This document shows, piece by piece, positions 1 through 48,542 of a stretch of DNA of 48,542 nucleotides (positions within the stretch are counted from its first letter, which is position 1; each line of letters begins with the position of its first letter). The notes below the pieces were generated by a model that worked only from the letters and a program-made list of their open reading frames with translations, was not told the origin of the DNA and did not search any database. A program made the translations under genes and the position numbers. Source of the stretch: a virus. Location of the stretch: the IMG/VR virus record IMGVR_UViG_3300038545_000026, positions 1-48,542 of that record; one strand, written 5' to 3'.

Positions 1-127
1 TATATACTCGTTAACCCTTATAATTATTTTTTTATCACTTTTGTTATTTTTTTATAACTTTTAACATTTCTTTAACACTTTTTAGTAATAAAATCATTAT
101 CTTTACTATGTAGTAAGGAAGTAAGTT
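1..127. repeat. Terminal direct repeat, copy 1 (identical to 48416..48542)
   Basis: Base-by-base comparison: 127/127 identical to the last 127 nt of the window. Confidence 0.95.
24..84. repeat. Three tandem ~20-bp T-tract repeats (TTATTTTTTTATMACTTTTR x2 plus a degenerate third)
   Basis: 24..43 and 44..63 differ at 3 positions. 64..84 keeps the CACTTTTT core. The same array recurs in the terminal copy. Confidence 0.7.
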
Positions 128-460
128 TATGAGGATTGAAAGCTACAAAGTAGAGTGTCCAAAACTTTAGTAGGGCATATGAAGCAGTAACCATTGAGCG
201 CATTCTGCCTGAGTAAACCTAAATAAGGAAGAAAAGAAACCAACCAGCACCAACTAGCTGTTAAAAAAGCGGATAATTTCGCAATATAAATAATTGGAGA
301 TAAAACTATGCTTTTAGTGTTAAAGTGCTTGAGAATGTTTGAAAAGCGAAAACACTGTTATAAATCGCTCCTTGCCACTCGCAGGCTTACCGTATTAACG
401 GCAAAGGGTTGCAACCTTTGGGAGCATCAAAAACAATATTAATTTTTAAAATTACTTATT

Positions 461-691
461 ATGAGAACTTTACAAATAGACTTTACAAGAATAAACAATG
501 ACATTAACGGTAATCCTAGATATGTATGTCACTTTTTAAATATTAGTGATGATTATTCAAGGGCTGTGAAATTAGCAAACAAAATAGGTGGTCGTAAATT
601 CCACAACAAACAGTATGGCGGTGGAATTGTATTTCAATCTTACAACCTTGGAAATTTACAAAATTTAATTAACGAAATTAAAGAAAACTAA
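461..691 (+). CDS. hypothetical protein (76 aa)
   Basis: First ORF of the rightward block, ATG start, no competing frame. Confidence 0.6.
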   Translation: MRTLQIDFTRINNDINGNPRYVCHFLNISDDYSRAVKLANKIGGRKFHNKQYGGGIVFQSYNLGNLQNLINEIKEN

Positions 692-720
692 ATATAATTA
701 ACCTACTTAAAACAAATCAC

Positions 721-864
721 ATGAAAACAATTACAAAATTAACAGGTACAACAAATTTATTTATTAACTCTATTACTATAGCTACTCTTGGTTTTATTGC
801 TTTTTGCTTGGTTATGGTAGTAACTAACATTGACCCGAATACAATAACTTTTGGAGGGTTTTAA
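721..864 (+). CDS. small membrane protein (47 aa)
   Basis: Hand-translated ORF MKTITKLTGTTNLFINSITIATLGFIAFCLVMVV... with one hydrophobic helix. It fills the gap between neighbours. Confidence 0.45.
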   Translation: MKTITKLTGTTNLFINSITIATLGFIAFCLVMVVTNIDPNTITFGGF

Positions 865-866
865 TT

Positions 867-1151
867 ATGAAAACTATAAATTTAAAAGAGTCTAATTTAG
901 TACAGATTAAAGCATTTTTTGAAACTAAATGTAGAAATAATGACATTCAAGGGTCTAAACTTGAGGCTTTATATAATTTAATTCAAAAAAAAGGAGAAGT
1001 TATGAAAATAAACAAGCCTCATAAATTCGAAGGCTTAAAAGCTTTAAATATAGGTGATGGATTTTTTATTTCATTAAAACACACGCCTATTAAAAAAGAT
1101 AGCTTCTTTCCTTGTAAATTAGACCAGTTGTACATGCAAGAGTTAAAATAA
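867..1151 (+). CDS. hypothetical protein (94 aa)
   Basis: ORF track, tightly packed with neighbours. Confidence 0.6.
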   Translation: MKTINLKESNLVQIKAFFETKCRNNDIQGSKLEALYNLIQKKGEVMKINKPHKFEGLKALNIGDGFFISLKHTPIKKDSFFPCKLDQLYMQELK

Positions 1152-1158
1152 AAATTCA

Positions 1159-1368
1159 ATGACAAAAGGCACAATGTTTATCAAGAAAGAAAAGAAAGGG
1201 TTTACGCATTTTGTAGACCCTTCAAATAATAAAACTTTTGCTTTCATTGGGCGGAACTCTGGAGGCTATTTCTTCGCCTTTGGAACTCCTACGCAAAAAG
1301 GCGGATATATCGCTTTCAATGTAAAGACAAAAGAAGAAGCAGAAAACAGAATTTTAAACAGTAACTAA
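1159..1368 (+). CDS. hypothetical protein (69 aa)
   Basis: ORF track, tight spacing. Confidence 0.6.
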   Translation: MTKGTMFIKKEKKGFTHFVDPSNNKTFAFIGRNSGGYFFAFGTPTQKGGYIAFNVKTKEEAENRILNSN

Positions 1369-1369
1369 C

Positions 1370-1564
1370 ATGAAATCAATAAAAATAAAAGCAACGCCAA
1401 ATTTTTCGAAAAGAACTTTTACTATCAGAAAATACTTCAAAAATGAACTTTTAGTAAAATACAGAACATCAAAAATGACTAAAGAAGAATTTGAATCAGA
1501 AGAAATGAACACCCAAAAAGATTGGGAGAATTTTTTAAGATATGGAGACTATTATAAGTGCTAA
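1370..1564 (+). CDS. hypothetical protein (64 aa)
   Basis: ORF track, starts 2 nt after the previous stop. Confidence 0.6.
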   Translation: MKSIKIKATPNFSKRTFTIRKYFKNELLVKYRTSKMTKEEFESEEMNTQKDWENFLRYGDYYKC

Positions 1565-1645
1565 AAAACATTAAATACTAATTAATAGCAAATATTTAGA
1601 TTTAATTATACCGCTTAGTGTTTTACATTGGGCGGTTTTAAAACA

Positions 1646-1787
1646 CTCGGCAGACATCATAAATATTTATGGTAATGTGGGAACTCCTTTCGAGGAGGTC
1701 GTAAAGCGACCTAAGAACAAAAATAAAGTGATGTAACCTAGAAATAGGAAATGCGGTAAAATGCAGGTTCAACTCCTGCTGTCGAGA
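1646..1787 (+). ncRNA. tRNA-shaped structured RNA lacking an anticodon loop (candidate tRNA-like ncRNA)
   Basis: 7-bp acceptor-like stem 1646..1652/1780..1786. Adjacent GCAGG-TTCAACT-CCTGC arm (1763..1779) matches the T-arm consensus. Internal hairpins carry UUCG (1684..1697) and GAAA (1737..1748) tetraloops. The interval is ORF-free. Confidence 0.4.
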
Positions 1788-1808
1788 CAAAATTAAAACA
1801 ACAAAATT

Positions 1809-2135
1809 ATGACCTCACAAGAAGCAAAAACAAAACTAATTGCGCTCATTGTAAAAAATGGTGTAAATATACCTAGCTATCAAAACAGAGAGTTAGAGCA
1901 TTCACATAATAAATACGGTTCATGGTCATTGGATTTTGTGTTGAAATATGATGCTTATAAAAAGAATTATGTTTCTGCTACACATTTAAATCCAGAAGAA
2001 TATGACTTTGTTTTAAGTATTGAAGATGTTGAAGAAATTGAAGTGTATGTTAACAATGACCAGATTTTGCTCAATGACAAGGATTTAACAGAAATAGAGG
2101 AAGCAATATTAATTGCTTGTAATAAAGAATTATAA
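1809..2135 (+). CDS. hypothetical protein (108 aa)
   Basis: ORF track. Confidence 0.65.
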   Translation: MTSQEAKTKLIALIVKNGVNIPSYQNRELEHSHNKYGSWSLDFVLKYDAYKKNYVSATHLNPEEYDFVLSIEDVEEIEVYVNNDQILLNDKDLTEIEEAILIACNKEL

Positions 2136-2138
2136 CCA

Positions 2139-2447
2139 ATGGAAAAGAAAATACTAACAAAAAGACTAAAAAGAATTGAGATTGAGAAAGAGTTGAAATC
2201 TCATATAAAAGACGAGCTTTTGCCCAATGCTTTAAACGATATAGACTTGCATGTAAATAATTCTAACTTTAAAATTGAAGCATTTACAAAGGGAGACCCA
2301 ACGATAAAAAATATGATTCTAAATAAGTACTTTAGGTCAGAAGAGAACTTTAATAATTTTGTATCTTGGTTTGAAGCTATCATTGACCGACCAATGACAG
2401 ACGAAGAAAAACAAAGAGCAAGAAATAATTCAATAACTAAATTTTAA
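2139..2447 (+). CDS. hypothetical protein (102 aa)
   Basis: ORF track. Confidence 0.65.
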   Translation: MEKKILTKRLKRIEIEKELKSHIKDELLPNALNDIDLHVNNSNFKIEAFTKGDPTIKNMILNKYFRSEENFNNFVSWFEAIIDRPMTDEEKQRARNNSITKF

Positions 2448-2451
2448 TATT

Positions 2452-2643
2452 ATGTTAATAACAGGAAAAATGCAACACGACGCAACAGAAGATGAAAGGC
2501 TAGATAAAGAAATGGAAGATGAAATATTTGAACAAAAAAAGCACCTTTCAAAATACATTGATAACATAAATAGCTTACTAGGAAAATCTAGGTCTAAAGA
2601 AGTTAGAAAATCAATGATTCAATTTTTAGTAGAATCTTTATAA
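2452..2643 (+). CDS. hypothetical protein (63 aa)
   Basis: ORF track. Confidence 0.6.
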   Translation: MLITGKMQHDATEDERLDKEMEDEIFEQKKHLSKYIDNINSLLGKSRSKEVRKSMIQFLVESL

Positions 2644-2654
2644 AAAACCGCCCA

Positions 2655-2756
2655 ATGAAAGAACCCAAATTATTAAACACCTACCAAAAAATATTAATAC
2701 TGTTAGCTACTATTATAGCTACTGCATTACTTTTAATTAATTTAAATCACTTTTAA
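2655..2756 (+). CDS. small membrane protein (33 aa)
   Basis: Hand-translated MKEPKLLNTYQKILILLATIIATALLLINLNHF with a single TM helix. Confidence 0.4.
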   Translation: MKEPKLLNTYQKILILLATIIATALLLINLNHF

Positions 2757-2766
2757 AATATAACCA

Positions 2767-3012
2767 ATGAGCGAAATCATATACCTTAAAAAAGTCTGGA
2801 ATCTAGGTTCTGAATCCTTTCAAAAAATCATAAAAAATGTTGGGATATTGAATGTTGATGAAACACTAGGTATTTCAACTAAAAAAGATGTAGAAACAGA
2901 TTCTATTTTAAACATAGCATTAAATCAAGGCTATAAAAAAACCACCAAAGAAGAATTTGACAAGGCTTACATAGAAGTGGTCAATGAAATTAATGAACTT
3001 TCAAAACTTTAA
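2767..3012 (+). CDS. hypothetical protein (81 aa)
   Basis: ORF track. Confidence 0.6.
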   Translation: MSEIIYLKKVWNLGSESFQKIIKNVGILNVDETLGISTKKDVETDSILNIALNQGYKKTTKEEFDKAYIEVVNEINELSKL

Positions 3013-3017
3013 ATACA

Positions 3018-3686
3018 ATGAGCGAAAATAATTTACCAGCAATAACAAAAGAAGAATTAACAAAAGCAAACGACAATATGCTTAACGCTGACCAGCTTGG
3101 TTTTCTTCTTAAAAAAACACCAAAAAATCATGTCTACCAAAGACCAGGAAAAGGTGGCGCAACATGGAATTATGTAACAGGAACTTATGTAAAAAAAGTG
3201 CTTAACTTAATGTTTGGATGGGATTGGTCGTTTGAAGTTGTGGAGCATAAATTTGACTTAGTAATTGGTCAAGCTTACGTTTTAGGAAAGCTAACGGTTA
3301 ATAGTCAAGGTAAAAGCATAGTTAAAATGCAATTTGGTAGAGTTGATATAAAGTTTAAAAGACAAACAAGTCAGCAAATTCAAAACAATGAGTCAAAGTT
3401 GCCATTGGACATAGGAAATGACTTAAAAGCAGCAACAACAGACGCATTGAAAAAATGTGCCGCAGAACTCGGTATTGCTTCAGACGTTTACTCTCCTAAT
3501 GAGTTTAAAGAAATTCAAATCTTAAAAGACGAGAATCCGACTATTGACCCTGAAGAAGAAAGAATCAAATCGACCCTTGAAAACATTACAACCCAAGAAG
3601 AACTAGAAAACATCAGACCTCAAATAACTGAAAAATACCTACCGCTTTTTAAAGAAGCTCAAAAACGAATTAATAAAAAACAATAA
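3018..3686 (+). CDS. Rad52/Sak-like single-strand annealing protein
   Basis: GATWNYVTGTYV...FGWDWSFEV and KKCAAELGIASDVY resemble the Rad52/22 annealase core. Sits next to an exonuclease-like gene. Confidence 0.7.
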   Translation: MSENNLPAITKEELTKANDNMLNADQLGFLLKKTPKNHVYQRPGKGGATWNYVTGTYVKKVLNLMFGWDWSFEVVEHKFDLVIGQAYVLGKLTVNSQGKSIVKMQFGRVDIKFKRQTSQQIQNNESKLPLDIGNDLKAATTDALKKCAAELGIASDVYSPNEFKEIQILKDENPTIDPEEERIKSTLENITTQEELENIRPQITEKYLPLFKEAQKRINKKQ

Positions 3687-3688
3687 CC

Positions 3689-4711
3689 ATGAACTTCGAT
3701 AATTTCTTATTTAGAGCCTCACAAGCGCATTTTCTTACCGTTGGTAATATTGGATTAAACAATGAGCAAAAAGAGAGAAAGAAAGAGCTTGAATTAAGAA
3801 AAACCACATACTATTCTCTTACTGAAAAACAAGAAAAAACAGTTAAAGAATATACTGCTAAAGAAAACACTTTAACTGAGAAGCAAAAAAAAGAACTTAA
3901 TAGACTTAAGGAGAAAAAGAAAACACTTATCGGTTTAACACCTACCATGACTGAAGAGTTAAATGATTTAGCTTATATAGACGAAACACAGCCGTTGCCA
4001 AAAACGATGCAAACAGAATTACGAAAAATATACAGATCAACAAAGTATAATCGTAAATTCTTGTTTACTAACAAATATGTTCAGAAAGGAATTTCACAAG
4101 AAGAAGAAAGCTTTACCACATACCAACAATGGCTTAAAAAAGTTAAAGGAATTGATTTCCTACTTTTAAATAACAAGGTTAGAATTGAAAATGATTTCTT
4201 TACTGGCGAAACAGATTGCAATGAGCACTTCTACAACAAATTTGGTTGGGGATTTGACATAAAGACTTCTTGGTCAATAGAAACTTTTCCTTTTAAAGAA
4301 GACAAACTTGACGATAATTATTTTTGGCAAAACCAAGTTTATATGAATCTAACTGGAATCAAAAAATGGAAAACTGTTTACGTTCTGGTCAATGCTACTG
4401 AAGACGCGCTTCATAAAGAAAAAATGAAATACTTCTACGCTTACGAAATGCATCAAAGCGAAAGAAACGAAGAAAAATACAAAGAAGTTTGTCGTGATCT
4501 TGAAAAACTTCACATCGTTGATTATGATAGATTTGTTTTTCTTAATCCAGGACATGAACTAGAAATAACTCGTGATGAATGGCATGGTAACAATTGGGAC
4601 ATTCCGCTCATTGACCGAGTTCTCGAAAAAGAATTACAATACAGCGAATCAAAAATAAACTTCCTAAAAAACAGAGTGAAAATTGCTCGTGAGGAATTGA
4701 ATAGAATTTGA
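3689..4711 (+). CDS. PD-(D/E)XK (YqaJ/lambda-Exo-like) recombination exonuclease candidate with a coiled-coil N-terminus
   Basis: GETD...GFDIKTSW fits a D...(D/E)xK nuclease motif. Immediately downstream of the annealase. Confidence 0.55.
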   Translation: MNFDNFLFRASQAHFLTVGNIGLNNEQKERKKELELRKTTYYSLTEKQEKTVKEYTAKENTLTEKQKKELNRLKEKKKTLIGLTPTMTEELNDLAYIDETQPLPKTMQTELRKIYRSTKYNRKFLFTNKYVQKGISQEEESFTTYQQWLKKVKGIDFLLLNNKVRIENDFFTGETDCNEHFYNKFGWGFDIKTSWSIETFPFKEDKLDDNYFWQNQVYMNLTGIKKWKTVYVLVNATEDALHKEKMKYFYAYEMHQSERNEEKYKEVCRDLEKLHIVDYDRFVFLNPGHELEITRDEWHGNNWDIPLIDRVLEKELQYSESKINFLKNRVKIAREELNRI

Positions 4712-4732
4712 TTACGTCCCTCGGTGGGCTAT

Positions 4733-4800
4733 TCTACCTAACGGTATGTATATGCACCGTATGAGGTACGAATATGGGGTATATATGATGTTACCCAAAG
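4733..4800. repeat. Intergenic imperfect palindromic element (family member A)
   Basis: CTACCTAACGG arm, ACGGT/ACCGT and GGGTA/TACCC hairpins, TATATGATGTTACCC arm. Confidence 0.55.
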
Positions 4801-4831
4801 TACGGATTATTAATTACAAAACTTAAATAGA

Positions 4832-5257
4832 ATGACAAAATTAGAGAATTACTTAGAAGATGGTGCTAACTACCAAGCAAGAGCAACTTTAATGTTTTTA
4901 CAAAGAGATGCTGATATTGAAGAAAGTTGGAATGATGAATGGAAAAGATACGATGCAGAAATACAAGTTGCTCGTTGGGAAAATTGCAGAGAGCAAGGTT
5001 ATGTAGTAAGCCTTAGAAACAAAAAGCGTGAGCAGTTAAATATCGCATTTTTTGAACACAGAAACTCGGATAGTATTTGTGCTGTAAAATGGCAACAAGA
5101 AAGCATGAACACACTAACCATTGACAATGCAAAATTTGGCGATGTGTATAAAGACAAATACGATACTTCACATTCTGTTGGTTATGGGAAGGCTTATGAA
5201 ATGGCTGAATGGATTATTGAACAACTTAGAGAACATTGGATAAAAGCACAGTCGTAG
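4832..5257 (+). CDS. hypothetical protein (141 aa)
   Basis: ORF track. Confidence 0.65.
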   Translation: MTKLENYLEDGANYQARATLMFLQRDADIEESWNDEWKRYDAEIQVARWENCREQGYVVSLRNKKREQLNIAFFEHRNSDSICAVKWQQESMNTLTIDNAKFGDVYKDKYDTSHSVGYGKAYEMAEWIIEQLREHWIKAQS

Positions 5258-5259
5258 TA

Positions 5260-5444
5260 TTGTGGGTAACGGGCAGCGTGTAAGGTTCGTGGATGCGCAG
5301 CATACACATTAGAACCGTTTGAGCTGCGCATCTATAAGCTTTAAACATTGTTAGCTATCTGTAGCCCAGCGATTAGAAATGAACAAAATAAATATTAACA
5401 GACGATTGCCGATGCGTAGCCATACGTTGACCGTTAGCCTACAA
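5260..5444. repeat. Composite intergenic palindromic element (family members B/C)
   Basis: TTGTGGGTAACGG (5260..5272) is inverted at CCGTTAGCCTACAA (5431..5444). Perfect 10-bp stem GATGCGCAGC/GCTGCGCATC (5292..5301 / 5323..5332). CATTGTTAGCTATCTG arm at 5346..5361. Confidence 0.65.
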
Positions 5445-5471
5445 TAAGCAATCTTTTAAACTATTAAAATT

Positions 5472-5597
5472 ATGAAATTTGATGATTGTGAACACAACTA
5501 TGGAACATACACTTGTTTTGAATCAGGTTATGAAAGGTGTAAAGCTTGTGGTGTTGTAATGAACGCTAGTAAAGAAGAATTTTATTCTGATGAATAA
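5472..5597 (+). CDS. small 4-Cys protein (41 aa), zinc-ribbon-like
   Basis: Hand-translated MKFDDCEHNYGTYTCFESGYERCKACGVVMNASKEEFYSDE. Confidence 0.4.
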   Translation: MKFDDCEHNYGTYTCFESGYERCKACGVVMNASKEEFYSDE

Positions 5598-5649
5598 TGC
5601 AAAAATGCAGTAATAATTTTACTGGTTTGATTGCGTGCCTCGATGGATA

Positions 5650-5711
5650 TTGTAGGCTAACTGTTTGTATAACCATCCGTTTTAATGGTGGTTATACGTT
5701 GTTAACTACTG
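5650..5711. repeat. Intergenic palindromic element (family member D)
   Basis: TTGTAGGCTAACTG arm, stem GTATAACCATC/GGTGGTTATAC (5667..5677 / 5687..5697), ATACGTTGTTAACTACTG arm. Confidence 0.65.
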
Positions 5712-5793
5712 TTATTTTTGTGCGGTGGCAAATTAATTTTGATAAAAATTAAAATATTTCTTTAAAATAGTTGTGTATATCATATATATAATA

Positions 5794-5801
5794 TATATTT
5801 G
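5794..5801 (+). promoter_or_regulatory. Bacteroidota-type -7 box TATATTTG (TAnnTTTG)
   Basis: Exact consensus, TTG about 23 nt upstream, 40 nt before the ATG at 5841. Confidence 0.45.
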
Positions 5802-5840
5802 TACTGTTGCAATGAAGCAATAACCTTAAACCTTTTAATT

Positions 5841-6065
5841 ATGAATACTTTAAACAACATAGTAGAAATGAACTTAACTCAAAGAGAAATAAACATTATA
5901 GCTTTTGAAGCCGAAGGTGTTAATCCTTACGATGCTAATATGATGGATGAGTTTTCTGTAAACACTTTTCATAGAATAATGAAAGCGTCTACCACTATAT
6001 TAAGCCCTTCTTATGTGGTTAGAAGATGTTATTTTCTTGTTAACGGTAAAAAATTATCAAACTAA
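5841..6065 (+). CDS. hypothetical protein (74 aa; start moved to the internal ATG downstream of the promoter box)
   Basis: The track ORF 5799..6065 would begin inside the -7 box. The MNTLNN start lies 40 nt downstream of it. Confidence 0.55.
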   Translation: MNTLNNIVEMNLTQREINIIAFEAEGVNPYDANMMDEFSVNTFHRIMKASTTILSPSYVVRRCYFLVNGKKLSN

Positions 6066-6235
6066 TGAACGATACACAAATAGAAACTTTAAACTGGTAT
6101 AAAAAAAACAGTTCAAAGTTTAAGAACATAGAATTTAAAATAACCTTAAAAGATGGTACTTTGAAGATAGTTACTAAAACCCATATTTATATAATGGGTA
6201 AAAGAGGCGGATTAATAAACATAGAAATACGATAA
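6065..6235 (+). CDS. hypothetical protein (56 aa)
   Basis: Hand-translated, TAATG overlap with the upstream gene. Confidence 0.5.
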   Translation: MNDTQIETLNWYKKNSSKFKNIEFKITLKDGTLKIVTKTHIYIMGKRGGLINIEIR

Positions 6236-6237
6236 TT

Positions 6238-6411
6238 ATGGACTTTTTAAATATGAATTTACCACCAGAGGATGAAAACAGTAACAAGTTTCCAAAATTA
6301 GATACTTGGTTTTATTTTATGAATGAGCAAATGGAAGAACTTGAAAAAGTACAACAAAAAGGTAGGATAAACTCATTGCTTTTTGATAATGATATAGATT
6401 TAATAGAATGA
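6238..6411 (+). CDS. hypothetical protein (57 aa)
   Basis: Hand-translated, ATGA overlap with the next ORF. Confidence 0.5.
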   Translation: MDFLNMNLPPEDENSNKFPKLDTWFYFMNEQMEELEKVQQKGRINSLLFDNDIDLIE

Positions 6412-6554
6412 GAAAACTAATAGACATAAAAGAAAAAGACATTGAACCATTAAAGATAATGGCAGTTAAGTCAAATAAAGACCTTAAAAACTACATTCAA
6501 GACGTTTTGAGTGAGCACGTTCTGCTTGGTGGCAAAAAAAATAATTGTAGTTAA
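6408..6554 (+). CDS. small protein (48 aa), possibly ribbon-helix-helix-like
   Basis: Hand-translated MRKLIDIKEKDIEPLKIMAVKSNKDLKNYIQDVLSEHVLLGG... The strand-helix-helix pattern is only suggestive. Confidence 0.4.
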   Translation: MRKLIDIKEKDIEPLKIMAVKSNKDLKNYIQDVLSEHVLLGGKKNNCS

Positions 6555-6635
6555 CGTTGAGCGTATGAAACGTAGCGTTTAGAAAGCACAAACTTTGAAT
6601 TAAACATTAACATTAATAATTAAATATTTTTTTAA

Positions 6636-6863
6636 ATGAAAACACAAGAAAGAGTTATATTAAATAGTGGAATTGTAGAAGAGAAAGGTTTTGAATGTGG
6701 CAATACGAATTGGTATTATAATGGTGAATTAAACCTTATTTTATGGTGTTGGGATACTTGGACTTTAGAAAGACCGCCTAAAAGCGCAGATGAAAGAGCG
6801 AAAGTAATAAAAGATAAAATTAGATATGTTGATGAGTTGGAAGATGTTTTAAAAAATATTTAA
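6636..6863 (+). CDS. hypothetical protein (75 aa)
   Basis: ORF track. Confidence 0.6.
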   Translation: MKTQERVILNSGIVEEKGFECGNTNWYYNGELNLILWCWDTWTLERPPKSADERAKVIKDKIRYVDELEDVLKNI

Positions 6864-7110
6864 TTATGGGTAAGTACACACGAAATAGATGGTTAAGCTC
6901 TTATGTAGCTATGTTTTATACGCATTGTTGTAAACCGCAGGGAACTGTTAATTTAAAACATTAAGAATGAAAGAACCAAAGCAGATAAGCGATAGAATAA
7001 AAGACCTTAAAAAAATTAAAAAAGAGTTTGACGAAGAGCCAATAACTAATAGACAGGAAATTAAAATACTTAATGACCGGATAAAGACTCTTGAATGGGT
7101 TTTAAATTAA

Positions 7111-7213
7111 TTGTTTACAACGGACGAGTGTATAGCAAGTAAGCCACGCGCTAAACTTTGAATTGAAATAATAACTTAATTGGCTTATTTGCTATACATA
7201 TTGTTAGCAACTG
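7111..7213. repeat. Intergenic long imperfect hairpin (family member G)
   Basis: TTGTTTACAACGG arm. A 19-nt stem GTGTATAGCAAGTAAGCCA (7128..7146) pairs with TGGCTTATTTGCTATACAT (7181..7199). TATACATATTGTTAGCAACTG arm. Confidence 0.7.
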
Positions 7214-7236
7214 GGCGGTTTTAAAACGAGAATATT

Positions 7237-7530
7237 ATGATGTACGCAAGTAAAATAGAAATAAAGTACGAACCACAAAAGGTTAGATACCAACGTGAAG
7301 TAGAGCTACCCGATAGGCTACTAACACTTGAAGATATAGGTAAACACCTAAAAGAAGGTGAGAAGTTTGGTTTCTTCCAAAGAGAAGAAGGAAGGCTTGG
7401 ACTACCTGTTGACTACATAAGCATACATGGGTACAGAGATGAAACCAAAGAAGAAGTAGATATAAGGGTAGCGAAAGCGGAGGAGTACAATGAAAACTAT
7501 GAAAAGTTTCATGCGAAGTACAGAAAGTAG
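7237..7530 (+). CDS. hypothetical protein (97 aa)
   Basis: ORF track. Confidence 0.65.
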   Translation: MMYASKIEIKYEPQKVRYQREVELPDRLLTLEDIGKHLKEGEKFGFFQREEGRLGLPVDYISIHGYRDETKEEVDIRVAKAEEYNENYEKFHAKYRK

Positions 7531-7532
7531 CC

Positions 7533-7674
7533 TTGTTGCTAACGGAAAAGTATATGAAAAGTAGGGGATTAAAAGTAAGTGACGTTTATTGTGGCGATAA
7601 TTTTGCAGACGTGCAGATAGCTCCGATTCTCAATAAATTACCCCCTATTTTTTATATACATTGTTACCTATCTG
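7533..7674. repeat. Intergenic palindromic element (family member H)
   Basis: TTGTTGCTAACGG (7533..7545) and ATATACATTGTTACCTATCTG (7654..7674), followed by TTAAAAACCGCC. Confidence 0.6.
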
Positions 7675-7728
7675 TAATTTTTAAAAACCGCCTGCGTGAG
7701 GTACGAGGGCAAATAAAACACAAAGAGA

Positions 7729-8439
7729 ATGAAATATATGGGAAGTAAAAATAGGTTTGCAAAGTATTTGTTACCTATAATTTTAAAAGACAGAAAGCCA
7801 AATCAATGGTATGTAGAGCCCTTTGTTGGTGGATGTAATATGATTGATAAAGTACAGGGTCATAGAATTGGTGCTGATGCAAATAAATATCTTATTGCTA
7901 TGTGGAAAGGATTGCAAGAGGATTTAAAAAGACCTTTGGAAATACCAAGAGAATTACACGCAGAAGCAAGGACTGAATATAATAACAGACAAAGCAATAA
8001 ATTTACAGATTTTGAAATTGGTTGGATTGGCTTTATGGCTTCTTTTAATGGTAGATTTTTTGGTGGTGGATATTCTGGAAAGCATAAAAATAGAGATTAT
8101 GTAAACGAGCAAATAAGAAACACAACTAAACAAATACCATTAATAAAAACAGTTGATTTTTACGATTGCGAATACCAAGATTTAGATATACCAAGTGAAA
8201 GTATAATTTATTGTGATATACCATATCAAGGAACAAAAGTATATGATAGTAAATTAGTTTTTGATTACCCTAACTTTTGGCAATGGTGTAGAGATATGAC
8301 AAAACAAGGACATAAAGTATTTATTTCAGAATACAATGCTCCAGAAGATTTTAAATGCTTATGGGAAAAAGAAACTAAAGTATCTATAAGACCTACAAAA
8401 ACATTAATTCAAACCGAAAAGTTATTCACGTATGAGTGA
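7729..8439 (+). CDS. dam: N6-adenine DNA methyltransferase, Dam/D12 class
   Basis: YMGSKNRF...EPFVGG (motif I) and CDIPYQG (DPPY-type motif IV), about 236 aa like T4/E. coli Dam. Confidence 0.85.
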   Translation: MKYMGSKNRFAKYLLPIILKDRKPNQWYVEPFVGGCNMIDKVQGHRIGADANKYLIAMWKGLQEDLKRPLEIPRELHAEARTEYNNRQSNKFTDFEIGWIGFMASFNGRFFGGGYSGKHKNRDYVNEQIRNTTKQIPLIKTVDFYDCEYQDLDIPSESIIYCDIPYQGTKVYDSKLVFDYPNFWQWCRDMTKQGHKVFISEYNAPEDFKCLWEKETKVSIRPTKTLIQTEKLFTYE

Positions 8440-8459
8440 GTGGCGGTTTTTAAAAATTA

Positions 8460-8597
8460 TTGTAGGTAACGGTTTGTATATGATTTTGTAGGCATAGACA
8501 AACGGATAATTTACGATTAACACCTACTTAAAAGACAAGAATTAAACATTGAAATATTAACCAACCGCCTATAAATTATATACTTTGTTATATGTAG
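8460..8597. repeat. Intergenic palindromic element (family member I)
   Basis: TTGTAGGTAACGG arm, CGGTTTGTATATG/CATAGACAAACGG stem, TATACTTTGTTATATGTAG arm. Confidence 0.6.
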
Positions 8598-8621
8598 TGC
8601 GGTTTTAAAAGACAAAATCTT

Positions 8622-8981
8622 ATGGGATGGGATTGCGATGATAAATTAGACCAAATGGGTGAAGATGCTAAAAGACATTTAAAAGACCATATAGAAATGT
8701 TATACATACAGGCAGTAAGCAAACTTTCTCCTAAAACAAAAAATGACACATCTAAAAAATTAGATAGTAAATTGATAGAAAACTTCCTTAAAAAACGAGG
8801 TTATACTATGAATTATGTTTTAGGAAAAACGGTTATGGTAAAAGCATTTACTTGTGTATATGTGCAAGATGATTATGTAGAAGTATGGCACGATAAAACA
8901 AACAATGATAAATCCGTTTTTGTTAATGAAAGTTTACTTACGGGATTGCCTATTACACTTAATTATATGGAACGAATTTAG
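8622..8981 (+). CDS. hypothetical protein (119 aa)
   Basis: ORF track. Confidence 0.6.
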   Translation: MGWDCDDKLDQMGEDAKRHLKDHIEMLYIQAVSKLSPKTKNDTSKKLDSKLIENFLKKRGYTMNYVLGKTVMVKAFTCVYVQDDYVEVWHDKTNNDKSVFVNESLLTGLPITLNYMERI

Positions 8982-9087
8982 CATTATATATAACGTTAAA
9001 GTATAAGACGTGTTGCTGAATTAAGAACAAACCATTATTAATATGCCATAAAAAAACAAAAAAGGTGTGGCAATAAAAACTAAAAAT

Positions 9088-9507
9088 ATGATTGTAAAGA
9101 CAAAATTTAGAGCCTTTTGTGAGGTGGAAACAGACAAAGGAACTGTAAATGAACTTATGTACTTTGATCCAATGGAGTGTGATAACGGACTTTGGTTTTC
9201 TGCTCCAGATAATGTTTGGCATATAAACGAGTATTTTATACTAATGCAATGGACTGGATTAAAAGACAAAAATGGAATTGATATTTACGAAGGTGATGTA
9301 GTAAAAGTGAATAAAGACGAGATAGGAAGTATTGACTTTAATAGGGGTAATTTTTGGGTAGGATTTTATCAAGAACCTTCACAACAAAACTTATCTGACT
9401 TTGTTAAATACAATTCTAAAACAGATGCTTACGACATTGTAGAAGTTGAAATAGTTGGCAAAATAGATTTTGAAAATGTAACAAGACATTTAACCGTAAG
9501 TAGCTAA
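9088..9507 (+). CDS. YopX-family protein
   Basis: LMQWTGLKDKNGIDIYEGDVVKV matches the YopX core. The track start at 9067 is GTG, so the first ATG (9088) is preferred. Confidence 0.75.
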   Translation: MIVKTKFRAFCEVETDKGTVNELMYFDPMECDNGLWFSAPDNVWHINEYFILMQWTGLKDKNGIDIYEGDVVKVNKDEIGSIDFNRGNFWVGFYQEPSQQNLSDFVKYNSKTDAYDIVEVEIVGKIDFENVTRHLTVSS

Positions 9508-9533
9508 AAAAGCGCAAAGGCTTTTGTTTTTTT
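9506..9533 (+). terminator. weak intrinsic terminator
   Basis: AAAAGC-GCAAAG-GCTTTT hairpin followed by a T-rich run. Confidence 0.4.
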
Positions 9534-9587
9534 ACATTGGGTTAAGAACTGACCTTAATAATTAAGCACAAGCCTTGCAATACGTTT

Positions 9588-9660
9588 TATACGGTGTTAC
9601 CAACTGGCGCACCTTATAGAGTATTGATAAACGCAACCTTTGTGCGCTTGTTGGTAACGG
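9588..9660. repeat. Intergenic palindromic element (family member K)
   Basis: GGTGTTACCAACTGGCGCAC (9593..9612) is inverted at GTGCGCTTGTTGGTAACGG (9642..9660). Confidence 0.7.
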
Positions 9661-9713
9661 ATGGTGGTATGAGTAGTAAATAAAACGGATTAATAAACTA
9701 AAAATTAAATATT

Positions 9714-9926
9714 ATGACAACTGAAGAAAACAAAACAGAAATTACAAAATTAAGCACTTGGGATATGGCAGACACTGTTGTAAAATGGGAAGGATATGAC
9801 CAGACAACAATACCTGAACCAACTGCAAGAAATATGAAATTGTATATGGATAAAATAAATGAACTTACAGAAGCTGTAAATAAATTAACTGCACTTAATA
9901 AGGGCTTAATTGATGCACTAAAGTAG
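9714..9926 (+). CDS. hypothetical protein (70 aa)
   Basis: ORF track. Confidence 0.6.
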   Translation: MTTEENKTEITKLSTWDMADTVVKWEGYDQTTIPEPTARNMKLYMDKINELTEAVNKLTALNKGLIDALK

Positions 9927-9976
9927 TTTTATTTATTACTTATACCACGTGTTGTAAAATCGTTTTAATGTTTTAC

Positions 9977-10013
9977 AACTATCATATATCAACAATACTA
10001 GAAAAATCAACAC
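9977..10013 (+). repeat. 37-bp direct repeat, copy 1 (27-bp perfect core 9987..10013)
   Basis: AACTATCATATATCAACAATACTAGAAAAATCAACAC matches 17087..17123 at 35/37 positions. Ends 7 nt before the integrase ATG. Confidence 0.9.
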
Positions 10014-10020
10014 ATAAGAT

Positions 10021-10815
10021 ATGAGTTTATACAAAATTACAGAACAAAAATTGTATTATTTAGGATATTCAGAAAACACTATTAAAACTTATTTGAATTA
10101 CATTTTTGAGTTTGACCAATGGTCGAAAAAACATCACTCAAGGTTAAATTCAAAAGACATTCAAGTGTATTTAGATGATTACAAATTCAGTTCTAGGTCA
10201 CAACAAAACCAAGTTATAAGCTCATTAAAGTTTGCATGGGAAAAAGTTCTTGGTAAGAAGTATTTAAAAATTGATTTTAAAAGACCTAAAAAACAAAAGA
10301 AATTACCCAAAATAATTGACGCAGAATTACTAGCTGAAAAAATCAAAAGTATTAGTAATTTAAAACACAGAGCAATATTAACTATAGGTCTTAGCTGTGG
10401 ATTAAGAGTTTCAGAAGTTATAAATCTTAAATGGGAACATTTAGACCGTAAAAGAAATATCTTAAACGTTGTAAATGGAAAAGGTAGTAAAGATAGATGT
10501 TGTGTGTTGAATGATGATTTAATATTGTTATTAGAGGATTATTGGAGAGAGTTTAAATCTAAGGAATATATTTTCAATGGTCAAAAGTCGTTAAAATATT
10601 CTCAAAGCAGTATTCAAAGTATAGTTAAGAATTACATACATAGAAACGCTTCATTTCACTTTTTGCGTCATTCGTATAGCACGTTTGCTATTGATAATGG
10701 AACAGAATTAAAGCCTTTAGCGTATAGTTTAGGTCATAATTCTACAAAAACAGTTGAACAGTTTTATTTTCATCAATCAACAAAAACTTTAAAAACTATA
10801 AAGCAAGCTATCTAA
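10021..10815 (+). CDS. int: tyrosine recombinase/integrase (XerC/D-like, 264 aa)
   Basis: N-terminal SAM-like core-binding domain. Catalytic signature GLRVSEV ... HFLRHSYST ... LGHNSTKTVEQFY (R, HxxR, H, Y). Confidence 0.85.
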   Translation: MSLYKITEQKLYYLGYSENTIKTYLNYIFEFDQWSKKHHSRLNSKDIQVYLDDYKFSSRSQQNQVISSLKFAWEKVLGKKYLKIDFKRPKKQKKLPKIIDAELLAEKIKSISNLKHRAILTIGLSCGLRVSEVINLKWEHLDRKRNILNVVNGKGSKDRCCVLNDDLILLLEDYWREFKSKEYIFNGQKSLKYSQSSIQSIVKNYIHRNASFHFLRHSYSTFAIDNGTELKPLAYSLGHNSTKTVEQFYFHQSTKTLKTIKQAI

Positions 10816-11474
10816 TGAAAAAATGCAAAGGAACAGGTAAAGCTAAAGGATTTGGCTGCAATAAAGAACTAGATTTTGTCATTGGTCAAAACGGTATTAA
10901 ATCGTATAAAGCAAAGTACGGTTTGGGTTATGCCTGTGGATGTTTTGCTAAATGGCTTTATACTTCTGAAAAAGGAGAAGAGATACTTCATAAATCAATG
11001 ACCGTTGCAAAACGTAAAGTTGAGAAAGAAAAGAAAGCAGAAACAAGACGTAAAAAAGACGAATTAAACAGCTCTAGAGCAATGAAGCTTGCAGATATGT
11101 ATTTTAGCCAATATATACGCTTAAAACACTCTGAAAATGGCTTTTGTACTTGTTATACTTGTGGAGATATAAATCCCATTAAAGGCACGGACAATGGTCA
11201 TTGGCAAAAGCGCAAAGAGAAATCTACTAGATACCATGAAAACAATTGTAGACCACAATGCCGAACGTGTAACGGTAATACAGCTAAAAACGGTATGCAA
11301 TTAGAGTTTAGAGAAAACCTAGTTAGAGAACTTGGAGAAGATGAAGTGCAAGAATTAGAAAGATTAGCGAAAACAACAATAGATGCTAACAGTTACTTTT
11401 ATAGAGCTATTGCAACGAAATATCGTAAACTGGTCAATGACCTACAAAAAGAATTAGGAGTTAAATACTGGTAA
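10815..11474 (+). CDS. ninG: NinG/Rap-like recombination endonuclease
   Basis: CKGTGKAKGFGC plus CYTCGD...GHWQKR...CRPQCRTCNG...EFRENLVRELGEDEVQELE matches the lambda NinG pattern. Confidence 0.75.
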   Translation: MKKCKGTGKAKGFGCNKELDFVIGQNGIKSYKAKYGLGYACGCFAKWLYTSEKGEEILHKSMTVAKRKVEKEKKAETRRKKDELNSSRAMKLADMYFSQYIRLKHSENGFCTCYTCGDINPIKGTDNGHWQKRKEKSTRYHENNCRPQCRTCNGNTAKNGMQLEFRENLVRELGEDEVQELERLAKTTIDANSYFYRAIATKYRKLVNDLQKELGVKYW

Positions 11475-11490
11475 TAAAAAAATATTAATC

Positions 11491-11775
11491 ATGAAAATAT
11501 ACATTGGAAAAAACAAAAAAGAGGCTAAACAAATATCATTAAAAGATTTATTAGCTCTAAAATTAAGTCAAGACTTGAAAGATAAAAACGTATGTAGAAA
11601 AGGTAGATTTAGTGATGATTCTGCGTCATGGATAGATTTACGAAAGACAACAGAAAAAGGAGCTATTGATATTGTTATATGTTTTGACCCTGAAACAGAA
11701 AATACTTTTACAGATATTGACGTTTATAAAAGCAAATGGATTTTAGACGAAGAGAATATGAAAAAACTAACTTAA
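11491..11775 (+). CDS. hypothetical protein (94 aa)
   Basis: ORF track. Confidence 0.6.
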   Translation: MKIYIGKNKKEAKQISLKDLLALKLSQDLKDKNVCRKGRFSDDSASWIDLRKTTEKGAIDIVICFDPETENTFTDIDVYKSKWILDEENMKKLT

Positions 11776-11830
11776 ACGAAATAAGAAACTATTACAAACA
11801 AAAAATAAAAGAATCAAAAAACAATGACCA

Positions 11831-11995
11831 ATGAGAAATCTATCATTCAAACAATTCTGTGACAAAGTAAAAGGACACAAATTCTACAATAAACAAGGGT
11901 CGGAAATTTACAAATACGAGTTATACTACTTAGGTATTAATCCGCACTTGTTAATGATTAATGAAACTAAGTATATCAAAATGAAAAGAAAGTAA
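11831..11995 (+). CDS. hypothetical protein (54 aa)
   Basis: Hand-translated MRNLSFKQFCDKVKGHKFYNKQGSEIYKYELYYLG... Confidence 0.4.
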   Translation: MRNLSFKQFCDKVKGHKFYNKQGSEIYKYELYYLGINPHLLMINETKYIKMKRK

Positions 11996-12013
11996 ACTAA
12001 AACCCTAAAAACC

Positions 12014-12556
12014 ATGATTACTAACAGAATTATTAAACACATGGTCGAGAACTACATGAGAATAGAAAGTCTTTCTATAAACTCACGTAAAAGAGTTTAT
12101 GTAGACTCTCGGTCAGTGTATTACAAGCTATGTAGAGTGTTTTCAAGAAACCGTTCTTATGAAATGATAGGAAAGCAAATAGGTAGAAATCACGCAACTG
12201 TAATTCATGGAGAAAAACTATTCGACGACCTTTATGGAACCATTGGTTTTTCCGTGATGAGTATTATGTATGACAACCTATATAAACAGTTATTAATTTT
12301 AGCAGACGAACCTGAACAAGTTTGTGAAATTCAGCAGCTACAAGACGCTAAAAGATATTATAGGGCTAGATATATTGCTCAGATTGATAAATCACATTCT
12401 GTAATAAGCACATTGACCAGCAAAGTAAATTTGCTCACAAAAAACGATTTGGTTAAGAAAATCTTGAACCTTGATGCAGAAGGAATCGAAGAACTAGAGG
12501 AAAGACTAACACCCTTTTTTAAAATGAAAGAACAAAATAAAATAACTAAACCTTGA
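12014..12556 (+). CDS. DnaA-domain-IV-like helix-turn-helix protein (possible replication initiator/regulator)
   Basis: SRKRVYVDSRSVYYKLCRVFS..SYEMIGKQIGRNHATVIHGEKLFDDL parallels the DnaA C-terminal DNA-binding domain. Confidence 0.6.
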   Translation: MITNRIIKHMVENYMRIESLSINSRKRVYVDSRSVYYKLCRVFSRNRSYEMIGKQIGRNHATVIHGEKLFDDLYGTIGFSVMSIMYDNLYKQLLILADEPEQVCEIQQLQDAKRYYRARYIAQIDKSHSVISTLTSKVNLLTKNDLVKKILNLDAEGIEELEERLTPFFKMKEQNKITKP

Positions 12557-12576
12557 TTTATTAAGATATTTTTAGT

Positions 12577-12584
12577 TATATTTG
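12577..12584 (+). promoter_or_regulatory. Bacteroidota-type -7 box TATATTTG
   Basis: Exact TAnnTTTG with TTG about 24 nt upstream. No ORF follows. Confidence 0.45.
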
Positions 12585-12589
12585 CATTG

Positions 12590-12683
12590 TGCGCCTGACA
12601 ATAGCACAGCAAGAAATACAATATAAAGGTTTTACCGAAGTAGTCAGTCAGGCGGCGAAAAGGTAAAGCCTTTTTTGTTTTTT
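12590..12683 (+). ncRNA. candidate ~95-nt small RNA or attenuator
   Basis: Bounded by the promoter box and a terminator. Competing pairings: TGTGC/GCACA hairpin versus CGCCTGAC (12592..12599) pairing with GTCAGGCG in the terminator loop. Confidence 0.4.
12625..12683 (+). terminator. intrinsic terminator
   Basis: 12-bp stem AAAGGTTTTACC/GGTAAAGCCTTT followed by TTTTTTGTTTTTT. Confidence 0.55.
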
Positions 12684-13047
12684 AAGCGCAATACAGGGAC
12701 TTTTTTATAAAAGCTGACAATTGGAAAACAAATAAGAAAATGCAGTACAATGGGATGTAAGCATACTGCAAGGCCAATGCGAAATAGGGATGGCCGCTTA
12801 CAAAACACCGAAAGTGGATTAAGCCCTAAACTTTTACTAAACGGTTAAAGTAAAAGACCTTTACAAGACTCAGAACTCATTTGAACTGAATGTTTAGGTA
12901 TACGCAAGGTACTAGGCCTTGCTATACCCTCTAAGATCTAGAATCTAATTACCTGAATGTTTAATACTCTAATAATATATACTTATAATAATCATTAAAA
13001 TCAACTAATTATATAAAATAATAGTTTGTTTTAAATATTTAAATTAA

Positions 13048-13055
13048 TATATTTG
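13048..13055 (+). promoter_or_regulatory. Bacteroidota-type -7 box TATATTTG
   Basis: Exact consensus 26 nt upstream of the ATG at 13081, TTTG about 23 nt upstream. Confidence 0.45.
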
Positions 13056-13080
13056 TATTAGAAGTTTTATTTATATAATT

Positions 13081-13707
13081 ATGAAAACAGAAGTTATTAT
13101 CTCTCGTCCTTTTATGGGCTCGGAGATTAATCAAAAAAGTAAGTCTGGAATGTTTGATGCTACTGGTTTAGTTAAGATAGCTAATATTAAAAGACGAGAA
13201 CTTGGCCAATCAGTATTTAATTTATCTCAGTTCCTTAAATCTAAATCCACAAAAGAGTTCATAGAAGAGCTGCAGAAAGATAACGAAAGAGTTATTATAA
13301 GAGGTAGAGGATCTAAATCTGTTACATGGGTTCATCCTTTGCTTTTTATTGATATAGCACTGAGCATTAACCCAAAGTTCAAAGTTGAGGTTTATAAATG
13401 GCTCTACGATGAACTATTGAGATACAGAAATGATAGTGGAGATAGCTATAGAAAAATGGCTGGAGCTATCTATGAAAAATGCGACAATAAAGGAAAGTTT
13501 CATAAATACATAACAAAGGTGGCCAACTACATAAAAACAAACTGCAATGTAGAAGATTGGAATAAAGCCACGCAAAACCAATTGTATTTAAGAGATAAGA
13601 TGCATGAGAATATTTCATTGCTTTGTTCAGTTTTAAATAACACAGACCATGCTGTTAGAATTGGAGTCACAAAAGCAAAAGAAGATAATAAAGACTTGAT
13701 TAATTAA
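13081..13707 (+). CDS. KilA-N domain protein
   Basis: GMFDATGLVKIAN...TKEFIEEL...GSKSVTWVHPLLFIDIALSINPKF matches the KilA-N DNA-binding domain. Confidence 0.75.
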   Translation: MKTEVIISRPFMGSEINQKSKSGMFDATGLVKIANIKRRELGQSVFNLSQFLKSKSTKEFIEELQKDNERVIIRGRGSKSVTWVHPLLFIDIALSINPKFKVEVYKWLYDELLRYRNDSGDSYRKMAGAIYEKCDNKGKFHKYITKVANYIKTNCNVEDWNKATQNQLYLRDKMHENISLLCSVLNNTDHAVRIGVTKAKEDNKDLIN

Positions 13708-13758
13708 TCTTGGCCAATGATAATACTTAACTTTAAAAGGCTATAAATTGAATTAACT

Positions 13759-13983
13759 ATGGACTTAAAATATAATAATAATTGCGATACTTGTGGTGAT
13801 ACATTTTTAACAAGAGATGCTTTTGCTAAAACTTGCACATTATGCGAAATGGAAAACACAATAAATAAGCTTGAAGCTTTTTCTGTAGAAAACACTAAAC
13901 ATAATTGGTTTGAGAAATTGCCTCTACATTTAAGGTTGTTGATTTACTTTGTTAGTGGATTTTTAATAGGTTTAATATTTTAA
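13759..13983 (+). CDS. CxxC...CxxC zinc-finger protein with a C-terminal TM helix (74 aa)
   Basis: CDTCGD...CTLCE plus LLIYFVSGFLIGLIF. Confidence 0.55.
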   Translation: MDLKYNNNCDTCGDTFLTRDAFAKTCTLCEMENTINKLEAFSVENTKHNWFEKLPLHLRLLIYFVSGFLIGLIF

Positions 13984-13986
13984 GCT

Positions 13987-14166
13987 ATGACAAAACAAGA
14001 CAAGGAGCGAAAACTAAAATTGATACAGCTTATTATTATTTGTGAGTTTGTTAAATCAATGAAGATTGAAAATGAAAGTTTGATTGATATATTCTACTCT
14101 AGAGTCGCTATAAAATGTTGGTGGAACGAGTATTTATTAATTATATCTCAACCTATTGAACCATGA
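13987..14166 (+). CDS. hypothetical protein (59 aa)
   Basis: Hand-translated. ATGA-type overlap with the next ORF. Confidence 0.45.
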   Translation: MTKQDKERKLKLIQLIIICEFVKSMKIENESLIDIFYSRVAIKCWWNEYLLIISQPIEP

Positions 14167-14330
14167 AACCAAAGTACATATCACATAGCATAGTATCAAT
14201 GACCGACAATTGCATAATGTTATATAACTTTGAATCGACCAATGTAGTAAGTAACATTTCATGCAATATAAAATCAGCACGTAAAACTAAGTCTAAGGAC
14301 TTGGTGGGAATTTGGAAAATTAAAAAATAG
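14163..14330 (+). CDS. hypothetical protein (55 aa)
   Basis: Hand-translated + strand ORF, preferred over the antisense track ORF 14153..14335. Confidence 0.4.
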   Translation: MKPKYISHSIVSMTDNCIMLYNFESTNVVSNISCNIKSARKTKSKDLVGIWKIKK

Positions 14331-14334
14331 AACA

Positions 14335-14499
14335 ATGGACGAATGTAAAAAAATAGAATTAATAAGAACTAACTTGTTAAGAAGAGGTTCAGGGAAAGAC
14401 GAAAATGATTGTATTCGAGTAATAACCCAATATTGGACTTTGGATGGTGTTTTGTTGTTTGAATTTGACCCTTTAAAAAATCCAGAACCTCAATTATGA
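14335..14499 (+). CDS. hypothetical protein (54 aa)
   Basis: Hand-translated, ATGA overlap with the ORF at 14496. Confidence 0.45.
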   Translation: MDECKKIELIRTNLLRRGSGKDENDCIRVITQYWTLDGVLLFEFDPLKNPEPQL

Positions 14500-14831
14500 T
14501 AGACTTACCATTTAATAGTATTGATTTCAGCGAAGCATGGAGCGATTATTTAGATAATAAGCTAGAAAATCATAAATTTGAGTACAAGAGTGAGCGGTCA
14601 ATGAAAGCAGCATTAAAAAAGCTATACAGATACGCTCATGGAAAAGAAGAAATAGCAATAGCTATATTAGAGAACTCTATTAGTGAGAATTGGAGAGGTT
14701 TTTTTCCTTTGCAATACAATGACCCATTAATGATAAAACTACGTCAAGAATCGGTCAATGCTCCTAAGAAAAAAAGCGCAGCACAAATAATACAAGAAGT
14801 AAAAAACGGAACTTATGGAAATAATTCATGA
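14496..14831 (+). CDS. hypothetical protein (111 aa)
   Basis: ORF track. Confidence 0.6.
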   Translation: MIDLPFNSIDFSEAWSDYLDNKLENHKFEYKSERSMKAALKKLYRYAHGKEEIAIAILENSISENWRGFFPLQYNDPLMIKLRQESVNAPKKKSAAQIIQEVKNGTYGNNS

Positions 14832-15027
14832 TATCATAAAAGAAAGTGTAAGCGGTGGATTTTGGAAGTTTATCGGTTACTGGATAATGATAGTTGTTAT
14901 ATTCGGAATACCAGCTAAGGTTGTAATTTTTGCCATAAATAGACCTCTAAGACATTGGTCAATAAGAAAACATGGTTACCCTCCAAGTCATTGTGATGCG
15001 GATGGTGATTTCAAGAAAGAAGATTAA
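14815..15027 (+). CDS. small membrane protein (70 aa)
   Basis: FWKFIGYWIMIVVIFGIPAKVVIFAI hydrophobic stretch. Confidence 0.55.
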   Translation: MEIIHDIIKESVSGGFWKFIGYWIMIVVIFGIPAKVVIFAINRPLRHWSIRKHGYPPSHCDADGDFKKED

Positions 15028-15029
15028 TC

Positions 15030-15767
15030 ATGACAAAGCTAATAGTTAAAAACGAAACTCTACCTCTCAAGGCTTTTCCAAAAGAGACATTGACCACTAT
15101 TTTAGAAGGTGAATTTGCAGTATGGATAAGTAATTTACTTGGGCTCACTGGAGAAGATAGCGCAAAACGTCTTTTAGTAGCGCTACCAGCTATAGAAAAA
15201 CATTTTTGGTCATTGGGGTTTGATGAAATACAAAAAGCCTTTATAATGTATGTAGATGGAGAATTAACTACTAAGCCGCTATCAAATTTTTTGGACAGGG
15301 CATTAGTTGGTAAAATATTCCATGAGTACAAGGAGCAAAAACCAAGAAAGCAACCAAAGGTAAAGGAGATTTCAGACGAGAGCAAGTTTCTTTACACGCA
15401 AAGCGGCTTAATGAAGTGTTTGAATCATTTCGAGAAACACAAATCCGTCCTTGATGGTTATGCGAACTTTCTTTATGACATACTTTACGAAGAGTATTTG
15501 CCTAAAGATAAAGAGTATAAGCAAAAGATTTACAATGATGCGAAACTCGTGATGCAAATGGAACTCCAGGAGAAAAAAGCATCCTCATCTAAGGAATTTA
15601 AGGTTTTAAAGGAAGCTTTGAAAGAGATTGAGGGAAGTCGGTCAATGAAAGTCATTGCAAAATCAAAAGAATTAATAGTACTAGAGTTTTTATTCAAACT
15701 ATTCAAAGACCAACAACTAATGAAAAAACTATTAACCGAATACAAAATCAAAAAGGATGAAAAGTAA
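15030..15767 (+). CDS. hypothetical protein (245 aa)
   Basis: ORF track. The antisense ORFs opposite are low-complexity. Confidence 0.65.
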   Translation: MTKLIVKNETLPLKAFPKETLTTILEGEFAVWISNLLGLTGEDSAKRLLVALPAIEKHFWSLGFDEIQKAFIMYVDGELTTKPLSNFLDRALVGKIFHEYKEQKPRKQPKVKEISDESKFLYTQSGLMKCLNHFEKHKSVLDGYANFLYDILYEEYLPKDKEYKQKIYNDAKLVMQMELQEKKASSSKEFKVLKEALKEIEGSRSMKVIAKSKELIVLEFLFKLFKDQQLMKKLLTEYKIKKDEK

Positions 15768-16395
15768 AATACTAATATGTTTTGCAGGAATAGGTGGAGA
15801 ATCTGAATTATGGAATGATGTTGAGAATGACATTACTCATGTTGAGATAGATCCTAAAATTGCCAAAGTAATATCTGATCGTAAACCTAACAGGAAAGTT
15901 ATCGTTGCAGATGCTTATGATTTTCTTTTGAATAATTTTCAAGAGTACGATTTTATTTGGTTGTCTCCTACTTGTCAAGCTAATAGTAGAATGATAAGAA
16001 GTGGAAAGAATCGTAAACCTCGTTACCCTGATTTAAGTTTATATGAAATAAAAATATTTCTGGACTACAACTTCAAAGGTGACTATGTAATAGAAAATGT
16101 AGTTCCATATTATAAACCTGTAATAGAACCAACTATTAAACTAGGTAGACATATTTTTTGGTCAAATTTTGAAATAGATGATAAGTTTGAATTAAATCAA
16201 CCAAAAGGATTTATTACTTTAGGAACTGTTTCAGCTTCTGAAAAACTAAAAAATTGGTTAGGTATAGATTATGAAGGCAATATTTATTATAACGGAAATC
16301 ACGACCCTTGCCAGGTATTAAGAAATGCTGTTCATCCTTTACTCGGAGAACATGTTTTTAATTGCTACAAAAACTATAAAAATGCAAAACAGTAA
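15757..16395 (+). CDS. miniature DNA cytosine-C5 methyltransferase (212 aa)
   Basis: FAGIGG (motif I), PTCQANS (PCQ motif IV), VIENVVP (ENV motif VI), LRNAVHP (motif X). Very short segment where a target-recognition domain normally sits. Confidence 0.75.
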   Translation: MKSKILICFAGIGGESELWNDVENDITHVEIDPKIAKVISDRKPNRKVIVADAYDFLLNNFQEYDFIWLSPTCQANSRMIRSGKNRKPRYPDLSLYEIKIFLDYNFKGDYVIENVVPYYKPVIEPTIKLGRHIFWSNFEIDDKFELNQPKGFITLGTVSASEKLKNWLGIDYEGNIYYNGNHDPCQVLRNAVHPLLGEHVFNCYKNYKNAKQ

Positions 16396-16531
16396 CCTAG
16401 AAGAACAATTCAAAAAAGACGATTTAGGATTATTTATAAATGCAGAGAATTACCAAGAGTGTAGAGAAGCTATAATTAAACTAAAACCGACCATTGACCA
16501 GAAAGAAAGACTTCATATTCCCACCAGATAA
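16382..16531 (+). CDS. hypothetical protein (49 aa; start moved to the internal ATG)
   Basis: The track ORF 16325..16531 overlaps the methyltransferase by 71 nt. The MQNSNLEE start reduces the overlap to 14 nt. Confidence 0.4.
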   Translation: MQNSNLEEQFKKDDLGLFINAENYQECREAIIKLKPTIDQKERLHIPTR

Positions 16532-16688
16532 AGAAGTAGAGCTGATAGCTACCAAAGGCGAAGAAGTATTTTCTATGATTTTGCCTTATGAAAAAGCGCT
16601 CAATGTTCCTCGTAAAAAAGGATGGAACTACAAAGTATACCAAATAGGTTTCGCACAGTATAAAGGGAAAATACAGAAAAGTTTATAA
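16494..16688 (+). CDS. hypothetical protein (64 aa), TTG start or +1-frame continuation of the previous ORF
   Basis: No ATG near the 5' end. Overlaps 16382..16531 by 38 nt in the +1 frame. Confidence 0.35.
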   Translation: MTRKKDFIFPPDKEVELIATKGEEVFSMILPYEKALNVPRKKGWNYKVYQIGFAQYKGKIQKSL

Positions 16689-16755
16689 CGTAATTGTGTA
16701 TGCCACGTTGCTTATAAATTAACTAAAATATTGAACAATTAAACAACAAAATAAA

Positions 16756-17088
16756 ATGGAAAATACTAAAGAATTAAGCACTGAAAAGCAATGTGATATA
16801 CACGTTGTTAGCAGTAGTAATAATTTCTTAATTAGGCAAATAAGCGAAAATGAATTTATTATACTTAAAAAATATAAAGAAGAAACTACGAAAGGGTATT
16901 TGTGGTGGAAGAAAACAATAATCGAAGAAAAATACAGAAGAATTGATAGATATGGTAATAAATATTTTTGTATTATTTACCCTATTTATTTTACAAATTT
17001 AAGCGATATTGACACATATAAAACTTTTGAAGATGCAAAAAAGTGGATAGAAAACTATAACAAATACCCGATTGATTATTACTGCTAA
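16756..17088 (+). CDS. hypothetical protein (110 aa)
   Basis: ORF track. Its N-terminal coding region contains a copy of the TATACACGTTGTTAGCAGTAG arm (16797..16817). Confidence 0.55.
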   Translation: MENTKELSTEKQCDIHVVSSSNNFLIRQISENEFIILKKYKEETTKGYLWWKKTIIEEKYRRIDRYGNKYFCIIYPIYFTNLSDIDTYKTFEDAKKWIENYNKYPIDYYC

Positions 17089-17123
17089 CTATTATGTATC
17101 AACAATACTAGAAAAATCAACAC
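17087..17123 (+). repeat. 37-bp direct repeat, copy 2 (27-bp perfect core 17097..17123)
   Basis: Matches 9977..10013 at 35/37 positions. Confidence 0.9.
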
Positions 17124-17171
17124 TTTAACCATTGTTTTATACAAAATCACAAATTAAAAACTGTGTTAAAA

Positions 17172-17696
17172 ATGAAAAAACTATTATTAACTGCATTACT
17201 ATTAATAGGATTGATTAGTAATGCTCAATTGCAAGTAAATCTAGGCATTGACCCGAAAATAGCAATCCTAGGAACAGACAATAAATACACATCGCACGAT
17301 GCATTATTTAACTACGAGATTAAAATCGAATACTTAAAAGAAACAATCAACAATCCAAACAATAAGATTTACTTCAATGTAAATTATAAGTTTGTAAATT
17401 TAGAGTATAAATATCACTCTATTGGATTTGGAATAGGTTGTCAAACACCTAGATATTTATTTAATCAAAAGTTGCTCATTGTACCGCAGATACAAGCAGA
17501 AAGAATAACAAGAGATATTTACAACGGTAATAGAGCATCTGTAATAACTTTAAAAGGAATAACTAGCATAAGACTACCTTTAGATAGAAATGAGCGTTTA
17601 CAATTTGGATTTGCGCCCTATGTTCAATGGTCAAGAGATATTGGTAAGACGTTTAGATATGGAAGCAATGTTGAATTAATTATAAAAGTGTTTTAG
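17172..17696 (+). CDS. secreted small outer-membrane beta-barrel protein (Lom/OmpX-like)
   Basis: Signal peptide MKKLLLTALLLIGLISNAQ, alternating amphipathic strands, C-terminal ...ELIIKVF with a terminal Phe (OMP beta-signal). Confidence 0.65.
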   Translation: MKKLLLTALLLIGLISNAQLQVNLGIDPKIAILGTDNKYTSHDALFNYEIKIEYLKETINNPNNKIYFNVNYKFVNLEYKYHSIGFGIGCQTPRYLFNQKLLIVPQIQAERITRDIYNGNRASVITLKGITSIRLPLDRNERLQFGFAPYVQWSRDIGKTFRYGSNVELIIKVF

Positions 17697-17698
17697 AT

Positions 17699-17884
17699 AT
17701 GGAGAAAACTAACATATATAAACTTGAAAAAATAGGTCTTTATTGGCATATAATGAGGTTGCATTATGTAGGGTGGTGGATATTTAAGAGTCGAGTTTGG
17801 TTGTCTGAATTTCCATACTATCTATACAAAGAAGATGCTGATAAGGCTTTCAAAGAAATAACTAAAAACCATGAACCTAAATAA
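17699..17884 (+). CDS. hypothetical protein (61 aa)
   Basis: ORF track. Confidence 0.5.
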   Translation: MEKTNIYKLEKIGLYWHIMRLHYVGWWIFKSRVWLSEFPYYLYKEDADKAFKEITKNHEPK

Positions 17885-18137
17885 ACCAAAAACATCAAAG
17901 GCAGAAATACTATTCACGCTCATTGATAAAGGAGAAGTATCTATTATGGATTTTCCTTATCTTAGTAGTTTTAGAACTAGAGTATCTGACCTTAAAATCA
18001 AAGACAATTTACCTTTAATTAGAGAAATGAGAAAAGGAGTAAATAAATTCAATAACACATACACTTACGCAGTACATAGATTAAATCCTTTTTATACTAG
18101 GCAAGCTGTGGAGTTGTATAAATTAATAAATGGTTAA
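17871..18137 (+). CDS. hypothetical protein (88 aa), possible winged-helix
   Basis: ORF track. The fold guess is weak. Confidence 0.55.
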   Translation: MNLNKPKTSKAEILFTLIDKGEVSIMDFPYLSSFRTRVSDLKIKDNLPLIREMRKGVNKFNNTYTYAVHRLNPFYTRQAVELYKLING

Positions 18138-18415
18138 TGAAAAAACTAAACAGAAAACAAAGGAACTTAAGATATATAAGGATAAAGAATAATATCAGAA
18201 GAAGTGGTGTTGTGTATAATTATTTTTCAATACCTAATGATTCTAGTGAGGATTTTATCAATCAATTTATAGATGCTGAAAATAAAATAAATATAGAGAA
18301 TTTAACTAAAACATATAAGATGGATTTTAAAGTAGAATCCATAAGTGTAGGTCTAGTTAATGATGATTTTAGTCAATTTATAAACACATATAAAATAGGG
18401 TATTCTAAAGCGTAA
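18137..18415 (+). CDS. hypothetical protein (92 aa)
   Basis: ORF track, ATGA-type junction. Confidence 0.55.
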   Translation: MKKLNRKQRNLRYIRIKNNIRRSGVVYNYFSIPNDSSEDFINQFIDAENKINIENLTKTYKMDFKVESISVGLVNDDFSQFINTYKIGYSKA

Positions 18416-18576
18416 TAACCGATTAAATTATTTTTTTGTATATTTGAACTTATGAAAAGAGACTTAGGATGTTTTAATCCTATAAATTGGTATGGATAAA
18501 CAAGGAATCGACGAATTGTCAGATATGTCTTGAACGAAAACAGGAATTTAAATAATAACTTTAAATATAAAGAAAA

Positions 18577-18834
18577 ATGGGAGTAATTAAAGATGGATTC
18601 AATGATTTTAAAGCATGGTATCAATCAAAAACAATTATAGCAGTAGTTCTAGGTGTTGTGTCAACAGTTTTAGGATTATTTGGAATAGATATTGGTGACG
18701 TTGTAAATGTAACGTTTACAGAAGCAGAAGCCGCAGCAGACCAAGTAGATGCAATTTGGATTAGCGTTCAAAACTTAGTTTTCTTTGCTGTTGCCGCATG
18801 GGGAAGGATAAAAGCACAAGTACAAATTAGATAG
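18577..18834 (+). CDS. two-TM small membrane protein (holin-like)
   Basis: Two hydrophobic helices (IIAVVLGVVSTVLGLFGI, LVFFAVAAWG) and a charged C-terminus. Confidence 0.5.
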   Translation: MGVIKDGFNDFKAWYQSKTIIAVVLGVVSTVLGLFGIDIGDVVNVTFTEAEAAADQVDAIWISVQNLVFFAVAAWGRIKAQVQIR

Positions 18835-18870
18835 TATTTTATTTTTCATAGATTTAGTTTTTAGTTAATT

Positions 18871-18896
18871 AAGCATCGTTTATTCGGTGCTTTTTT
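18871..18896 (+). terminator. intrinsic terminator
   Basis: AAGCATCG-TTTATT-CGGTGCTT hairpin followed by TTTTTT. Confidence 0.65.
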
Positions 18897-18975
18897 ATTA
18901 TGATAGCATTATTAATATTAATAAGTATAGTTTGGCAAGTAATACTTGTTAGACTTACACCAAATACATTTGACA

Positions 18976-19215
18976 ATGAGCAAAGCAGGATTAGGAGATA
19001 TAATAGGAATAGGAACGGTAATAGCAGAGCTTTTTAAGTTATTAGAACCTACTGAAACAAGACTACAGATAAAACGCCTTAGACAATTTAGAAGAGGTCG
19101 CAAAAAGCTTTATAAGGAATTTAAAAAAGATGGTTTAACCAATGACGAAAAAGCGACCCTTGAAAAGTTAGATAGTGCTTATGTAGAAATGCTTTTAAAG
19201 CTAGGTAAGATGTAA
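18976..19215 (+). CDS. hypothetical protein (79 aa from the internal ATG)
   Basis: Track ORF 18946..19215. The MSKAGLGDIIG start is preferred. Confidence 0.5.
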   Translation: MSKAGLGDIIGIGTVIAELFKLLEPTETRLQIKRLRQFRRGRKKLYKEFKKDGLTNDEKATLEKLDSAYVEMLLKLGKM

Positions 19216-19216
19216 T

Positions 19217-19250
19217 AAAAAAAGCTCCATCAATACAATAGAGCTTTTTT
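19217..19250. terminator. bidirectional terminator at the convergence of the two transcription blocks
   Basis: AAAAAAAGCTC-13 nt loop-GAGCTTTTTT, A-run and T-run on either side. Confidence 0.6.
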
Positions 19251-19322
19251 ACCTTAAACCTAAAATCACATTCAATTAACTATTACCAGTTAATAATGAT
19301 ACTAATGTAGTGAATTATTTTA

Positions 19323-19757
19323 TTATAAATAAATAATCAAAGGTCTTTTTTCTGTATTCATATATCCAACATGAACCCATTTTAATGTATCTTCAAAGTT
19401 TTCTAAGGTATTTAGCTTTATTAATTCTCCTTGCTTGATAAGATTTACAATGAAGTCGTATAATTCTCGTAAAAGACCGTTTACAGGCTCTAAATCAAAA
19501 GTTGTTCCTTGTTTATGTGTAGAATAAAAAGAGCCATCTGGATCATTGGGAGGTCTTAATCCTCTTGAATCTATACCTAAATTTATACGATTAATGTAAA
19601 TTCCAGAACCATGAATTTTAAACCATTCATTTCTTATTATTTGCAAATCTCTTAAACAATCTTCATCCAATCTTCTCCATGTGTTTTTTTCTCCTATTGA
19701 TTTAATTATTTGAGGATGTGCTAGTTCTGACAACTCGTAATTTCTAGGTTTATACAT
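19323..19757 (-). CDS. peptidase M15-family endolysin
   Basis: YSTHKQGTTFD (SxHxxGxxxD) and WVHVGY resemble the M15 zinc-peptidase signature. Adjacent to small membrane proteins. Confidence 0.65.
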   Translation of the reverse strand: MYKPRNYELSELAHPQIIKSIGEKNTWRRLDEDCLRDLQIIRNEWFKIHGSGIYINRINLGIDSRGLRPPNDPDGSFYSTHKQGTTFDLEPVNGLLRELYDFIVNLIKQGELIKLNTLENFEDTLKWVHVGYMNTEKRPLIIYL

Positions 19758-19762
19758 ATCTT

Positions 19763-20023
19763 TTAATTTTTACTGTTCTCACATTCTTCTAGTTTTTCTT
19801 TTAATCTTTCTATATCATGATACAATTTAGCTTCTTGTAGCTTTCTTTCTGCTATTCTGTCTGAACGCTTTTTGTTATACTCTATTTGCTCTGTATTGTG
19901 TGATTGCTTTTGGTAGAATATAGATGCTGTATTTGTACCCATGATAATAGCTATCATCATTGGCACGAATGCTTTGTATCGCATTATAAAGAATCCGTCT
20001 TGTGTTTCTTTAGGAGTGTTCAT
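19763..20023 (-). CDS. single-TM protein with a coiled-coil tail (holin/spanin-like)
   Basis: FVPMMIAIIMGTNTASIF helix followed by a charged helical C-terminus. Confidence 0.5.
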   Translation of the reverse strand: MNTPKETQDGFFIMRYKAFVPMMIAIIMGTNTASIFYQKQSHNTEQIEYNKKRSDRIAERKLQEAKLYHDIERLKEKLEECENSKN

Positions 20024-20270
20024 TATTGCGCATTTTCTGTTTTCGCTCCTTGGTTTCTAAATGAAACTTCTCATAAACAAACCAAACTATCTTAACAACC
20101 CATAATATAATAAGTAACCACAATATGATTTGCTGTAAAACAGGATTTATTTTTAAAGCTTCTATTATTGCGCCTTCTAGTTTTTGGTCAGCGTATATTA
20201 CAGTAGTACCAAAATAACAAAAAACCGATATAAATAACTTTATAGTTTTCATTAAAAACATCTCAGCCAT
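20010..20270 (-). CDS. membrane protein (86 aa, lysis-cassette candidate)
   Basis: Two hydrophobic helices. Confidence 0.5.
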   Translation of the reverse strand: MAEMFLMKTIKLFISVFCYFGTTVIYADQKLEGAIIEALKINPVLQQIILWLLIILWVVKIVWFVYEKFHLETKERKQKMRNNEHS

Positions 20271-20626
20271 TTTATAAGTAGGTGTATGAAAGCTATAATT
20301 GTTGCTGAAAACAATATAGCCATAAATCCTTTCGTATGGAGATTATACCCCAAAATAACACCGAAAAGATTGATTAGTAAAAACACAGTAGTCCAGCCTG
20401 TTAATATAGCTTTAAAACCACTGTTAACTTTCTTTATCTGTATCAACCAAGTATAAAGTGACAATAAAAATAGTTCAATCGCAATAGCAATAATAGCAAC
20501 TCGCCATTGCAACAATTCATCCCCTAATTGTTTGTAACAGTAGAAGTAGTTAAATAGGTTTGAGCCTACTAAAACTACCGCTACTGTGTATAATATGTAA
20601 TCTTTTATTTTATTTATTACTCTCAT
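20252..20626 (-). CDS. multi-pass membrane protein (start moved to the internal ATG at 20626)
   Basis: The track start at 20707 overlaps a better upstream micro-ORF. From MRVINKIKDY the protein has 4 predicted helices. Confidence 0.5.
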   Translation of the reverse strand: MRVINKIKDYILYTVAVVLVGSNLFNYFYCYKQLGDELLQWRVAIIAIAIELFLLSLYTWLIQIKKVNSGFKAILTGWTTVFLLINLFGVILGYNLHTKGFMAILFSATIIAFIHLLIKWLRCF

Positions 20627-20738
20627 CTGCTGGATCGTCTGGCGGAGGTAATGGCGGTTTATCACCAGGAGGCGGAACGATTCCATTATCTTCATCAGGT
20701 TCATCACAAAAATAGTAAATTTTTTCTTGCGTTTTCAT
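20610..20738 (-). CDS. proline-rich micro-protein (42 aa)
   Basis: Hand-translated MKTQEKIYYFCDEPDEDNGIVPPPGDKPPLPPPDDPADESNK. Confidence 0.35.
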   Translation of the reverse strand: MKTQEKIYYFCDEPDEDNGIVPPPGDKPPLPPPDDPADESNK

Positions 20739-20745
20739 GTTGTTT

Positions 20746-22947
20746 TTAATTTGTTATGTTTGTTATTAATCCGTTTGTTACTGTTACTGTTTTTCCGTCA
20801 TTGCTCGTGAATGTACCACTTACACTAGGTAAATCAGTAGTGTTCAATTGCCTTACCCATACAGAACCATTGTTGATATACATATCATGGTTAGTGAAAT
20901 CGTATATTCCAACGCCCCTTAAATAGCTAGTTGCGCTTGGGAATGAAGTTAAAGCCAATGACCTGAATCTCATAGGCGAGTTCATGTAAATTGCTCCATT
21001 AGTTCCACTCGCCTGCAGACTTATATTGTTTCCATTAGTGTAAATATTAGTCCTAGAGTTAGATTGTATCTGTAAATTAGCTCCTGACTTCGCAACATAA
21101 TTATTCGCGTTATCGCCATATTGTATTTTTTCTCCAGCTACATCTAAAATTAATCTATTGGTATTTTGTCCAATGGGTCTATAATTTAATTCATTTACAT
21201 ATCTAATATCTCCAAGGTCAATTAATACTCTATCTCCGTTTGCTAGATAATCACTTGTATTTGAAACACCTCTATTGTCTTTCACTAAAGTGTAATTAGA
21301 GCTTGCTTCAATGTTTATTACTCGGTCATTGGCAACGGTCTGAAAGTTATTACCAACGATATTAGTGTAATCCGCTGAACTACCTACTAAAATAGCTTGT
21401 GAAGTACCAGTATAAGGTAAGTTAAAATGGTTGTTAACAATATATATAGCGTTCCCATTTGCTTCAATTGCGCTAGTAAATCCTTCTCCTGTAGTTGCTT
21501 CAAACCAGTTACTAGAAATCATTGCGCTACTCGCAGTTTTTGATACAGAAGTAGTTTCAATCTTTAATGCATAAGTATCTGTAAAGGCTTCAAATGTATT
21601 ATCTACTAGATGCGCACTATCTCCACCATTTATATAAACTTTATCGTTAAAAGTACTATTTCTTACTGTTACATTGTTTGTGTCGTCTACTTCTAAGGCA
21701 TATACATTACAACTTTGTACTCTTACATTTTCAATGCTAGAACCTTGACCGCTATTGTTATATATGCGTATTCCAACATTTGCTGTGTTATTTCCATTAA
21801 CACGTAGGTTTATAATTCTTGCTTGTGGATTAATTATATTTAATACTCCATTTGTAGGATTTGAAGCAGCTTTTATAATTGTACTCCATCCTTGACCTAC
21901 AAAAGAAACGTTACCACGCACAAAAACATCAGCCATTTGATACGTGCCATTAGGTAAATAAATAGTCCCTCCGCCTTGATTAGTCAAAAATGTACTTATA
22001 GCGTTTAATCTACCTGAATTATCTGTAGAATCATCTCCTACAACTCCAAACCAAGTAGCGTCTAAATAATTATTAATTATATCTCCTGTTCCGAATGTAA
22101 TTCCGCTTAATGAAGGCTCACTAGGACTAACAATAGTTGTTTTATTGTAATTTATTGTTCCGTTGGTAAAAGAACCGCCTTCAAAACTTAAAGTCACATT
22201 AGCTGGCAATGTAATAGTATTAGCTCCTAAATCAAAAGCGTGCCTTATAGATAATGTTGTATTATTATAGTTGGCTGGAATACTAGTCCAATCAAAATCA
22301 CTTGTTGGAACTTTGAATACATCTGTTTCTACACTTCCACCTGTTGATATTGTTATTTCTCCTTTTGCATTTGCGGATTGACCGTTTACAGTTAGCGGTA
22401 TAATTCCACTTTCATGAGGTAATTGGTAAGATGCATCAGAACTACCTGTGAATCCGTTAATTGTGCCTTTATGTGTGTTTCCTGAATTCTGAAAACTTAA
22501 TGACGCTCCATTTTTAATTAATGTTTCTGATGAGTTAATTCTAAATTCACTAGAAATATTTTCTATATAATCACCTCCATCATTTACTATTAACTGAACA
22601 GCATTATTATCTGCGTCTCTATCTCCTATAACAACTGATAAATCACCACCTTCACGAGTTCCTGTACTCGTCATTGCTTGGGTAGTAATGTTATTAGTTG
22701 TAGTCGCTCCTACATCTGTTACTTGTTGAAAGTTTTGACTACCACCTCCGCTAATAGGTAAATCACTAACCCTAACGAATTTTATTTCATTGGTAGTTAA
22801 ATCTAAAACTAAAACTTTTTCATTAGTCGTTGGGCTTGGTAGCTCATTGACCGATTCTAGTTTTACAGGTCTTTTATGTTTTATAGTTTGAGCATTGACC
22901 GAAAACGCAAAAACTAAAATTATTAAGGGTAAAAAATATTTTTTCAT
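20746..22947 (-). CDS. right-handed beta-helix (pectate-lyase-fold) tailspike/depolymerase with an N-terminal signal peptide
   Basis: LDATWFGVVGDDSTDNSGRLNAISTFL..GGGTIYLPNGTYQM is the pectate_lyase_3 entry motif. It is followed by repetitive N/G/V-rich coils. The N-terminus is MKKYFLPLIILVFAFSVNAQ. Confidence 0.75.
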   Translation of the reverse strand: MKKYFLPLIILVFAFSVNAQTIKHKRPVKLESVNELPSPTTNEKVLVLDLTTNEIKFVRVSDLPISGGGSQNFQQVTDVGATTTNNITTQAMTSTGTREGGDLSVVIGDRDADNNAVQLIVNDGGDYIENISSEFRINSSETLIKNGASLSFQNSGNTHKGTINGFTGSSDASYQLPHESGIIPLTVNGQSANAKGEITISTGGSVETDVFKVPTSDFDWTSIPANYNNTTLSIRHAFDLGANTITLPANVTLSFEGGSFTNGTINYNKTTIVSPSEPSLSGITFGTGDIINNYLDATWFGVVGDDSTDNSGRLNAISTFLTNQGGGTIYLPNGTYQMADVFVRGNVSFVGQGWSTIIKAASNPTNGVLNIINPQARIINLRVNGNNTANVGIRIYNNSGQGSSIENVRVQSCNVYALEVDDTNNVTVRNSTFNDKVYINGGDSAHLVDNTFEAFTDTYALKIETTSVSKTASSAMISSNWFEATTGEGFTSAIEANGNAIYIVNNHFNLPYTGTSQAILVGSSADYTNIVGNNFQTVANDRVINIEASSNYTLVKDNRGVSNTSDYLANGDRVLIDLGDIRYVNELNYRPIGQNTNRLILDVAGEKIQYGDNANNYVAKSGANLQIQSNSRTNIYTNGNNISLQASGTNGAIYMNSPMRFRSLALTSFPSATSYLRGVGIYDFTNHDMYINNGSVWVRQLNTTDLPSVSGTFTSNDGKTVTVTNGLITNITN

Positions 22948-23276
22948 TATACTAAGGTTATATCTTCAATTAAATCAATTACATTCCAAGACGCATCGTT
23001 ATTGATGCTGTTTTCGTTTATACAAATAGCTTTATTCCAGTAAGTTGTATTGTTTCTCCACCCGTCCACTATCATGTCATTATTTTGAATAGTAGTAAGT
23101 AAAACATTGTTATTTGGGTGTTTTACCAAAAAAAACTCTCTACCAAAAACACTTACAACTGGTCTTTGGGGCTTTTCAGATGCAGCTTCAAAAATTACAG
23201 TCTGAACTTCATAAGTATGACCATAATCTTCTACTGTAACATTTATTGTTCTTACTGTTTGCTCTACTGTAATCAT
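22947..23276 (-). CDS. hypothetical tail-module protein (109 aa)
   Basis: ORF track, ATGA coupling. Confidence 0.6.
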   Translation of the reverse strand: MITVEQTVRTINVTVEDYGHTYEVQTVIFEAASEKPQRPVVSVFGREFFLVKHPNNNVLLTTIQNNDMIVDGWRNNTTYWNKAICINENSINNDASWNVIDLIEDITLV

Positions 23277-23647
23277 GATCTAGTGTATTCTTTTTCTATA
23301 TTGTATCTTATTGTAAAATAAGTATCTCTTTTACCGTCTGAAGTTGTTATTTGAATATCTCCTTTTCCAACTCCATGGGGCAATTTCGGATCTGTGTGTG
23401 GTCTTTCATCAATTCTAAACCTAAGACTATCAAGTATAGTAATTCCTCCGTTGTTAGCACTTGAAATGTCTATTCGTTTAGTATTATTCCAATACACCTG
23501 CATTTCTATCAAAGCACCTGTAAGATTAACACCATCCGAAGCATCAAAGCGTATTATCATTTCTCTGATAGTATCGCCTTGGGTTATCGTTGCTTGTTTT
23601 CCTCTATATATTGGAGGTCTGTATATAATTGGTCTTTCGTCGCTCAT
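23273..23647 (-). CDS. hypothetical tail-module protein (124 aa)
   Basis: ORF track. Confidence 0.6.
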   Translation of the reverse strand: MSDERPIIYRPPIYRGKQATITQGDTIREMIIRFDASDGVNLTGALIEMQVYWNNTKRIDISSANNGGITILDSLRFRIDERPHTDPKLPHGVGKGDIQITTSDGKRDTYFTIRYNIEKEYTRS

Positions 23648-23666
23648 TGGTTGTTATATTTGTATA

Positions 23667-24086
23667 TTAATAGTCTTTTAAATATTCAGGTACATCACTA
23701 CTAATGTAAGTTCCTTTTATCTTATGCCAAAACGTATTAAAAAACGTCCATTGCATCCACTTATTTCTTTCAAACATTATATTAGTAGGATATTTTAATG
23801 CAATCATGATATCAAAGAAATATATATCTACTCCTTTACCTACATATCCCAATGAATTTAACCAATCATGAATAAAAGCTGCGCACTCAAAGAAATAATC
23901 CGTAACCTCTCTTACAAAGGTTGCTCCATCATACTTAAAAACACCGTTCAAATAATCATTCCATGCATTTAAGAAGACAGGCTCAACCCATGTACCTTTA
24001 CATTCATTATGCATAAAATCATAGGCATCTTGCAGCTCTTGTTGAGTTAAATTTTGAACACTTGTATTTTTCTTAATAATTCTCAC
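23667..24086 (-). CDS. hypothetical protein (139 aa), possibly DUF1353-like
   Basis: AAFIHDWLNSLGY resembles the HDW/Y motif of DUF1353. Weak. Confidence 0.55.
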   Translation of the reverse strand: MRIIKKNTSVQNLTQQELQDAYDFMHNECKGTWVEPVFLNAWNDYLNGVFKYDGATFVREVTDYFFECAAFIHDWLNSLGYVGKGVDIYFFDIMIALKYPTNIMFERNKWMQWTFFNTFWHKIKGTYISSDVPEYLKDY

Positions 24087-24582
24087 TAATATAATCTACT
24101 ATTTGAGTGTGCAACTCATTATATAATTGCTCTCCTACTGTTTCAGCTCCAATAGCCTCTAGCTTTTCTCTTGCACTTTTCCATTGACCGTTTACAACTT
24201 CGTCACGTACAGGTATTAATTGTTCTTCTATGAAATTATGAGAAGCTTCATCTAGTAATCCGCTTTGTTTCGCTAGCCTTAATTTAGCAGATTGTAACGC
24301 ATAAGCATCTTTACCGTCTTTCATTCGCTTAACATATCTTTGTTTTTCTTCTAAAACAGGCTTTAGTAATTGTTGTTGATTAAATTCAGTTATTTCTTCA
24401 TTTGTCGCTCCTTCGTAATAACTGCTGCCATCCCACATAGGTTTAACAAAATTTCCTTCATATAAAGGCGCTAAATCCCAATCTGAAACTAAGTCTCCAT
24501 TGATAATTTGGTCTTGATTATCTTCAATCCATTGGTCGGTATAATTACCTTTAATATAACCATTTACTATTCTTGTTTTCAT
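24073..24582 (-). CDS. hypothetical tail-module protein (169 aa)
   Basis: ORF track. Confidence 0.6.
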   Translation of the reverse strand: MKTRIVNGYIKGNYTDQWIEDNQDQIINGDLVSDWDLAPLYEGNFVKPMWDGSSYYEGATNEEITEFNQQQLLKPVLEEKQRYVKRMKDGKDAYALQSAKLRLAKQSGLLDEASHNFIEEQLIPVRDEVVNGQWKSAREKLEAIGAETVGEQLYNELHTQIVDYISENY

Positions 24583-25460
24583 TATTCGTAGGTTATTATT
24601 ATAGATGCCGCTCTAAGAGTGTTATTCACAGTTGTATTTCTGTAAAAAAATCTTATAATACTATCATCACTTAAATTACTATGATTCTCTATTGTAAAAT
24701 CATGTGTATTTCCGTTTGATATGTTTGTAAATGTAAACTGTTCTGCATTTACTATTACTTGTATATTGCTTTCGTCAGGGGAATCCATGACTTCAAAATA
24801 AAACTCTAAATCCATGCTGGCTGTATTAGATCCAGCGGTACCCAAATAGAATGTTATACCTGTTATTTGAGACACTCCTTTTAACGGTATTCCTACAGGG
24901 TCGCTAGCGGTGTAAACAGGTATAGAGCCTTGACCGTAAATAGTAGTTGAATTTCCGCTCATTGGGTTTGAAGCACCTCTCCATCCTCTCCAATCATTAA
25001 CTGCGGTAGATAATATAGCGTAATATGTTGTTAATTGCTTTTCACTAGAACCGCCACCTCCACCAGTATCATCTTCATTTTCCCATTTTTCAGTAGTAGA
25101 GTTATATTTTAATATCTGACCATTGGTCGGAGTAGATATATCAACATCAGTATTATCGTTAAGACTAAAAGGAGGCAAGTCACCGTTTTCATAGAAAGCC
25201 GGATAACCTAAGTCTATTAATCTTTGAGCTAATTGAACTATGGACGTAAAAGTTTCTTCTGTATTACTACCTGTTTCATCATAGAGCGAAACATCGTCAT
25301 ATCTATATCCATTAGTTTCCCCAATTATTCTTCCAAAATTAGAACGCAATTTTATATAATCACCATCAAATATAGAGATTAAGTCACTTGCTCCGTATTC
25401 AAATGAATCCCAGAAATGAATGAAATTTTTGTTACCAAACTTACGAATTATTAATGTCAT
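24582..25460 (-). CDS. tail fibre-like protein (292 aa)
   Basis: Position in the fibre module and a Gly-rich linker DDTGGGGGSS between two domains. Confidence 0.55.
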   Translation of the reverse strand: MTLIIRKFGNKNFIHFWDSFEYGASDLISIFDGDYIKLRSNFGRIIGETNGYRYDDVSLYDETGSNTEETFTSIVQLAQRLIDLGYPAFYENGDLPPFSLNDNTDVDISTPTNGQILKYNSTTEKWENEDDTGGGGGSSEKQLTTYYAILSTAVNDWRGWRGASNPMSGNSTTIYGQGSIPVYTASDPVGIPLKGVSQITGITFYLGTAGSNTASMDLEFYFEVMDSPDESNIQVIVNAEQFTFTNISNGNTHDFTIENHSNLSDDSIIRFFYRNTTVNNTLRAASIIITYE

Positions 25461-26109
25461 ATTCTTTAACTTTATTATATGCTTCTATTTCTGAATCAAA
25501 TCTACCTATTTGTTTTGTTTTTCCATTTTTTGTTAAATAAGCCTTCCATCTATTAGTTTGCTTACATAAACTAACACCTTTATATTTTGAGCTAAAACTA
25601 CGTCTACTAATTTTTATTTCCCTACCTAGCTTTATGCTTTCTACAGCATCTAAGTAGCATCTCATAGCTTCAATTTCTTTTTCAAAAATACCCAAATAAA
25701 TTACTTTATTTTTGTATTCTATTTGAGACTTCCATTTACCTAGTCTATCAACCCAATGAACCCCACTATAAATACTGCTATGTTTTTTCTTTTTGTCTTG
25801 AGCATTTTCCCTAAAAGACACACGCTTTAGGTTTTCCAACCTATTATCGCTCCTATTATGATTTATATGATGAGTTACATCTTTATCAAGTTTACCTAGA
25901 AATGATAATAAAACTAAATTATGAACACCGAAACGCTTCATCGAATTATTTTTGTATAAATTAACTCTATGGTATCCGTCTTTATCTTTTATATTTTTTA
26001 AAACCTTTTCACTATAAGAGCTTTTAATACTACCTTTATTCGATACCTTATAAAGCCCTTCATACCCAGGGATATCTTTCCATATATCATTTCTTATTGT
26101 TAAGCTCAT
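25441..26109 (-). CDS. HNH homing endonuclease with NUMOD4 and two AP2 DNA-binding domains
   Basis: WKDIPGYEGLYKVSNKGSIKS (NUMOD4), HHINHNRSDNRLENL (HNH_3), YSGVHWVDRLGKWKSQI and YKGVSLCKQTNRWKAYL (AP2). Confidence 0.85.
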   Translation of the reverse strand: MSLTIRNDIWKDIPGYEGLYKVSNKGSIKSSYSEKVLKNIKDKDGYHRVNLYKNNSMKRFGVHNLVLLSFLGKLDKDVTHHINHNRSDNRLENLKRVSFRENAQDKKKKHSSIYSGVHWVDRLGKWKSQIEYKNKVIYLGIFEKEIEAMRCYLDAVESIKLGREIKISRRSFSSKYKGVSLCKQTNRWKAYLTKNGKTKQIGRFDSEIEAYNKVKEYDINNS

Positions 26110-27083
26110 TACCTTGCGTTATGTGTTTTAGTTGATGCAATATATCTTGTGTTAATATCTACGTTAACAGATGGGTTAATATATAGCTCTCCTCCGTATG
26201 TTTTAAAGTCTGCTTCAACTGGCAATATCCAAGAAACACTTACATAGTCATCCATACCATTAGCATCTAAAAATCTATGCGTAGCAGCCCTATAAACTAC
26301 TCCGTTAACTATAAACTTCAAGTGCATATACTCGTTATTGTCATTTGGCGTTACTGCAGTACAAGTAAAATCAAACGTAACAACGTCACCATCATATATA
26401 GGTGTTAATTTAGCGTTGCCATCCAATAAAGTTAAACCTCCGTTGCTAGATTCCGTACCTGCAAATGCTATTAAATTGTCTGTACTTGCAGTTAATGTTT
26501 GAGTAGAAACAAAATCACCTCTACTGTGCCATCCTGTGTAATCTATCTGTGGACTTGTATATTTTGGTGATAACGCTAATTTTCGGTCATTGCGATAAAA
26601 ACCAAAACCATCTACGTTTACAGAGTAACTTGTAGGTATTGCTGCGTTAGTGTCAATCTCTATTTGAAACTCTATATTGTCGCCCTTTGATAAAGACGTT
26701 ACATATTGCTCTTGACCTATCCATAGACCACTATCATCTGAAGATAAGGTGAACTCCATTACAGTGTGTTCAAATGTATTTCTAAATATCTTTACTCTAC
26801 CTGTAACTTGTTCACTTGAATTATTCATTAATTGAACACTAAACCAATAATTACCACCATCTGCTAATACTGTACCTTTATTCGCAATACTTACAGTTGT
26901 GTTGTTGTTTACAGGATCTGAATTTGTTACTTTAATGCTTTTGTTTCCATTGAAAGCCACATTTGCATCATACGTCACTGACCCAGAGTTAGTAGCCGAC
27001 CATGTACCCTCGTTTTGAAACGTAAAAAATGGATTTACTACGTTGTTTCCGTATATTCTTGAATTTCTATCTATTGCTCCCAT
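26109..27083 (-). CDS. receptor-binding/fibre protein with a CBM-like N-terminal domain
   Basis: NPFFTFQNEGTWSATNSGSVTYD..FNGNKSIKVTN resembles carbohydrate-binding module 4/9-type openings. Confidence 0.55.
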   Translation of the reverse strand: MGAIDRNSRIYGNNVVNPFFTFQNEGTWSATNSGSVTYDANVAFNGNKSIKVTNSDPVNNNTTVSIANKGTVLADGGNYWFSVQLMNNSSEQVTGRVKIFRNTFEHTVMEFTLSSDDSGLWIGQEQYVTSLSKGDNIEFQIEIDTNAAIPTSYSVNVDGFGFYRNDRKLALSPKYTSPQIDYTGWHSRGDFVSTQTLTASTDNLIAFAGTESSNGGLTLLDGNAKLTPIYDGDVVTFDFTCTAVTPNDNNEYMHLKFIVNGVVYRAATHRFLDANGMDDYVSVSWILPVEADFKTYGGELYINPSVNVDINTRYIASTKTHNAR

Positions 27084-27568
27084 TAGTCTAATACATTATA
27101 ATTAAAATCAAAAGCGAAAAATTCACTTATTCCTAAAGTTCCATTTAATTTAAAGATGTTGCTACCTAAAGTTAAGTGCGCTGTATCTGTGCTGCTGTTT
27201 CCACCAATACAGTTATATATGTTTGCGTCTTGTAAATATTCAGCAGATGTAATCGTAAATATATTAGGATAACTCAAAGGATTTGATGTGTTATTAAATA
27301 TTGTCCCATTCATATTCACGTTTCTACCTATTTTAGTAATAGTTACATTATATATAACATCGTTTCCAAACTTAGTAGTTATAACCTGTGATTCTGGACT
27401 TTGATTTGTCCTATCAGTTATTGATGTTGGATAGAAATTCTCTAACAAACTATCCTCTATATCTACTGCATCTCCAACACCTAGAACTTGTCTAACTTCA
27501 ACTGCCGAATTTAAACCTCCGTCATTAATAGATGCTATTTTGTTTTTTATTTCTGTTTTTGTACTCAT
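27083..27568 (-). CDS. tail/baseplate protein (161 aa)
   Basis: Position, ATGA coupling. Confidence 0.55.
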   Translation of the reverse strand: MSTKTEIKNKIASINDGGLNSAVEVRQVLGVGDAVDIEDSLLENFYPTSITDRTNQSPESQVITTKFGNDVIYNVTITKIGRNVNMNGTIFNNTSNPLSYPNIFTITSAEYLQDANIYNCIGGNSSTDTAHLTLGSNIFKLNGTLGISEFFAFDFNYNVLD

Positions 27569-27570
27569 AT

Positions 27571-28749
27571 CTAATCTGTAAAAAAGTCTTGGTTATTAAA
27601 ATCACTTCCGTTAAAATCTGCATCAGCCAACGTAAAACACCATGTTTCTGTATCTTCTATTGCTTCATTAGTATCTGTTAGTGCGCTAACTAAGCCTGCT
27701 GTTACGTGTATATGGTAAGTGCTATTTGCTGGGTTTTGTATTACACTTCCTGCTATGTCTACTCTTAATTTATTCTCTTGGAAAACACTCATTGAGCCTT
27801 CATTAAAACTATCTATAAAAGTAGTTCCATCGTAAACTGTTATAGTTCCTGTGTTTATTTCTATTGGAACATTCCAAGTTACTTCAAATTTAGTAAATGT
27901 TGTTCCTGTTATATAATTACCATGTGGTTCAAAAAATATAGGTTGTAGCCCTTCAAATATTTGGTAGTTGTAAGTGTATGTATCTCTATCATTGACCGAA
28001 GCTTCAAAATTCAAGTTCATTAAATTTGATTTACCTTGCCTAGAATCAACATTTACAACAGGATTTGTGGTTATCCTTTTATTATCTATATAAATTGTAT
28101 CGTGAGAAAACAATTTCTGCAATCTTAAAAATATAAAGTAATCTGCATTTTCACAGAAATACGTATCTTTTATATTTGTCAAGAGCCTAGTTGATATTGA
28201 ATTTCCTGTTGATAACTGATAATACTCTCCTACTTCTGTTTTGTTATCAGGTAGTTTGTATTCGCATTTAAGCCTTATAGATTGATACTTTAATGAGCTT
28301 TCATAGTCTATATCTAATAAATTTCCGTTATTAATATAGTCAAACCTATAAGTCTTATCTATTCTTTTGTTAGTTATTTTAATAGGTCTTGTGTAGTAGC
28401 TTCTGTTTGATGGAGGGTGTGTTATTTTTATACACACATTTCTACCATGAAAATCTTCTCCAATACCTATTATCTCAATATTGTTTTGTGTATTCCCATT
28501 GTAGTCAATATATTCTTCTATGAATACATTATTAGTTATTACTTTTAATTCTGTATCACAAAGACCAACAACTCTAGCTTCAAACTCACCAGCAAAACTT
28601 AAACCACCTTCATAGTTTGTTTTCTGCATATATGATTCATCAGGAGATAACTGTATAGCTTCATACTGCCTTATCTGTATATTCTTCAGTCTTTCATCGA
28701 CTAAAGATTCTTCAATTGAGTTGTATAATTTTAAAAAGCTAAAATCCAT
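27571..28749 (-). CDS. baseplate/tail protein (392 aa)
   Basis: Position downstream of the large tail protein. Confidence 0.55.
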   Translation of the reverse strand: MDFSFLKLYNSIEESLVDERLKNIQIRQYEAIQLSPDESYMQKTNYEGGLSFAGEFEARVVGLCDTELKVITNNVFIEEYIDYNGNTQNNIEIIGIGEDFHGRNVCIKITHPPSNRSYYTRPIKITNKRIDKTYRFDYINNGNLLDIDYESSLKYQSIRLKCEYKLPDNKTEVGEYYQLSTGNSISTRLLTNIKDTYFCENADYFIFLRLQKLFSHDTIYIDNKRITTNPVVNVDSRQGKSNLMNLNFEASVNDRDTYTYNYQIFEGLQPIFFEPHGNYITGTTFTKFEVTWNVPIEINTGTITVYDGTTFIDSFNEGSMSVFQENKLRVDIAGSVIQNPANSTYHIHVTAGLVSALTDTNEAIEDTETWCFTLADADFNGSDFNNQDFFTD

Positions 28750-31526
28750 TATAAATCTATTATTGCTTGTGTTAGGTCTGTTATATTATCAAATGTCGCT
28801 CCTTGAATCTCAAACCTATCATATTTTGTAAAGTTAACAATTTTTATATTATTTTCATCAAATATAGCTAGGTACTCTCCTTGTGTTTCATATCCTATGT
28901 TATCATCATAGGTCGCTCCATCAATTATTAAATTATCTCCATCTCTTGTTATTACTATTATATCACTTTCTTTTCTTTCTTCTGCATTAGAAGATAACAA
29001 GCTAGTAGCCCAAGTATAACCAAAATCTTTAGGGTAAACTTTTTTCATTAATCCATTCGTGTCTTGAACTCTAATAAATCCTCCAACTGTAGCTAATTGT
29101 TGATATTTTCTAATTAAAGTAAGCATATCTTCATAACCTACAATAAGTTCTATATCATACATCTTAGGAGTTAAAATTGCTCCTTGAATATTATCTAAAA
29201 CAATGTCTGCATTTTCTTGGTAGATTTCACCTCCATTAAATTGAGTTCTTAATTCACCATTGTTTTTGAAGTATGTGTTTTTAACGTCATCTTCTATGTA
29301 TTCAGCACAAGTACTTATATATGATTCCCAATGAACCAAATTTCGTCTAATAGTATATCTAAGGTTTCCAAATCTTTCTGGATTACTTATACCTTCGATT
29401 AAATCAAACTGCTCATTGGTTCTGTTAGTCCAAAGCACATTACTTAAAGGATATTCAACAGTAGTTAAAGAAACTCCGTTAAATCCACTAGGAGAACCAA
29501 ATAACGTTATAATATTATCTTCTATTGCTGTTACCGAGTAGACTCCTTGATTCTCACCCTCTGTTATTTCAAAGTCAGCAACTCCAATATCAAAACCTAA
29601 TAAAGCCCAACTTGGTAAATCTGCGTCTTTAAGTAATTTCAGCTCATTGCCATCTACTTGATGCGTCATTGATGAAGTAAAGCCATTTCTAGCGCTAGGA
29701 GGTAATGGTATCATATCCATTACATGATTCTTGTCGTCACCATCTAAAGATGTTGTTGTTTTAACGGTTTGTCGCCTTTGACTTTCTATTTTAGCTCCAT
29801 CAAATATATCATCTATCTGTATTAGTTTAGTTGCTTTTGCTTTCTTGTTATTAATAGAGAATTGAGCTTCTGTATGTACACTTTCAAGGGTGTTTTCTTC
29901 ATCTCTATCTTTTTCATAGTTTGTAAATCTCCACTCTAAAAGATTTACTCTATATCTTGGGTTGTAGGTTCTTTTAAACTCTTGGTTTGGAGCTAGTAGA
30001 AATCCACCATTATCTACATTGTCATAGAATTTATTGTACTGTAAAGTAAACGCATCTTGCTCATTGATTTGAATATCAGCATTGAACAACATAAGGTTTT
30101 CTCTCCTATCCTTAAATGTCACATAGAAAGGAACATCATCACGTTGTCTTATTAAGTTTCCACTAAAAGCAAACAAGTTGTAAAATTGCCCTCCTTGGTC
30201 AAACTCTGGAGAAATTAAATCAAATCCATTAATAGCTTTTAATGATTGTTTAGCTAAATCAATATATCTAGCGGCATTTATAACTGTATCTATTGCTGTT
30301 GATGTTACTGATATTTTTTTATTTCCGCTTATCCATTCTGTTATAGTTCCGTTTCTTCCCATACTCCAATACAAGCATAATCTTGATCCTCTAGGTATAT
30401 TTTGTATTAAATATTCCCCATTTTGAATTTCAACATCAGGCAGAGTAATGTCATATCTGTCTGCGTAACCACCAAGATTTGTTAATCCAAATCTATCTAT
30501 ACTTTCAGTACCTATAAATTGATATGAAAATACATCTTGATTTACAAAATTCGCTGTTTCGTCTGGATGCTTGAAGTTGAAACTGAAACTATCTATTACA
30601 TCTGATTGTGTGTAATTGTTTAGATTTTGAGGCAAAACAACACCTGTAAGTGATATAATTCTGAAATTTCCCCATCCACTTGCAAAATCAACGCCTTGCT
30701 GTATAAAATATGAAAATTTAAAATCTGAAAGTTTAATTGTCACATTTGTTAAATCCTCTTGTGCATCTATATATCCAAAATTATAAATTTTATTATATCT
30801 GTTTGGATCTCCAGTATAAGTTGTCATTGTTCGGTCTATGAAAGATAAGTTTCCTTCTATTGTATTTTGAGCAACAACATTTATAGGATTTTGATTGTGT
30901 AGATGAAAAGTTTCATTTCCAGTTATAGTATATGTATAAGCCCAATAAGGTTTGCTTAATCTCCATTGACCATTATAGTTTTCAGGTTTAGCTTTTAGTA
31001 AAACTCTTTCAGTAGACAAAGGCGTTATGGTATTTCCATCCAAATCTACGTCTGAAAACATATCTATCTTAGTATCTTCTCGTCGTTTTGCTAATGCCCT
31101 ATCGGATGCTTGTATGATTTTACATTTAAAATAAGTGCTTTCGTCTGTTTCACTTCCTTCCATATGAACCTCTCCAGTAACAAACTCAATTCCATTTTGT
31201 TCTAGGATATACTCTATTTCGCTTTCTGCTCCGTATCTTTTGTCGTATTCAAAAATATGCTCAATGGCGTGACCTAGCTTATCTACGACTAGAGTATTTG
31301 GCAATTGATAAGGTGTTTCTGCTTGCTCAAAGAACCCTTTGTAAAATTCCAAGTTAGATTCTTCATTCATTAAAGTAATATCTCTAGCGTAACCTTTCTC
31401 GTTTTGCTCAATGACAAACTGTGACGCATCAAACTTAACAAGTTCAGATATTTCTACCCTACCTGTGTCATCATTCTTAAAGTTTAAGAAATGTCTAAAT
31501 TGCCTTAATTCTATTGGGTCTGCCAT
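28749..31526 (-). CDS. large distal-tail/baseplate hub protein (925 aa)
   Basis: Immediately downstream of the tape measure gene, ATGA coupling. Confidence 0.6.
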   Translation of the reverse strand: MADPIELRQFRHFLNFKNDDTGRVEISELVKFDASQFVIEQNEKGYARDITLMNEESNLEFYKGFFEQAETPYQLPNTLVVDKLGHAIEHIFEYDKRYGAESEIEYILEQNGIEFVTGEVHMEGSETDESTYFKCKIIQASDRALAKRREDTKIDMFSDVDLDGNTITPLSTERVLLKAKPENYNGQWRLSKPYWAYTYTITGNETFHLHNQNPINVVAQNTIEGNLSFIDRTMTTYTGDPNRYNKIYNFGYIDAQEDLTNVTIKLSDFKFSYFIQQGVDFASGWGNFRIISLTGVVLPQNLNNYTQSDVIDSFSFNFKHPDETANFVNQDVFSYQFIGTESIDRFGLTNLGGYADRYDITLPDVEIQNGEYLIQNIPRGSRLCLYWSMGRNGTITEWISGNKKISVTSTAIDTVINAARYIDLAKQSLKAINGFDLISPEFDQGGQFYNLFAFSGNLIRQRDDVPFYVTFKDRRENLMLFNADIQINEQDAFTLQYNKFYDNVDNGGFLLAPNQEFKRTYNPRYRVNLLEWRFTNYEKDRDEENTLESVHTEAQFSINNKKAKATKLIQIDDIFDGAKIESQRRQTVKTTTSLDGDDKNHVMDMIPLPPSARNGFTSSMTHQVDGNELKLLKDADLPSWALLGFDIGVADFEITEGENQGVYSVTAIEDNIITLFGSPSGFNGVSLTTVEYPLSNVLWTNRTNEQFDLIEGISNPERFGNLRYTIRRNLVHWESYISTCAEYIEDDVKNTYFKNNGELRTQFNGGEIYQENADIVLDNIQGAILTPKMYDIELIVGYEDMLTLIRKYQQLATVGGFIRVQDTNGLMKKVYPKDFGYTWATSLLSSNAEERKESDIIVITRDGDNLIIDGATYDDNIGYETQGEYLAIFDENNIKIVNFTKYDRFEIQGATFDNITDLTQAIIDL

Positions 31527-34465
31527 TATACTATTCTACCTTTTAATCTTAAAACGTTGTTTTGGTATTCTTTGATTTGTCCTTGCTTTGTTCCATAGAC
31601 CGAAACTCCGTTTTTGTCTAAGTTCATTACAAAGCTCTCCTTGTTATTTATATCACTTCTCAATCCTCTTATCTCTCTTACAAAGTCCTCTTTTTTAAGT
31701 CCGTCATTGTTGATATTTACCATTGGCAACAGTCCGCTACTTAAAATACCGTTGTCGTCTAAAATACCACTTAATTCTTTATTAAAGTATTCTGAATGAC
31801 TTGTATAAACTTTATCACCAGCAGCCATGTATCTCATATTCGCCCCATCTTCTCCTAAACTCTTAATATTACCCCATCTATCGGTATGCACTTCAGGTCT
31901 TTTTTCGTCTACTAAAGCCCATCCCTCTTGTGCGTTCATTGTTCCTCTAAAGTATTCAGGTACAGATTGACTAGATATGGTTGCTATTTGAGCTGCGCCC
32001 AATGCTCCTACTAATACAGCTAATGGTATTGCTGCAGGAAATCCTGGATTAGCCCAAAGACCGATAATAGCTTGCGCAGTATCTATAACAGCATTAAATA
32101 TTGCAGTCTCCTTTTTAGCTTTTGCTTCACGCCTTAATAATGCTTTTTTCTTAGCTTCATATTGTCGGTCAATCTCTTCTCTAGCAGTTGTGCTTTCTCC
32201 AGCAAATTGTATTGATATATCGCGTTCTAGTTCAAGTCTTTCAAACTGGTCATTGAAATATTGATTTTGTGCGCTATTAAGGAAATTATAAAGCTCTTGA
32301 CCTACTTCCATTATAGTATTAGCCCATACAGCCCACTTATCTTGTGAAGCGTCAAGCATTTCTTCAAACTCATCAAATTCAGTTATTAAATTTCCTATAA
32401 AGTCTAAACCTAAATCGCTAAAGAAATCTGAAGTAAACCCACTAAGAAAATCATCCGACTTCTCTCTCAATGCTTCTATCTTCTCAATAGCCTTATCCAT
32501 GTTCTCCTCAAACTCAGGCATCAAAGCTACTGCTTCTTCCATTTCTGAATTTGAACCATTGAGCGCAGCCTCCCAAAACTCTATTTGCCTAGTCAAGTCA
32601 GCATAAGCTTCTGTATTCATTGGAACTAATGACCTTAACTCTTTCAGGTATCTTATTTGATTTATATAGAACTGCTCTGAACCGATTACAGGAAACGGAT
32701 CTTGTTCTTTTTCTTTTTTATTGTTTTTTACAGCCTTAGTGTTATTTTCCCATGCCTTTTTTTCTAGTTCAAGCCTAGCTATGTTTTTAAGTATTTCAGG
32801 AGCTTGTTCTTTAGTAGAATCTATAAGTTTTTCTCTTTCAACTTTTAATTCAGCCAAAACAACCGCTAAAGTCCTACCTTGTTCTATTTCCTTTTTATCG
32901 GCTGGTGCTTTTTGAGTTTTTAATAGGTTTATGTATTCTTCAATAGCTTTATATTGCCCTCTTAACACGCCAACGGTCTCTTCCATTGCCTTTGTATCTT
33001 CATTTTTAAGAAAAATATCCCATTTCTTTAATCTTTGAAGTTCTTCTTGGGCGACAATAAACTTATCTTCTATATCTGATTGCTGCTCTCTTAATTGCTG
33101 TATTCTTTCAAATTTAGGTATGGTTTCATCCATACCATCTTGAAGTTCCTTAAAATAATCTGCGTAAGCTTGGTTTTCAGCTAATCCTTCATCGCCAATG
33201 AGCAAATCGTTTATCTCTAAAATAATACCTGACAAATTTCTAAGGACACCTTCCCAAACTCTACCAACTCCGCTTCCATTGTTTAGAGTTTCAATAAACA
33301 TAGTCCAAGAAGTGTTAAGATTTTGAGTAGCTGTTTGTAATGTCTCAACCTTATCAATGGTATCTAAACCAAATGCATTCTCAATTTCGATTCTCAATTT
33401 AGGAAGTAAATCAGATGCTAAAACTTCTCCTTTCTTTAGCATTCCATCTAATTCAGATGAAGTAACGCCCATTGCTTTTGCAGCTAAATCAAAAGCTCCA
33501 GGGAGCCTTTCACCCAACTGTCTACGTAATTCTTCTGTAGTAACCTTTCCTTTAGATAGCATTTGCTCTAATGCTAGGTATATTCCAGAAAGCTCATCAG
33601 TTTTAAGACCTAATACCGCAGAAGCCTCTGTTACCGTTTCAAATATAGCTTCCACTTCTTTTAATTCAAGACCAGCGTTTCTAGCGGCAACAGAGAATTT
33701 AACATACCTTTCAGATGTAGTCAACAGGTCTGCGCCGTATTTTAATGATATTTCGTTCAAGAATGCTCTTGTTCTCGCTAATTCACCCTCATTCTCAATG
33801 ACCGCTTCAAGAGTAAAGTTTAGCTTATCCAACTCCTTAATAGTGTCAATTGTTCCAGTAACAAAATCAGCAAACAATGTTACACCACCAACCACTCCAA
33901 AAGCACCGATTAGATTTTTAAAACCTCTAACTGCACTACCTAATCCTGTTTTGCCGAAATTGGAAGTTGCCTTATTTGCTTCGTTTACTCTTTTTGTTAA
34001 TTTGTCATATTCTTTTTGAGCTATTTTTACTTGTGAGTTATTCTTTCCATTAGCAAAAATAAGGTCTTGCAACCTTGTTTTAGCTATTTTTCTTTGAGCA
34101 TTAAGCCTAGCATAAGCGCCAACTATTTTAGATTTAGACTGTGCTTCTAAATCAGAAGCCCTAGCTAAAGCTCTTTGGTTTACTATTTCCTCAGAAGTTC
34201 TTTGTTTTAACTTCTGTTTTGTGGTTATTAGTTGTTTTAATTTTTCGTCTTGCTTTTGAAGTTTAGAGTTTAGTTTATCTATAAGCTCTCCTTGTTCCTT
34301 AATCTTTGCATTGACCGAATCAGGAGTGCCGCTATTTTTGTTTAAAACTTGTGATAACGTCTTATTTAGGCTGATTAATTCTCGGTCAAGGTCTTTAACT
34401 TCTTGCTTAATAGAATCAATTAATTCTAAGGACTTCTTCTGTATGTCTGAAAAACTATTTGGCAT
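31526..34465 (-). CDS. tail tape measure protein
   Basis: About 980 aa, coiled-coil rich, with a TP901-type core (LSGIYLALEQMLSKGKVTTEELRRQLGERLPGAFDLAAKAMGVTSSEL). The track start at 34498 is also possible. Confidence 0.85.
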   Translation of the reverse strand: MPNSFSDIQKKSLELIDSIKQEVKDLDRELISLNKTLSQVLNKNSGTPDSVNAKIKEQGELIDKLNSKLQKQDEKLKQLITTKQKLKQRTSEEIVNQRALARASDLEAQSKSKIVGAYARLNAQRKIAKTRLQDLIFANGKNNSQVKIAQKEYDKLTKRVNEANKATSNFGKTGLGSAVRGFKNLIGAFGVVGGVTLFADFVTGTIDTIKELDKLNFTLEAVIENEGELARTRAFLNEISLKYGADLLTTSERYVKFSVAARNAGLELKEVEAIFETVTEASAVLGLKTDELSGIYLALEQMLSKGKVTTEELRRQLGERLPGAFDLAAKAMGVTSSELDGMLKKGEVLASDLLPKLRIEIENAFGLDTIDKVETLQTATQNLNTSWTMFIETLNNGSGVGRVWEGVLRNLSGIILEINDLLIGDEGLAENQAYADYFKELQDGMDETIPKFERIQQLREQQSDIEDKFIVAQEELQRLKKWDIFLKNEDTKAMEETVGVLRGQYKAIEEYINLLKTQKAPADKKEIEQGRTLAVVLAELKVEREKLIDSTKEQAPEILKNIARLELEKKAWENNTKAVKNNKKEKEQDPFPVIGSEQFYINQIRYLKELRSLVPMNTEAYADLTRQIEFWEAALNGSNSEMEEAVALMPEFEENMDKAIEKIEALREKSDDFLSGFTSDFFSDLGLDFIGNLITEFDEFEEMLDASQDKWAVWANTIMEVGQELYNFLNSAQNQYFNDQFERLELERDISIQFAGESTTAREEIDRQYEAKKKALLRREAKAKKETAIFNAVIDTAQAIIGLWANPGFPAAIPLAVLVGALGAAQIATISSQSVPEYFRGTMNAQEGWALVDEKRPEVHTDRWGNIKSLGEDGANMRYMAAGDKVYTSHSEYFNKELSGILDDNGILSSGLLPMVNINNDGLKKEDFVREIRGLRSDINNKESFVMNLDKNGVSVYGTKQGQIKEYQNNVLRLKGRIV

Positions 34466-35087
34466 TTTTTCTCTTTTGTTCGTTGATTTGCTCTGCAAGC
34501 TTTACTGCTTCTAGCCATTTCAAAGCACTATCTTTGTTTGTATCTATTTTCAAGCCTGTTACATACTCAACTGATACAACTTGTTTTTCAAGTGTCGTTG
34601 GTGTGTCATCTAGGCTATATTTTTGTTTTAAATCTTCAAGTTCTGATACTTTTAGGTTTATTTTGTTTTCACTTGCTTTGTGTTGGTTTAAAAGTCTTTT
34701 TATCTCCTTTAATTTACCATTGGTCGAGTTCGCAATTTTCCTATTCCATTTATACCTCCATTCCGCCAATGCTTCAATGTACATTTCAAGAGTTTCATTG
34801 TCCATTTCTCGAACAAACATTTGCTCTAGCAGTTTCTTTACAATGTTGTATCTAGTTTGTAGATAAACAACATCTGAAACCAATTGATAATAGTAAGCCA
34901 TTTCGTTATCATCTATTAATTCGATCCATTCATTTTTTATAGCTTGCCATCTTTCGTTAGCTCCTTTTGGCACTTTTATTTCGTCATATCCATTATATCC
35001 AACGACCAAGTACCTGTAATCGTTAGTTTTACTTATAATGTCAAAGTTTTTTATCGGTATATCACCGCAGCTTTTATACAAATGCAT
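34455..35087 (-). CDS. tail assembly chaperone candidate (210 aa)
   Basis: Position directly upstream of the tape measure gene only. Confidence 0.45.
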   Translation of the reverse strand: MHLYKSCGDIPIKNFDIISKTNDYRYLVVGYNGYDEIKVPKGANERWQAIKNEWIELIDDNEMAYYYQLVSDVVYLQTRYNIVKKLLEQMFVREMDNETLEMYIEALAEWRYKWNRKIANSTNGKLKEIKRLLNQHKASENKINLKVSELEDLKQKYSLDDTPTTLEKQVVSVEYVTGLKIDTNKDSALKWLEAVKLAEQINEQKRKNAK

Positions 35088-35277
35088 AATGTAGTTTTTA
35101 ATTAGAGTTGTGAAATTTTGGTCATTGAACTCAAAGGAATAGAGTGTTTACAGTTTGTGAAGTCTCATCGTAACAAGAAACCGTAAGGCTTATGACTTAG
35201 AAGCAAATATATAAAAAAAACAACAAAGTACATAATTCATTAAAACGCACCATGTACAGGCGTTGTAAAACATTAAG

Positions 35278-35859
35278 ATGAAAGATAATGACATTTATAG
35301 TATATGCGAGTATATCCTTAGAGATATAGCTAATAAAGATGATGGAGATTACTATGACTTATATCCTTACTTTAAGTTAGAGAACGGAGAGATGTTATCG
35401 GATAACGGAATAGATCCAATGAGAGTAGTTAAAATACTAGATAAGTATGGACTTATAGAACCCTTATACGAAGAGCGTTGCGAATTAAATGAATTAGGAA
35501 TAACAATAGGTCAAGGAATAGGCTTCATAAAGTACAAAGAGGAAGTCGATAAAAAGAAGTCTAAAAAAGAGATTATTGATAAAAGAAAAGAGGCTAACAT
35601 AAATCACACCTACTTTATAACAAGACCCAAAAATATTATTGGAATTATACTGATTGTCTTGACGTTTATTGGTTTGGGAACATATAAAGATATAAAGGAA
35701 TATCTAAGAAGTGATAAAGAAAATGCAGAAGCCCAATCGCAAGAGTATAAGAAAGAAGAAGCGCATATATCAAATGAATTAGAAAAGAAAAAAACACAGG
35801 AATATAATAATAATATAAACGAACCCAAAAACGATTCAACCATAGCGAAAAAACACTAA
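35278..35859 (+). CDS. single-pass membrane protein (193 aa) on the opposite strand inside the late operon
   Basis: TM helix NIIGIILIVLTFIGLGTY and a K/E-rich C-terminus. Long clean ORF. Confidence 0.6.
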   Translation: MKDNDIYSICEYILRDIANKDDGDYYDLYPYFKLENGEMLSDNGIDPMRVVKILDKYGLIEPLYEERCELNELGITIGQGIGFIKYKEEVDKKKSKKEIIDKRKEANINHTYFITRPKNIIGIILIVLTFIGLGTYKDIKEYLRSDKENAEAQSQEYKKEEAHISNELEKKKTQEYNNNINEPKNDSTIAKKH

Positions 35860-35907
35860 ACCTACTCTTACGTGAATTTGACATATGAAATAATTTAATA
35901 ACGTTAT

Positions 35908-36183
35908 ATGAAAACAATAGATATTATAAAGGATTTATGTGAAAACAGAAAAAATGAATTTCTATCAAAAATAGAGCCTAACATATATATGGGGCTTGAT
36001 TTAGAAAAAACAACTAAGTCTTTAGATTATTTAAAGACAGAAATGAATAATTTCTTAGATAAATTAGGACATGATATCGATGAAATAATCAATAAATCCA
36101 ATGAAGATTATCAAACTATTCGCGAAGAAAGCTCAAAAATACTAGAAGAAACATCATTAAGTGTCTTTTCTCATTTTATGTAA
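35908..36183 (+). CDS. hypothetical protein (91 aa), opposite-strand island
   Basis: ORF track. Confidence 0.5.
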   Translation: MKTIDIIKDLCENRKNEFLSKIEPNIYMGLDLEKTTKSLDYLKTEMNNFLDKLGHDIDEIINKSNEDYQTIREESSKILEETSLSVFSHFM

Positions 36184-36402
36184 TTCTTCTATCTTTTCAT
36201 TAAGAGCTTCTAACAAATCTTTTATCTCATCTATTTTATCTATATATTTATCAATTACATGTTTATATCCCACAATAAATAACGTTTTACAACAACGTGT
36301 ATAAATAATGCTCACACACGCTGAAATTAATATATACTGTGCGTCAATATCGCATTTTCCTATTCGGAAAATCAGCTCTGTATATGCGCACAATTCATAC
36401 AC
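36157..36402 (-). CDS. questionable ORF (81 aa, GTG start)
   Basis: No ATG start. Overlaps the 3' end of 35908..36183. Confidence 0.3.
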   Translation of the reverse strand: MYELCAYTELIFRIGKCDIDAQYILISACVSIIYTRCCKTLFIVGYKHVIDKYIDKIDEIKDLLEALNEKIEELHKMRKDT

Positions 36403-36445
36403 AAAACCGTTGTAAAGATAACGATAATATTATTGTTATACAAAT

Positions 36446-36907
36446 TTAAAAATCAAACATATTTTCTTCAAGCCATTTTGCTATGTGTGGCTCAATGATA
36501 TTTTGATTAATCCAATCGTTATGTTCTTTGGTTAGTTTGAATATTTCTCCGTAGATTTCTTCAAGTAGGTTTTGTTTGAATTTGATAGTACTTATTTCAT
36601 AGGTCATTTTCTTAACATCTACAAATTCTAAGTACATATTCTCCAATGTTTCACCAGTCCAATACATATTGTAAGGAGAGCCTGGAGTTTTGGGTGTTGA
36701 TATTTTAGCTGCGTCTGCGTATATTTCTGTTACAGCAGAGTATCTGCCTATGATATCACCATCAGAATTTAAACCTTTTGATAATTGACCGAACTTAACC
36801 AAATTAACTATCTTACCTCTATTGTCTAAAATAGCTTGTTTTGCAACTTCTGGAATCTCTCTTTGAAGTTTTGATAAGTGGTCATTGAAAAGCCCTGTAA
36901 TCCTCAT
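36446..36907 (-). CDS. hypothetical tail-module protein (153 aa)
   Basis: ORF track, downstream of the major tail gene. Confidence 0.6.
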   Translation of the reverse strand: MRITGLFNDHLSKLQREIPEVAKQAILDNRGKIVNLVKFGQLSKGLNSDGDIIGRYSAVTEIYADAAKISTPKTPGSPYNMYWTGETLENMYLEFVDVKKMTYEISTIKFKQNLLEEIYGEIFKLTKEHNDWINQNIIEPHIAKWLEENMFDF

Positions 36908-36921
36908 AACTGTAAAGATAT

Positions 36922-36949
36922 AAAAAAGCCACCTAAACTAGATGGCTTT
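36922..36949 (-). terminator. intrinsic terminator after the major tail protein gene
   Basis: On the minus strand: AGCCATC-TAGTTTA-GGTGGCT (7 bp with one G.U) followed by TTTTT. Confidence 0.65.
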
Positions 36950-36973
36950 CCGAAAAACTAAATCAAAAATAAA

Positions 36974-37900
36974 CTATACTACTCTCGTAGATACTATAGC
37001 TGATTTATAAACATCATCGCCTAATACAATTCCTGCTCTGTTGTTAGAAGAATCGTAAAGTCTTGTTGTTATATCATCATTTGTTGTGTTAGCTGTTACA
37101 GTAAACGTATATGTTCCATCAGGAGATTCATTTACTGTTTGCGCTAATGTAGATCCGTTTCTTGTTAATAAGAAATCATTTGTATCTGCTCCAACAAAAG
37201 GCTTCCCGTTTTGCTTATGTTTAGCTTTTACAACTATTGTAGTAGATGTATCAGCAGGCACTGTGCTATATGATAACACTACCTCATGTATTCCATCTTC
37301 TCTCAATGGTCGGTAAGAACCTAACTGCTCATTGCTGATAAAAGTATAATCTGTATCAAATTCAGTTCTATCTGCAAACTGAAACATCAGTCCTTGCTTT
37401 GCTCCTGTGCTATCTGTCGCAAATTCATATCGATTAGCTTGTAGCATATTTAAGCTAAATCCTTTTAAAACACCCTCAGAACGTCCTGTGCCAACTACAT
37501 TATTTTCTCTATCAACAAAACACATTCTGTAAGAGCCAAATGAGCTTAAAGAGGTTAATGCTGCCTGTTGCGGAAGTCCTTTTATTATTTTTACTGCAAA
37601 TTCATAAAGACCTAAAGTCGCTACTTGCTTAGTTCCATCGTCTAACGTTTCTATAATATCCTCACTAGAGTTATCTGTAAACGTTTTAATCTTGTTTATG
37701 ATAATTAAATTACCCTCAGCTTTTAATTGCTGAACATAATCTTCATCTAAAGCTTCTGTTCCATCAAATACAAAATCATCTGGAGTTATCCATAAAGAAA
37801 CTACCTTCTTTAAATCATGGTAACACCCATTGCTTCCTGTACCTAATACGTTTGCTCCAGAACATTCAACTAAATTATATATGTTGTTTAATGCTGCCAT
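36974..37900 (-). CDS. major tail protein candidate with a C-terminal Ig-like domain
   Basis: Position, terminator downstream, C-terminal beta-rich TVPADTSTTIVVKAK...TYTFTVTANTTN segment. Confidence 0.55.
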   Translation of the reverse strand: MAALNNIYNLVECSGANVLGTGSNGCYHDLKKVVSLWITPDDFVFDGTEALDEDYVQQLKAEGNLIIINKIKTFTDNSSEDIIETLDDGTKQVATLGLYEFAVKIIKGLPQQAALTSLSSFGSYRMCFVDRENNVVGTGRSEGVLKGFSLNMLQANRYEFATDSTGAKQGLMFQFADRTEFDTDYTFISNEQLGSYRPLREDGIHEVVLSYSTVPADTSTTIVVKAKHKQNGKPFVGADTNDFLLTRNGSTLAQTVNESPDGTYTFTVTANTTNDDITTRLYDSSNNRAGIVLGDDVYKSAIVSTRVV

Positions 37901-37901
37901 C

Positions 37902-38060
37902 TTATTTTACGTATTTTTTTTGTTTGAAAAATTTATAACCTTCTTTTGTTAAATCTACTTTTTCGCCTTTTTTCTTTAATTCACCACCAATGCTCACGTT
38001 GGTTATTAACGTGTACTTTTCGGTCTTTGGTTTCTTAGGCGTTTCTGCTTTTTTTGCCAT
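37902..38060 (-). CDS. small basic protein (52 aa)
   Basis: Hand-translated MAKKAETPKKPKTEKYTLITNVSIGGELKKKGEKVDLTKEGYKFFKQKKYVK. Confidence 0.45.
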   Translation of the reverse strand: MAKKAETPKKPKTEKYTLITNVSIGGELKKKGEKVDLTKEGYKFFKQKKYVK

Positions 38061-38061
38061 C

Positions 38062-38604
38062 TTAATCACATTTATCTGTTAAGTAATAACTCAATTGTAT
38101 ATCTACTGAAAAACAATGATAAGGGTGTATGTCCGAGAATTTAATTCCTTTCGTTTCAAATCCTCTGAATACATTTCTTATGCCTTTTGTTATTCCTGTT
38201 ATGGAAAATCTCTCAAAAGCAAAGTTTCTAAGAACTTCAATGACGTCATTTTGCGCTATAACATCAGCTCTACCACTTTCTTCAGGTTTCACTCTTTCTA
38301 AATCCATCATAAAAACGACTTTCACAGGTGTGTTAAAAACAACTTCATCTTCAGTTGTGTGATTGTCGTCGTCTATGAACATATAAGAACAAGCAAAGGC
38401 GTCATTGTAATAAACGTCTTTGTATTCGTTGTTTCCAAGATACCATTCAGGTTTCAATGAGCCATTTGCGTCAATGTTTTTATAAACCCTACCGTAACCG
38501 TCTACACTACCTTCCCATTGAGCGGTCAGCTCATTATATAAGTCAGTTTGTATAGACTGTATTACAGTATCAATACCTATTGTTGTCGAAATCGTGTTGT
38601 TCAT
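38062..38604 (-). CDS. head-tail joining/tail completion protein candidate (180 aa)
   Basis: Position between the capsid and tail genes. Confidence 0.55.
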   Translation of the reverse strand: MNNTISTTIGIDTVIQSIQTDLYNELTAQWEGSVDGYGRVYKNIDANGSLKPEWYLGNNEYKDVYYNDAFACSYMFIDDDNHTTEDEVVFNTPVKVVFMMDLERVKPEESGRADVIAQNDVIEVLRNFAFERFSITGITKGIRNVFRGFETKGIKFSDIHPYHCFSVDIQLSYYLTDKCD

Positions 38605-39202
38605 CTATGTCGTATCTAAAAGATTGACCTTTTGTTATTGTTTTCAATAAATTTCTTTGACTACCAAATTTCCTTTGTAAAGATTGTATTTCAAATCTAT
38701 ACCTTGTAGCAATCCCTAAGCTGTAATTGTAGTTTGCGCCTCTAATCGCAAATTTATTAGGCGCATCTCTAAATACATCATAATTTAGCTTACCTACAAA
38801 TTCATCGCCATATCGCTCATTGCGATTAATTCTACTAGAAGTCATTATAAGCTCTGAAACCACAATGACCATTCTTAAAGAAATAGCTTTATCAAAAGCA
38901 TGAGGGTATTTACCTAGTAAATCGTCGTCAATGTAATCTCTTTCAAAAGCATCATTAAGAACTTGCTGCACAGATTGAGCTTTCAATACTTCTAAGTAGT
39001 CTTGAAAATCATCTTCTGCAATATTAACAATAGGCTGGCAATCTCTGATATTTCTTAGAGTAACCGCACTATGTTCGTCTTGAAAAAACAAACCACTTGT
39101 AGTTTCTAAGTTATCAGTGGAAAGGACAAGACCGTTTACAGTCTTGTCGTCTCTCCATCCAACTCTATTAATCAATATAGATTTAGCTTCTGAAAGTTTC
39201 AT
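38570..39202 (-). CDS. head-tail connector candidate (210 aa)
   Basis: Position directly downstream of the capsid gene. Confidence 0.55.
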   Translation of the reverse strand: MKLSEAKSILINRVGWRDDKTVNGLVLSTDNLETTSGLFFQDEHSAVTLRNIRDCQPIVNIAEDDFQDYLEVLKAQSVQQVLNDAFERDYIDDDLLGKYPHAFDKAISLRMVIVVSELIMTSSRINRNERYGDEFVGKLNYDVFRDAPNKFAIRGANYNYSLGIATRYRFEIQSLQRKFGSQRNLLKTITKGQSFRYDIDEQHDFDNNRY

Positions 39203-39205
39203 ACA

Positions 39206-40225
39206 TTATGAGTTAGCTTGTACTGTTTTGAAAATATGGCTTTCGTTCGCTACATCAGTCCATGCTCCTTCTAAAGCATAAGTTAATGCAATTTCGTACT
39301 CATCAACAACGTCTTGAACGTTACCAGCAGAAGAGCTAGTATCTTTTACAGAACTTAAAATGTGAACATCTAAGTCATATCCGAATACTGGATCCATCAT
39401 TGTAGTAAACATACCAGTATTAGAACCAGCAGAACCATGACCTCTACGGTTTAATGGCTCATTCCAAGTTGTCATTCCTACTAATCCTCTTTCAAAAGCG
39501 AATAAAGTAGAATCTGCAGCAATTGTCATTTGCGGCTCTTCAACAAATGTACATCCAGGTAATTGATACTCTGTGTTATCAGCATTTGTACGACCATTTG
39601 CAGCTAACTTACGATAATCTGCAGCAGCTCTTTGGTCACCAATAATCATAGTGTTCATTTTGTTGTACTTATTCTTTGCTTGGGCAGATTTTACGAACTC
39701 AAATAAGAAATCTTTATTTGCTAACGTATTGTCATACTTATGATTTGTTGTATCAAAAGTCATAATACTGTTTGTAGCTACTTGCGAACGGTTAGTGTTT
39801 AACCATGCAATAATATCAGTTGATAAGTCTGTGTAAAGAGAAATCAACTTGTTCTTCATCTCGTACTGTAAGATGTTATCATAAGACAAACGGTTATCGT
39901 CAGCTTGCTTGTAAGATACTTTGAAAGTCTGTGTTTTACGTAAATACGTAATAGTCTTTGTGAAAGAATCAGGGAATGCTGCTGCTGCGTGTGTTGCAGA
40001 TTTAGCTGTTCCTGAAGCTGTGTAAACACGCTTGTTTAAATCCACCTTTGTAGGCTGTCTGTCTGACTGCTTTAATTCGTTTAAGTTTCTAAACAATGCT
40101 TGCTCTCCATCAAGTAAAACTCGTGTTGCAGAATGTTGAAAATCTCTAAACTCTCCAGCGTCAATAAGGGCATTACTCGCTTTAACAATTGCGTCAAGTC
40201 TTTGAGTATCCGTTAAATTTGGCAT
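39206..40225 (-). CDS. major capsid protein candidate (339 aa)
   Basis: Size and position after the scaffold-like gene. Codon-rich, highly expressed look. Confidence 0.65.
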   Translation of the reverse strand: MPNLTDTQRLDAIVKASNALIDAGEFRDFQHSATRVLLDGEQALFRNLNELKQSDRQPTKVDLNKRVYTASGTAKSATHAAAAFPDSFTKTITYLRKTQTFKVSYKQADDNRLSYDNILQYEMKNKLISLYTDLSTDIIAWLNTNRSQVATNSIMTFDTTNHKYDNTLANKDFLFEFVKSAQAKNKYNKMNTMIIGDQRAAADYRKLAANGRTNADNTEYQLPGCTFVEEPQMTIAADSTLFAFERGLVGMTTWNEPLNRRGHGSAGSNTGMFTTMMDPVFGYDLDVHILSSVKDTSSSAGNVQDVVDEYEIALTYALEGAWTDVANESHIFKTVQANS

Positions 40226-40257
40226 TTTCTAATTGTTTTAAAATTAATATTCGGGGT

Positions 40258-41049
40258 TTAATCGTCTTTTCTGTTAACTTCTCTTAGTAGGGCGTTATAT
40301 TCTTGGCTACCTACATTTAAACCTCTTTCTTTAGCTAAAGTTTCAAACTCTTCTAAGCTACTTGGTTTTGCTCCTTGACCGTTAGCTACTGGATTACCTC
40401 CACGACCTCTAGGTGTTGGTGCTTTATCCCATCCTTTTTCTGAAATAAATCCTTTTACTGCATCTTCAATTCCTAATGGTTTCTCAACATTGTCTTTTAA
40501 CTTTTGACCGTTTTTATAGATTCCATCTTCCTTGATTTCATGTGACATAAAAAATAAGTCAACTCCTTCAGATTTGTTCAACCCTAAATGCTCTGGCATA
40601 GTAGGAAATAAACTTTCAGCTTTAAATCTAGTTTCTTTTTGTTTGTAACTAGCTTCAAGGTCGCTATACGCTTTGTCTTTATCAGAAACAACCCCTTGTA
40701 ATTTCTCAATGGACGCTTGCAGTTCTTCGACCTTTTTGTTCGGTTCAATTGATGCGTCTGCTAATACTTTATCTTTAAACGCTTTTACAAAAGCTTCTTT
40801 ATCCTTGATTCTCTCATCGAATCCAGCTAAATCACTTAAATCTTTTAGCGTCATTTCTCTTGAAGCACTAGCTCCTTCATCGTACTTTTCTTTACCTAAA
40901 TTTGTTTTGATTGTTGTAATATCCGTTTCAGTATAAAACTTAGGTAATTCTAATTTTGCATCTTCGTTTTCAGAAGATAAGGACTTTGTCAATAACTCGA
41001 CATCGAGCTTTAGCGTTGAAGCTAATTGCTCTAGGACTTTTTTATTCAT
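40258..41049 (-). CDS. scaffolding protein candidate (263 aa)
   Basis: Acidic, coiled-coil rich, between portal and capsid. Confidence 0.55.
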   Translation of the reverse strand: MNKKVLEQLASTLKLDVELLTKSLSSENEDAKLELPKFYTETDITTIKTNLGKEKYDEGASASREMTLKDLSDLAGFDERIKDKEAFVKAFKDKVLADASIEPNKKVEELQASIEKLQGVVSDKDKAYSDLEASYKQKETRFKAESLFPTMPEHLGLNKSEGVDLFFMSHEIKEDGIYKNGQKLKDNVEKPLGIEDAVKGFISEKGWDKAPTPRGRGGNPVANGQGAKPSSLEEFETLAKERGLNVGSQEYNALLREVNRKDD

Positions 41050-41051
41050 TC

Positions 41052-41378
41052 TTAATTATTTAATTTCTCTTTTAAAGTAGCAATATCCCATGCTGGAAAT
41101 GGCTTTTTGTCAAACTTTTCTTTGTACTGCTTTTGAAGTTCAGCTTTTTCATCTTTTTCTTCATCAGTAAGCTTAGTTTTTTCTTTCTTAGGTTTTTCTT
41201 CAGATAAAACATATCGTATAGCTCTTTCTTGCTTATACAAATTCATAGTTTCTGCTTGTTCTTCCGTAATCATTACGTGTTTTTGGACTTTATCTTCTTG
41301 CCCAGCTACTCTAACCATCAAAGGTTGCCATTCGTCTCTGTGAAATTCTTCCACATTATGCCTCTTCTCTTGTTCCAT
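41052..41378 (-). CDS. hypothetical K/E-rich protein (108 aa)
   Basis: ORF track. Confidence 0.55.
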   Translation of the reverse strand: MEQEKRHNVEEFHRDEWQPLMVRVAGQEDKVQKHVMITEEQAETMNLYKQERAIRYVLSEEKPKKEKTKLTDEEKDEKAELQKQYKEKFDKKPFPAWDIATLKEKLNN

Positions 41379-43059
41379 TGTTTAATTGTTTTTGATTTAT
41401 ATAATTTTCAAAGTTATTCCTTAATTCTTCTTCGCTTAACATTATTTTCTGTGCTTCGGTCAATGAATTTATCCATTGAGAGTAAAACACCTTTTTAAGC
41501 TTATCTTCACTAGAAACCCATTCCATACCAGCTAAATCTGTAACGCTAACTGTTGGAAATGGCTCAATCCTAGATAATTTCTCTAGCTTATTAAGTTCTA
41601 CTGTGTCATTTTGATATTCAGCTTCTAAATACTGTTTTCTTAGATCTAAAAGTATCATGTCTGATACAGGAAAGTTAGTAGTTTCTGTGTATTTCTTTAA
41701 AATATCATCAGGACTTTCTAAGATATACCTCATTCCGTAAGAAACAGAACTTTCGTAACTCTTATTTCCTAGAATAACACGTCCATAGCAGTCTAGCATG
41801 AACTTGTGTATCTTAGCAAATGTATCTGAAATATCCCTTAACCTATCTTGTACTGGTTGAGCATCTAAAAATCTACCAGTGGCAGTTTCTCGTTTACCAC
41901 CTTGCTCATACGTTGTTCCCCACATCGCTTGAAACATAGTGTTTCGTGTTCGCTCAATGTTATCAACGTAGAATTTAGCAGTTTCAAGGTCAGGACTTTC
42001 GTAACCCATAAGATTTGGGGCAAGTATTGGGTCACCATCCTGAGGAACTGGTATCACAGTTTCATCACTAGGATTTGTTCTTGATTTATGTCCTTCGCCA
42101 CCACAACTAGGGCAAGTAATAACTTCTGTTCTTTCTGCTGGGTCACTGTTAGGTATTAAATCTCCACCAATAGTCCCCTCTCCTTTACATCTAGTACAAG
42201 CTTGTGCATAACTCCAATATCTAGGGTATAAATGCGCTAAGTTGTGTATTGTAGTAGTAGAAACATCACGGAGCAAAGCGTCTGCATCCTCCACAACGTC
42301 ACTAATGATACTTTCAAATATATCTTCATTAGGATTTTTTTCATCTCCTAAAATCATTGCTGGCACAAAACCAAAGAAATTATCTAAGGTTTCTGATTTA
42401 ATTACCCTTATATCTGTTCCGTCATTAACGAAAATTCTATCCGTTTCCTCGTCGATAACTCTATAATATAACTTATCTTTTTCTTGTTTTAAACGGTCAG
42501 GACTTATAGCTCTGAACATTTTTTCTTCTTGCTCTGTAAGTTCTTTTTTGTAAGGAGCGAAAATTATCGAACGAACTGTGTTTCCTTTATTGTCGTAGTA
42601 GAAAATATCCTTTGTTGTTACAACGTAGGTTTCAAGCATTCCATCAGGGTCAATGTCTATAAATATAACACCATTTGGGTCAATAACATACTGCTTTCTT
42701 ACTACTTTTTTAAGGTATTTTTTAATATCTAAACCATCTGCAACCTCGCTAATACCTTGTTTTAAGGTTTCAATTTCATTTTGAGGTACGTTGTATGAAG
42801 TGTTTCCGCCCTTTGCAGTAAAAACCTTATCAATAGGTCTAAGTATAAACGAAAAAAGAGAACGATTAGACTTAACTAATTTTTCTCTTAATAGTTTTTG
42901 TGCATAAGTCTCATAATCATCTAGCGTTTCAAGAAATTTAACCACATTCAGCCCAGTGATATGCATATTTATCTTCCTTGCCTTTTTACGAGCAAGCTTC
43001 ATATCATCTGAAACACCACCTTTGATTAATGAAATTACTTCTTCATTGCTAAGAGCCAT
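41356..43059 (-). CDS. portal protein candidate (567 aa) carrying a DnaJ-type CxxCxGxG zinc-finger pair
   Basis: First large gene after terL. CTRCKGEG...CPSCGGEG at residues ~288-322. Confidence 0.65.
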   Translation of the reverse strand: MALSNEEVISLIKGGVSDDMKLARKKARKINMHITGLNVVKFLETLDDYETYAQKLLREKLVKSNRSLFSFILRPIDKVFTAKGGNTSYNVPQNEIETLKQGISEVADGLDIKKYLKKVVRKQYVIDPNGVIFIDIDPDGMLETYVVTTKDIFYYDNKGNTVRSIIFAPYKKELTEQEEKMFRAISPDRLKQEKDKLYYRVIDEETDRIFVNDGTDIRVIKSETLDNFFGFVPAMILGDEKNPNEDIFESIISDVVEDADALLRDVSTTTIHNLAHLYPRYWSYAQACTRCKGEGTIGGDLIPNSDPAERTEVITCPSCGGEGHKSRTNPSDETVIPVPQDGDPILAPNLMGYESPDLETAKFYVDNIERTRNTMFQAMWGTTYEQGGKRETATGRFLDAQPVQDRLRDISDTFAKIHKFMLDCYGRVILGNKSYESSVSYGMRYILESPDDILKKYTETTNFPVSDMILLDLRKQYLEAEYQNDTVELNKLEKLSRIEPFPTVSVTDLAGMEWVSSEDKLKKVFYSQWINSLTEAQKIMLSEEELRNNFENYINQKQLNNGTREEA

Positions 43060-43199
43060 AATAAAACAATTGTTATAGGCAAATATAATAAAAAAGATTT
43101 ATAAAATAAATAATACTTATAATTCAGTTACAACATAGTATAAAACACATTAAAACGATGTTTTACACAGGCGTTGTAAAGATAATAAAAATATTAAAA

Positions 43200-44729
43200 C
43201 TACAAAACTCCACGTTGTCTAGAACCCATAAACTTACGCTTTACGTCTTTTAAGTCAAACCATACACGCATAAACATCATGTCACGCCAATCTGGGCTTC
43301 GTCCTATATCTTGTTTTATTTCAGCTTTACTCTTGCAATCTAGCTTTCTTTCAGGGTCTTGGTCGCCTTTGGATTGTATTTGAGCAAGTTCAGCTTTGAT
43401 TTCTTCTTTTTGGTCATTGGTCAAGTCTGCCTCAATAAAAAGCCCTGCTTGATTAATCTTGTCAGCCAATAAGTACAAGCATTGCACTTGTAGGTTTTTG
43501 TAGTTAGGAGTATCTTTACCTTGTTTTACTGGTCTAGCATTGTTTCTGAAGCCTTTTATTCCTGTACCATCTTGAACACCTCCACCAACTCCATCAGCAT
43601 CAACAATACATCTAGTTTTTGGTATTTTATACTTAAATCTAAGCGTTCTAATGGCAAGCTCTATATCTGTGGTCTTTGATATATCTAGTGTTATTACTTC
43701 TTTTAATCTCCATCCACTCCAATAACCAATGACCGCTTTATCACTACCAAAACGAGCAACGTCCGCAGTAATATAACCTTTACCATCAGGAACTTGGTCA
43801 TTGTCATAGATAATATCTATCATTTCCTGTTCTGCTAATTGATAAGGGTTGTCGTCATAATCCCAATTACCTTTAAATAGACGTTCATAGGTCGGTTTGT
43901 GGTCAACTGCCTTAGCCATTAATCCATCTATATAATCTTGGTCAATGAATGGATTCTCAGTAACCATACAATCTAAATATATTCTTTGAGGTCTTTTTCT
44001 TCCGTTTGGCAATGGTATTTTATTTTCTTCATACAATGAGCCGTTCTTATGTTTATCATAAAACTTAGTCTTTGCCCAGTTCTTCTTTGGGTTGCAAGTC
44101 ATGAATAGCTTTTTCTTTAGATTGTATTTAGAATTTAAGTGCCTACCAATCCTTGTAGCTAACACGATAACAGCCATTTCATGCACTTCACCGATTTCTT
44201 CAACCCAACCTGAAGTATATTCAGTAGAACCTAAATCTTCATACATCGGATCGCTAGGCTTATATGAAACTTCTATTAAGTTGATTACACTTTGGTTTTT
44301 AAATTCTATATAATTCTTAACAGCATTGAATTTGTACATATCATTGGTTATTCCGTATTCATTGCATACTTTTTTAAATGTTTTGAAAACAGAATCTAAT
44401 AAGTCTTTTAATTGATTACGAGCAATGAACCAATTAGTATTAGGGTAAGCCAAACAGCTAAACACCTCCCAACAAACACCAGTCCACGACTTTGCACCTC
44501 CAGCAGCTCCACCATACAAAAACTCGTCGTGGTCATTGTCTGTAAGTATTTTTAAAGCTAATTCTTGTTTTTCATGCTTAGCCATTGAACCAATATCCCA
44601 ATCTCCTTCACAATTATTAGCCATACCCTCAACAATAAAGCTAAAATCTCCTTGCTTGAACATTTCTACATAAACATCTATTAGCTTTACGTTTGAGGTT
44701 AATTGCTCTATTTGTTTTTCGTCTATCAT
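43200..44729 (-). CDS. terL: terminase large subunit
   Basis: Walker A GGAAGGAKSW, ATPase-plus-nuclease two-domain size (509 aa). Confidence 0.85.
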   Translation of the reverse strand: MIDEKQIEQLTSNVKLIDVYVEMFKQGDFSFIVEGMANNCEGDWDIGSMAKHEKQELALKILTDNDHDEFLYGGAAGGAKSWTGVCWEVFSCLAYPNTNWFIARNQLKDLLDSVFKTFKKVCNEYGITNDMYKFNAVKNYIEFKNQSVINLIEVSYKPSDPMYEDLGSTEYTSGWVEEIGEVHEMAVIVLATRIGRHLNSKYNLKKKLFMTCNPKKNWAKTKFYDKHKNGSLYEENKIPLPNGRKRPQRIYLDCMVTENPFIDQDYIDGLMAKAVDHKPTYERLFKGNWDYDDNPYQLAEQEMIDIIYDNDQVPDGKGYITADVARFGSDKAVIGYWSGWRLKEVITLDISKTTDIELAIRTLRFKYKIPKTRCIVDADGVGGGVQDGTGIKGFRNNARPVKQGKDTPNYKNLQVQCLYLLADKINQAGLFIEADLTNDQKEEIKAELAQIQSKGDQDPERKLDCKSKAEIKQDIGRSPDWRDMMFMRVWFDLKDVKRKFMGSRQRGVL

Positions 44730-44738
44730 TGAGCGAGA

Positions 44739-44957
44739 TTATTCTATTGCAGTTAATTCTCCATTTTTCCCAATACCATACGCAGCTACAAAGACACGAA
44801 CCCAACTAGGAGGATTTTTCATTCCTGGTTTAGTGGCATTCTTGTATGCGCCTTGCGTTATACCAAGTATTTCGACTACTTTATCTTGGTCAATGTTTTC
44901 TTCTTTTAGTATTTCTTTATACTTTTTAAGATTTTTTTCCATATTTTCTAAATTCAT
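44739..44957 (-). CDS. small HTH protein (72 aa)
   Basis: VVEILGITQGAYKNATK helix-turn-helix-like segment. Confidence 0.5.
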   Translation of the reverse strand: MNLENMEKNLKKYKEILKEENIDQDKVVEILGITQGAYKNATKPGMKNPPSWVRVFVAAYGIGKNGELTAIE

Positions 44958-45147
44958 TTATAAATCCAAGTAGCAGTTCTTCGGTCATTGGCGACTTTCC
45001 AATACCTAGTTCCTCGCACACATTCTCAAACTCCAATACAACACATCTTCTTACGCTTGCATTGAACGGAATCTTCTTCTGCAATGGTAAAACTTTTGGA
45101 TTGTTTGGAAATGGTCGCTTGTATTTCTTTCTACGCTTCTTGGTCAT
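44926..45147 (-). CDS. hypothetical basic protein (73 aa)
   Basis: ORF track. Confidence 0.5.
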   Translation of the reverse strand: MTKKRRKKYKRPFPNNPKVLPLQKKIPFNASVRRCVVLEFENVCEELGIGKSPMTEELLLGFINEFRKYGKKS

Positions 45148-45529
45148 TGATCAGTTTTAGTTCTTTGTTTGTTAATGCGAAGTATAGGTTTTGGAGTTGA
45201 TGCACGTACTTTATATTTGCATCAAAAAAACACCATTGACCATCATTATTAATCATTGAATCAAAGCGATTATCGATAACTATAGCTGTATATGTATCAT
45301 TTGATATTTTTAATCTATATTCAGCTATAGATTTAGTAAACCCAAAATCCAAAAGCCACTTCTCGGTCAATGGTATTGGCTCTACATTCTCCAAAAACAA
45401 AGTACCTTCACCTAAGGCGTACCAATCATTTTCATTCCATTGAAATGCATCTGTATTATCATCTCTGTAGCTCCATTCATTGTTGTGCTTTACATAATTC
45501 CCTATACGTAGTTCTTGTGGTTGTATCAT
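45131..45529 (-). CDS. hypothetical protein (132 aa)
   Basis: ORF track. Confidence 0.6.
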   Translation of the reverse strand: MIQPQELRIGNYVKHNNEWSYRDDNTDAFQWNENDWYALGEGTLFLENVEPIPLTEKWLLDFGFTKSIAEYRLKISNDTYTAIVIDNRFDSMINNDGQWCFFDANIKYVHQLQNLYFALTNKELKLINDQEA

Positions 45530-45531
45530 AG

Positions 45532-45798
45532 TTATTCGTTTAATTCATTCTGTATCTTATTCAATACATTTTGTCTTTTGTTTTTGAAATAGTCTTTTAA
45601 GAATCCTATCAATGCTCCTTGTAGTTCTTCGTTAGAACTAGCAGATATTTTAGATTGACCTTCGTTAGCAAAAGCTCTAATCTCCATAAAGCAAAAATCT
45701 TTCATTTTTTTTACAGAATCTAGATCCGATTCAATCAAACTTAGTTCATGTGCGTGCCTTTGTATGGCTTTTGATTTAGTTTCGCTCATTGGCTTCAT
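45532..45798 (-). CDS. hypothetical protein (88 aa)
   Basis: ORF track. Confidence 0.6.
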   Translation of the reverse strand: MKPMSETKSKAIQRHAHELSLIESDLDSVKKMKDFCFMEIRAFANEGQSKISASSNEELQGALIGFLKDYFKNKRQNVLNKIQNELNE

Positions 45799-45877
45799 TT
45801 TTTACCTCACAATAACATTGACCGCAGTCCATCCAACAGTCACATATTCTTGATTGGTTTGTTTGTTTGTCGCTCAT
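45776..45877 (-). CDS. Cys-rich micro-protein (33 aa)
   Basis: Hand-translated MSDKQTNQSRICDCWMDCGQCYCEVKNEANERN. Confidence 0.4.
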   Translation of the reverse strand: MSDKQTNQSRICDCWMDCGQCYCEVKNEANERN

Positions 45878-45879
45878 TG

Positions 45880-45975
45880 TTATTCTATAAAATCTTCATT
45901 ACCCAACATCTTAGATATATACTCAAAAGTATAAGCTATTATTGTTAAGGTGTACATTATTAGTTTATCTGTCAT
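45880..45975 (-). CDS. micro-protein (31 aa), hydrophobic
   Basis: Hand-translated MTDKLIMYTLTIIAYTFEYISKMLGNEDFIE, 2 nt from its neighbour. Confidence 0.4.
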   Translation of the reverse strand: MTDKLIMYTLTIIAYTFEYISKMLGNEDFIE

Positions 45976-45978
45976 TGG

Positions 45979-46101
45979 TCAGATATTTACATTACATTTA
46001 TTACAAAGAAAATATTTATCCTCTATATAATCCAATTCATCTTCAGTTAAACCCTTAAAATACAAGTCTATTTTATCTTTTAATTCTTTTGTTAATTCCA
46101 T
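45979..46101 (-). CDS. micro-protein (40 aa)
   Basis: Hand-translated MELTKELKDKIDLYFKGLTEDELDYIEDKYFLCNKCNVNI. Confidence 0.4.
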   Translation of the reverse strand: MELTKELKDKIDLYFKGLTEDELDYIEDKYFLCNKCNVNI

Positions 46102-46103
46102 TG

Positions 46104-46199
46104 TTATCTAGTATTAAATAATTCATTTGCTTTTATAATATCTTGTTTAGAATCTATTAACCACTTCTCAAATCCTTCTATACACTTACCTGTTAACAT
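46104..46199 (-). CDS. micro-protein (31 aa)
   Basis: Hand-translated MLTGKCIEGFEKWLIDSKQDIIKANELFNTR. Confidence 0.4.
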   Translation of the reverse strand: MLTGKCIEGFEKWLIDSKQDIIKANELFNTR

Positions 46200-46203
46200 A
46201 ATT

Positions 46204-46311
46204 TTAGTTTTTATTATTCTTAAACACTAGCTTTATTAAAATCCAAGAAAATATATACATTAAGATTCTGAATGATAAAAAACCAATTATAGTATATAGT
46301 ACTACTTCCAT
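46204..46311 (-). CDS. membrane micro-protein (35 aa)
   Basis: Hand-translated MEVVLYTIIGFLSFRILMYIFSWILIKLVFKNNKN. Confidence 0.4.
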   Translation of the reverse strand: MEVVLYTIIGFLSFRILMYIFSWILIKLVFKNNKN

Positions 46312-46729
46312 TTTTTTATATTTTAAAAAGTTCTTTGTTCTGTCAGGAGGTATCGCAAGTAACGAGAATAAATCTCTTCAAGTGTATCTTGCCACTCATC
46401 CTGTAAGGTAGGATAACACCAGTGATACCTATTCAACAAACACAACCATCTGACACTGGCTTACTAATGCTACCCTTATCTCGGGATGTTGTTACATATT
46501 CTGTTCATTAAATAGCAAAGAACTTTATTTTTTTTAACAACAAAGGCTTTCTTCATCTGACGTGTTTCTACGTACCTTTTGCAGACCTGTCTCTTCTATA
46601 ACGAGCTTTCATTGCTACTAGCTTAGTGTATTCGTTTTTTACGGCTAATTACATTGAAACGAAAAAACAATTTTGTAACTCCTCCTTTTCCATTTACACT
46701 AAAGCCATTACTAACCCTCTCTGTGGTTG

Positions 46730-46803
46730 TGGTCAATATTGGATTCGAACCAATGACCTTCGCATTATGAGTGCGCTGCTCTAACCAACTGAGCTAAAAG
46801 ACC
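46730..46803 (-). tRNA. tRNA with anticodon CAU (Met, or Ile2 if lysidine-modified)
   Basis: Minus-strand cloverleaf: GGTCTTT-TA-GCTC-AGTTGGTTA-GAGC-A-GCGCA-CTCATAA-TGCGA-AGGTC-ATTGG-TTCGAAT-CCAAT-ATTGACC-A. Two U-U mismatches in the acceptor stem (5:68, 6:67). No encoded CCA. Confidence 0.75.
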
Positions 46804-47010
46804 ATTCAAAAAAACCAAGAGCGAGAAACCTATTAATCACTATTCATATCCCTATTATGAAAATCCCGCCCTTGGAAAAAATTTTAACACCGCTAAGATA
46901 GTAATAATATTATTAATAACCAAACATTCCAAAAATACAACCCAAAAATTATTTCCAATGACCCAAATCTATATACACGCCTCTGGCGGCCGCGCCGAAA
47001 ATTTCAGAAA

Positions 47011-47235
47011 TCAACGAACCAAAACATACTCTACAATACATTCCTTGAATATAAAACGCAACTTCCCTCCGTTCATAGATTTTACTTTTCTGCTCTTGAA
47101 GTTGCAAAACTGAGCGTAATCCCACATCATAAAATCACACATGTCATTAGCTTTCTTAAAATAATAATCGTCGCCTGTACGTAAAGCGTCAAAAACCTTA
47201 ATTATCTCCATAATTTCGCTTATTTTACCCCCCAA
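47011..47235 (-). CDS. hypothetical protein (74 aa)
   Basis: ORF track. Confidence 0.5.
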   Translation of the reverse strand: MGGKISEIMEIIKVFDALRTGDDYYFKKANDMCDFMMWDYAQFCNFKSRKVKSMNGGKLRFIFKECIVEYVLVR

Positions 47236-47475
47236 ATATAACGAAAAACATTATCTAAAGCCCGAGAAACCTTCATATTTTTTATGAACCCAAAATCACT
47301 AAAAACACCACTTTTATCACCACAAACCGCTCGACAACGCATTATCGTAACCATCATTACCTTACTTTTTGGAATTTAGGAAAAATTATTGTTTGGGGGT
47401 GAATGCGCTTCGCAGCGTTCCGCTAGGTGGGTGGTACCCCCCCTATCGATTCAGTTGTTTAGTTGTTTAAATGTA

Positions 47476-48108
47476 TCATCCCCTCCCTTTATTCTTCTGT
47501 AACAACACTAGTTGCAAGGCTTTGAGGTACTCTTTCTTTTCCTGGTCATTCATTCCTACCATGTTGTTTTGTATGTTGTATGTGTCGCCTTTCTGTGCAT
47601 TGTCAAGGGCGTAGTTGCCTAACATCTTGTTTAGTATTTCGACGGTCTTTGCTTTATCAATGATCCGGATTTCCATGACCTCTTCAGTAACCAGCTCCCC
47701 TTTTCTATCCGTGTACTCCTTCTTACGATACTTTACGCTCTGAATACAGCGCTTTACCTCGCTCGGCAATGCTTTTACTTCATCTACACTAAGACCGATG
47801 TAATCAGTCGCATCACTGTAACACCATTGTATTAGTTCTCGCACTATCTGTTCTGGCTCAATGGCTGCAATGGCTCTAAGGTTCTGCCTTTTCTCTTGTA
47901 TATACGCAGCATTGGCCGCTTCCTTCTTAATCGTATTAAATAGCACCCTAGCAGTTCCGTAACCTATTTCTGGTCTATGTTCTTGCACCGCTTTAGCACC
48001 GTTGAAACCATTTAGAAACCACTCGTCAATTATCGCCCTATGTTCGTCCTTTACAATATCCATGGGCTTTACGCTAATATCATGCTTCGTTCCTTTTTTA
48101 TCACTCAT
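47476..48108 (-). CDS. terS: terminase small subunit (Terminase_2-like)
   Basis: EHRAIIDEWFLNGFNGAKAVQEHRPEIGYGTARVLFNTI resembles the N-terminal HTH region of P27-type small terminases. First gene of the late block. Confidence 0.7.
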   Translation of the reverse strand: MSDKKGTKHDISVKPMDIVKDEHRAIIDEWFLNGFNGAKAVQEHRPEIGYGTARVLFNTIKKEAANAAYIQEKRQNLRAIAAIEPEQIVRELIQWCYSDATDYIGLSVDEVKALPSEVKRCIQSVKYRKKEYTDRKGELVTEEVMEIRIIDKAKTVEILNKMLGNYALDNAQKGDTYNIQNNMVGMNDQEKKEYLKALQLVLLQKNKGRG

Positions 48109-48415
48109 ATTTCTAGGATGGTTTGTTTATTTGTGTGTTTTTGTGTCTTTCTCATTCTTTTATTGAATTTTAACATAATTTATTCTTATGCTTTATGTTG
48201 TTTGTTTTCTTTGTATTGTTGTTTATATGGTTTCTTATTTCGTGTCTTGATTTCATTCTTACTGCTTTATTATTTCCTCAAAGGTAATACTTTTTTGTTA
48301 TGTTCTTTCTTATGGTGTTTTTCTTTGTTTTAAGAAGTTTTCTTTTATCATTGACCGAGAAGCATCAAAACAAGACTTTCAGTGCCTTAGACATCTTTAA
48401 AATTACTATTAATCT

Positions 48416-48542
48416 TATATACTCGTTAACCCTTATAATTATTTTTTTATCACTTTTGTTATTTTTTTATAACTTTTAACATTTCTTTAACACTTTTTAG
48501 TAATAAAATCATTATCTTTACTATGTAGTAAGGAAGTAAGTT
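48416..48542. repeat. Terminal direct repeat, copy 2 (identical to 1..127)
   Basis: 127/127 identity. The window ends exactly where the repeat ends. Confidence 0.95.

Follow-up and report, generated by a model that had tools for sequence, protein, structure and literature searches.

Chi and uptake sequences lie mostly within genes, in all reading frames and on both strands, and uptake sequences are strand-symmetric. Among lambdoid phages, those with a recombinase but without a RecBCD inhibitor over-represent Chi, whereas those with an inhibitor lack it; Chi gathers around the replication genes and the packaging site, is less frequent in genes of recent acquisition (earlier work cited in the same study), and occurs at ~0.2 per kb in E. 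coli or recombinase-less lambdoid phages (Bobay et al. 2013, PMC3784561). The stretch of DNA analysed here (the window, 48,542 nt) is the complete, circularly assembled genome of a marine flavobacterial phage, a metagenomic siphovirus near Polaribacter phages P12002L/S. Pfam and PHROG profile matches agree with a preliminary description of this DNA in assigning it two methyltransferases and a Rad52/exonuclease pair. Comparable in this respect to lambdoid phages with a recombinase and no RecBCD inhibitor, it has no recognisable Gam or Abc2 (no match to either family among ~50 ORFs scanned by profile search).

The word and its null models

CAWTGACC occurs 52 times in the window, 28 on the plus and 24 on the minus strand, versus 1.7 expected under Markov models of order 0–2, which upholds the more than 20-fold over-representation and the strand symmetry (28 to 23) of the preliminary description; its 51 coordinates are all exact matches, with one instance, GGTCAATG at 42648, overlooked. 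The excess of this octamer is real, but its description as a single word was incomplete. A commoner sister, CAWTGAGC, had escaped notice (34 sites versus 1.7–2.3 under order 0–2), and the sister CAWTGGTC, put earlier at about 12 sites with several coordinates off by 1–3 nt, exists in 18 copies (12 plus, 6 minus). Together they form a degenerate 9-bp family of 104 sites, ~2 per kb, split 53 to 51 between the strands. The ninth base is A or G at 89 of these (at 44 of the 52 CAWTGACC sites, in line with the earlier remark), and no further conservation was found in the flanks. Just five of ~99 motif-bearing CAWTG cores are extended on both sides (10114, 11432, 16489, 25118, 43412), and the unit read is therefore the asymmetric half, not a palindrome.

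That the excess arose incidentally, from base composition, codon usage, a recurring peptide or a longer dispersed repeat, has a negligible probability, being ruled out by codon-preserving shuffles. High-order Markov models do reproduce much of the CAWTGACC count (4.6 at order 3, 11.9 at order 4, 22 at order 5 and 40 at order 6), and at about six sites the ATG within CAATG serves as a start codon. The order-6 result is circular, however, because the motif itself makes the 7-mers from which that model is built, and the unconserved flanks also speak against a by-product, as does the recovery of the window in five other assemblies at 100% identity and two at 99.96–99.98%. Synonymous-codon shuffles within genes, which keep every protein and the codon usage of each gene, gave 10.8±2.0 CAWTGACC sites (maximum 16 in 300 shuffles), 5.5±1.4 CAWTGAGC and 6.8 CAWTGGTC versus 52, 34 and 18 observed; codon permutation gave 5.2±1.1 CAWTGACC. 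The ~50 sites that the preliminary description would have counted against itself are thus not reproduced by codon-preserving shuffles, and the excess amounts to ~25–30-fold over composition and ~5-fold over protein- and codon-preserving shuffles. Every stop-free reading frame and both strands are used, most sites being intragenic: CAWTGACC lies in sense frames 1 and 2 (7 and 19 sites), in antisense frames 0, 1 and 2 (4, 5 and 12) and five times outside ORFs, and is missing from sense frame 0 because that frame would read TGA. This confirms the frame independence claimed before, and the site at 46751, placed earlier inside a tRNA, does lie in tRNA-Met.

Selection, relatives and hosts

The DNA word itself, rather than protein, is under selection, as first proposed; to the codon-preserving nulls and the use of all frames and strands are added excess conservation and independent gains. 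Motif 8-mers are identical between the relatives L132 and L135 in 12 of 15 cases, compared with 45.6% of all 8-mers (p = 0.007). Sites have been gained independently among relatives, sometimes through amino-acid (non-synonymous) changes, and the ACC and AGC variants swap at the same TerL positions via Asp/Glu changes. The excess, independent of coding and combining turnover with conservation of sites, is limited to one phage lineage: it is 25-fold in the window, 12–17-fold in relatives with TerL 81–83% identical and 6-fold in P12002L/S, the motif being strong in the window, L132–135 and L027 and intermediate in P12002L/S. In the equally close sister group L136–138, whose TerL is 80% identical to that of the window and 85% to that of the L132 group, it falls to about 3-fold, near baseline. 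It is absent from ~95 other Bacteroidota phage or prophage loci, some with host flanks (median 1.7-fold, none above about 5-fold), Croceibacter phage P2559Y having 3 sites versus 3.4 expected.

These comparisons bear on the possibility that the phage copies a hyper-abundant, uptake-sequence-like or HIP1-like signature of its host genome, produced by biased mutation or repair in the host or through amelioration. The density of ~1 per kb per variant does resemble that of uptake sequences, and recently imported DNA is without the word. For the sampled taxa this mimicry, suggested in the preliminary description, is nevertheless largely refuted, and overall we regard it as very improbable. In the chromosome segments sampled, Polaribacter marinivivus, a TARA flavobacterium and a Winogradskyella have 0, 3 and 3 sites versus 1.3, 2.1 and 2.4 in dinucleotide shuffles (pooled over 62 kb, a small sample that may not be the host's, 6 versus 4.7), two Tenacibaculum loci (43 kb) hold 4 versus 2.75, and the ~95 loci and the sister group almost without the word weigh in the same direction. 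At the DNA level, window bases 7652–8482 match three unrelated phage types with 81–93% identity; the D12 methyltransferase cassette shared with them is 92–93% identical, and a host pool is therefore probably shared too. These co-occurring phages show no excess (3 sites versus 4.1). Among 185,579 species genomes there is no related prophage whose TerL exceeds 63% identity, which makes long residence in a host chromosome unlikely.

Site distribution and candidate readers

Sites are spread unevenly along the window (Table 1). From terS to the end of TerL there are 11 forward and 9 reverse sites, without orientation bias, and many sites of L132, L134, L135 and L027 likewise lie in this interval. 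The AGC variant accounts for 0 of 21 sites in 10–16 kb, with a chance of 0.67^21 = 2e-4 at its genome-wide share of one third. The motif is missing from recently acquired DNA, and the largest gap, within which the imported cassette lies, holds 0 sites versus 11.8 expected at mean density (Poisson p about 8e-6).

Table 1. Motif sites (start positions) and annotated features of the window
Feature	Position	Strand	Details
CAWTGACC	828, 2054, 2381, 4609, 10996, 11435, 11822, 12411, 14197, 14717, 15088, 16492, 17246, 20956, 22845, 22893, 24182, 27990, 30964, 33796, 34309, 38863, 43727, 45234, 45816, 46751, 46956, 48349	+	
CAWTGACC	1924, 2979, 4387, 11196, 11432, 14596, 14753, 15208, 15640, 21324, 26585, 32248, 35120, 36880, 41458, 42648, 43412, 43796, 43940, 44531, 44888, 44983, 45142, 45365	-	
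CAWTGAGC	192, 2765, 3016, 3760, 4219, 18974, 27790, 32557, 33196, 38455, 38516, 44034, 44727	+	
CAWTGAGC	1844, 2069, 4606, 16598, 17474, 17918, 22842, 23642, 24957, 29411, 29642, 30059, 31259, 31406, 36490, 37327, 38815, 41952, 45784, 45872, 47856	-	
CAWTGGTC	10117, 10575, 10880, 11192, 14953, 17625, 24530, 25121, 34718, 37304, 43415, 45973	+	
CAWTGGTC	2389, 10114, 11826, 14237, 16489, 25118	-	
Two-sided site	11432..11442		GGTCAATGACC; CAWTG core extended on both sides
Densest cluster	43412..45372		TerL 5' half and small genes upstream; 13 sites in 2 kb from 43412 vs mean 4.3 (Poisson p = 5e-4)
Dense cluster	10114..11833		In genes for tyrosine recombinase and NinG; no AGC variant; 11 sites in 10–12 kb
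Dense cluster	14197..15647		Around O-like replication gene; 9 sites in 1.5 kb
Motif-free stretch	4617..10113		~17 small ORFs and mobile D12 methyltransferase cassette; largest inter-site gap (4609 to 10114)
Rad52-family annealing protein	3018-3686	+	Pfam Rad52_Rad22, E = 7.9e-9
Exonuclease	3689-4711	+	PHROG 5715, E = 1.5e-25; with Rad52 the phage's own recombination module (3018..4711)
D12-class N6-adenine methyltransferase	7729..8439	+	Pfam MethyltransfD12, E = 2.3e-15; on mobile cassette
NinG/Rap junction endonuclease	10815..11474	+	Pfam NinG, E = 1.5e-12; 6 motif sites within gene
DnaA domain IV helix-turn-helix protein	12014..12556	+	Pfam Bac_DnaA_C, E = 1.6e-9; candidate reader
KilA-N protein	13081-13707		Candidate reader
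O-like replication protein	14496-14831		PHROG 'replication initiation O-like', E = 5e-5; candidate reader
C5-cytosine methyltransferase-like protein	15757..16395	+	212 aa; FAGIGG, SPTCQ, ENV motifs; PHROG 363, E = 7e-13
Packaging genes	43200..48108	-	TerL 43200-44729, TerS 47476-48108, tRNA-Met 46729-46803 in between
72-aa protein	44739..44957	-	Immediately upstream of TerL; weak Pfam HTH_19, E = 0.0077, below family cut-off; candidate reader

Accumulation of the word as a useful target of a DNA-modifying or nicking enzyme (the C5-like methyltransferase, a nickase or a host enzyme) appears unlikely. Its form is restriction-modification-like, being asymmetric, 8 bp long, with W/S degeneracy and a fixed cytosine at each of positions 1 and 8, and the MmeI-family enzyme MaqI recognises CRTTGAC. 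Also in favour, L132 and L134, which are close relatives, differ at their sites mostly by C/T or G/A changes, and the phage encodes a C5-like catalytic core that leaves no space for a target-recognition domain. On the other side, neither this octamer nor any other is in excess in phages with homologues of the C5-like protein at 41–50% identity, and tblastn found no homologue of it in P12002L/S, which have a 6-fold excess all the same. One-mismatch T variants are not depleted, and no Vsr-type repair endonuclease was found among the ORFs scanned. Nor did the proposed link to the methyltransferases find support for the D12 enzyme, whose gene lies in the motif-free stretch on a mobile cassette shared with the three motif-free phage types (its 90%-identity cluster has 37 members, on unrelated phage contigs). 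Targets of restriction-type enzymes are normally avoided rather than accumulated, and known programmed nicks, those of phages tf and T5, fall on the top strand only, unlike the evenly split sites of the window.

The sites could instead be an array bound by a sequence-specific protein of the phage, a monomeric reader of double-stranded DNA that would organise the genome, protect it by coating, recognise many sites for packaging or silence genes, with TerS as a further candidate reader besides those of Table 1. This reading is only a possibility, nearly as likely as a Chi-like tag. The excess tracks phage lineage rather than sampled host-lineage chromosomes or co-occurring phages, the W/S degeneracy and asymmetric 9-bp footprint suit such a reader, and differing variant use between modules would be expected if these had slightly different readers. 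The boxes that DnaA domain IV recognises, as a monomer, are likewise asymmetric and 9 bp long; the recognition helix of the phage copy is GRNHATVIHG, that of E. coli we take to be GRDHTTVLHA, and substitutions would then fall on D433 and T435, which contact bases. The window shows no enrichment of canonical DnaA boxes (8 versus 9.2 expected). That this protein reads the motif is our inference. On the other hand, P12002L, P12002S and L134 avoid canonical boxes (0, 1 and 0 versus 8.9, 8.8 and 4.3 expected), a hint that an initiator's box is avoided rather than accumulated. No gene was found that motif-rich genomes have in common and motif-poor ones lack: L136–138 too possess TerS (a sub-threshold Terminase_2 match, E = 3e-5, 25.1 bits versus a cut-off of 26.1), a 73-aa ORF and members of the helix-turn-helix family, so that the 72-aa family has no clean association with the motif. 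The parts of L132–135 that were sampled contain no homologues of the recognisable early genes of the window, and we know of no phage protein that uses ~100 intragenic sites irrespective of orientation.

A possible Chi-like self tag

The motif looks like a selected recognition tag, and we tentatively propose that it acts as a Chi-like self tag that attenuates a nuclease, one of four roles among which the preliminary description did not choose. Asymmetric CAWTG(ASC, less often GTC)R would be a tag kept by positive selection to mark phage DNA for a protein acting in trans, most likely a DNA-end-processing helicase-nuclease that would recognise the word and then switch from degradation to recombination; candidates are a host AddAB/RecBCD-type enzyme or the phage exonuclease with its Rad52 protein. 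The word is short, asymmetric and slightly degenerate, heavily over-represented over composition and codon shuffles, mostly intragenic and indifferent to frame and strand, and its sites are under selection, as the L132/L135 identities and the ACC/AGC exchange in TerL indicate. Its patchy excess among close relatives fits as well, from the window, L132–135 and L027 through P12002L/S to L136–138. As with lambdoid Chi, sites cluster at 10–17 kb and 43.4–45.4 kb, while none lies in or around the methyltransferase cassette, a recent import. The same word is enriched in relatives whose sampled stretches show no detectable early-region genes in common with the window, and also in the portal and capsid genes of L132/L134, which lack homology to the window's own; this favours a common external reader.

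Several observations count against a Chi-like tag. A true host Chi should be over-represented in host chromosomes, whereas the sampled host-lineage chromosomes have no excess, and neither do the three unrelated phage types with the shared cassette, probably from the same host pool. Sites are some ten times denser than Chi in E. coli or recombinase-less lambdoid phages, and orientation is unbiased even near the presumed packaging site. The 9-bp word is, to our knowledge, longer than any known Chi. W/S degeneracy is typical where double-stranded DNA is read, and Chi, by contrast, is recognised in single-stranded form, although this is a soft argument.

The lack of orientation bias and the high density would nonetheless suit the packaging mode that we infer for this phage. 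The TerL (PF04466, Terminase_3) shares 76% identity with its counterpart in Polaribacter phage P12002L, and its family is presumably linked with headful packaging; together with the circular assembly, this implies that DNA ends probably fall anywhere, and tags would therefore be needed throughout and in both orientations. This fits ~2 sites per kb, an even strand split and extra density near the terminase and replication genes, and attenuation of a nuclease by such a tag may benefit the phage.

The word and its excess over null models

The word that recurs along the window is a unit of about 9 bp, CAWTG(ASC, less often GTC)R, where W is A or T, S is C or G and R is a purine. Three triplets stand out after CAWTG, namely ACC (52 copies), AGC (34) and GTC (18), with 1.7 copies expected for each, or 10.8, 5.5 and 6.8, respectively, under the synonymous shuffle. 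In one-mismatch scans positions 1, 2, 4, 5, 6 and 8 are almost invariant, position 3 is A or T equally often and position 7 is C or G; the next base, reported beforehand as mostly G or A, is a purine at 89 of the 104 family sites. The flanks are otherwise uninformative, so the word does not belong to a longer repeat. Palindromy is limited to the CAWTG core, with the 3-bp extension on one side, and just 5 of ~99 motif-bearing cores are extended on both sides. The 104 copies, 53 on the plus and 51 on the minus strand, amount to about one per 470 bp, or ~2 per kb.

All CAWTGACC coordinates listed in the preliminary description are exact matches; its 51 instances overlooked one, GGTCAATG at 42648, and the total of 52 comprises 28 on the plus and 24 on the minus strand, in keeping with the strand symmetry reported there. 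The sister motif CAWTGGTC exists as described, in 18 copies rather than about 12. The claim of a more than 20-fold excess holds for Markov models of order 0-2 in this genome of 32.1% G+C (see the table of counts), and order 6 is not an independent null, because the motif itself produces its 7-mer statistics. The within-gene synonymous-codon shuffle, which preserves all proteins and the codon usage of each gene, does not reproduce the roughly 50 occurrences. As a source of the excess, a compositional artefact can for practical purposes be dismissed.

Observed and expected numbers of sites in the window, its relatives and host-lineage DNA
Sequence	Word and null	Observed	Expected	Ratio or remark
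Window	CAWTGACC, Markov order 0-2	52	1.7	
Window	CAWTGACC, Markov order 3	52	4.6	
Window	CAWTGACC, Markov order 4	52	11.9	
Window	CAWTGACC, Markov order 5	52	22	
Window	CAWTGACC, Markov order 6	52	40	
Window	CAWTGACC, synonymous-codon shuffle	52	10.8±2.0	max 16 in 300 shuffles
Window	CAWTGACC, codon permutation	52	5.2±1.1	
Window	CAWTGASC, composition	86	3.4	25x
L132, L133, L134, L135	CAWTGASC, composition	18-25	1.2-1.5	12-17x; TerL 81-83% to window
L027	CAWTGASC, composition	13	1.1	12x; TerL 67%
P12002L/S	CAWTGASC, composition	16-17	2.7	6x
L136-138	CAWTGASC, composition	3-4	1.0	~3x; TerL 80% to window, 85% to L132 group; partial contigs
P12002L	three variants, codon-preserving shuffle	25	7.6±1.8	
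L134	three variants, codon-preserving shuffle	29	7.0±1.8	
L135	three variants, codon-preserving shuffle	22	6.5±1.4	
L027	three variants, codon-preserving shuffle	15	2.1±1.3	
L136	three variants, codon-preserving shuffle	4	1.0±0.9	partial contig
Croceibacter phage P2559Y		3	3.4	
Polaribacter marinivivus, 20.7-kb chromosome segment		0	1.3	
TARA flavobacterial scaffold		3	2.1	
Winogradskyella-type contig		3	2.4	
Tenacibaculum, two loci		4	2.75	

Use of the word is independent of reading frame, as originally proposed: sense frames 1 and 2, all three antisense frames, intergenic DNA and the tRNA are all used, and ACC sites leave unused sense frame 0, in which they would read TGA. With respect to ORFs, 50 sites are sense, 40 antisense and 14 not wholly within one, so that ~87% lie in ORFs. 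The site at 46751 does fall in tRNA-Met, but there it is apparently a coincidence of tRNA architecture and not a selected site. Start codons do not explain the word either: the ATG within CAATG begins a gene at only ~6 of the 104 sites.

Dense patches, an empty interval and a regional choice of variant are visible along the window (see the table of coordinates), and neither the major capsid gene nor the genes beside it contain a family site. No regional orientation polarity is seen in the window; an orientation bias near terS/TerL, 10:3 in the L132-135 lineage, is not robust, with 11:9 in the window and 4:4 in L027. As to mosaic junctions, a site is found no more than 15 bp away from 8 of 46 BLAST segment ends (chance expectation 6%), a figure in which junctions are recounted across pairs and confounded with gene starts.

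Coordinates of features in the window, and of one array in its relative L134
Position (strand)	Feature
1-127 and 48416-48542	ends repeating each other over 127 nt
23-82	ATTATTTTTTTATCACTTTT, a 20-bp unit, three times in tandem; within the end overlap, in the divergent intergenic region between terS and early genes
4617-10113	no sites; ~11.8 expected
7652-8482	D12 (Dam-like) methyltransferase cassette
10-16 kb	AGC variant at 0 of 21 sites
10021-10815	XerD/integron-integrase-like tyrosine recombinase, 264 aa; early operon; no homologue in P12002L/S
10.1-11.8 kb	dense patch of sites
12014-12556 (+)	DnaA-domain-IV protein
14.2-15.6 kb	dense patch of sites
15757-16395	212-aa protein with C5-methyltransferase motifs I, IV and VI (FAGIGG, SPTCQ, ENV); no room for a target-recognition domain; start overlaps 3' end of upstream 245-aa ORF (15030-15767)
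35120	motif site, intergenic, upstream of the next entry
35278-36183 (+)	two ORFs, 193 and 91 aa, no family match; opposite strand within tail-gene block
2 kb from 43412	13 sites, spanning 5' half of TerL and small upstream genes
44739-44957 (-)	72-aa helix-turn-helix protein
46729-46803 (-)	tRNA-Met; variable-loop and T-stem sequence GGTCATTGG holds one motif copy
47390-47445 (-)	GC-rich island with GGTACCACCCACC, downstream of terS
L134 6041-6192	seven TTGTACCCACAA copies, one strand, 20-33 bp apart, just downstream of terS

The phage clade and the DNA of its host lineage

The window is a phage genome, complete and of metagenomic origin, with identical copies in ENA, Logan and JGI assemblies; seven other assemblies match it at 99.96-100% identity and thus offer no useful polymorphism. 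The repeated ends indicate a circular assembly. In TerL the phage shares 76% identity with P12002L and P12002S, lytic siphoviruses of Polaribacter (genus Incheonvirus), and a search of 185,579 species genomes gave no prophage relative whose TerL exceeds 63% identity. Recognised recombination genes are a Rad52-family annealing protein with an adjoining exonuclease, NinG and the XerD/integron-type tyrosine recombinase, which may serve multimer resolution, not integration of the phage. Besides a D12 adenine methyltransferase and the 212-aa C5-like core, the genome encodes the DnaA-domain-IV protein, KilA-N, an O-like protein, TerS, TerL and tRNA-Met, the tRNA being the sole match in an Rfam scan. 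Neither the DnaA_C protein nor the exonuclease has close relatives in IMG/VR.

Several features of these genomes stand apart from the word. The ORF pair within the tail-gene block looks like a moron, the GC-rich island downstream of terS folds no better than shuffled sequence, and the TTGTACCCACAA array of L134 could be a pac site or an origin. Several TerL homologues of ~850 aa (P0038-40, P0053, P0073, P0096, P0099, P0106), which carry LAGLIDADG/Hint-type Pfam domains (PF14528, PF05204), look like intein-bearing terminases of this clade.

The excess is a graded trait confined to one phage clade, as follows from the fold values across relatives and ~95 other Bacteroidota phage or prophage loci (median 1.7x, maximum not above ~5x). 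It is highest in the window, strong in the phage relatives L132-135 and L027, weaker in P12002L/S and weakest in the sister group L136-138. Among the motif-rich contigs are ENA ERZ2485795 NODE_301 (54 kb), ERZ23497425 scaffold_44 and JAKLPB010000139.1, the last contained in MAG GCA_022076425.1. Candidate alternative words in this motif-poor group, AGCACCA and CAGCACCA, proved to be strand-biased Gly-Ala coding words and not a DNA signal. No window gene common to the motif-rich relatives only was found. A literature search on Chi or over-represented motifs in Bacteroidetes or flavobacterial phages returned nothing specific, and the words themselves matched only primers and nuclear-receptor elements.

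Mimicry of a host signature, one of the roles first suggested for the word, finds no counterpart in sampled host-lineage DNA or in the ~95 Bacteroidota loci. Three Flavobacteriaceae chromosomes pooled over 62 kb hold 6 sites against 4.7 expected, in segments too short for strand skew; the samples represent the host lineage and come to ~100 kb in all, so that a modest, Chi-like host excess (~2x) would lie below their resolution. These counts, together with the cassette-sharing phages described below and the lack of a prophage relative, make it very unlikely that the word is a hyper-abundant signature of the host or the product of a general mutational bias in it, and mimicry is considered highly improbable.

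The D12 methyltransferase gene forms a mobile cassette ~800 bp long, shared at 92-93% DNA identity with L116-120 and L129-131 and at 81% with L121-128, three phage types otherwise unrelated to the window, one of which shares its sample of origin with a motif-poor relative; the 90%-identity cluster of its protein has 37 members. Together the three types hold 3 motif sites against 4.1 expected. In L121, L124 and L128, of the last-named type, CACGGCAGGA and GCACACGC occur 4-8 times per locus, probably as elements of a local repeat array. Service as a modification or nick target, among the roles raised earlier, is unlikely. The form of the word would suit restriction-modification sites, which a cognate enzyme methylates or cuts, but phages normally avoid such targets, whereas this word is enriched. 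The methyltransferase link is rejected, neither window methyltransferase co-varying with the excess; programmed nick sites of the T5/tf type have a one-stranded consensus and physical nicks in virion DNA, whereas the strand split here is even.

Turnover of sites and selection on DNA

Site positions are mostly unshared among the window, the L132 group and P12002L. Those in the TerL gene of the window arose by both synonymous and non-synonymous changes, and where relatives have CAATGAGC the window has CAATGACC, through an Asp/Glu change, so that the two variants appear interchangeable. The portal and capsid genes of L132 and L134, non-homologous to those of the window, also hold sites; the selecting factor thus acts in trans and genome-wide. 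Between L132 and L135 (~85% DNA identity) 12 of 15 motif octamers are identical, compared with 45.6% of all octamers (p = 0.007). L132 and L134, 97% identical over 11.4 kb, differ at 10 of 27 sites, and polarisation with L135 as outgroup reveals both gains and losses. The differences are mostly C/T or G/A at G/C positions, the pattern expected when AT-biased mutation meets a GC-rich word maintained by selection. Codon-preserving nulls, the use of all frames and both strands, and site conservation bear out the original view that selection acts on DNA rather than on protein. The excess is genuine and far from random; it is under selection as DNA and peculiar to one phage lineage.

Candidate readers and comparison with known signals

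In lambdoid phages, Chi is over-represented where a recombinase is encoded without a RecBCD inhibitor and missing where an inhibitor is encoded; its sites cluster near replication and packaging genes and are fewer in genes of recent acquisition (Bobay, Touchon & Rocha 2013, PMC3784561). The window word is likewise an asymmetric, slightly degenerate, intragenic octamer that is in excess in some phages but missing from close relatives, dense near replication and packaging genes and rarer in recently acquired ones. The window has its own recombinase and is compatible with the lack of an inhibitor: none of ~50 ORFs scanned matched a Gam or Abc2 family, although inhibitors of Bacteroidota phages may belong to other families. 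A Chi-like self tag, the leading candidate, is put forward tentatively. Such a tag would be defined by over-representation in the host core genome, co-oriented with replication, and by attenuation of a RecBCD/AddAB-type nuclease with RecA loading at the word; in a circularly permuted, headful-packaged genome, as the circular assembly suggests, tags would be needed everywhere and in both orientations. Mosaic relatives whose non-structural genes differ greatly have the word in common, which speaks for one shared external reader.

Several properties speak against the Chi-like reading. Observed/expected is 25x in the window against a lambdoid median of 2.5-3.1x (the null models differ), and density is ~2 per kb against ~0.2 per kb, some 10-fold higher. 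W/S-type degeneracy is typical of double-stranded DNA reading, and the sampled Flavobacteriaceae chromosomes show no matching excess. The Chi sequences known to us are 5-8 nt long; with its asymmetric 8-bp core and purine, a total of 9 bp, the word is one base beyond the longest.

The main rival, an array bound by a phage-encoded monomeric protein, is possible but doubtful, at little below the probability of the Chi-like tag. The DnaA-domain-IV protein is an attractive candidate, domain IV of DnaA being a monomer that reads asymmetric 9-bp boxes. Its helix, GRNHATVIHG, would differ at two base-contacting residues from that of E. coli DnaA, GRDHTTVLHA, and the window shows no enrichment of canonical DnaA boxes (TTWTNCACA, 8 against 9.2 expected). 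On the other side, the search for a gene that co-varies with the excess gave none, and P12002L/S and L134 avoid DnaA boxes rather than accumulating them. Counts of TTWTNCACA there are 0 against 8.9 in P12002L, 1 against 8.8 in P12002S and 0 against 4.3 in L134, a scarcity that may reflect avoidance of DnaA/initiator binding; the recognition helix of the P12002L protein is near-canonical (DHSTIIH; NHATVIH in the window). The 72-aa helix-turn-helix ORF seemed to co-vary with the word, an association that vanished at HMM sensitivity.

It may also be supposed, with similar doubt, that one flavobacterial siphovirus clade encodes its own reader of double-stranded CAWTGASCR and has loaded its genomes with ~2 tags per kb. 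Such a reader would separate phage DNA from that of host or competitors, for nuclease protection, packaging or recombination, and with its tags would be the phage's counterpart of Chi or uptake sequences. What probability the five readings listed (Chi-like tag, protein array, modification or nick target, host mimicry, artefact) leave over belongs to something not considered.

Among other dispersed signals, the DNA uptake sequences of Haemophilus (USS) and Neisseria (DUS) share with the word a density of ~1 copy per kb, both orientations, intragenic placement in several frames, tolerance at some protein cost and turnover of positions. They are, however, a property of bacterial genomes with biased uptake, ~1 per kb host-wide, whereas the excess here belongs to a phage lineage and appears in no Flavobacteriaceae segment or Bacteroidota locus sampled. 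The genomes of Cluster A mycobacteriophages likewise carry one asymmetric word, the stoperator, in dozens of scattered copies read by one phage protein, the repressor. Stoperators are 13-14 bp long, number ~25-35, are mostly intergenic and are oriented with transcription, unlike the ~100 mainly intragenic sites of 8-9 bp, sense and antisense, found here. Cyanobacterial HIP1 (GCGATCGC) is also an octamer over-represented tens of fold, frame-independent and with lineage-specific variants; it is, however, a perfect palindrome, a genome-wide host property and linked to methyltransferases, whereas this word is asymmetric and phage-lineage-specific, and no methyltransferase travels with it. The guide words of DNA translocases (FtsK KOPS, SpoIIIE SRS and TraB TRS) are 8-bp asymmetric double-stranded words with one or two degenerate positions but strongly polarised along the replicon, unlike the 53:51 split seen here. 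The word most resembles Chi and uptake-sequence-type signals, but falls short of full membership in any known family.

Chi, uptake sequences and KOPS are rare cases in which the DNA sequence itself, not its products, is the functional unit, and the well-understood genome-wide selected oligonucleotide signals known to us are all on bacterial chromosomes. Against this background, ~100 sites at 25x over composition and ~5x over codon-preserving nulls, partly paid for in amino-acid changes, form a notable signal, present in one phage lineage only and not seen in sampled host-lineage DNA. The weaker excess in the cultured Polaribacter phages P12002L/S makes direct experiments possible. If Chi-like, the word would be the first candidate Chi for Flavobacteriia, at a phage Chi density ~10-fold beyond known cases; if read by a phage protein, it would represent a new kind of phage-genome self tag.

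What the first reader, a model, noticed from the sequence alone, without database searches (positions are those of the whole stretch)
1646..1787. tRNA-shaped RNA with canonical acceptor and T-arm but no anticodon loop
A 7-bp stem (CTCGGCA 1646..1652 with TGTCGAG 1780..1786, one G.U) is stacked directly on GCAGG-TTCAACT-CCTGC (1763..1779). That arm satisfies the tRNA T-arm consensus (G53, T54-T55-C56-R57-A58, C61), and it is followed by an unpaired A.

The intervening 110 nt are not a tRNA body:
- a long arm closed by ACATCA/TGATGT (1654..1659 / 1729..1734)
- within that arm, a CTCCT-UUCG-AGGAG hairpin (1684..1697) and GGTCG-TAAAG-CGACC (1697..1711)
- then a CCTA-GAAA-TAGG hairpin (1737..1748) where the anticodon arm would sit

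Stable tetraloops plus a tRNA-like acceptor/T domain recall bacterial and phage Y-RNA-like (YrlA) or other tRNA-mimic RNAs. No Ro/Rsr or RtcB gene is present here.

The 245-nt interval 1565..1808 has no ORF, and it is preceded by the GGCGGTTTTAAAA box.
Basis: partly seen in the sequence, partly recalled or inferred. Interest (0 to 1): 0.62.

Follow-up and report, generated by a model that had tools for sequence, protein, structure and literature searches.

The report
Anticodon-less tRNA-shaped RNA cassette in phage
A marine Flavobacteriaceae phage carries, as a discrete insert between two early genes, a 142-base sequence that folds like a tRNA at its two ends but has no anticodon. It is most likely cut out by the host's tRNA-processing enzymes as a non-decoding tRNA mimic, but it has no relatives anywhere, so its function is only inferred.

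Summary
At 1646-1787 (+), a 7-bp terminal stem stacks directly on a consensus T-arm. An 81-nt arm and a CCUA-GAAA-UAGG hairpin fill the body, and there is no anticodon loop.

Evidence that it is a real, discrete unit:
- The fold beats shuffles (z -3.45).
- The acceptor pairs hold at probability 0.76-0.82 in a 600-nt context.
- GC is 41% against 14-24% in the flanks.
- Homology with relatives stops at 1645|1646 and resumes about 1792, so the insert equals the predicted RNA to within 5 nt.
- One relative has a 190-aa ORF at this site; another has nothing.

It is not a tRNA, tmRNA or YrlA. ARAGORN calls nothing, the Rfam tRNA score is 18.9 bits against a cut-off of 29, and the phage has no Ro, RtcB or CCA-enzyme gene. 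An attP tRNA fragment is unlikely: the 21-mer has no exact match in the GTDB genome contigs.

The closest analogue is phage T4 species 1 RNA (rnaC, 139 nt), which has the same topology but no detectable homology. The GAAA hairpin shares a 13-mer with the variable arm of marine Flavobacteriaceae tRNA-Ser(GCU).

I found no homologue, so covariation cannot be tested.

Best reading: a tRNA-derived accessory RNA cassette, excised by RNase P and 3' processing. Its trans role is speculative. The scan has noted anticodon-less phage tRNA-like genes before on other DNA.

The parts
1570..1606 (+). AT-rich imperfect palindrome. It is the first half of a junction conserved in relatives.
   Evidence: It folds as a hairpin. 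The 77-nt stretch 1570-1645 is 97% identical in L086 and 82% in L085, although the flanking protein is only 62-63% identical.
1611..1645 (+). GC-rich 12-bp hairpin ACCGCUUAGUGU...ACAUUGGGCGGU followed by UUUUAAAACA. It contains the GGCGGTTTTAAAA box (1631-1643). It looks like a terminator or cassette boundary, and shared sequence with L086 ends at 1645.
   Evidence: Region 1565-1645 has z -4.9. The box recurs at 7214, 7680(-), 8442 and 8598. The homology break falls at 1645|1646.
1646..1787 (+). The whole tRNA-shaped RNA unit, 142 nt. The predicted mature RNA has RNase P cutting 5' of C1646, and A1787 as discriminator.
   Evidence: MFE -39.0, z -3.45. GC is 40.8% against 23.5% and 14.3% in the flanks. 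It is the only descriptor hit in the window. The insert boundaries coincide with it.
1646..1652 (+). Acceptor stem, 5' strand: CUCGGCA.
   Evidence: 7 of 7 pairs with 1780-1786, including one G.U. Pair probability is 0.76-1.0 across contexts.
1654..1734 (+). Long arm in the place of the D arm plus anticodon arm. It is closed by ACAUCA(U)/(G)UGAUGU, and its interior is ill-defined.
   Evidence: z -2.1 on its own. Alternatives lie within 2 kcal.
1658..1671 (.). Perfect 14-nt palindrome CATAAATATTTATG inside the long arm. It offers an alternative local hairpin or a possible DNA site.
   Evidence: Self-match in blastn. Pair probability is about 0.27.
1697..1711 (+). GGUCG-UAAAG-CGACC hairpin, the best-supported inner helix.
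   Evidence: Pair probability is 0.85-0.98.
1684..1697 (+). CUCCU-UUCG-AGGAG hairpin. It is weak and competes with its neighbour for G1697.
   Evidence: Pair probability is 0.14-0.43.
1736..1748 (+). A-CCUA-GAAA-UAGG hairpin. This 13-mer is identical to the core of the variable arm of marine Flavobacteriaceae tRNA-Ser(GCU).
   Evidence: Pair probability is about 0.95. Of the 53 genome loci, about 45 carry tRNA-Ser(GCU) with GUACCUAGAAAUAGGUAC.
1749..1762 (+). Unpaired 14-nt linker AAAUGCGGUAAAAU. It contains a GG that could play the D-loop role at the elbow; this is inference.
   Evidence: Unpaired in both the MFE and the centroid structure.
1763..1779 (+). T-arm GCAGG-UUCAACU-CCUGC.
   Evidence: It meets the T-arm consensus. 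Rfam's tRNA model aligns it at high posterior probability. Only 0.21 such arms are expected per shuffled window.
1780..1787 (+). Acceptor stem 3' strand UGUCGAG plus discriminator A. No CCA is encoded; CAAAAUU follows.
   Evidence: The phage tRNA-Met and the host-family tRNA-Ser genes also lack an encoded CCA and are followed by CAA or CAAAAUUU.
1809..2135 (+). Downstream 108-aa early ORF of unknown function. It is conserved in relatives that lack the RNA.

Best explanation
The element is a tRNA-derived, non-decoding, tRNA-shaped RNA gene. The phage carries it as an optional cassette in its early, rightward gene block.

Proposed mechanism:
1. It is transcribed as part of the early polycistronic RNA. 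This is inferred: no promoter of its own is visible.
2. The 12-bp coaxial acceptor/T-arm helix with a consensus T-loop is the minimal substrate for bacterial RNase P, which would cut between A1645 and C1646.
3. The 3' side is trimmed after A1787, and CCA is added by the host enzyme, as for the CCA-less tRNA genes of this phage and its host family.
4. This releases a stable RNA of about 142 (+3) nt. As a by-product, the early mRNA is cut into an upstream part ending in the GC hairpin and a downstream part starting about 20 nt before the next ATG.
5. The RNA has no anticodon loop, so it cannot decode. With a tRNA-like acceptor/T 'top half' and a hairpin matching the host-family tRNA-Ser variable arm, it most likely acts in trans. 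It would mimic a tRNA, as a decoy or sponge, for a host factor that recognises tRNA bodies. Candidates are a tRNA-targeting defence nuclease, a modification or processing enzyme, or a type-II-tRNA-specific protein.

What is shown: the fold, the discreteness of the unit and its tRNA-like features. What is inferred: transcription, processing and the trans role.
For: - **Fold:** It is reproduced by MFE and beats shuffles (z -3.45). Its key helices stay probable in long contexts.
- **Consensus features:** A perfect T-arm abuts a 7-bp acceptor. 24 of 1000 shuffled windows give such a hit, and only about 2% of positions would fit an ORF-free gap.
- **Strand and composition:** The T-loop consensus lies on the strand of the flanking genes. 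GC jumps to 41% against 14-24% in the flanks, which is typical of RNA genes in AT-rich genomes.
- **Discreteness:** Homology to relatives breaks exactly at the first acceptor base and resumes 5 nt after the discriminator. The same junction holds a 190-aa ORF in L086 and nothing in L085, as expected for an accessory, trans-acting cargo.
- **3' trailer:** CAAAAUU resembles the trailers of the CCA-less host-family tRNA-Ser genes and of the phage tRNA-Met.
- **Host tRNA match:** A 13-mer is identical to the variable arm of marine Flavobacteriaceae tRNA-Ser(GCU).
- **Precedents:**
  - T4 rnaC is a 139-nt annotated stable RNA with the same topology.
  - RNase P processes other phage small RNAs (PMC11143913).
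  - A 7-bp acceptor is a major RNase P determinant, and M. smegmatis YrlA is cut and CCA-tailed (PMC4201824).
  - Several tRNA-targeting defences are countered by phage tRNAs (PMC10264068, PMC11555353, PMC13056530).
Against: - **No homologue:** None was found anywhere, so not one covarying pair supports the fold and selection cannot be shown (details in the full report).
- **No polymorphism:** All copies recovered are 100% identical.
- **Transcription uncertain:** A terminator-like hairpin with U4 sits 5 nt upstream, and no Bacteroidota TAnnTTTG promoter is nearby. Transcription of the element depends on read-through.
- **Ill-defined interior:** The inside of the long arm has several competing structures.
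- **Circular 13-mer match:** I found the tRNA-Ser match by searching for that hairpin, so it is partly circular. The closest cultured relatives infect Polaribacter, which is not among the genera with that variable arm.
- **Serylation unlikely:** By recalled identity rules, the acceptor (C1-G72, U2-A71, C3-G70, A73) does not look like tRNA-Ser.
- **Multiple testing:** A per-window chance of about 1e-3 is not negligible across a scan of about 250,000 windows.
Confidence: 0.42

Rival explanations
1. It is a purely cis-acting processing signal, a 't-element'. The tRNA-like fold exists only to recruit RNase P and the 3' tRNA endonuclease. They cut the early polycistronic RNA here, defining the 3' end of the upstream message and the 5' end of the downstream 108-aa ORF message. 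The excised piece has no function.
For: - It sits exactly between two ORFs: 5 nt after a hairpin and 21 nt before an ATG.
- Plant-mitochondrial t-elements work this way (PMC1920247, listed).
- RNase P cuts mRNAs and intergenic RNAs (PMC11143913).
- Earlier scan notes report tRNA-like minihelices between phage genes. These are leads only.
Against: - Relatives express the same downstream gene from the same junction without it (L085, L086, L087).
- A processing signal needs only the minihelix of about 35-60 nt. Here 110 extra nt with GC-rich hairpins are kept.
- The element behaves as swappable cargo, equivalent to a protein-coding cassette.
Confidence: 0.2
2. It is a decaying relic of a type-II (Ser-like) phage tRNA gene. 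Its D and anticodon arms were overwritten by an insertion or rearrangement. It may still be processed, but it has no function.
For: - The 13-mer is identical to a tRNA-Ser variable arm.
- Odd or degenerate tRNA genes with the same hairpin exist in other phages: L097, L098, L099 and L103.
- It is a singleton with no conserved relatives.
- The interior is ill-defined.
Against: - The acceptor (7 of 7) and T-arm (consensus-perfect) are fully intact while the rest is unrecognisable. Neutral decay should hit both alike.
- Phage genomes are compact, and this phage keeps the 146-nt insert unchanged in at least 3 independent samples.
- The Rfam tRNA model finds no residual D or anticodon arm. ARAGORN run with intron options calls nothing at its standard relaxed threshold (-ps) and only implausible tRNAs with 131- and 200-nt introns at lower ones.
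Confidence: 0.15
3. It is not an RNA gene. The pairing is chance on top of a DNA-level element, such as hairpin-rich cassette-boundary or recombination DNA, an operator, or an origin-like sequence, in a region where palindromes abound.
For: - The early region is full of palindromic junction elements, and the GGCGGTTTTAAAA box family lies next door.
- The element contains a perfect 14-nt palindrome.
- 2.4% of shuffled windows give a T-arm plus acceptor, and the scan covers very many windows.
- The minus strand also folds fairly well (z -2.1).
Against: - The T-loop consensus is on the transcribed strand.
- The element shares no repeat with the other junction palindromes.
- The GC jump, the placement in an ORF-free gap and the exact coincidence of the insert ends with the acceptor ends are not expected by chance.
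Confidence: 0.13
4. It is an attP-type fragment of a host tRNA gene (T-arm plus 3' acceptor) used for, or left over from, site-specific integration.
For: - Phage integration sites commonly carry tRNA 3' halves (general knowledge; tRNA fragments are discussed in PMC9897764, listed).
- The phage has a small tyrosine recombinase about 8 kb away (notes).
- Rfam aligns only the 3' part to tRNA.
Against: - The 21-mer GGTTCAACTCCTGCTGTCGAG has no exact match in the representative genome contigs (185,579 bacterial and archaeal species by the tool's description), nor in IMG/VR as the 24-mer.
- A fragment does not need a perfectly complementary 5' acceptor strand 127 nt upstream.
- It is not next to the recombinase gene.
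- The genome has direct terminal repeats, and the closest relatives lack the element.
Confidence: 0.04
5. It is a bacterial or phage Y RNA (YrlA) or a reduced tmRNA.
Against: - No TROVE or RtcB gene is present, and there is no GNCGAAN0-1G motif (motif from PMC4201824).
- The topology is wrong for YrlA.
- ARAGORN and Rfam give no tmRNA or Y-RNA match even at E<=10.
- Position 3:70 is C3-G70, not G3:U70.
- At 142 nt there is no room for pseudoknots or a tag frame.
Confidence: 0.02

Closest known systems
Bacteriophage T4 species 1 RNA (rnaC; AF158101 70908-71046, annotated 'small, stable RNA')
   Same: - The size is almost the same: 139 against 142 nt.
- The order of parts is the same. The 5' and 3' ends pair into an acceptor-like stem, followed by a long irregular hairpin, a second hairpin, and a consensus T-arm (CCGGG-UUCGAAU-CCCGG) just before the 3' strand.
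- Both give only a sub-threshold Rfam tRNA-clan match and have no Rfam family of their own.
- Both are phage-encoded, and neither has an anticodon loop.
   Different: - There is no detectable homology. The model built from this element scores rnaC at 10 bits, E 1.7.
- T4 rnaC lies in a tRNA gene cluster. This element lies alone among early ORFs, 3.4 kb across the genome ends from the single tRNA-Met, on the other strand.
- Here the acceptor is perfect (7 of 7). By my reading of the sequence, rnaC has U.U mismatches there.
- The function of rnaC is, to my knowledge, still unknown, so the analogy explains nothing mechanistically.
t-elements of plant mitochondria, and other RNase P-cleaved tRNA-like structures in mRNAs (PMC1920247; PMC11143913)
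   Same: An acceptor plus T-arm module lies between coding regions. It can direct the tRNA end-processing enzymes to cut a longer transcript.
   Different: t-elements are small, mostly just the minihelix or a tRNA remnant. This element carries a 110-nt structured body, and relatives with the same junction lack it.
Type-II tRNA-Ser(GCU) of marine Flavobacteriaceae (e.g. Psychroserpens, Algibacter, Winogradskyella; loci L106-L158)
   Same: It shares the 13-mer ACCUAGAAAUAGG, a GAAA-capped hairpin lying 5' of the T-arm. It has a 7-bp acceptor, a 5-bp T stem and a 7-nt T loop. It encodes no CCA and has a similar 3' trailer.
   Different: There is no D arm and no anticodon arm. 14 nt separate the hairpin from the T arm, against 1 in the tRNA. 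The T-arm and acceptor sequences differ, and the discriminator is A rather than G. The Rfam tRNA score is 18.9 against a cut-off of 29.
YrlA / bacterial Y RNAs (PMC4201824)
   Same: It is a non-decoding RNA with a tRNA-like T-arm, and a 7-bp acceptor could make it an RNase P and CCA-enzyme substrate, as for M. smegmatis YrlA.
   Different: There is no Ro60 neighbour and no GNCGAA motif. The acceptor is formed by the RNA's own ends instead of a closed stem-loop. There is no Rfam match.
Odd phage tRNA-like genes with the same CCUAGAAAUAGG hairpin (IMG/VR loci L097/L102, L098, L099, L103)
   Same: They have an acceptor plus T-arm, the identical 12-mer hairpin where the anticodon arm should be, and a 9-23-nt linker to the T-arm. 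ARAGORN does not call them as normal tRNAs.
   Different: They are tRNA-sized (79-92 nt), and two pass the Rfam tRNA cut-off (41 and 37.7 bits). They lack the 81-nt arm. I found them by searching for that 12-mer, so the shared hairpin is ascertainment, not evidence of kinship.

Membership tests
tRNA (Rfam RF00005) | 7-bp acceptor stem stacked on a 5-bp T stem with a 7-nt T loop (G53, T54, T55, C56, R57, A58, C61). | tested here: met
   Sequence, fold and the Rfam alignment of the T-arm and 3' acceptor.
tRNA (Rfam RF00005) | D arm, plus a 5-bp anticodon stem with a 7-nt loop carrying U33 and an anticodon. | tested here: not met
   An 81-nt irregular arm and a 4-bp GAAA hairpin take their place. 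ARAGORN finds nothing at its default and standard relaxed (-ps) thresholds. With intron options at lower thresholds (-ps80, -ps70) it returns only two implausible calls with 131- and 200-nt introns.
tRNA (Rfam RF00005) | Score at or above the gathering cut-off (29 bits). | tested here: not met
   18.9 bits, E 0.23 in a 401-nt search. Nothing reaches the gathering threshold there.
tmRNA | Detection by ARAGORN or the Rfam tmRNA models; G3:U70 alanine identity pair; tag reading frame and pseudoknots. | tested here: not met
   No tmRNA call and no Rfam tmRNA match at E<=10. Position 3:70 is C-G. 142 nt leaves no room for pseudoknots.
YrlA / bacterial Y RNA | Encoded within about 4 kb of a Ro60 (TROVE) gene on the same strand (PMC4201824). 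| tested here: not met
   No TROVE domain in the complete phage genome, and no RtcB either.
YrlA / bacterial Y RNA | [quoted passage not shown] | tested here: not met
   No CGAA occurs in 1646-1787. The RNA's own ends form the acceptor. No Rfam Y-RNA match.
T4 species 1 RNA (rnaC)-like phage tRNA-like stable RNA | About 140 nt; ends paired into an acceptor-like stem; two non-tRNA hairpins; consensus T-arm next to the 3' strand. | tested here: met
   Folds of both RNAs compared.
T4 species 1 RNA (rnaC)-like phage tRNA-like stable RNA | Sequence or profile homology to rnaC. | tested here: not met
   Model R1 scores rnaC at 10.2 bits, E 1.7.
T4 species 1 RNA (rnaC)-like phage tRNA-like stable RNA | Lies within a phage tRNA gene cluster. 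| tested here: not met
   The only tRNA, tRNA-Met at 46729-46803 (-), lies about 3.4 kb away across the terminal repeat. T4 rnaC abuts tRNA-Arg and rnaD.
T4 species 1 RNA (rnaC)-like phage tRNA-like stable RNA | Accumulates as a stable, end-processed RNA in infected cells. | not testable with these tools
t-element / RNase P-directed mRNA punctuation | tRNA-like acceptor/T module placed between coding regions of one transcript. | tested here: met
   It lies between ORFs 1370-1564 and 1809-2135 on the same strand.
t-element / RNase P-directed mRNA punctuation | Transcript ends map to the borders of the tRNA-like module. | not testable with these tools
   No RNA data are available.
attP / tRNA gene fragment | Exact identity of 20 nt or more with the 3' end of a host tRNA gene. 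| tested here: not met
   0 matches of the 21-mer in genome contigs. 0 matches of the 24-mer in IMG/VR.
attP / tRNA gene fragment | Adjacent to the integrase gene. | tested here: not met
   The flanking ORFs are small proteins of unknown function. The recombinase noted by earlier readers starts near 9977.

The most novel reading that the evidence does not exclude
The RNA is an anti-defence decoy. It would be a processed, CCA-tailed, uncleavable tRNA look-alike whose acceptor/T domain and tRNA-Ser-type variable-arm hairpin let it occupy a host factor. That factor could be a tRNA-targeting immune nuclease or a type-II-tRNA-specific protein. With no anticodon loop, it offers nothing to cut. A phage integron-like cassette system would carry it as a swappable cassette. 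It would then be the first RNA cargo of such a system, and it would suggest a function for the T4 species 1 class of RNAs.
Probability: 0.08. Interest if true: 0.8.

Novelty: new variant of a known kind. Interest (0 to 1): 0.42.

Why it matters
Phage-encoded tRNA look-alikes that cannot decode have been known since T4 species 1 RNA, and none has a function assigned.

This one has three useful properties:
- **Clean and discrete:** Its borders are defined to within 5 nt by comparison with relatives that carry a protein gene, or nothing, at the same junction.
- **Accessory cargo:** That comparison marks it as optional, not as a housekeeping signal.
- **Copies host sequence:** It carries a hairpin identical to one in a host-family tRNA-Ser.

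If it is expressed and processed, it would be a simple system for asking what non-decoding tRNA mimics do in phage infection. The candidates are mRNA punctuation, enzyme sponging and defence decoy. It would also show that the cassette junctions of these Flavobacteriaceae phages move RNA genes as well as protein genes.

If it is not expressed, it shows how easily a tRNA-like 'top half' can arise or persist as a relic.

Tried and rejected
**Homologue hunts, all negative**
- 800 nt against cultured phage records.
- Exact and degenerate patterns in IMG/VR: T-arm plus acceptor 24-mer, inner hairpins, long-arm 19-mer, and a tetraloop-receptor pattern.
- The junction pattern in IMG/VR and in metagenomes gave only chance hits in a CoA-ligase-like gene.
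- nhmmer and blastn against 80 related loci.
- A single-sequence covariance model R1 against:
  - 83 loci;
  - Polaribacter phages P12002L and P12002S;
  - five Flavobacteriaceae genomes, where only coding-sequence noise appeared.
- A protein-word search with the antisense 50-aa ORF.
- Contigs carrying homologues of both flanking ORFs. The 314-nt gap in L170/L172 is unrelated.

**Other ideas rejected**
- *tRNA with an intron.* ARAGORN with -i calls nothing at the standard relaxed setting (-ps). At lower thresholds it gives only spurious calls with 131- and 200-nt introns.
- *Host assignment by DNA matches.* A search of 401 Flavobacteriaceae genomes gave only short matches.
- *A promoter of its own.* There is no TAnnTTTG box and no better-than-chance sigma-70 site.
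- *GAAA tetraloop docking into an 11-nt receptor* (UAUGG 1668-1672 / CCUAAG 1710-1715). The motif halves are present, and a compatible fold is only 1.8 kcal above the MFE. But the required GG/CC pairs have probability 0.02, and no homologues exist to test it. I keep it as speculation only.
- *Serylation by SerRS.* I judge this unlikely because the acceptor and discriminator differ from tRNA-Ser. This rests on recalled identity rules and was not tested.

Full report
**Setting**

The window is a complete 48.5-kb phage genome with direct terminal repeats. Its GC content is about 32%.

Its closest cultured relatives are Polaribacter phages P12002L and P12002S, genus Incheonvirus, with a large terminase 76% identical in amino acids. 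Genes run rightward up to about 20 kb and leftward beyond that.

The finding lies in the rightward block of small early ORFs. It sits between a 64-aa ORF (1370-1564) and a 108-aa ORF (1809-2135). Neither ORF matches any Pfam or PHROG family.

RNAfold finds them without guidance. They are:
- a 7-bp terminal stem;
- a long arm closed by ACAUCAU/GUGAUGU;
- a CCUA-GAAA-UAGG hairpin;
- a 14-nt single strand;
- the T-arm, abutting the 3' strand of the terminal stem.

The energy is -39.0 kcal/mol against -26.9 +/- 3.5 for dinucleotide shuffles, which gives z -3.45. The opposite strand folds less well, at z -2.1.

The domain is autonomous. Embedded in 600 nt of context, the acceptor pairs keep probability 0.76-0.82, the T-arm 0.6-0.9 and the GAAA hairpin about 0.95.

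The inside of the long arm is not well defined. A perfect 14-nt palindrome (1658-1671) offers a competing local hairpin. Several alternatives lie within 2 kcal.

**Is it more than chance?**

I wrote a descriptor for a consensus T-arm followed directly by a 3' strand that pairs 7 of 7 (at most one G.U) with a 5' strand 96-320 nt upstream of its end.
- The window gives one hit, this element.
- 24 of 1000 dinucleotide shuffles of the window give at least one hit.
- In about 0.8 Mb of other phage loci held at that point, only two more elements matched, both in the tRNA cluster of a large phage.
- Only about 2% of positions would let a 142-nt element fit inside an ORF-free gap.

The element's GC is 40.8%, in the top 4% of the genome. 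The 81 nt before it and the 21 nt after it have 23.5% and 14.3%. The T-loop consensus lies on the strand of the neighbouring genes.

Taken together this is unlikely to be chance. The scan covers very many windows, though, so chance cannot be dismissed on statistics alone.

**The strongest new evidence: it is a discrete insert**

Homologues of the downstream ORF, at 54-63% amino-acid identity, were found on three other contigs. I compared the same junction in each.

| Contig | Left of the site | At the site |
|---|---|---|
| L086 | The 77 nt before the element (AT-rich palindrome plus GC hairpin ending GGCGGTTTTAAAACA) are 97% identical | A 190-aa ORF |
| L085 | The AT-rich half is kept, with a different hairpin | Nothing; the ORF follows directly |
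| L087 | Not compared | Homology on the right resumes at AATTAAAAC, 5 nt after the discriminator A1787 |

In L086, identity with the window ends exactly at 1645. The next base, C1646, is the first base of the acceptor stem.

So the sequence specific to this phage is 1646 to about 1791. That is the predicted RNA to within 5 nt. The site takes alternative cargo.

The GGCGGTTTTAAAA box also recurs at cassette-like gene boundaries at 7214, 7680(-), 8442 and 8598. Earlier notes on this genome read those as integron-like cassette junctions. I did not re-test that claim.

**What it is not**

- **tRNA or tmRNA.** ARAGORN calls neither here at its default or standard relaxed threshold, with or without intron options. 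Only at lower thresholds does it return two implausible tRNA calls with 131- and 200-nt introns. Rfam has nothing at gathering thresholds. At E<=10 it gives only an 18.9-bit tRNA match covering the T-arm and 3' acceptor, against a cut-off of 29.
- **YrlA.** It fails on every defining feature I could take from PMC4201824. There is no TROVE gene, no GNCGAA motif, and the wrong topology. The phage also lacks RtcB and a CCA-adding enzyme.
- **An attP-type tRNA fragment.** This is unlikely. The 21-mer spanning the T-loop and 3' acceptor has no exact match in the representative genome contigs (185,579 species). A fragment would not need a matching 5' strand. The recombinase gene is about 8 kb away.

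**What it resembles**

*1. T4 species 1 RNA.* T4 rnaC is annotated as a small stable RNA of 139 nt in the T4 tRNA cluster. It folds into the same order of parts: paired ends, a long hairpin, a second hairpin, then a consensus T-arm just before the 3' strand. It likewise gets only a sub-threshold Rfam tRNA-clan match. There is no detectable homology: my model scores rnaC at 10 bits. This is an analogue, not a relative.

*2. Host-family tRNA-Ser.* I searched for the GAAA hairpin followed by a T-loop.
- In IMG/VR this gave 9 loci.
- In bacterial genomes it gave 53 loci.
- About 45 of those 53 are one gene, tRNA-Ser(GCU) of marine Flavobacteriaceae such as Psychroserpens, Algibacter, Winogradskyella, Lacinutrix and Maribacter.
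- Its variable arm is GUACCUAGAAAUAGGUAC. The element shares the 13-mer ACCUAGAAAUAGG.

The 81-nt arm then stands in for the D and anticodon limb.

Three cautions apply. The match was found by searching for that hairpin. The T-arm and acceptor sequences differ. Polaribacter is not among the genera hit.

*3. Odd tRNA-like genes in other phages.* Four other phage loci (L097/L102, L098, L099, L103) carry 79-92-nt odd tRNA-like genes with the same 12-mer at the anticodon-arm position. They show that anticodon-less tRNA look-alikes recur in phages. Their shared hairpin is an ascertainment effect.

**No homologues, no expression data**

Eight IMG/VR scans, two genome scans, one metagenome scan and the other homologue searches listed under Tried and rejected found no second version of this RNA.

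All copies recovered from other samples are 100% identical over several kb.

A terminator-like hairpin with four U sits 5 nt upstream, and no promoter is evident. The RNA would therefore have to come from read-through of the early transcript.

**Mechanism I commit to**

*Shown:* a discrete, GC-enriched, autonomously folding insert with a perfect acceptor/T-arm 'top half' on the sense strand.

*Inferred from established properties of the tRNA-processing enzymes:*
1. RNase P cuts 5' of C1646. The role of a 7-bp acceptor as a determinant is stated in PMC4201824. Other phage small RNAs as substrates are listed in PMC11143913.
2. The 3' end is trimmed and CCA-tailed, as for the CCA-less tRNA genes of the phage and host family.
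3. A stable RNA of about 145 nt is released, and the early mRNA is severed at this point.

*Speculative:* the RNA acts in trans as a tRNA mimic or decoy. I prefer this over a pure processing signal for two reasons. Relatives run the same junction and downstream gene without it, and it carries 110 nt more than a processing signal needs. tRNA-targeting defences, and phage tRNAs that counter them, give a plausible arena (PMC10264068, PMC11555353, PMC13056530). Nothing here links the element to any of them.

**Verdict**

This is a real and tidy feature, and most likely a tRNA-derived, non-decoding RNA gene. It is a new, non-homologous variant of the T4 species 1 / tRNA-like-element kind, not YrlA. 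Its function is unproven.

Interest is moderate. Such elements are not rare in phages: the scan has noted several on other DNA (these are leads only). This one is a singleton. Its sharply defined borders, cassette context and host-tRNA-like hairpin make it a good experimental handle.

Noticed in passing
window 1570-1645; L086 159-235; L085 749-828: The 77-nt junction (AT-rich palindrome plus GC hairpin) is 97% identical in L086, although the neighbouring proteins are only about 62% identical and the upstream genes differ. At the same site the window carries the RNA, L086 a 190-aa ORF with no family match, and L085 nothing. It looks like a recombination hot spot for cassette exchange.
   Followed up: partly
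L089 (IMGVR_UViG_2974600762_000001) 2028-2144(-) and 1828-1971(-): A 142-kb phage's tRNA cluster holds two long tRNA-like genes that ARAGORN does not call. One is 116 nt and Leu(UAA)-like, with a region of about 45 nt where the variable arm should be. The other is 143 nt, with a 7-bp acceptor and a consensus T-arm but no recognisable body. The second is the same size class as this element and T4 rnaC.
   Followed up: partly
L097 6161-6240(+), L102 (same element), L098 1712-1795(-), L099 1199-1291(+), L103 5788-5876(-); also L141 (Bacteroidia MAG): These are tRNA-sized genes (79-92 nt) from unrelated phages. A CCUA-GAAA-UAGG hairpin occupies or interrupts the anticodon arm. Three of them share GUGUAAYGG in the D region. 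Rfam scores two above the tRNA cut-off, and ARAGORN reports 'tRNA-??? (ccta)' for one. They could be a family of non-decoding tRNAs or an artefact of the search pattern.
   Followed up: partly
window 1668-1672, 1710-1715 and 1741-1744: Both halves of the classic 11-nt GAAA-tetraloop receptor (UAUGG and CCUAAG) lie in the long arm in the right orientation, and a GAAA tetraloop is nearby. A receptor-compatible fold is 1.8 kcal above the MFE, but it is not favoured by thermodynamics alone.
   Followed up: partly
L168 (a Flavobacteriaceae genome, G338:C1:3513625-3516804): A homologue of the upstream 64-aa ORF (71% nt identity) is a stand-alone gene with a textbook Bacteroidota promoter (TTTG ... 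TATCTTTG) and a terminator. It lies in a bacterial chromosome a few hundred nt from a tRNA 3' fragment, perhaps the edge of an integrated element.
   Followed up: no
window 7644-7669: A 26-nt stretch has 100% matches in many separate Flavobacteriaceae genomes. It probably belongs to the palindromic junction repeats that earlier notes describe.
   Followed up: no
window 39307-39323 (-): A third T-arm-consensus match (AACGTTCAAGACGTT) lies inside a coding region with no acceptor partner. It is probably chance.
   Followed up: no
window 46729-46803 (-) and 1646-1787 (+): Contigs that run across the window's ends place the phage's only tRNA (Met, CAU) about 3.4 kb from the tRNA-like element, on the opposite strand. 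The two flank the divergent early control region.
   Followed up: no

Follow-up and report, generated by a model that had tools for sequence, protein, structure and literature searches.

What are the long palindromes that separate the early genes of this marine phage? An initial annotation of the window (the whole 48,542-nt stretch analysed, IMG/VR record IMGVR_UViG_3300038545_000026) had described repeated imperfect hairpins with conserved outer arms in the intergenic gaps, and counts of arms, stems and covariance-model matches confirmed that these repeats are real. The arm motif TTGTNNNTAACGG (≤1 mismatch) occurred 11 times against 2.98 expected, a number reached in 0 of 100 shuffles, and 8 of the 11 matches lay within 4.7-9.7 kb at the positions reported for the arms. 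A scanner for box-hairpin-box arrangements returned five matches with at least 12 Watson-Crick (WC) pairs and three with at least 14, compared to 0.73 and 0.03 in shuffles, respectively. The four inner stems described previously were also recovered: 7128-7146/7181-7199 (17 WC + 2 G·T), 5667-5677/5687-5697 (10 WC + 1 G·T), the last stem as 9596-9612/9642-9658 (15 WC + 1 G·T), and 5292-5301/5323-5332, which is perfect and part of a longer stem. Furthermore, the covariance model R1, trained solely on 23 elements from 17 other viral contigs, recovered ten copies in the window (E ≤ 0.017), every one on the local sense strand. The spacers, said to be richer in GC than the genes, are barely so (0.321 vs 0.311).

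The elements share one layout. From 5' on the folding strand, an A box (xyzYAAC) and a linker of 5-6 nt precede GTATA(T/A)G and the variable stem; beyond the loop, the return stem ends in TATAC, and a linker of 2-3 nt leads to the B box (GTTRzyxAC). The initial annotation had missed a pairing rule between boxes flanking the same gene: a gene's upstream GTTAzyxAC box is complementary to its downstream xyzTAAC box. The "inverse arm" is not the mate across the local hairpin; its real mate lies downstream, past the next gene. The suggested compensatory variation was correct as covariation but assigned the wrong partner to the outer arms. Each gene or gene group between its B box and its own A box is a cassette, and because these two boxes are complementary, only a cassette whose two ends are joined yields a full palindrome with paired outer arms. 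Among 221 pairs of adjacent elements from all loci retrieved for this comparison, 69 matched at six or more of the seven variable positions; shuffling of partners (2000 trials) gave a mean of 2.6 such pairs and a maximum of 9.

In the window, conserved boxes and variable stems form a continuous chain from 4732 to 9979, in which ten box helices alternate without gaps with nine stems. The chain ends 42 nt 5' of a tyrosine recombinase gene (Table 1). Throughout this early region, the + strand is both the coding strand and the folding strand. The A boxes start 0-2 nt past the upstream stop codon, or include it, in six of nine cases. The seeming half sites 6545/6917, 8984/9588 and 9648/9951 proved to be complete elements, each with a gene enclosed in its stem. 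Similarly, the outlier arm placed inside an ORF at 16797-16817 belongs to a full intergenic member, whose cassette closes at 17079-17089 and whose gene probably starts at ATG 16851. R1 added three minus-strand copies, at 35.2, 36.3 and 43.1 kb, to those originally listed.

Table 1 Elements and recombinase locus of the window. E values are those of covariance model R1
Feature	Position	Strand	Boxes and stem	Pairing and context	E value
Element 1	4732-4800	+	A box TTCTACCTAAC 4732-4742; B box GTTACCCAAAG 4790-4800		3.3e-7
Element 1 stem	4747-4762/4772-4787	+	loop GAGGTACGA	11 WC + 4 G·T
Element 2 (complex)	5260-5444	+	A box TTGTGGGTAAC 5260-5270; stem 5281-5301/5323-5343; B-like box 5350-5360; B box GTTAGCCTACAA 5433-5444	A box closes cassette of gene 4832-5257 (B1/A1 boxes: 9 WC + 1 G·T)	3.5e-4 (5260-5360)
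Element 3 (minimal form)	5650-5711	+	A box TTGTAGGCTAAC; stem 5667-5677/5687-5697; loop CGTTTTAAT; B box GTTAACTACTG	A box 12/12 complementary to 5433-5444, spanning gene 5472-5597	1.1e-9
Element 4, left half	6545-6576	+	A box TTGTAGTTAAC; left stem arm 6561-6576	A box mates with B box 5701-5711, four genes between; its TAA doubles as stop codon of ORF 6408-6554
Element 4, right half	6908-6937	+	right stem arm 6908-6923; B box GTTGTAAAC 6927-6935	stem 14 WC + 2 G·T, enclosing gene 6636-6863
Element 5	7111-7213	+	A box TTGTTTACAAC; stem 7128-7146/7181-7199; B box GTTAGCAACTG	A box 9/9 paired with 6927-6935, spanning gene 6967-7110	1.5e-5
Element 6	7533-7692	+	A box TTGTTGCTAAC; stem 7550-7569/7640-7659; B box GTTACCTATCT lengthened by TTTTTAAAAACCGCC up to 7692	A box mates with 7203-7213, spanning gene 7237-7530	2e-5
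Element 7	8443-8597	+	GGCGGTTTTTAAAAA + A box TTGTAGGTAAC (8443-8470); stem 8476-8493/8567-8583; B box GTTATATGTAG	8443-8470 forms 26-WC helix with 7663-7692, spanning Dam methylase gene 7729-8439	4.7e-6
Element 8, left half	8984-9016	+	A box TTATATATAAC; left stem arm 9001-9016	A box mates with 8587-8597, spanning gene 8622-8981
Element 8, right half, and empty cassette	9577-9658	+	right stem arm 9577-9592; empty-cassette B box 9596-9612 and A box 9642-9658	stem 14 WC + 2 G·T, enclosing YopX gene 9067-9507; empty-cassette boxes mate, 29 nt between extended helix arms
Element 9, left stem arm	9666-9686	+
Element 9, right stem arm and boxes	9926-9979	+	arm 9926-9946; B box GTTGTAAAA 9951-9959; terminal A box TTTTACAAC 9971-9979	stem 19 WC + 2 G·T, enclosing gene 9714-9926; boxes 9/9 paired over 11-nt loop TCGTTTTAATG
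Conserved 41-nt leader	9980-10020	+	TATCATATATCAACAATACTAGAAAAATCAACAC...	terminal A box to recombinase start codon
Tyrosine recombinase, 264 aa, Xer/IntI clade	10021-10815	+		Pfam Phage_int_SAM_4 + Phage_integrase
Element 11	16679-16817	+	A box AAGTTTATAAC; stem 16696-16713/16786-16803; B box GTTAGCAGTAG		0.017
A box and second leader copy	17079-17168	+	A box TTACTGCTAAC 17079-17089	A box vs 16807-16817: 10 WC + 1 G·T; its TAA is stop codon of cassette ORF; 3' of it, 80%-identical copy of leader + first 38 nt of recombinase ORF
Minimal element	35214-35272	-		closes 1-kb cassette	2e-6
Late-region element	36283-36419	-	B box GTTGTAAAACG	B box matches A box 35261-35271	3.6e-4
Minimal element	43125-43183	-			5.5e-6

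The elements are polar. In viral loci, 63 of 68 elements had a longer linker on the 5' than on the 3' side, and G·T outnumbered A·C pairs on the sense strand (108 vs 15). In chromosomal arrays of the same family in Bacteroidota, the polarity was reversed (71 of 87 elements; 29 G·T vs 92 A·C), and Infernal matches assigned the same strands. Two G·T wobbles lie 10 and 15 nt 5' of the 3' GTT, mostly with the T on the 3' arm. Of 114 viral elements, 70 carried the first and 77 the second; of 102 bacterial elements, 21 and 63 did so, respectively. The unequal linkers and these fixed wobbles mark a single folding strand. In phages this is the coding strand, whereas in bacteria it runs antisense to the genes.

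As the phage folding strand is the mRNA strand, the stems could have a role at the RNA level, folding in a polycistronic early transcript to attenuate it, stabilise 3' ends or allow processing of the RNase III type. Cross-gene pairing would then place every cistron between the two arms of a stem, as is the case in rRNA precursors, and cassette boundaries would lie there merely because such junctions are tolerated. The G·T (G·U) excess agrees with this, as do the better fold energies of the + strand (Element 2: z = -4.5 vs -2.0 on the - strand), the enclosure of genes by both kinds of helix, and stems of 16-21 bp, approximately the length that an RNase III substrate needs, as established for the processing of T7 early mRNA. 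However, in 24 of 30 bacterial arrays the same architecture and wobbles lie antisense to the genes, and the minus-strand cassette at 35.3-36.3 kb contains two ORFs (35278-35859 and 35908-36183) on the + strand, antisense to its elements; element polarity thus follows the genome arm, not the gene. No Rfam family matched, T-runs are missing 3' of the stems, and the recombinase and introns described below suggest a DNA-level structure. We regard an RNA function as quite improbable. Of the roles proposed initially, promoter plus terminator is unsupported, since no T-run follows the stems 3' and the distance from box to ATG is only 34-44 nt in six of eight cases. The host-type TAnnTTTG boxes are clustered at a single place in the array (5713-5801).

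The recombinase scored 146 bits against NCBIfam NF040815 ('tyrosine recombinase/integron integrase') and 102 bits, in two stretches, against TIGR02249 (integron integrase), with XerC-like, XerA and IntI4 proteins as its best PDB matches. All six residues at catalytic positions (R129, K154, H213, R216, H239, Y249) are invariant. The insertion that defines integron integrases is absent; the corresponding stretch of the bacterial homolog measures 30 aa vs 73 in IntI4. Homologs adjoin arrays in five further loci (L007, L284, L270, L364, L247), and the Bacteroidota arrays adjoin longer homologs. When loci were picked by the recombinase alone, four of four (L367, L368/L369, L371, L372) carried elements upstream of it, not counting a fifth (L370) that begins at the recombinase gene. 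Relative to element polarity, phage and bacterial arrays have the recombinase on the same side. The leader recurs at the equivalent position in L007, L367, L368 and L372, and it is a candidate attI-like site or a candidate promoter/leader of the recombinase gene.

The element family is also present in many viral contigs and in the Polaribacter phages P12002L and P12002S, where a published predicted attC site, P12002L_attC1 (Qi et al. 2023, PMC9892861), equals the element at 18627-18689 of our P12002L locus (L120). A test of one family member with IntI1 gave no verified junction. All public copies of the phage genome studied here are identical and thus show no cassette movement directly. Variation between relatives was found: P12002L and P12002S, whose main collinear blocks share 97.6-99.7% identity, differ by cassette gains, losses and swaps that break inside elements. 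Four of five junctions fall at xAAC(G)|, the other in the TGTAT next to it, and one hairpin travels with its downstream gene. In addition, the Dam methylase cassette of the window is 80.6% identical to a methylase cassette of P12002L over 7653-8482, with both ends of the match within conserved boxes.

Despite many elements and this cassette turnover, neither a recombinase homolog nor an annotated integrase was found in P12002L or P12002S. Such swapping without this recombinase could reflect relaxed homologous recombination, in which the short boxes provide no more than microhomology to a Rad52-like annealing protein and an exonuclease, both encoded directly upstream of the array (3018-4711), here and in both relatives. 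A precedent is the PeSLs, conserved intergenic cassettes of T4-type phages (PMC2839356, PMC4122927), and the junction off the A box fits homology-driven exchange. We judge this unlikely, as it leaves unexplained why variable bases in boxes flanking the same gene stay complementary, as well as the fixed wobbles, unequal linkers and strand polarity. Moreover, the element includes no host-type promoter motif, and the recombinase is linked to arrays in both phages and bacteria.

A transposase acting in trans could have spread selfish REP- or MITE-like palindromes into intergenic gaps. This would account for the many copies, conserved at their ends and variable inside, and for gene-free ones such as 9596-9658 and 9951-9979. 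Of this initial suggestion only mobility stands, and the mobile unit carries genes. Target-site duplication was noted at no copy, no HUH or DDE transposase was present among the scanned ORFs (those outside the late region), and independent insertions would not yield a single ordered chain with boxes matched across genes. This origin is very improbable.

We consider it likely that the palindromes serve an integron-like system with inverted cassette orientation as cassette-junction sites of the attC type, so the phage probably has an exchange system of its own for accessory genes. Recognition by a recombinase, the third role proposed initially, is favoured by the pairing rule, the breakpoints at boxes in sister phages, the adjacent Xer/IntI-clade recombinase, the identical architecture of bacterial arrays, and group II introns at an attC-type target. 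Three such introns occur in a relative (L372) on the folding strand at TATAC-GGT-GT|TA, just 3' of the hairpin, one of them in the orthologue of Element 11; once the exons are rejoined, each restored B box matches the A box downstream of it.

In the proposed mechanism, the folding strand would be exposed as single-stranded DNA and fold; with a replication origin at the GC-skew minimum (0/48.5 kb), it would be the lagging-strand template on both genome arms. A tyrosine recombinase would then bind the box helix and the GTATA/TATAC helix and exchange strands in or beside YAA|C. Cassettes could thereby leave the array, presumably as circles, re-enter it and be exchanged. The recombinase encoded directly past the terminal A box is the candidate enzyme, and the leader may act as its attI-like site. 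In P12002L and P12002S, the sites might be used by a helper recombinase, or the annealing protein and exonuclease might act on the short conserved boxes.

Compared to known integrons, the sites differ in several respects. Only 1 of 12 A boxes and none of 11 B boxes shows the RYYY/RRRY pattern of canonical boxes, the loops fall into a few conserved types, unlike those of attC, and three genes lie in hairpin loops, which an integron model does not predict. On the integron bottom strand, R' is the counterpart of the A box and R'' that of the B box, and integron cassettes are defined by the relation seen here between the boxes around a gene, that of core and inverse core. The L372 introns resemble group IIC-attC introns in placement; the latter target TTGT/T within R'' on the bottom strand of attC (PMC7923331). 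In integrons, as in the Bacteroidota arrays, the folding strand is antisense to the genes; the phage array has similar attC-type sites with its genes on the opposite strand. Integron-like cassettes are a known kind, and what would be new here is their inverted orientation in a phage.

The window spans a complete phage genome (about 48.4 kb, ~31% GC) with a 127-nt terminal overlap. Its genes switch from the + to the - strand at ~19 kb, and the GC skew has its minimum at the ends and its maximum at 19 kb. Tandem 20-nt repeats (ATTTTTTTATnACTTTTnnnA) at 17-83 and 48432-48498, within the terminal overlap and at the skew minimum, may be replication-origin or packaging iterons. Several public assemblies contain the same genome, and since all copies are 100% identical, no cassette polymorphism is visible in them. 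The nearest named relatives are the Polaribacter phages P12002L and P12002S, with ~63% amino-acid identity in the Rad52-like protein; the exonuclease, used as a probe against viral contigs, found no relatives. The gene order in the region runs from the Rad52-like protein and the exonuclease (3018-4711) through small ORFans, a Dam methylase and YopX to a 264-aa tyrosine recombinase (10021-10815) and NinG.

The initial annotation had described long imperfect palindromes with conserved arms between these early genes. Its arm motif was borne out, with 11 matches against 2.98 expected and eight of them inside the early region, and the stems it listed do pair; the spacers, which take up 31% of 4712-10020, proved only marginally richer in GC than the genes (0.321 vs 0.311). 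A box-hairpin-box scanner returned far more strong matches in the window than in shuffled sequence. Moreover, a covariance model trained solely on elements from 17 other viral contigs recovered ten window copies (E <= 0.017), all on the local sense strand. Each element consists of a hairpin between an outer A box and an outer B box (see table). The YAAC and GTTR cores were kept in every scored copy, both being demanded by the custom scanner, and the full integron-type patterns fitted 1/12 A boxes (RYYYAAC) and 0/11 B boxes (GTTRRRY). As in attC sites, a conserved inner box pair (GTATA(T/A)G / TATAC) is set off from the outer boxes by short unpaired linkers. The hairpin loops fall into few conserved types, e.g. 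CGTTTTAATG, and bulges are absent from most copies; the P12002L element known as P12002L_attC1 has one extra T in its 3' arm.

Table. Parts of the element, pairings across genes in the window, and bacterial arrays lying beside Xer-like recombinases
Feature	Sequence, size or position	Strand	Remark
A box	TTGTxyzTAAC	+	starts 0-2 nt past upstream stop codon, or includes it, in 6/9
5' linker (A box to stem)	mostly 5-6 nt	+	
Stem	opens GTATA(T/A)G, return arm closes TATAC	+	
Loop	4 to ~150 nt	+	
3' linker (stem to B box)	mostly 2-3 nt	+	
B box	GTTAzyxAC(T)G	+	next start codon 34-44 nt away in 6/8
B box with A box across a gene	5433-5444 with 5650-5661		12/12 complementary
B box with A box across a gene	7203-7213 with 7533-7543		
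Pairing that spans the Dam gene	7663-7692 with 8443-8470		26 base pairs
Stem enclosing a gene	6561-6576/6908-6923		
Stem enclosing a gene	9001-9016/9577-9592		YopX
Stem enclosing a gene	9666-9686/9926-9946		
Array beside Xer-like recombinase	L364		Rufibacter glacialis
Array beside Xer-like recombinase	L284		Chryseolinea
Array beside Xer-like recombinase	L270		Chitinophaga
Array beside Xer-like recombinase	L247, L282, L317		

The B box is complementary not to the A box across its own hairpin but to the one downstream of the next gene, and what look like half sites are whole elements with gene-enclosing stems. Eight gene-bearing and two empty cassettes in the window, a cassette being a gene or gene group whose upstream B box is complementary to its own downstream A box, follow this pairing rule. 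Among the cassette ORFs, Pfam recognized only the Dam methylase, YopX and one sub-threshold Prefoldin match, and the sole other match, in PHROG, was one family of unknown function (ORF 4832-5257). The element chain is uninterrupted over 4732-9979; its last members, a B and an A box, pair into a 9-bp hairpin, after which come a 41-nt leader and the recombinase start codon. An additional unit at 16679-17089 precedes a second copy (80% identical) of the leader together with the first 38 nt of the recombinase gene, and the late region carries three more element copies on the minus strand.

Three further features of the array were noted. The direct repeat of 82 nt at 9977-10058 and 17087-17168 (80% identical) suggests a past rearrangement at the array end; its second copy lies after the A box at 17079-17089 and before the ORF at 17172-17696, and the 7.1 kb between the copies hold the recombinase, NinG, a DnaA C-terminal-like protein and a KilA-N protein. 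Methyltransferase cassettes, around which an extended A/T-plus-GC helix forms, carry an extra inverted repeat, found in the window at 7678-7692 / 8443-8457 (TTTTTAAAAACCGCC ... GGCGGTTTTTAAAAA) and in P12002L at about 17790-17810 / 18616-18630 (AAAAAAGGGC ... GCCCTTTTTTT), which resembles a bidirectional terminator split by the gene, the latter occupying the loop. Finally, an AT-rich 130-nt stretch (5712-5840) after the B box at 5701 contains three host-type TAnnTTTG boxes (5713, 5734 and 5794); it is the only promoter-like cluster within the array and precedes a four-gene cassette.

Several roles proposed for the palindromes found no support. The boxes depart from the Bacteroidetes -33/-7 consensus and its spacing, and no element contains a host-type -7 box (TAnnTTTG), contrary to a promoter role; a terminator role is likewise disfavoured by the missing T-run after the stems. 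For REP/BIME elements with a RAYT, or MITEs, no HUH or DDE transposase domain was present in 25 different ORFs scanned outside the late region of the window, and no target-site duplication was noted on reading the element copies. The ordered chain with matched partners also argues against independent insertions of this kind. An Rfam scan of window 1-19000 (E <= 5) returned only a chance GcvB match, so the elements belong to no known RNA family.

In addition to pairing, the elements have a strand polarity. Among the matches listed, the 5' linker on the gene-sense strand of viral loci exceeded the 3' linker in 63/68 elements, and G.T pairs and A.C mismatches numbered 108 and 15, respectively. 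Bacterial arrays reverse the linker pattern (71/87) and the ratio of G.T to A.C (29 vs 92), again among the matches listed, and Infernal matches agree on the element strands. The G.T wobbles are not randomly placed: they lie 10 and 15 nt upstream of the 3' GTT, 5 nt apart, in most viral elements, and the one at position 15 was found in most bacterial elements too. Their T is mostly on the 3' arm. Unequal linkers and fixed wobbles thus mark one strand as the folding strand. ORFs were located on this strand in 19/22 viral loci, contrary to the top-strand ORFs of attC cassettes, and antisense to it, as expected for attC, in 24/30 Bacteroidota genome loci (both among the matches listed). The folding strand is the coding strand in phages, whereas in bacteria it is antisense to the genes, like the integron bottom strand.

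A two-gene unit at 35278-36183 has + strand ORFs (193 and 91 aa) between minus-strand elements at 36283-36419 and 35214-35272. These ORFs are opposed to the surrounding late genes, coincide with a local reversal of GC and AT skew and gave no family matches at curated thresholds. As the unit is bracketed by matched boxes, it represents a cassette inserted in the structural-gene arm, and this minus-strand cassette (35.3-36.3 kb) with its + strand ORFs shows that element polarity tracks the genome arm rather than the gene. The folding strand would be the lagging-strand template in both arms, provided that replication begins at the skew minimum.

Since the folding strand is also the coding strand in phages, an RNA-level role there, alone or additional, is possible. 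The RNase III hairpins of T7 offer a parallel, being imperfect, ~20 bp long and located between nearly all early genes on the transcript strand. However, they are local RNA hairpins with neither conserved flanking boxes nor cross-gene pairing, and nothing in them corresponds to elements on the antisense strand of bacterial arrays.

Two loose DNA patterns alone gave mostly single chance matches and became informative only after the structure-scanner filter. With pattern scans and this filter, arrays were found in many viral contigs among the matches listed, and 69/221 adjacent element pairs matched at >=6/7 positions compared to 2.6 expected (among the matches listed). A scan of bacterial genomes yielded at least 120 loci, mostly in Bacteroidota, with linked elements in 32 (among the matches listed). 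Many copies are also present in P12002L and P12002S. Across their main collinear blocks, these two phages are 97.6-99.7% identical. What distinguishes them is inserted and replaced cassettes, whose junctions fell at xAAC(G)| in four of five cases and in the adjoining TGTAT in the fifth; in one insertion, the hairpin moves with the downstream gene. The two genomes also have differing sets of DNA methyltransferase cassettes at equal array positions, which fits rapid exchange of anti-restriction genes.

Exchange driven by homology, alone or additional, is possible as well, especially in phages without a recombinase, and no recombinase homolog was found in P12002L and P12002S. The PeSLs of T4-type phages (Arbiol et al. 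2010, PMC2839356; Comeau et al. 2014, PMC4122927) are thought to work in this way and, by analogy, can be regarded as the closest phage counterpart for repeat-bordered gene shuffling: they too are repeated intergenic stem-loops in plastic early regions and mark the edges of insertions, deletions and replacements that separate close relatives. Yet PeSLs combine a promoter with a terminator, and the window elements cannot be counted among them, as an early promoter consensus with a terminator stem-loop is not present. Strict cross-gene pairing, strand polarity and a linked tyrosine recombinase further set the window elements apart from PeSLs, and they have no promoter consensus and no T-run.

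The linked 264-aa recombinase is an Xer/IntI-clade protein with all six catalytic-position residues (R, K, H, R, H, Y) intact. A homolog with 50% identity adjoins the array of a viral contig (L007) in the same position. All four loci picked by the recombinase alone (L367, L368/L369, L371 and L372) have elements upstream of it and share a terminal A box and a conserved leader; L370 begins at the recombinase gene and was therefore left out of this count. The leader of ~40 nt after the terminal A box is conserved in five phage or prophage genomes, and no Pc-type promoter was identified beside the recombinase. We also considered that the enzyme might be a lysogeny integrase with an adjacent attP, which is unlikely. 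In the chromosome of Winogradskyella forsetii, phage genes flank the gene on either side within a prophage-like region, and its upstream leader is intact, which argues against a split attP there.

In bacterial genomes, longer homologs of this recombinase (31-40% identity, 333-423 aa as called) lie directly upstream of the cassettes in L364, L284, L270 and L247, and relative to element polarity they occupy the same side of the array as in phages. A canonical IntI, sought in 8-kb stretches of the five best bacterial arrays, was not found; the Xer-like homologs are instead present at other array loci. The IntI-defining insertion is missing in the Xer-like recombinases checked; the L364 homolog has 30 aa where IntI4 (2a3v) has 73 aa. 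In line with this, TIGR02249 scores were 102-194 bits, below the cutoff of 265. The insertion is not fully conserved in an 'integron-like' subgroup (Smyshlyaev et al. 2021, PMC8138268), and complete integrons were almost absent from Bacteroidetes with IntegronFinder 2.0 (PMC9024848). We found no published description of Bacteroidota arrays beside Xer-like recombinases. Arrays of canonical polarity lie directly downstream of such recombinases in L364, L284, L270, L247 and L296, and four of these five enzymes share a conserved ~100-aa N-terminal extension, that of L364 being shorter and unrelated.

A separate line of evidence comes from Changchengzhania lutea (L372; CP039456.1, 241123-257929 reversed). 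At 500-6830, the folding strand there harbours three group II introns identical to one another; the cassettes that hold them are arranged in tandem, and a C5 DNA methylase and the small recombinase follow downstream. Each intron encodes a 426-aa reverse transcriptase/maturase without an endonuclease domain. All three are inserted at TATAC-GGT-GT|TA, directly past the hairpin and at the same position of the 3' box, and rejoining the exons restores B boxes that match their downstream A boxes. One intron-bearing element is orthologous to window 16696-16817. Group IIC-attC introns target TTGT/T in R'', past the stem-loop that the attC bottom strand forms (PMC7923331). Judged by this intron target, the elements would be attC-type hairpins, the B box would correspond to R'', and the phage coding strand to the 'bottom' strand; by analogy, the introns thus provide an independent identification of the elements.

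The architecture, polarity and conservation of the elements are observed features, as are the pairing rule, the breakpoints, the recombinase linkage and the intron targeting, and the latter four favour the initially suggested role as recombinase recognition sites. We therefore consider it probable that the elements serve as attC-type junctions between cassettes in an integron-like system whose cassette orientation is inverted. For this system, the catalyst, the crossover point, a circular intermediate and folding as a single strand are inferred. With less assurance, we propose that marine Flavobacteriia siphophages may possess a self-contained, phage-adapted integron that captures and reorders early accessory genes such as methyltransferases. 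Its components would be an attI-like site, at least ten attC-like sites with the coding (lagging-template) strand as the recombinogenic one, and a minimal Xer-like integrase that lacks the IntI insertion. Such an integron would be the phage branch of a cassette system spanning the Bacteroidota, which standard integron finders overlook since it departs from them in integrase signature as well as in attC model.

Integrons count as gene-capture devices of bacteria, and attC sites in phages have so far been read as stray integron pieces. Here, the arrays are complete and ordered, have their own strand logic and, in the window phage, lie beside a dedicated recombinase. Should cassette exchange be driven by this recombinase, Flavobacteriia phages, both lytic and temperate, would own a built-in means of swapping early genes, e.g. 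anti-restriction methyltransferases, which would help to explain whole-gene cassette differences between closely related phages. The results also suggest that a large number of chromosomal arrays in Bacteroidota are served by Xer-like recombinases without the IntI insertion, which bears on the origin of integron integrases from Xer proteins and on cassette diversity overlooked by current tools. The contrast in gene orientation between phages and bacteria provides a natural test of strand choice in relation to replication and expression.

Two clustered attC sites had been predicted in P12002L and were interpreted as phage-borne integron components (Qi et al. 2023, Front Microbiol 14:1091391, PMC9892861). 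One of them, P12002L_attC1, is the P12002L element at 18627-18689 and thus a member of this family; it was the sole site of six tested without a verified IntI1 x attI1 junction (PMC9892861). The cassettes of P12002L include DNA methyltransferases, and the phage is lytic and lacks an integron integrase. That study makes no mention of element chains across the genome, of inverted gene orientation, of G.T pairs at fixed positions, of cassette differences between P12002L and P12002S or of a linked phage recombinase.

Compared with canonical integrons, the phage system shares imperfect palindromes with YAAC/GTTR outer boxes, an inner box pair and an unpaired spacer, a cassette-start box complementary to the cassette-end box, and one marked folding strand. 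Also common to both are a recombinase gene at one array end by a conserved non-palindromic site, group II introns at TGT/T past the hairpin, and cassettes that are mostly ORFans. In contrast to canonical integrons, phage cassette ORFs lie on the folding ('bottom') strand, the recombinase has only 264 aa and no IntI-specific insertion, and most copies have two fixed G.T wobbles in place of bulged extrahelical bases. The RYYY/RRRY pattern is absent, loop types are few and conserved, and some genes lie within hairpin loops. The Bacteroidota arrays agree with those of the phages in element consensus, pairing rule and wobble positions, but differ in their longer recombinases and in their genes, which are opposite to the folding strand, i.e., in the canonical integron orientation.

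Follow-up and report, generated by a model that had tools for sequence, protein, structure and literature searches.

The 37-nt direct repeats at the two ends of a 7,110-bp segment of the window (the whole 48,542-nt stretch of viral DNA that was analyzed) are best explained, with a probability of roughly 0.55, as a pair of attI-like docking sites belonging to a phage cassette system that resembles integrons. The repeat would be the cis-acting site of a compact Xer/IntI-like recombinase module circulating among marine Flavobacteriaceae phages, and would act like the attI site of an integron: a docking point next to int, with two direct ATCAACA repeats and the crossover in the AAC at its upstream edge. 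The small cassettes 5' of the site would each end in a 9-mer of the type GTTnnCnAAC, in several cases the foot of an imperfect attC-like hairpin, and would be joined to the site and to one another at AAC. Copy 1 would be the working, int-linked site, and copy 2 another docking point, on which the recombinase acts in trans and which has an upstream cassette to itself. Because the site lies at the point of cassette gain and loss beside a recombinase gene, the arrangement is suggestive of a phage integron rather than of an ordinary integrated element.

Table 1. Repeat copies and neighboring features of the window (a slash marks a junction).
Feature	Position	Strand	Remarks
Junction motif	7113..7121	+	GTTTACAAC/GGACGAG; like the junction 5' of the P12002L methylase cassette
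Other intergenic junction motifs	ends at 7543 and 9604	+	
Long imperfect attC-like hairpin	9596..9658	+	GTTACCAAC ... GTTGGTAAC; separates cassettes 5' of copy 1
321-bp cassette	9659..9979	+	70-aa ORF (9714-9926) and its 3' hairpin; bounds ...GTTGGTAAC/ (left) and ...TTTTACAAC/ (right)
Hairpin abutting copy 1	9944..9979	+	GTTGTAAAA-N11-TTTTACAAC, loop CGTTTTAATG
Copy 1, int-linked site	9977..10058	+	Repeat 9977-10013, core 9987-10013, homology through int codons 1-13; left edge ...TTTTACAAC/TAT
Tyrosine recombinase (int), 264 aa, Xer/IntI-like	10021..10815	+	SAM_4 N-terminal domain and catalytic domain
Rest of bracketed segment	10815..16688	+	NinG 10815-11474; Bac_DnaA_C HTH protein 12014-12556; 524-nt non-coding stretch with TATATTTG promoter box; KilA-N 13081-13707; PHROG 26016 protein 15030-15767; methyltransferase-like protein 15757-16395; ORFans
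Cassette-like unit 5' of copy 2	16690..17089	+	110-aa ORF 16756-17088; bounds GTTTATAAC/ (16681-16689) and CTGCTAAC/
Copy 2, orphan site	17087..17168	+	Repeat 17087-17123, core 17097-17123; left edge ...CTGCTAAC/TAT
Decayed int 5' stub	17131-17168	+	ATT for ATG, TAA at codon 9
174-aa gene in the place of int	17172..17696	+	Signal-peptide-like N-terminus, seen by inspection

The two copies of the repeat lie on the same strand, 7,110 bp apart from start to start, and are identical at 35 of 37 positions, with mismatches at positions 7 (C/T) and 10 (A/G) and a perfect 27-nt core. Coordinates and identity were re-derived from the window and agree with the original prediction, as does the end of copy 1, 7 nt 5' of the recombinase ATG (10021). 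When up to three mismatches are allowed, the core has two matches in the window and none in 100 dinucleotide shuffles; about 2e-6 exact 27-mer repeats are expected. The two ATCAACA repeats of the site are spaced 18 nt. Overlooked earlier was the ungapped homology of the copies to 82 nt (66/82), the extension being int codons 1-13 in copy 1. The 45 nt beyond the 37-mer are identical at 31 positions (binomial P ~2e-8), a match reached by 2.5e-5 of random window pairs.

The recombinase has the motifs R, K, H-x-x-R, H and Y (by inspection) and no arm-binding domain, and its stop overlaps the NinG start. Its best protein matches are a XerA model (1.8e-42) and the XerC-like PDB entry 4a8e (1e-22), with every Xer model score under the cut-off of that model.

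A site of the copy 1 type is present directly 5' of int in at least 16 distinct, otherwise unrelated Flavobacteriaceae phage contexts; it is found upstream of int in L001, L004/L083, L022, L032, L033, L044, L057, L075, L082, L084, L086, L089, L090 and Freya. Homology among all int-linked loci begins at AAC (the match of L086 to the window starts at 9976), and segment A of the site (AACTAYNATATATCAACAATA) is near-invariant between loci, the rest of the surroundings not being common to them. Across the site-bearing phages the identity of int to that of the window ranges from 35% to 92%. The comparison indicates that, among widely differing phages, the site moves along with the recombinase gene, and the earlier assignment of the repeats to the tyrosine recombinase holds: the comparative evidence points to a recombination site and not a plain promoter. 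A second copy of the site is absent within 6-10 kb in most relatives. Two contigs of one sample, L032 with site and int and L028 with an orphan site at which the contig begins, are identical over 58 nt and are likely a second pair of int-linked and orphan sites.

Isolates of Polaribacter phage Freya differ only by deletion or replacement of small cassettes that end exactly at the site edge. Freya_1 equals positions 4098-48075 of Freya_10 (100% over 43,978 nt), the record starts of Freya_5, _8 and _9 and the record end of Freya_2 give break points at five Freya_10 junctions, and each difference in record length equals one deletion between two of these five. The junctions are each preceded by GTTTACAAC, GTTACCAAC, TTTACCAAC or GTTGCTAAC, the crossover is always within the common AAC, and the int-linked site is an end point in four of the five deletions. 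The J4-J5 pair has little in common beyond AAC, which argues against homology-driven deletion. In Freya_6 a different cassette, ending CTACCAAC/, adjoins the site. These observations mark the left edge of the site (...AAC/TAT) as a recombination junction, and the recombinase of the module probably catalyzes such events; the Freya evidence comes from an enzyme only 35% identical to that of the window.

The mobile units for which the comparisons give evidence are likewise the small cassettes 5' of the site. The 321-bp cassette recurs, 98% identical, in two further phage contexts, one of which (L015) reveals its left and the other (L017) its right edge, and AAC precedes both. The hairpin abutting copy 1, whose final AAC doubles as the first three bases of the repeat, is kept in phi39:1, L015 and L017. 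The junction hairpins fold far better than shuffles (-5.8 kcal/mol, z -2.25, for this hairpin; -14.6 kcal/mol, z -3.5, equalled by 0/200 shuffles, for the long imperfect one). A unit of Polaribacter phage P12002L shows homology to the 5' end of the cassette-like unit before copy 2, and the motif at 7113 and the bases following it equal those at the junction 5' of the P12002L methylase cassette.

In copy 2 the extension does not code for protein and resembles an int start of 13 codons that has decayed. The left flank of this copy (TTATTACTGCT) and its segment C (CTTTAACC) match the L086/L044/L027 lineage, unlike copy 1, and together with the stub they make copy 2 a probable former int-linked site. 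It would be the leftover of a second recombinase module of a different lineage, the gene of which decayed to the stub and was then replaced. The identity of its central 27 nt with copy 1 may have arisen since then through short-patch gene conversion, or because recognition was selected for; in the latter case, copy 2 would have been kept recognizable by the one remaining recombinase, that of the window, which may bind it. Comparable orphan sites are present in several unrelated phages (L027, L028, L049, L056), always intact from AAC through both boxes and directly 5' of a gene in the same orientation. In L049 the homology ends at the ATG, with another gene in place of int. The gene following copy 2 in the window had been named Lom-like OMP, a name that is not borne out, since the signal-peptide-like N-terminus is its only such feature and no Pfam or PHROG match was found.

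The bracketed segment was originally read as laid out like an integrated element (attL-int...attR), possibly a satellite-like one. Its gene content was confirmed, with matches to Phage_integrase and SAM_4, NinG, Bac_DnaA_C, KilA-N and a PHROG DNA methyltransferase; the layout was not, as the copies are not hybrids sharing a crossover core only, copy 2 being a full site with stub, its flanks those of a different module lineage. That an int-carrying mega-cassette or hitchhiker entered a resident site, so that the repeats are attL and attR and a circle is still excised, is unlikely. The edges of both repeats are AAC junctions like those that Freya uses, flanks of different lineage and a resident int stub are the expected trace of an int-carrying circle in an int-linked site, and two assemblies of one sample start at 17084, 3 nt before copy 2. 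However, true attL and attR share the crossover core alone, while here 82 nt are common with a homogenized center; the segment equals its flanks in composition, including GC, and its genes, all on one strand, are ordinary early or nin-region genes. The int-NinG-DnaA_C order recurs in the one-site relative L086, and P12002L has the order methylase...NinG...DnaA-like with int absent in the stretch read. The full-length assemblies read are 100% identical, each with both copies. Among 9-11 contigs with flanking genes none is without the segment and none has the gene after copy 2 connected to the 70-aa gene, and the segment was not found as a unit elsewhere. Excision is possible but unsupported: recombination of copy 1 with copy 2 would delete 7,110 bp, and with them int and probably genes that are needed, and would give the deletion junction ...cgttttaatgttttacaac/TATTATGTATCAAC and the circle junction ...gattattactgctaac/TATCATATATCAAC.

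Quite unlikely is the reading of copy 2 as a passive relic, derived from an old duplication or from a second recombinase module since lost, that owes its identity with copy 1 to gene conversion by a Rad52-like annealing protein and now has neither function nor site-specific activity. The decay of the stub is in keeping with it, as are the Rad52/22-family protein gene (3018-3686) and NinG carried by the phage, and one site suffices for most relatives. Variable segment B is identical in the two copies (15/15) and only 9-12/15 between phages; free to vary between phages, it speaks for recent conversion over universal constraint. Against this stand the recurrence of intact orphan sites, each 5' of a co-oriented gene, in unrelated phages, and the identity profile: neutral decay would not hold 35/37 beside 31/45 in the next 45 nt, and 27 straight matches under a uniform divergence of 30% have P ~7e-5 (0.7^27).

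It is improbable that the site is purely regulatory, an operator, promoter or leader that serves int and the gene following copy 2 and to which the recombinase or some other factor binds without strand exchange. Each copy does lie just 5' of a + strand ORF, the pair of direct ATCAACA repeats spaced 18 nt is reminiscent of a regulator site, and the L049 homology halts at the ATG of the replacing gene as if an expression signal were reused, but the Bacteroidetes -7 box (TAnnTTTG) is absent from the repeat (boxes occur elsewhere in the window at ~5795, 13047 and 18440 and, as - strand boxes, near 35200 and 43080), a conserved RNA structure is absent as well (-1.7 kcal/mol), and deletions and cassette swaps ending exactly at the site edge are left unexplained. 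A classical prophage attP was rejected, since the chromosomes of Winogradskyella forsetii and Changchengzhania lutea have an intact site in mid-prophage, lying with int between the replication and terminase genes. Lambda-type int/attP modules are alike in the conserved non-coding site that adjoins int and in the attL-int...attR order of direct repeats; they differ from the present module in that its site is internal to the prophage, its recombinase is without an arm-binding domain, and an attB-like copy of the 21-nt pattern is lacking (only chance matches in 185,579 species genomes).

The integron-like reading draws on several resemblances to integrons. The docking site is immediately adjacent to a tyrosine recombinase gene and has two direct repeats (cf. 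DR1/DR2 of attI1) and a crossover in a conserved AAC/GTT triplet; beside it lies an array of small, mostly single-ORF units, several next to imperfect hairpins, which are lost, swapped or common to genomes exactly at the triplet. The N-terminal half of the recombinase matches the integron-integrase model and VchIntIA (2a3v). Unlike integrons, the system resides in the genomes of Bacteroidota phages, a Pc promoter was not identified in it, and the candidate recombinase has 264 aa. Counting against the integron-like reading, this enzyme is without the IntI-specific insertion and far under the integron-integrase cut-off (102 bits vs 265); the site has no obvious Xer- or Cre-type dyad; the large hairpins (5' arm GTT, 3' arm AAC) mirror the canonical attC; and the cassette ORFs are co-oriented with int and face it. 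Enrichment of the 9-mer motif in the window is no more than moderate, with 37 occurrences against 21 +/- 4.5 in shuffles, and the motif is rare 5' of int in L015, L082 and L084. The one-site state of most relatives, the distance of the Freya enzyme and the P12002L results below count likewise.

Qi et al. (2023; PMC9892861) predicted attC sites in P12002L, with which no integrase was found (CALIN) and which were tested with bacterial IntI1 only: P12002L_attC2 recombined with attI1 under IntI1, attC1 did not. A Shewanella prophage that carries a complete integron along with a CALIN having its own attI is a precedent (PMC9892861). The attC2 site (L100 5624-5692) lies just 5' of gene 0052 and NinG, overlaps a GGGTAAC/ junction, and corresponds to where the window has copy 1 and int; the cloned site and the genome differ in their final bases. 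The attC1 primer has TGCTAAC and the loop CGTTTTAATG of the window hairpins. P12002L is a relative, with DNA identity to the window of 75-78% in the methylase and ~70% in the NinG region (80.6% by megablast). Unlike these phage CALINs, the present system has a cognate candidate recombinase and an attI-like site, and natural cassette indels are documented in isolates.

Xer/dif and simple Xer-like systems (XerA, XerH, XerS; plasmid cer/psi) share with the module the best protein matches, a simple two-domain architecture and a short site beside the gene; they differ in that the junctions here are cassette indels and not dimer resolution. An 11-6-11 dyad is absent from the conserved part of the site. 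The sole dif-like dyad, ATACAAAATTA CAGAAC AAAAATTGTAT (10029-10056), falls within int codons 3-13 and is missing in L004-type modules. The PeSL (promoter-stem-loop) elements, mobile regulatory cassettes of T4-type phages reportedly described by Arbiol and colleagues in 2010, are short repeated intergenic stem-loops on either side of small ORFs in the hyperplastic regions of phages; the shuffling that they mediate is ascribed to homologous recombination between promoter repeats without a dedicated recombinase. The window resembles them in its repeated stem-loops beside small ORFs and in the shuffling, whereas its junctions lie beside a recombinase gene and coincide with a 3-nt triplet that has little homology around it.

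The tyrosine recombinase of the window and the non-coding sequence beside its gene are best read, from comparison of phage sequences, as an integron-like platform with the docking site of the recombinase. The docking site would comprise two direct ATCAACA boxes with the crossover at AAC, and cassettes would be joined on its upstream side. Copy 1 of the repeat would be the working site, and copy 2 an orphan site with a separate cassette upstream. Phage genomes are mosaics, and we know of few enzymes that cut and paste their small accessory genes; here a particular recombinase and its site can be tied to exact junctions. On this reading, what appeared to be an element inside a phage would become, in the window, a pair of docking sites for which junction sequences can be predicted. 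If this reading is true, it shows by what mechanism gene cassettes turn over in the abundant marine phages of Bacteroidota, accounts for the orphan attC clusters published in Polaribacter phage P12002L, and stretches the notion of an integron to include a recombinase that lacks the IntI insertion. The isolates of Polaribacter phage Freya, 100% identical where compared save for the cassettes beside the site, would then be a culturable test system.

Coordinates of the features discussed, in window positions
Feature	Position	Strand	Detail
Identical ends of the assembly	1-127 and 48416-48542		127-nt overlap
AT-rich tandem repeats	26-75		20 nt, inside the identical ends
Loop decamer CGTTTTAATG	5678-5687	+	intergenic hairpin
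Loop decamer CGTTTTAATG	9961-9970	+	intergenic hairpin
Loop decamer CGTTTTAATG	35238-35247	-	intergenic hairpin
Loop decamer CGTTTTAATG	43148-43157	-	intergenic hairpin
Junction plus start shared with P12002L	7121		AAC followed by GGACGAGT
Junction plus start shared with P12002L	16689		AAC followed by GTAATTGTGTATG
Junction hairpin	9596-9658
Stretch shared with two phages	9659-9979		70-aa ORF and hairpin
Copy 1 (recombinase-linked)	9977-10013	+	37 nt
Recombinase gene	10021-10815	+	264 aa
dif-like 11-6-11 dyad	10029-10056		ATACAAAATTA CAGAAC AAAAATTGTAT, recombinase codons 3-13
Non-coding stretch	12557-13080		524 nt, inside the bracketed segment; ends in a canonical TATATTTG box upstream of KilA-N
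Putative cassette of copy 2	16690-17089
Copy 2 (orphan)	17087-17123	+	37 nt
Homing-endonuclease-like gene	25441-26109	-	HNH/NUMOD4/AP2 type
tRNA-Met (CAT)	46729-46803	-
Deletion junction, copy 1 x copy 2			predicted: cgttttaatgttttacaac joined to TATTATGTATCAACAATAC
Circle junction, copy 1 x copy 2			predicted: gattattactgctaac joined to TATCATATATCAACAATAC

The window is a circular assembly of a 48,415-bp phage genome and corresponds to JGI contig Ga0246062_00003; the further full-length assemblies that were read (Logan, ENA) match it at 100% across the stretches compared. The host is probably a member of the Flavobacteriaceae, since the DNA matches Cellulophaga phage phi39:1 and P12002L, TATATTTG promoter boxes of the Bacteroidota type occur in several intergenic regions, and relatives of the recombinase are found in Tenacibaculum, Winogradskyella, Olleya and others. 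Every gene between about 300 and 19,200 lies on the + strand. The segment bracketed by the repeats was confirmed to carry the recombinase, NinG, a DnaA_C-type HTH protein, KilA-N, a methyltransferase-like protein and ORFans. Its non-coding stretch matched no Rfam family. The tRNA-Met gene lies in a non-coding gap between the structural block and a small-terminase-like gene, and the homing-endonuclease-like gene (Pfam labels, contig look-up) within the structural block.

The direct repeat is real on the + strand, with 35/37 identical positions and starts 7,110 bp apart. Its perfect 27-nt core likewise held up, giving 2 matches in the window at up to 3 mismatches and 0 in 100 shuffles. The homology exceeds the 37 nt claimed, extending ungapped over 82 nt (66/82); the 45 nt past the 37-mer agree at 31/45 (P ~2e-8). 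In copy 1 this extension is codons 1-13 of the recombinase gene. Its counterpart in copy 2 does not code, since ATT replaces ATG and codon 9 is a stop; as a degenerate start of the gene, it indicates that copy 2 holds a recombinase-gene stub. Segment A of the site (AACTAYNATATATCAACAATA) is almost unchanging across phages. Segment B agrees at only 9-12/15 from phage to phage, yet at 15/15 between the two copies of the window. In copy 2, segment C and the left flank fit the lineage of loci L086, L044 and L027, and copy 1 fits that of locus L033, so that the copies appear to be of unlike ancestry with a homogenised centre. The dif-like dyad is retained in orphan copies with altered central bases (CAAATT in copy 2, TGGAAC in phage locus L028). 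It may have arisen by chance within the coding sequence, or it may serve as a second core for recombination.

The recombinase is a plain two-domain tyrosine recombinase with a complete catalytic R-K-H-R-H/W-Y set in its translation (GLRVSE, GKGSKDR, HFLRHS, LGH, EQFYFH), and its Pfam Phage_integrase match spans profile positions 15-170 of 172. The closest models are XerA (145.7 vs a cut-off of 220), XerD (110 vs 330), XerC (106 vs 335) and the N-terminal half of integron integrases, all under cut-off. The integron integrase model TIGR02249 scores 101.7 bits vs a cut-off of 265, with its best stretch at residues 8-175 only, and the match to structure 2a3v is limited to residues 15-173. The family comprises 561 proteins at E<=1e-20. 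Pattern and protein searches placed the site directly 5' of the recombinase gene in no fewer than 16 separate contexts, in which identity to the recombinase of the window falls from 92% to 35% (Freya). Besides recombinase and site, the compared loci have no or few genes in common with the window, and homology among them has a sharp start at AAC and runs as far as the stop codon of the recombinase gene. Orphan sites like copy 2 occur in four other phage loci (L027, L028, L049 and L056). The orphan site of L028 equals the recombinase-linked site of L032 over 58 nt, and both come from the same sample, which makes a second linked/orphan pair probable. No second site was found within 6-10 kb of the recombinase gene in relatives; the closest syntenic relative, L086, has one site and no second copy in 10.8 kb. 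Phage phi39:1 (L005) carries at 900-960, upstream of its small terminase gene, the hairpin that precedes copy 1 in the window together with AACTACCATATAT, which is positions 1-13 of the site, without a recombinase gene; this is probably a relic of the recombinase module. Several independent contigs have edges at or shortly before the site: L010 and L012 start at window position 17084, L015 ends at 9978, L028 starts 1 nt before its own site, and the starts of L089 and L090 lie 26-27 nt 5' of theirs. Such edges could reflect assembly-graph branching (junction variants) or physical DNA ends.

The left edge of the site (AAC followed by TAT) is, as judged from the Freya isolates, a shared cassette and the junction hairpins, a recombination junction. 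The ten Freya isolates come from one host and vary in genome length. Freya_1 equals positions 4098-48075 of Freya_10 at 100% identity and is without 4,942 bp situated directly upstream of the site in Freya_10. Record starts of Freya_5, Freya_8 and Freya_9 and the record end of Freya_2, mapped on Freya_10, break at five junctions, and each difference in record length is a single deletion between two junctions. All five lie at the AAC of a GTTnnCnAAC 9-mer, realised as GTTTACAAC, GTTACCAAC, TTTACCAAC or GTTGCTAAC. The deletion products always keep the 9-mer of the left partner and the downstream sequence of the right partner, which places the crossover within the common AAC. The recombinase-linked site is an endpoint of 4/5 deletions, and Freya_6 has another stretch of 441 nt beside it, terminating in CTACCAAC. 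One junction pair has little in common past AAC, which argues for a site-specific event over homologous recombination. When Freya_1, 2, 5, 6, 8 and 9 were compared with Freya_10 (MT732472, L093; 48076-48920 and 1-4100), only the small cassettes upstream of the site differed. The words "deletion", "indel" and "insertion" are absent from the paper on these isolates.

In the window, the stretch directly upstream of copy 1 occurs in two other phages at 98% identity; its left edge is seen in L015 and its right edge in L017, each preceded by AAC, and the AAC that closes its hairpin also opens copy 1. The hairpins of two Freya junctions and of the neighbouring window junction fold far better than shuffled sequences. 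Hairpins and 9-mer motifs stand at cassette ends in Freya_10 and at 7.1-10 kb in the window, and the polarity of the hairpins mirrors canonical attC. The decamer CGTTTTAATG lies in the loops of four window hairpins, whose stems vary from copy to copy and which are oriented with transcription. In L032 and L075 it also precedes the site at a distance of 6 nt, and it is found twice in phi39:1 and L017. It may be the conserved loop of attC-like elements or a protein-binding site.

Phage genomes have been screened for integron parts, and P12002L was reported to contain an integrase-less attC cluster around two methylases, of which attC2 underwent IntI1-mediated recombination with attI1 (Qi et al. 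2023, PMC9892861). In this relative of the window phage, attC2 is placed at a junction ending in GGGTAAC, immediately 5' of gene 0052 and NinG, a region that corresponds to copy 1 and the recombinase in the window. The published attC1 primer includes TGCTAAC, and it also includes CGTTTTAATG, the motif found in the loops of the window hairpins. Two junction-plus-start sequences are common to both phages in a different order, as cassette shuffling would be expected to produce. A Shewanella prophage with a complete integron and an integrase-less array with its own attI (PMC9892861) is a published precedent.

The system would be integron-like in operation and outside the integron family: the recombinase is not IntI, the polarity of the hairpins is the reverse of that in attC, and the ORFs of the cassettes point to the recombinase. 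An attI lies beside the integrase gene with its crossover between G and TT (AA and C on the other strand); the site, a candidate counterpart, is conserved and adjoins its recombinase gene, and the Freya junctions and the shared cassette fall within an AAC at its edge. In contrast to integron integrases, the recombinase is without the IntI-specific additional domain. Integron cassettes are transcribed away from intI via Pc, whereas here cassette ORFs and recombinase are all on the + strand and read towards the recombinase gene. In Xer/dif sites, inverted 11-bp arms and a 6-8 bp spacer form a core of 28-30 bp; by inspection segments A-B hold no dyad, and the single one present falls in coding sequence and is not family-wide. 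The XerC, XerD and XerA family cut-offs are likewise missed.

A wider conjecture, in which Flavobacteriaceae phages own an integron analogue, is offered tentatively and is the less likely outcome. With an attI-like site, a compact recombinase of the Xer type would take up, drop and swap hairpin-ended gene cassettes among phage genomes during co-infection, and the two sites of the window would let the recombinase gene and about 6 kb of early genes circularise and dock in other phages as a self-mobilising module.

A purely regulatory role of the repeat, or copy 2 as a passive relic, each fits the junction data less well than a docking site does. The alternative of a shared operator or promoter fails in its canonical promoter form: the pairing of a TAnnTTTG -7 box and a -33 TTTG is absent from both copies on the + strand, and Bacteroidota sigma-A boxes occur in other intergenic regions of the window.

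The original prediction took the repeats for attL and attR of an integrated, excisable element. This is partly supported. The link between repeats and recombinase stands; core-only repeats, an empty site and a foreign composition or content found no support. The copies share 82 nt that include both protein-binding-like boxes and the recombinase stub of copy 2. A foreign composition or content is contradicted by a GC content of 0.28-0.34 both within the segment and outside, and by its nin-region and early genes, of which the int-NinG-DnaA_C order is common to L086 and the methylase...NinG...DnaA-like order is retained in P12002L. Contigs with exact flanking or interior proteins showed the full arrangement or unrelated contexts, with no empty site or excised circle; look-up of exact proteins of five genes gave no deletion or circle variants, no contig joined the outer flanks, and full-length assemblies hold both copies. 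The exact core had 0 matches in IMG/VR, IMG/VR and GenBank phages yielded no useful close relatives of the flanking genes, and the literature on flavobacterial phage integrases does not give att sites. Excision between the copies would also take out the recombinase and probably needed genes.

An RNA-level explanation of the repeat found no Rfam family and no conserved fold. A classical attP is ruled out, the site being intact in both lysogens, the complete chromosomes of Winogradskyella forsetii (L082) and Changchengzhania lutea (L083), mid-prophage beside the recombinase gene and with phage genes for 10 kb on each side (replication genes upstream, terminase genes downstream). No attB-like copy of the 21-nt pattern rose above chance in 185,579 species genomes, with 16 matches vs about 9 expected (an estimate from equal base frequencies); the sole real match among them is a phage-like contig in which the recombinase is frameshifted. 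The C. lutea prophage (CP039456) also carries, at 3003-8750 of L083, three 426-aa group II intron reverse transcriptases (RVT_1 and GIIM), whose genes span 6 kb just 5' of the methylase and recombinase site.
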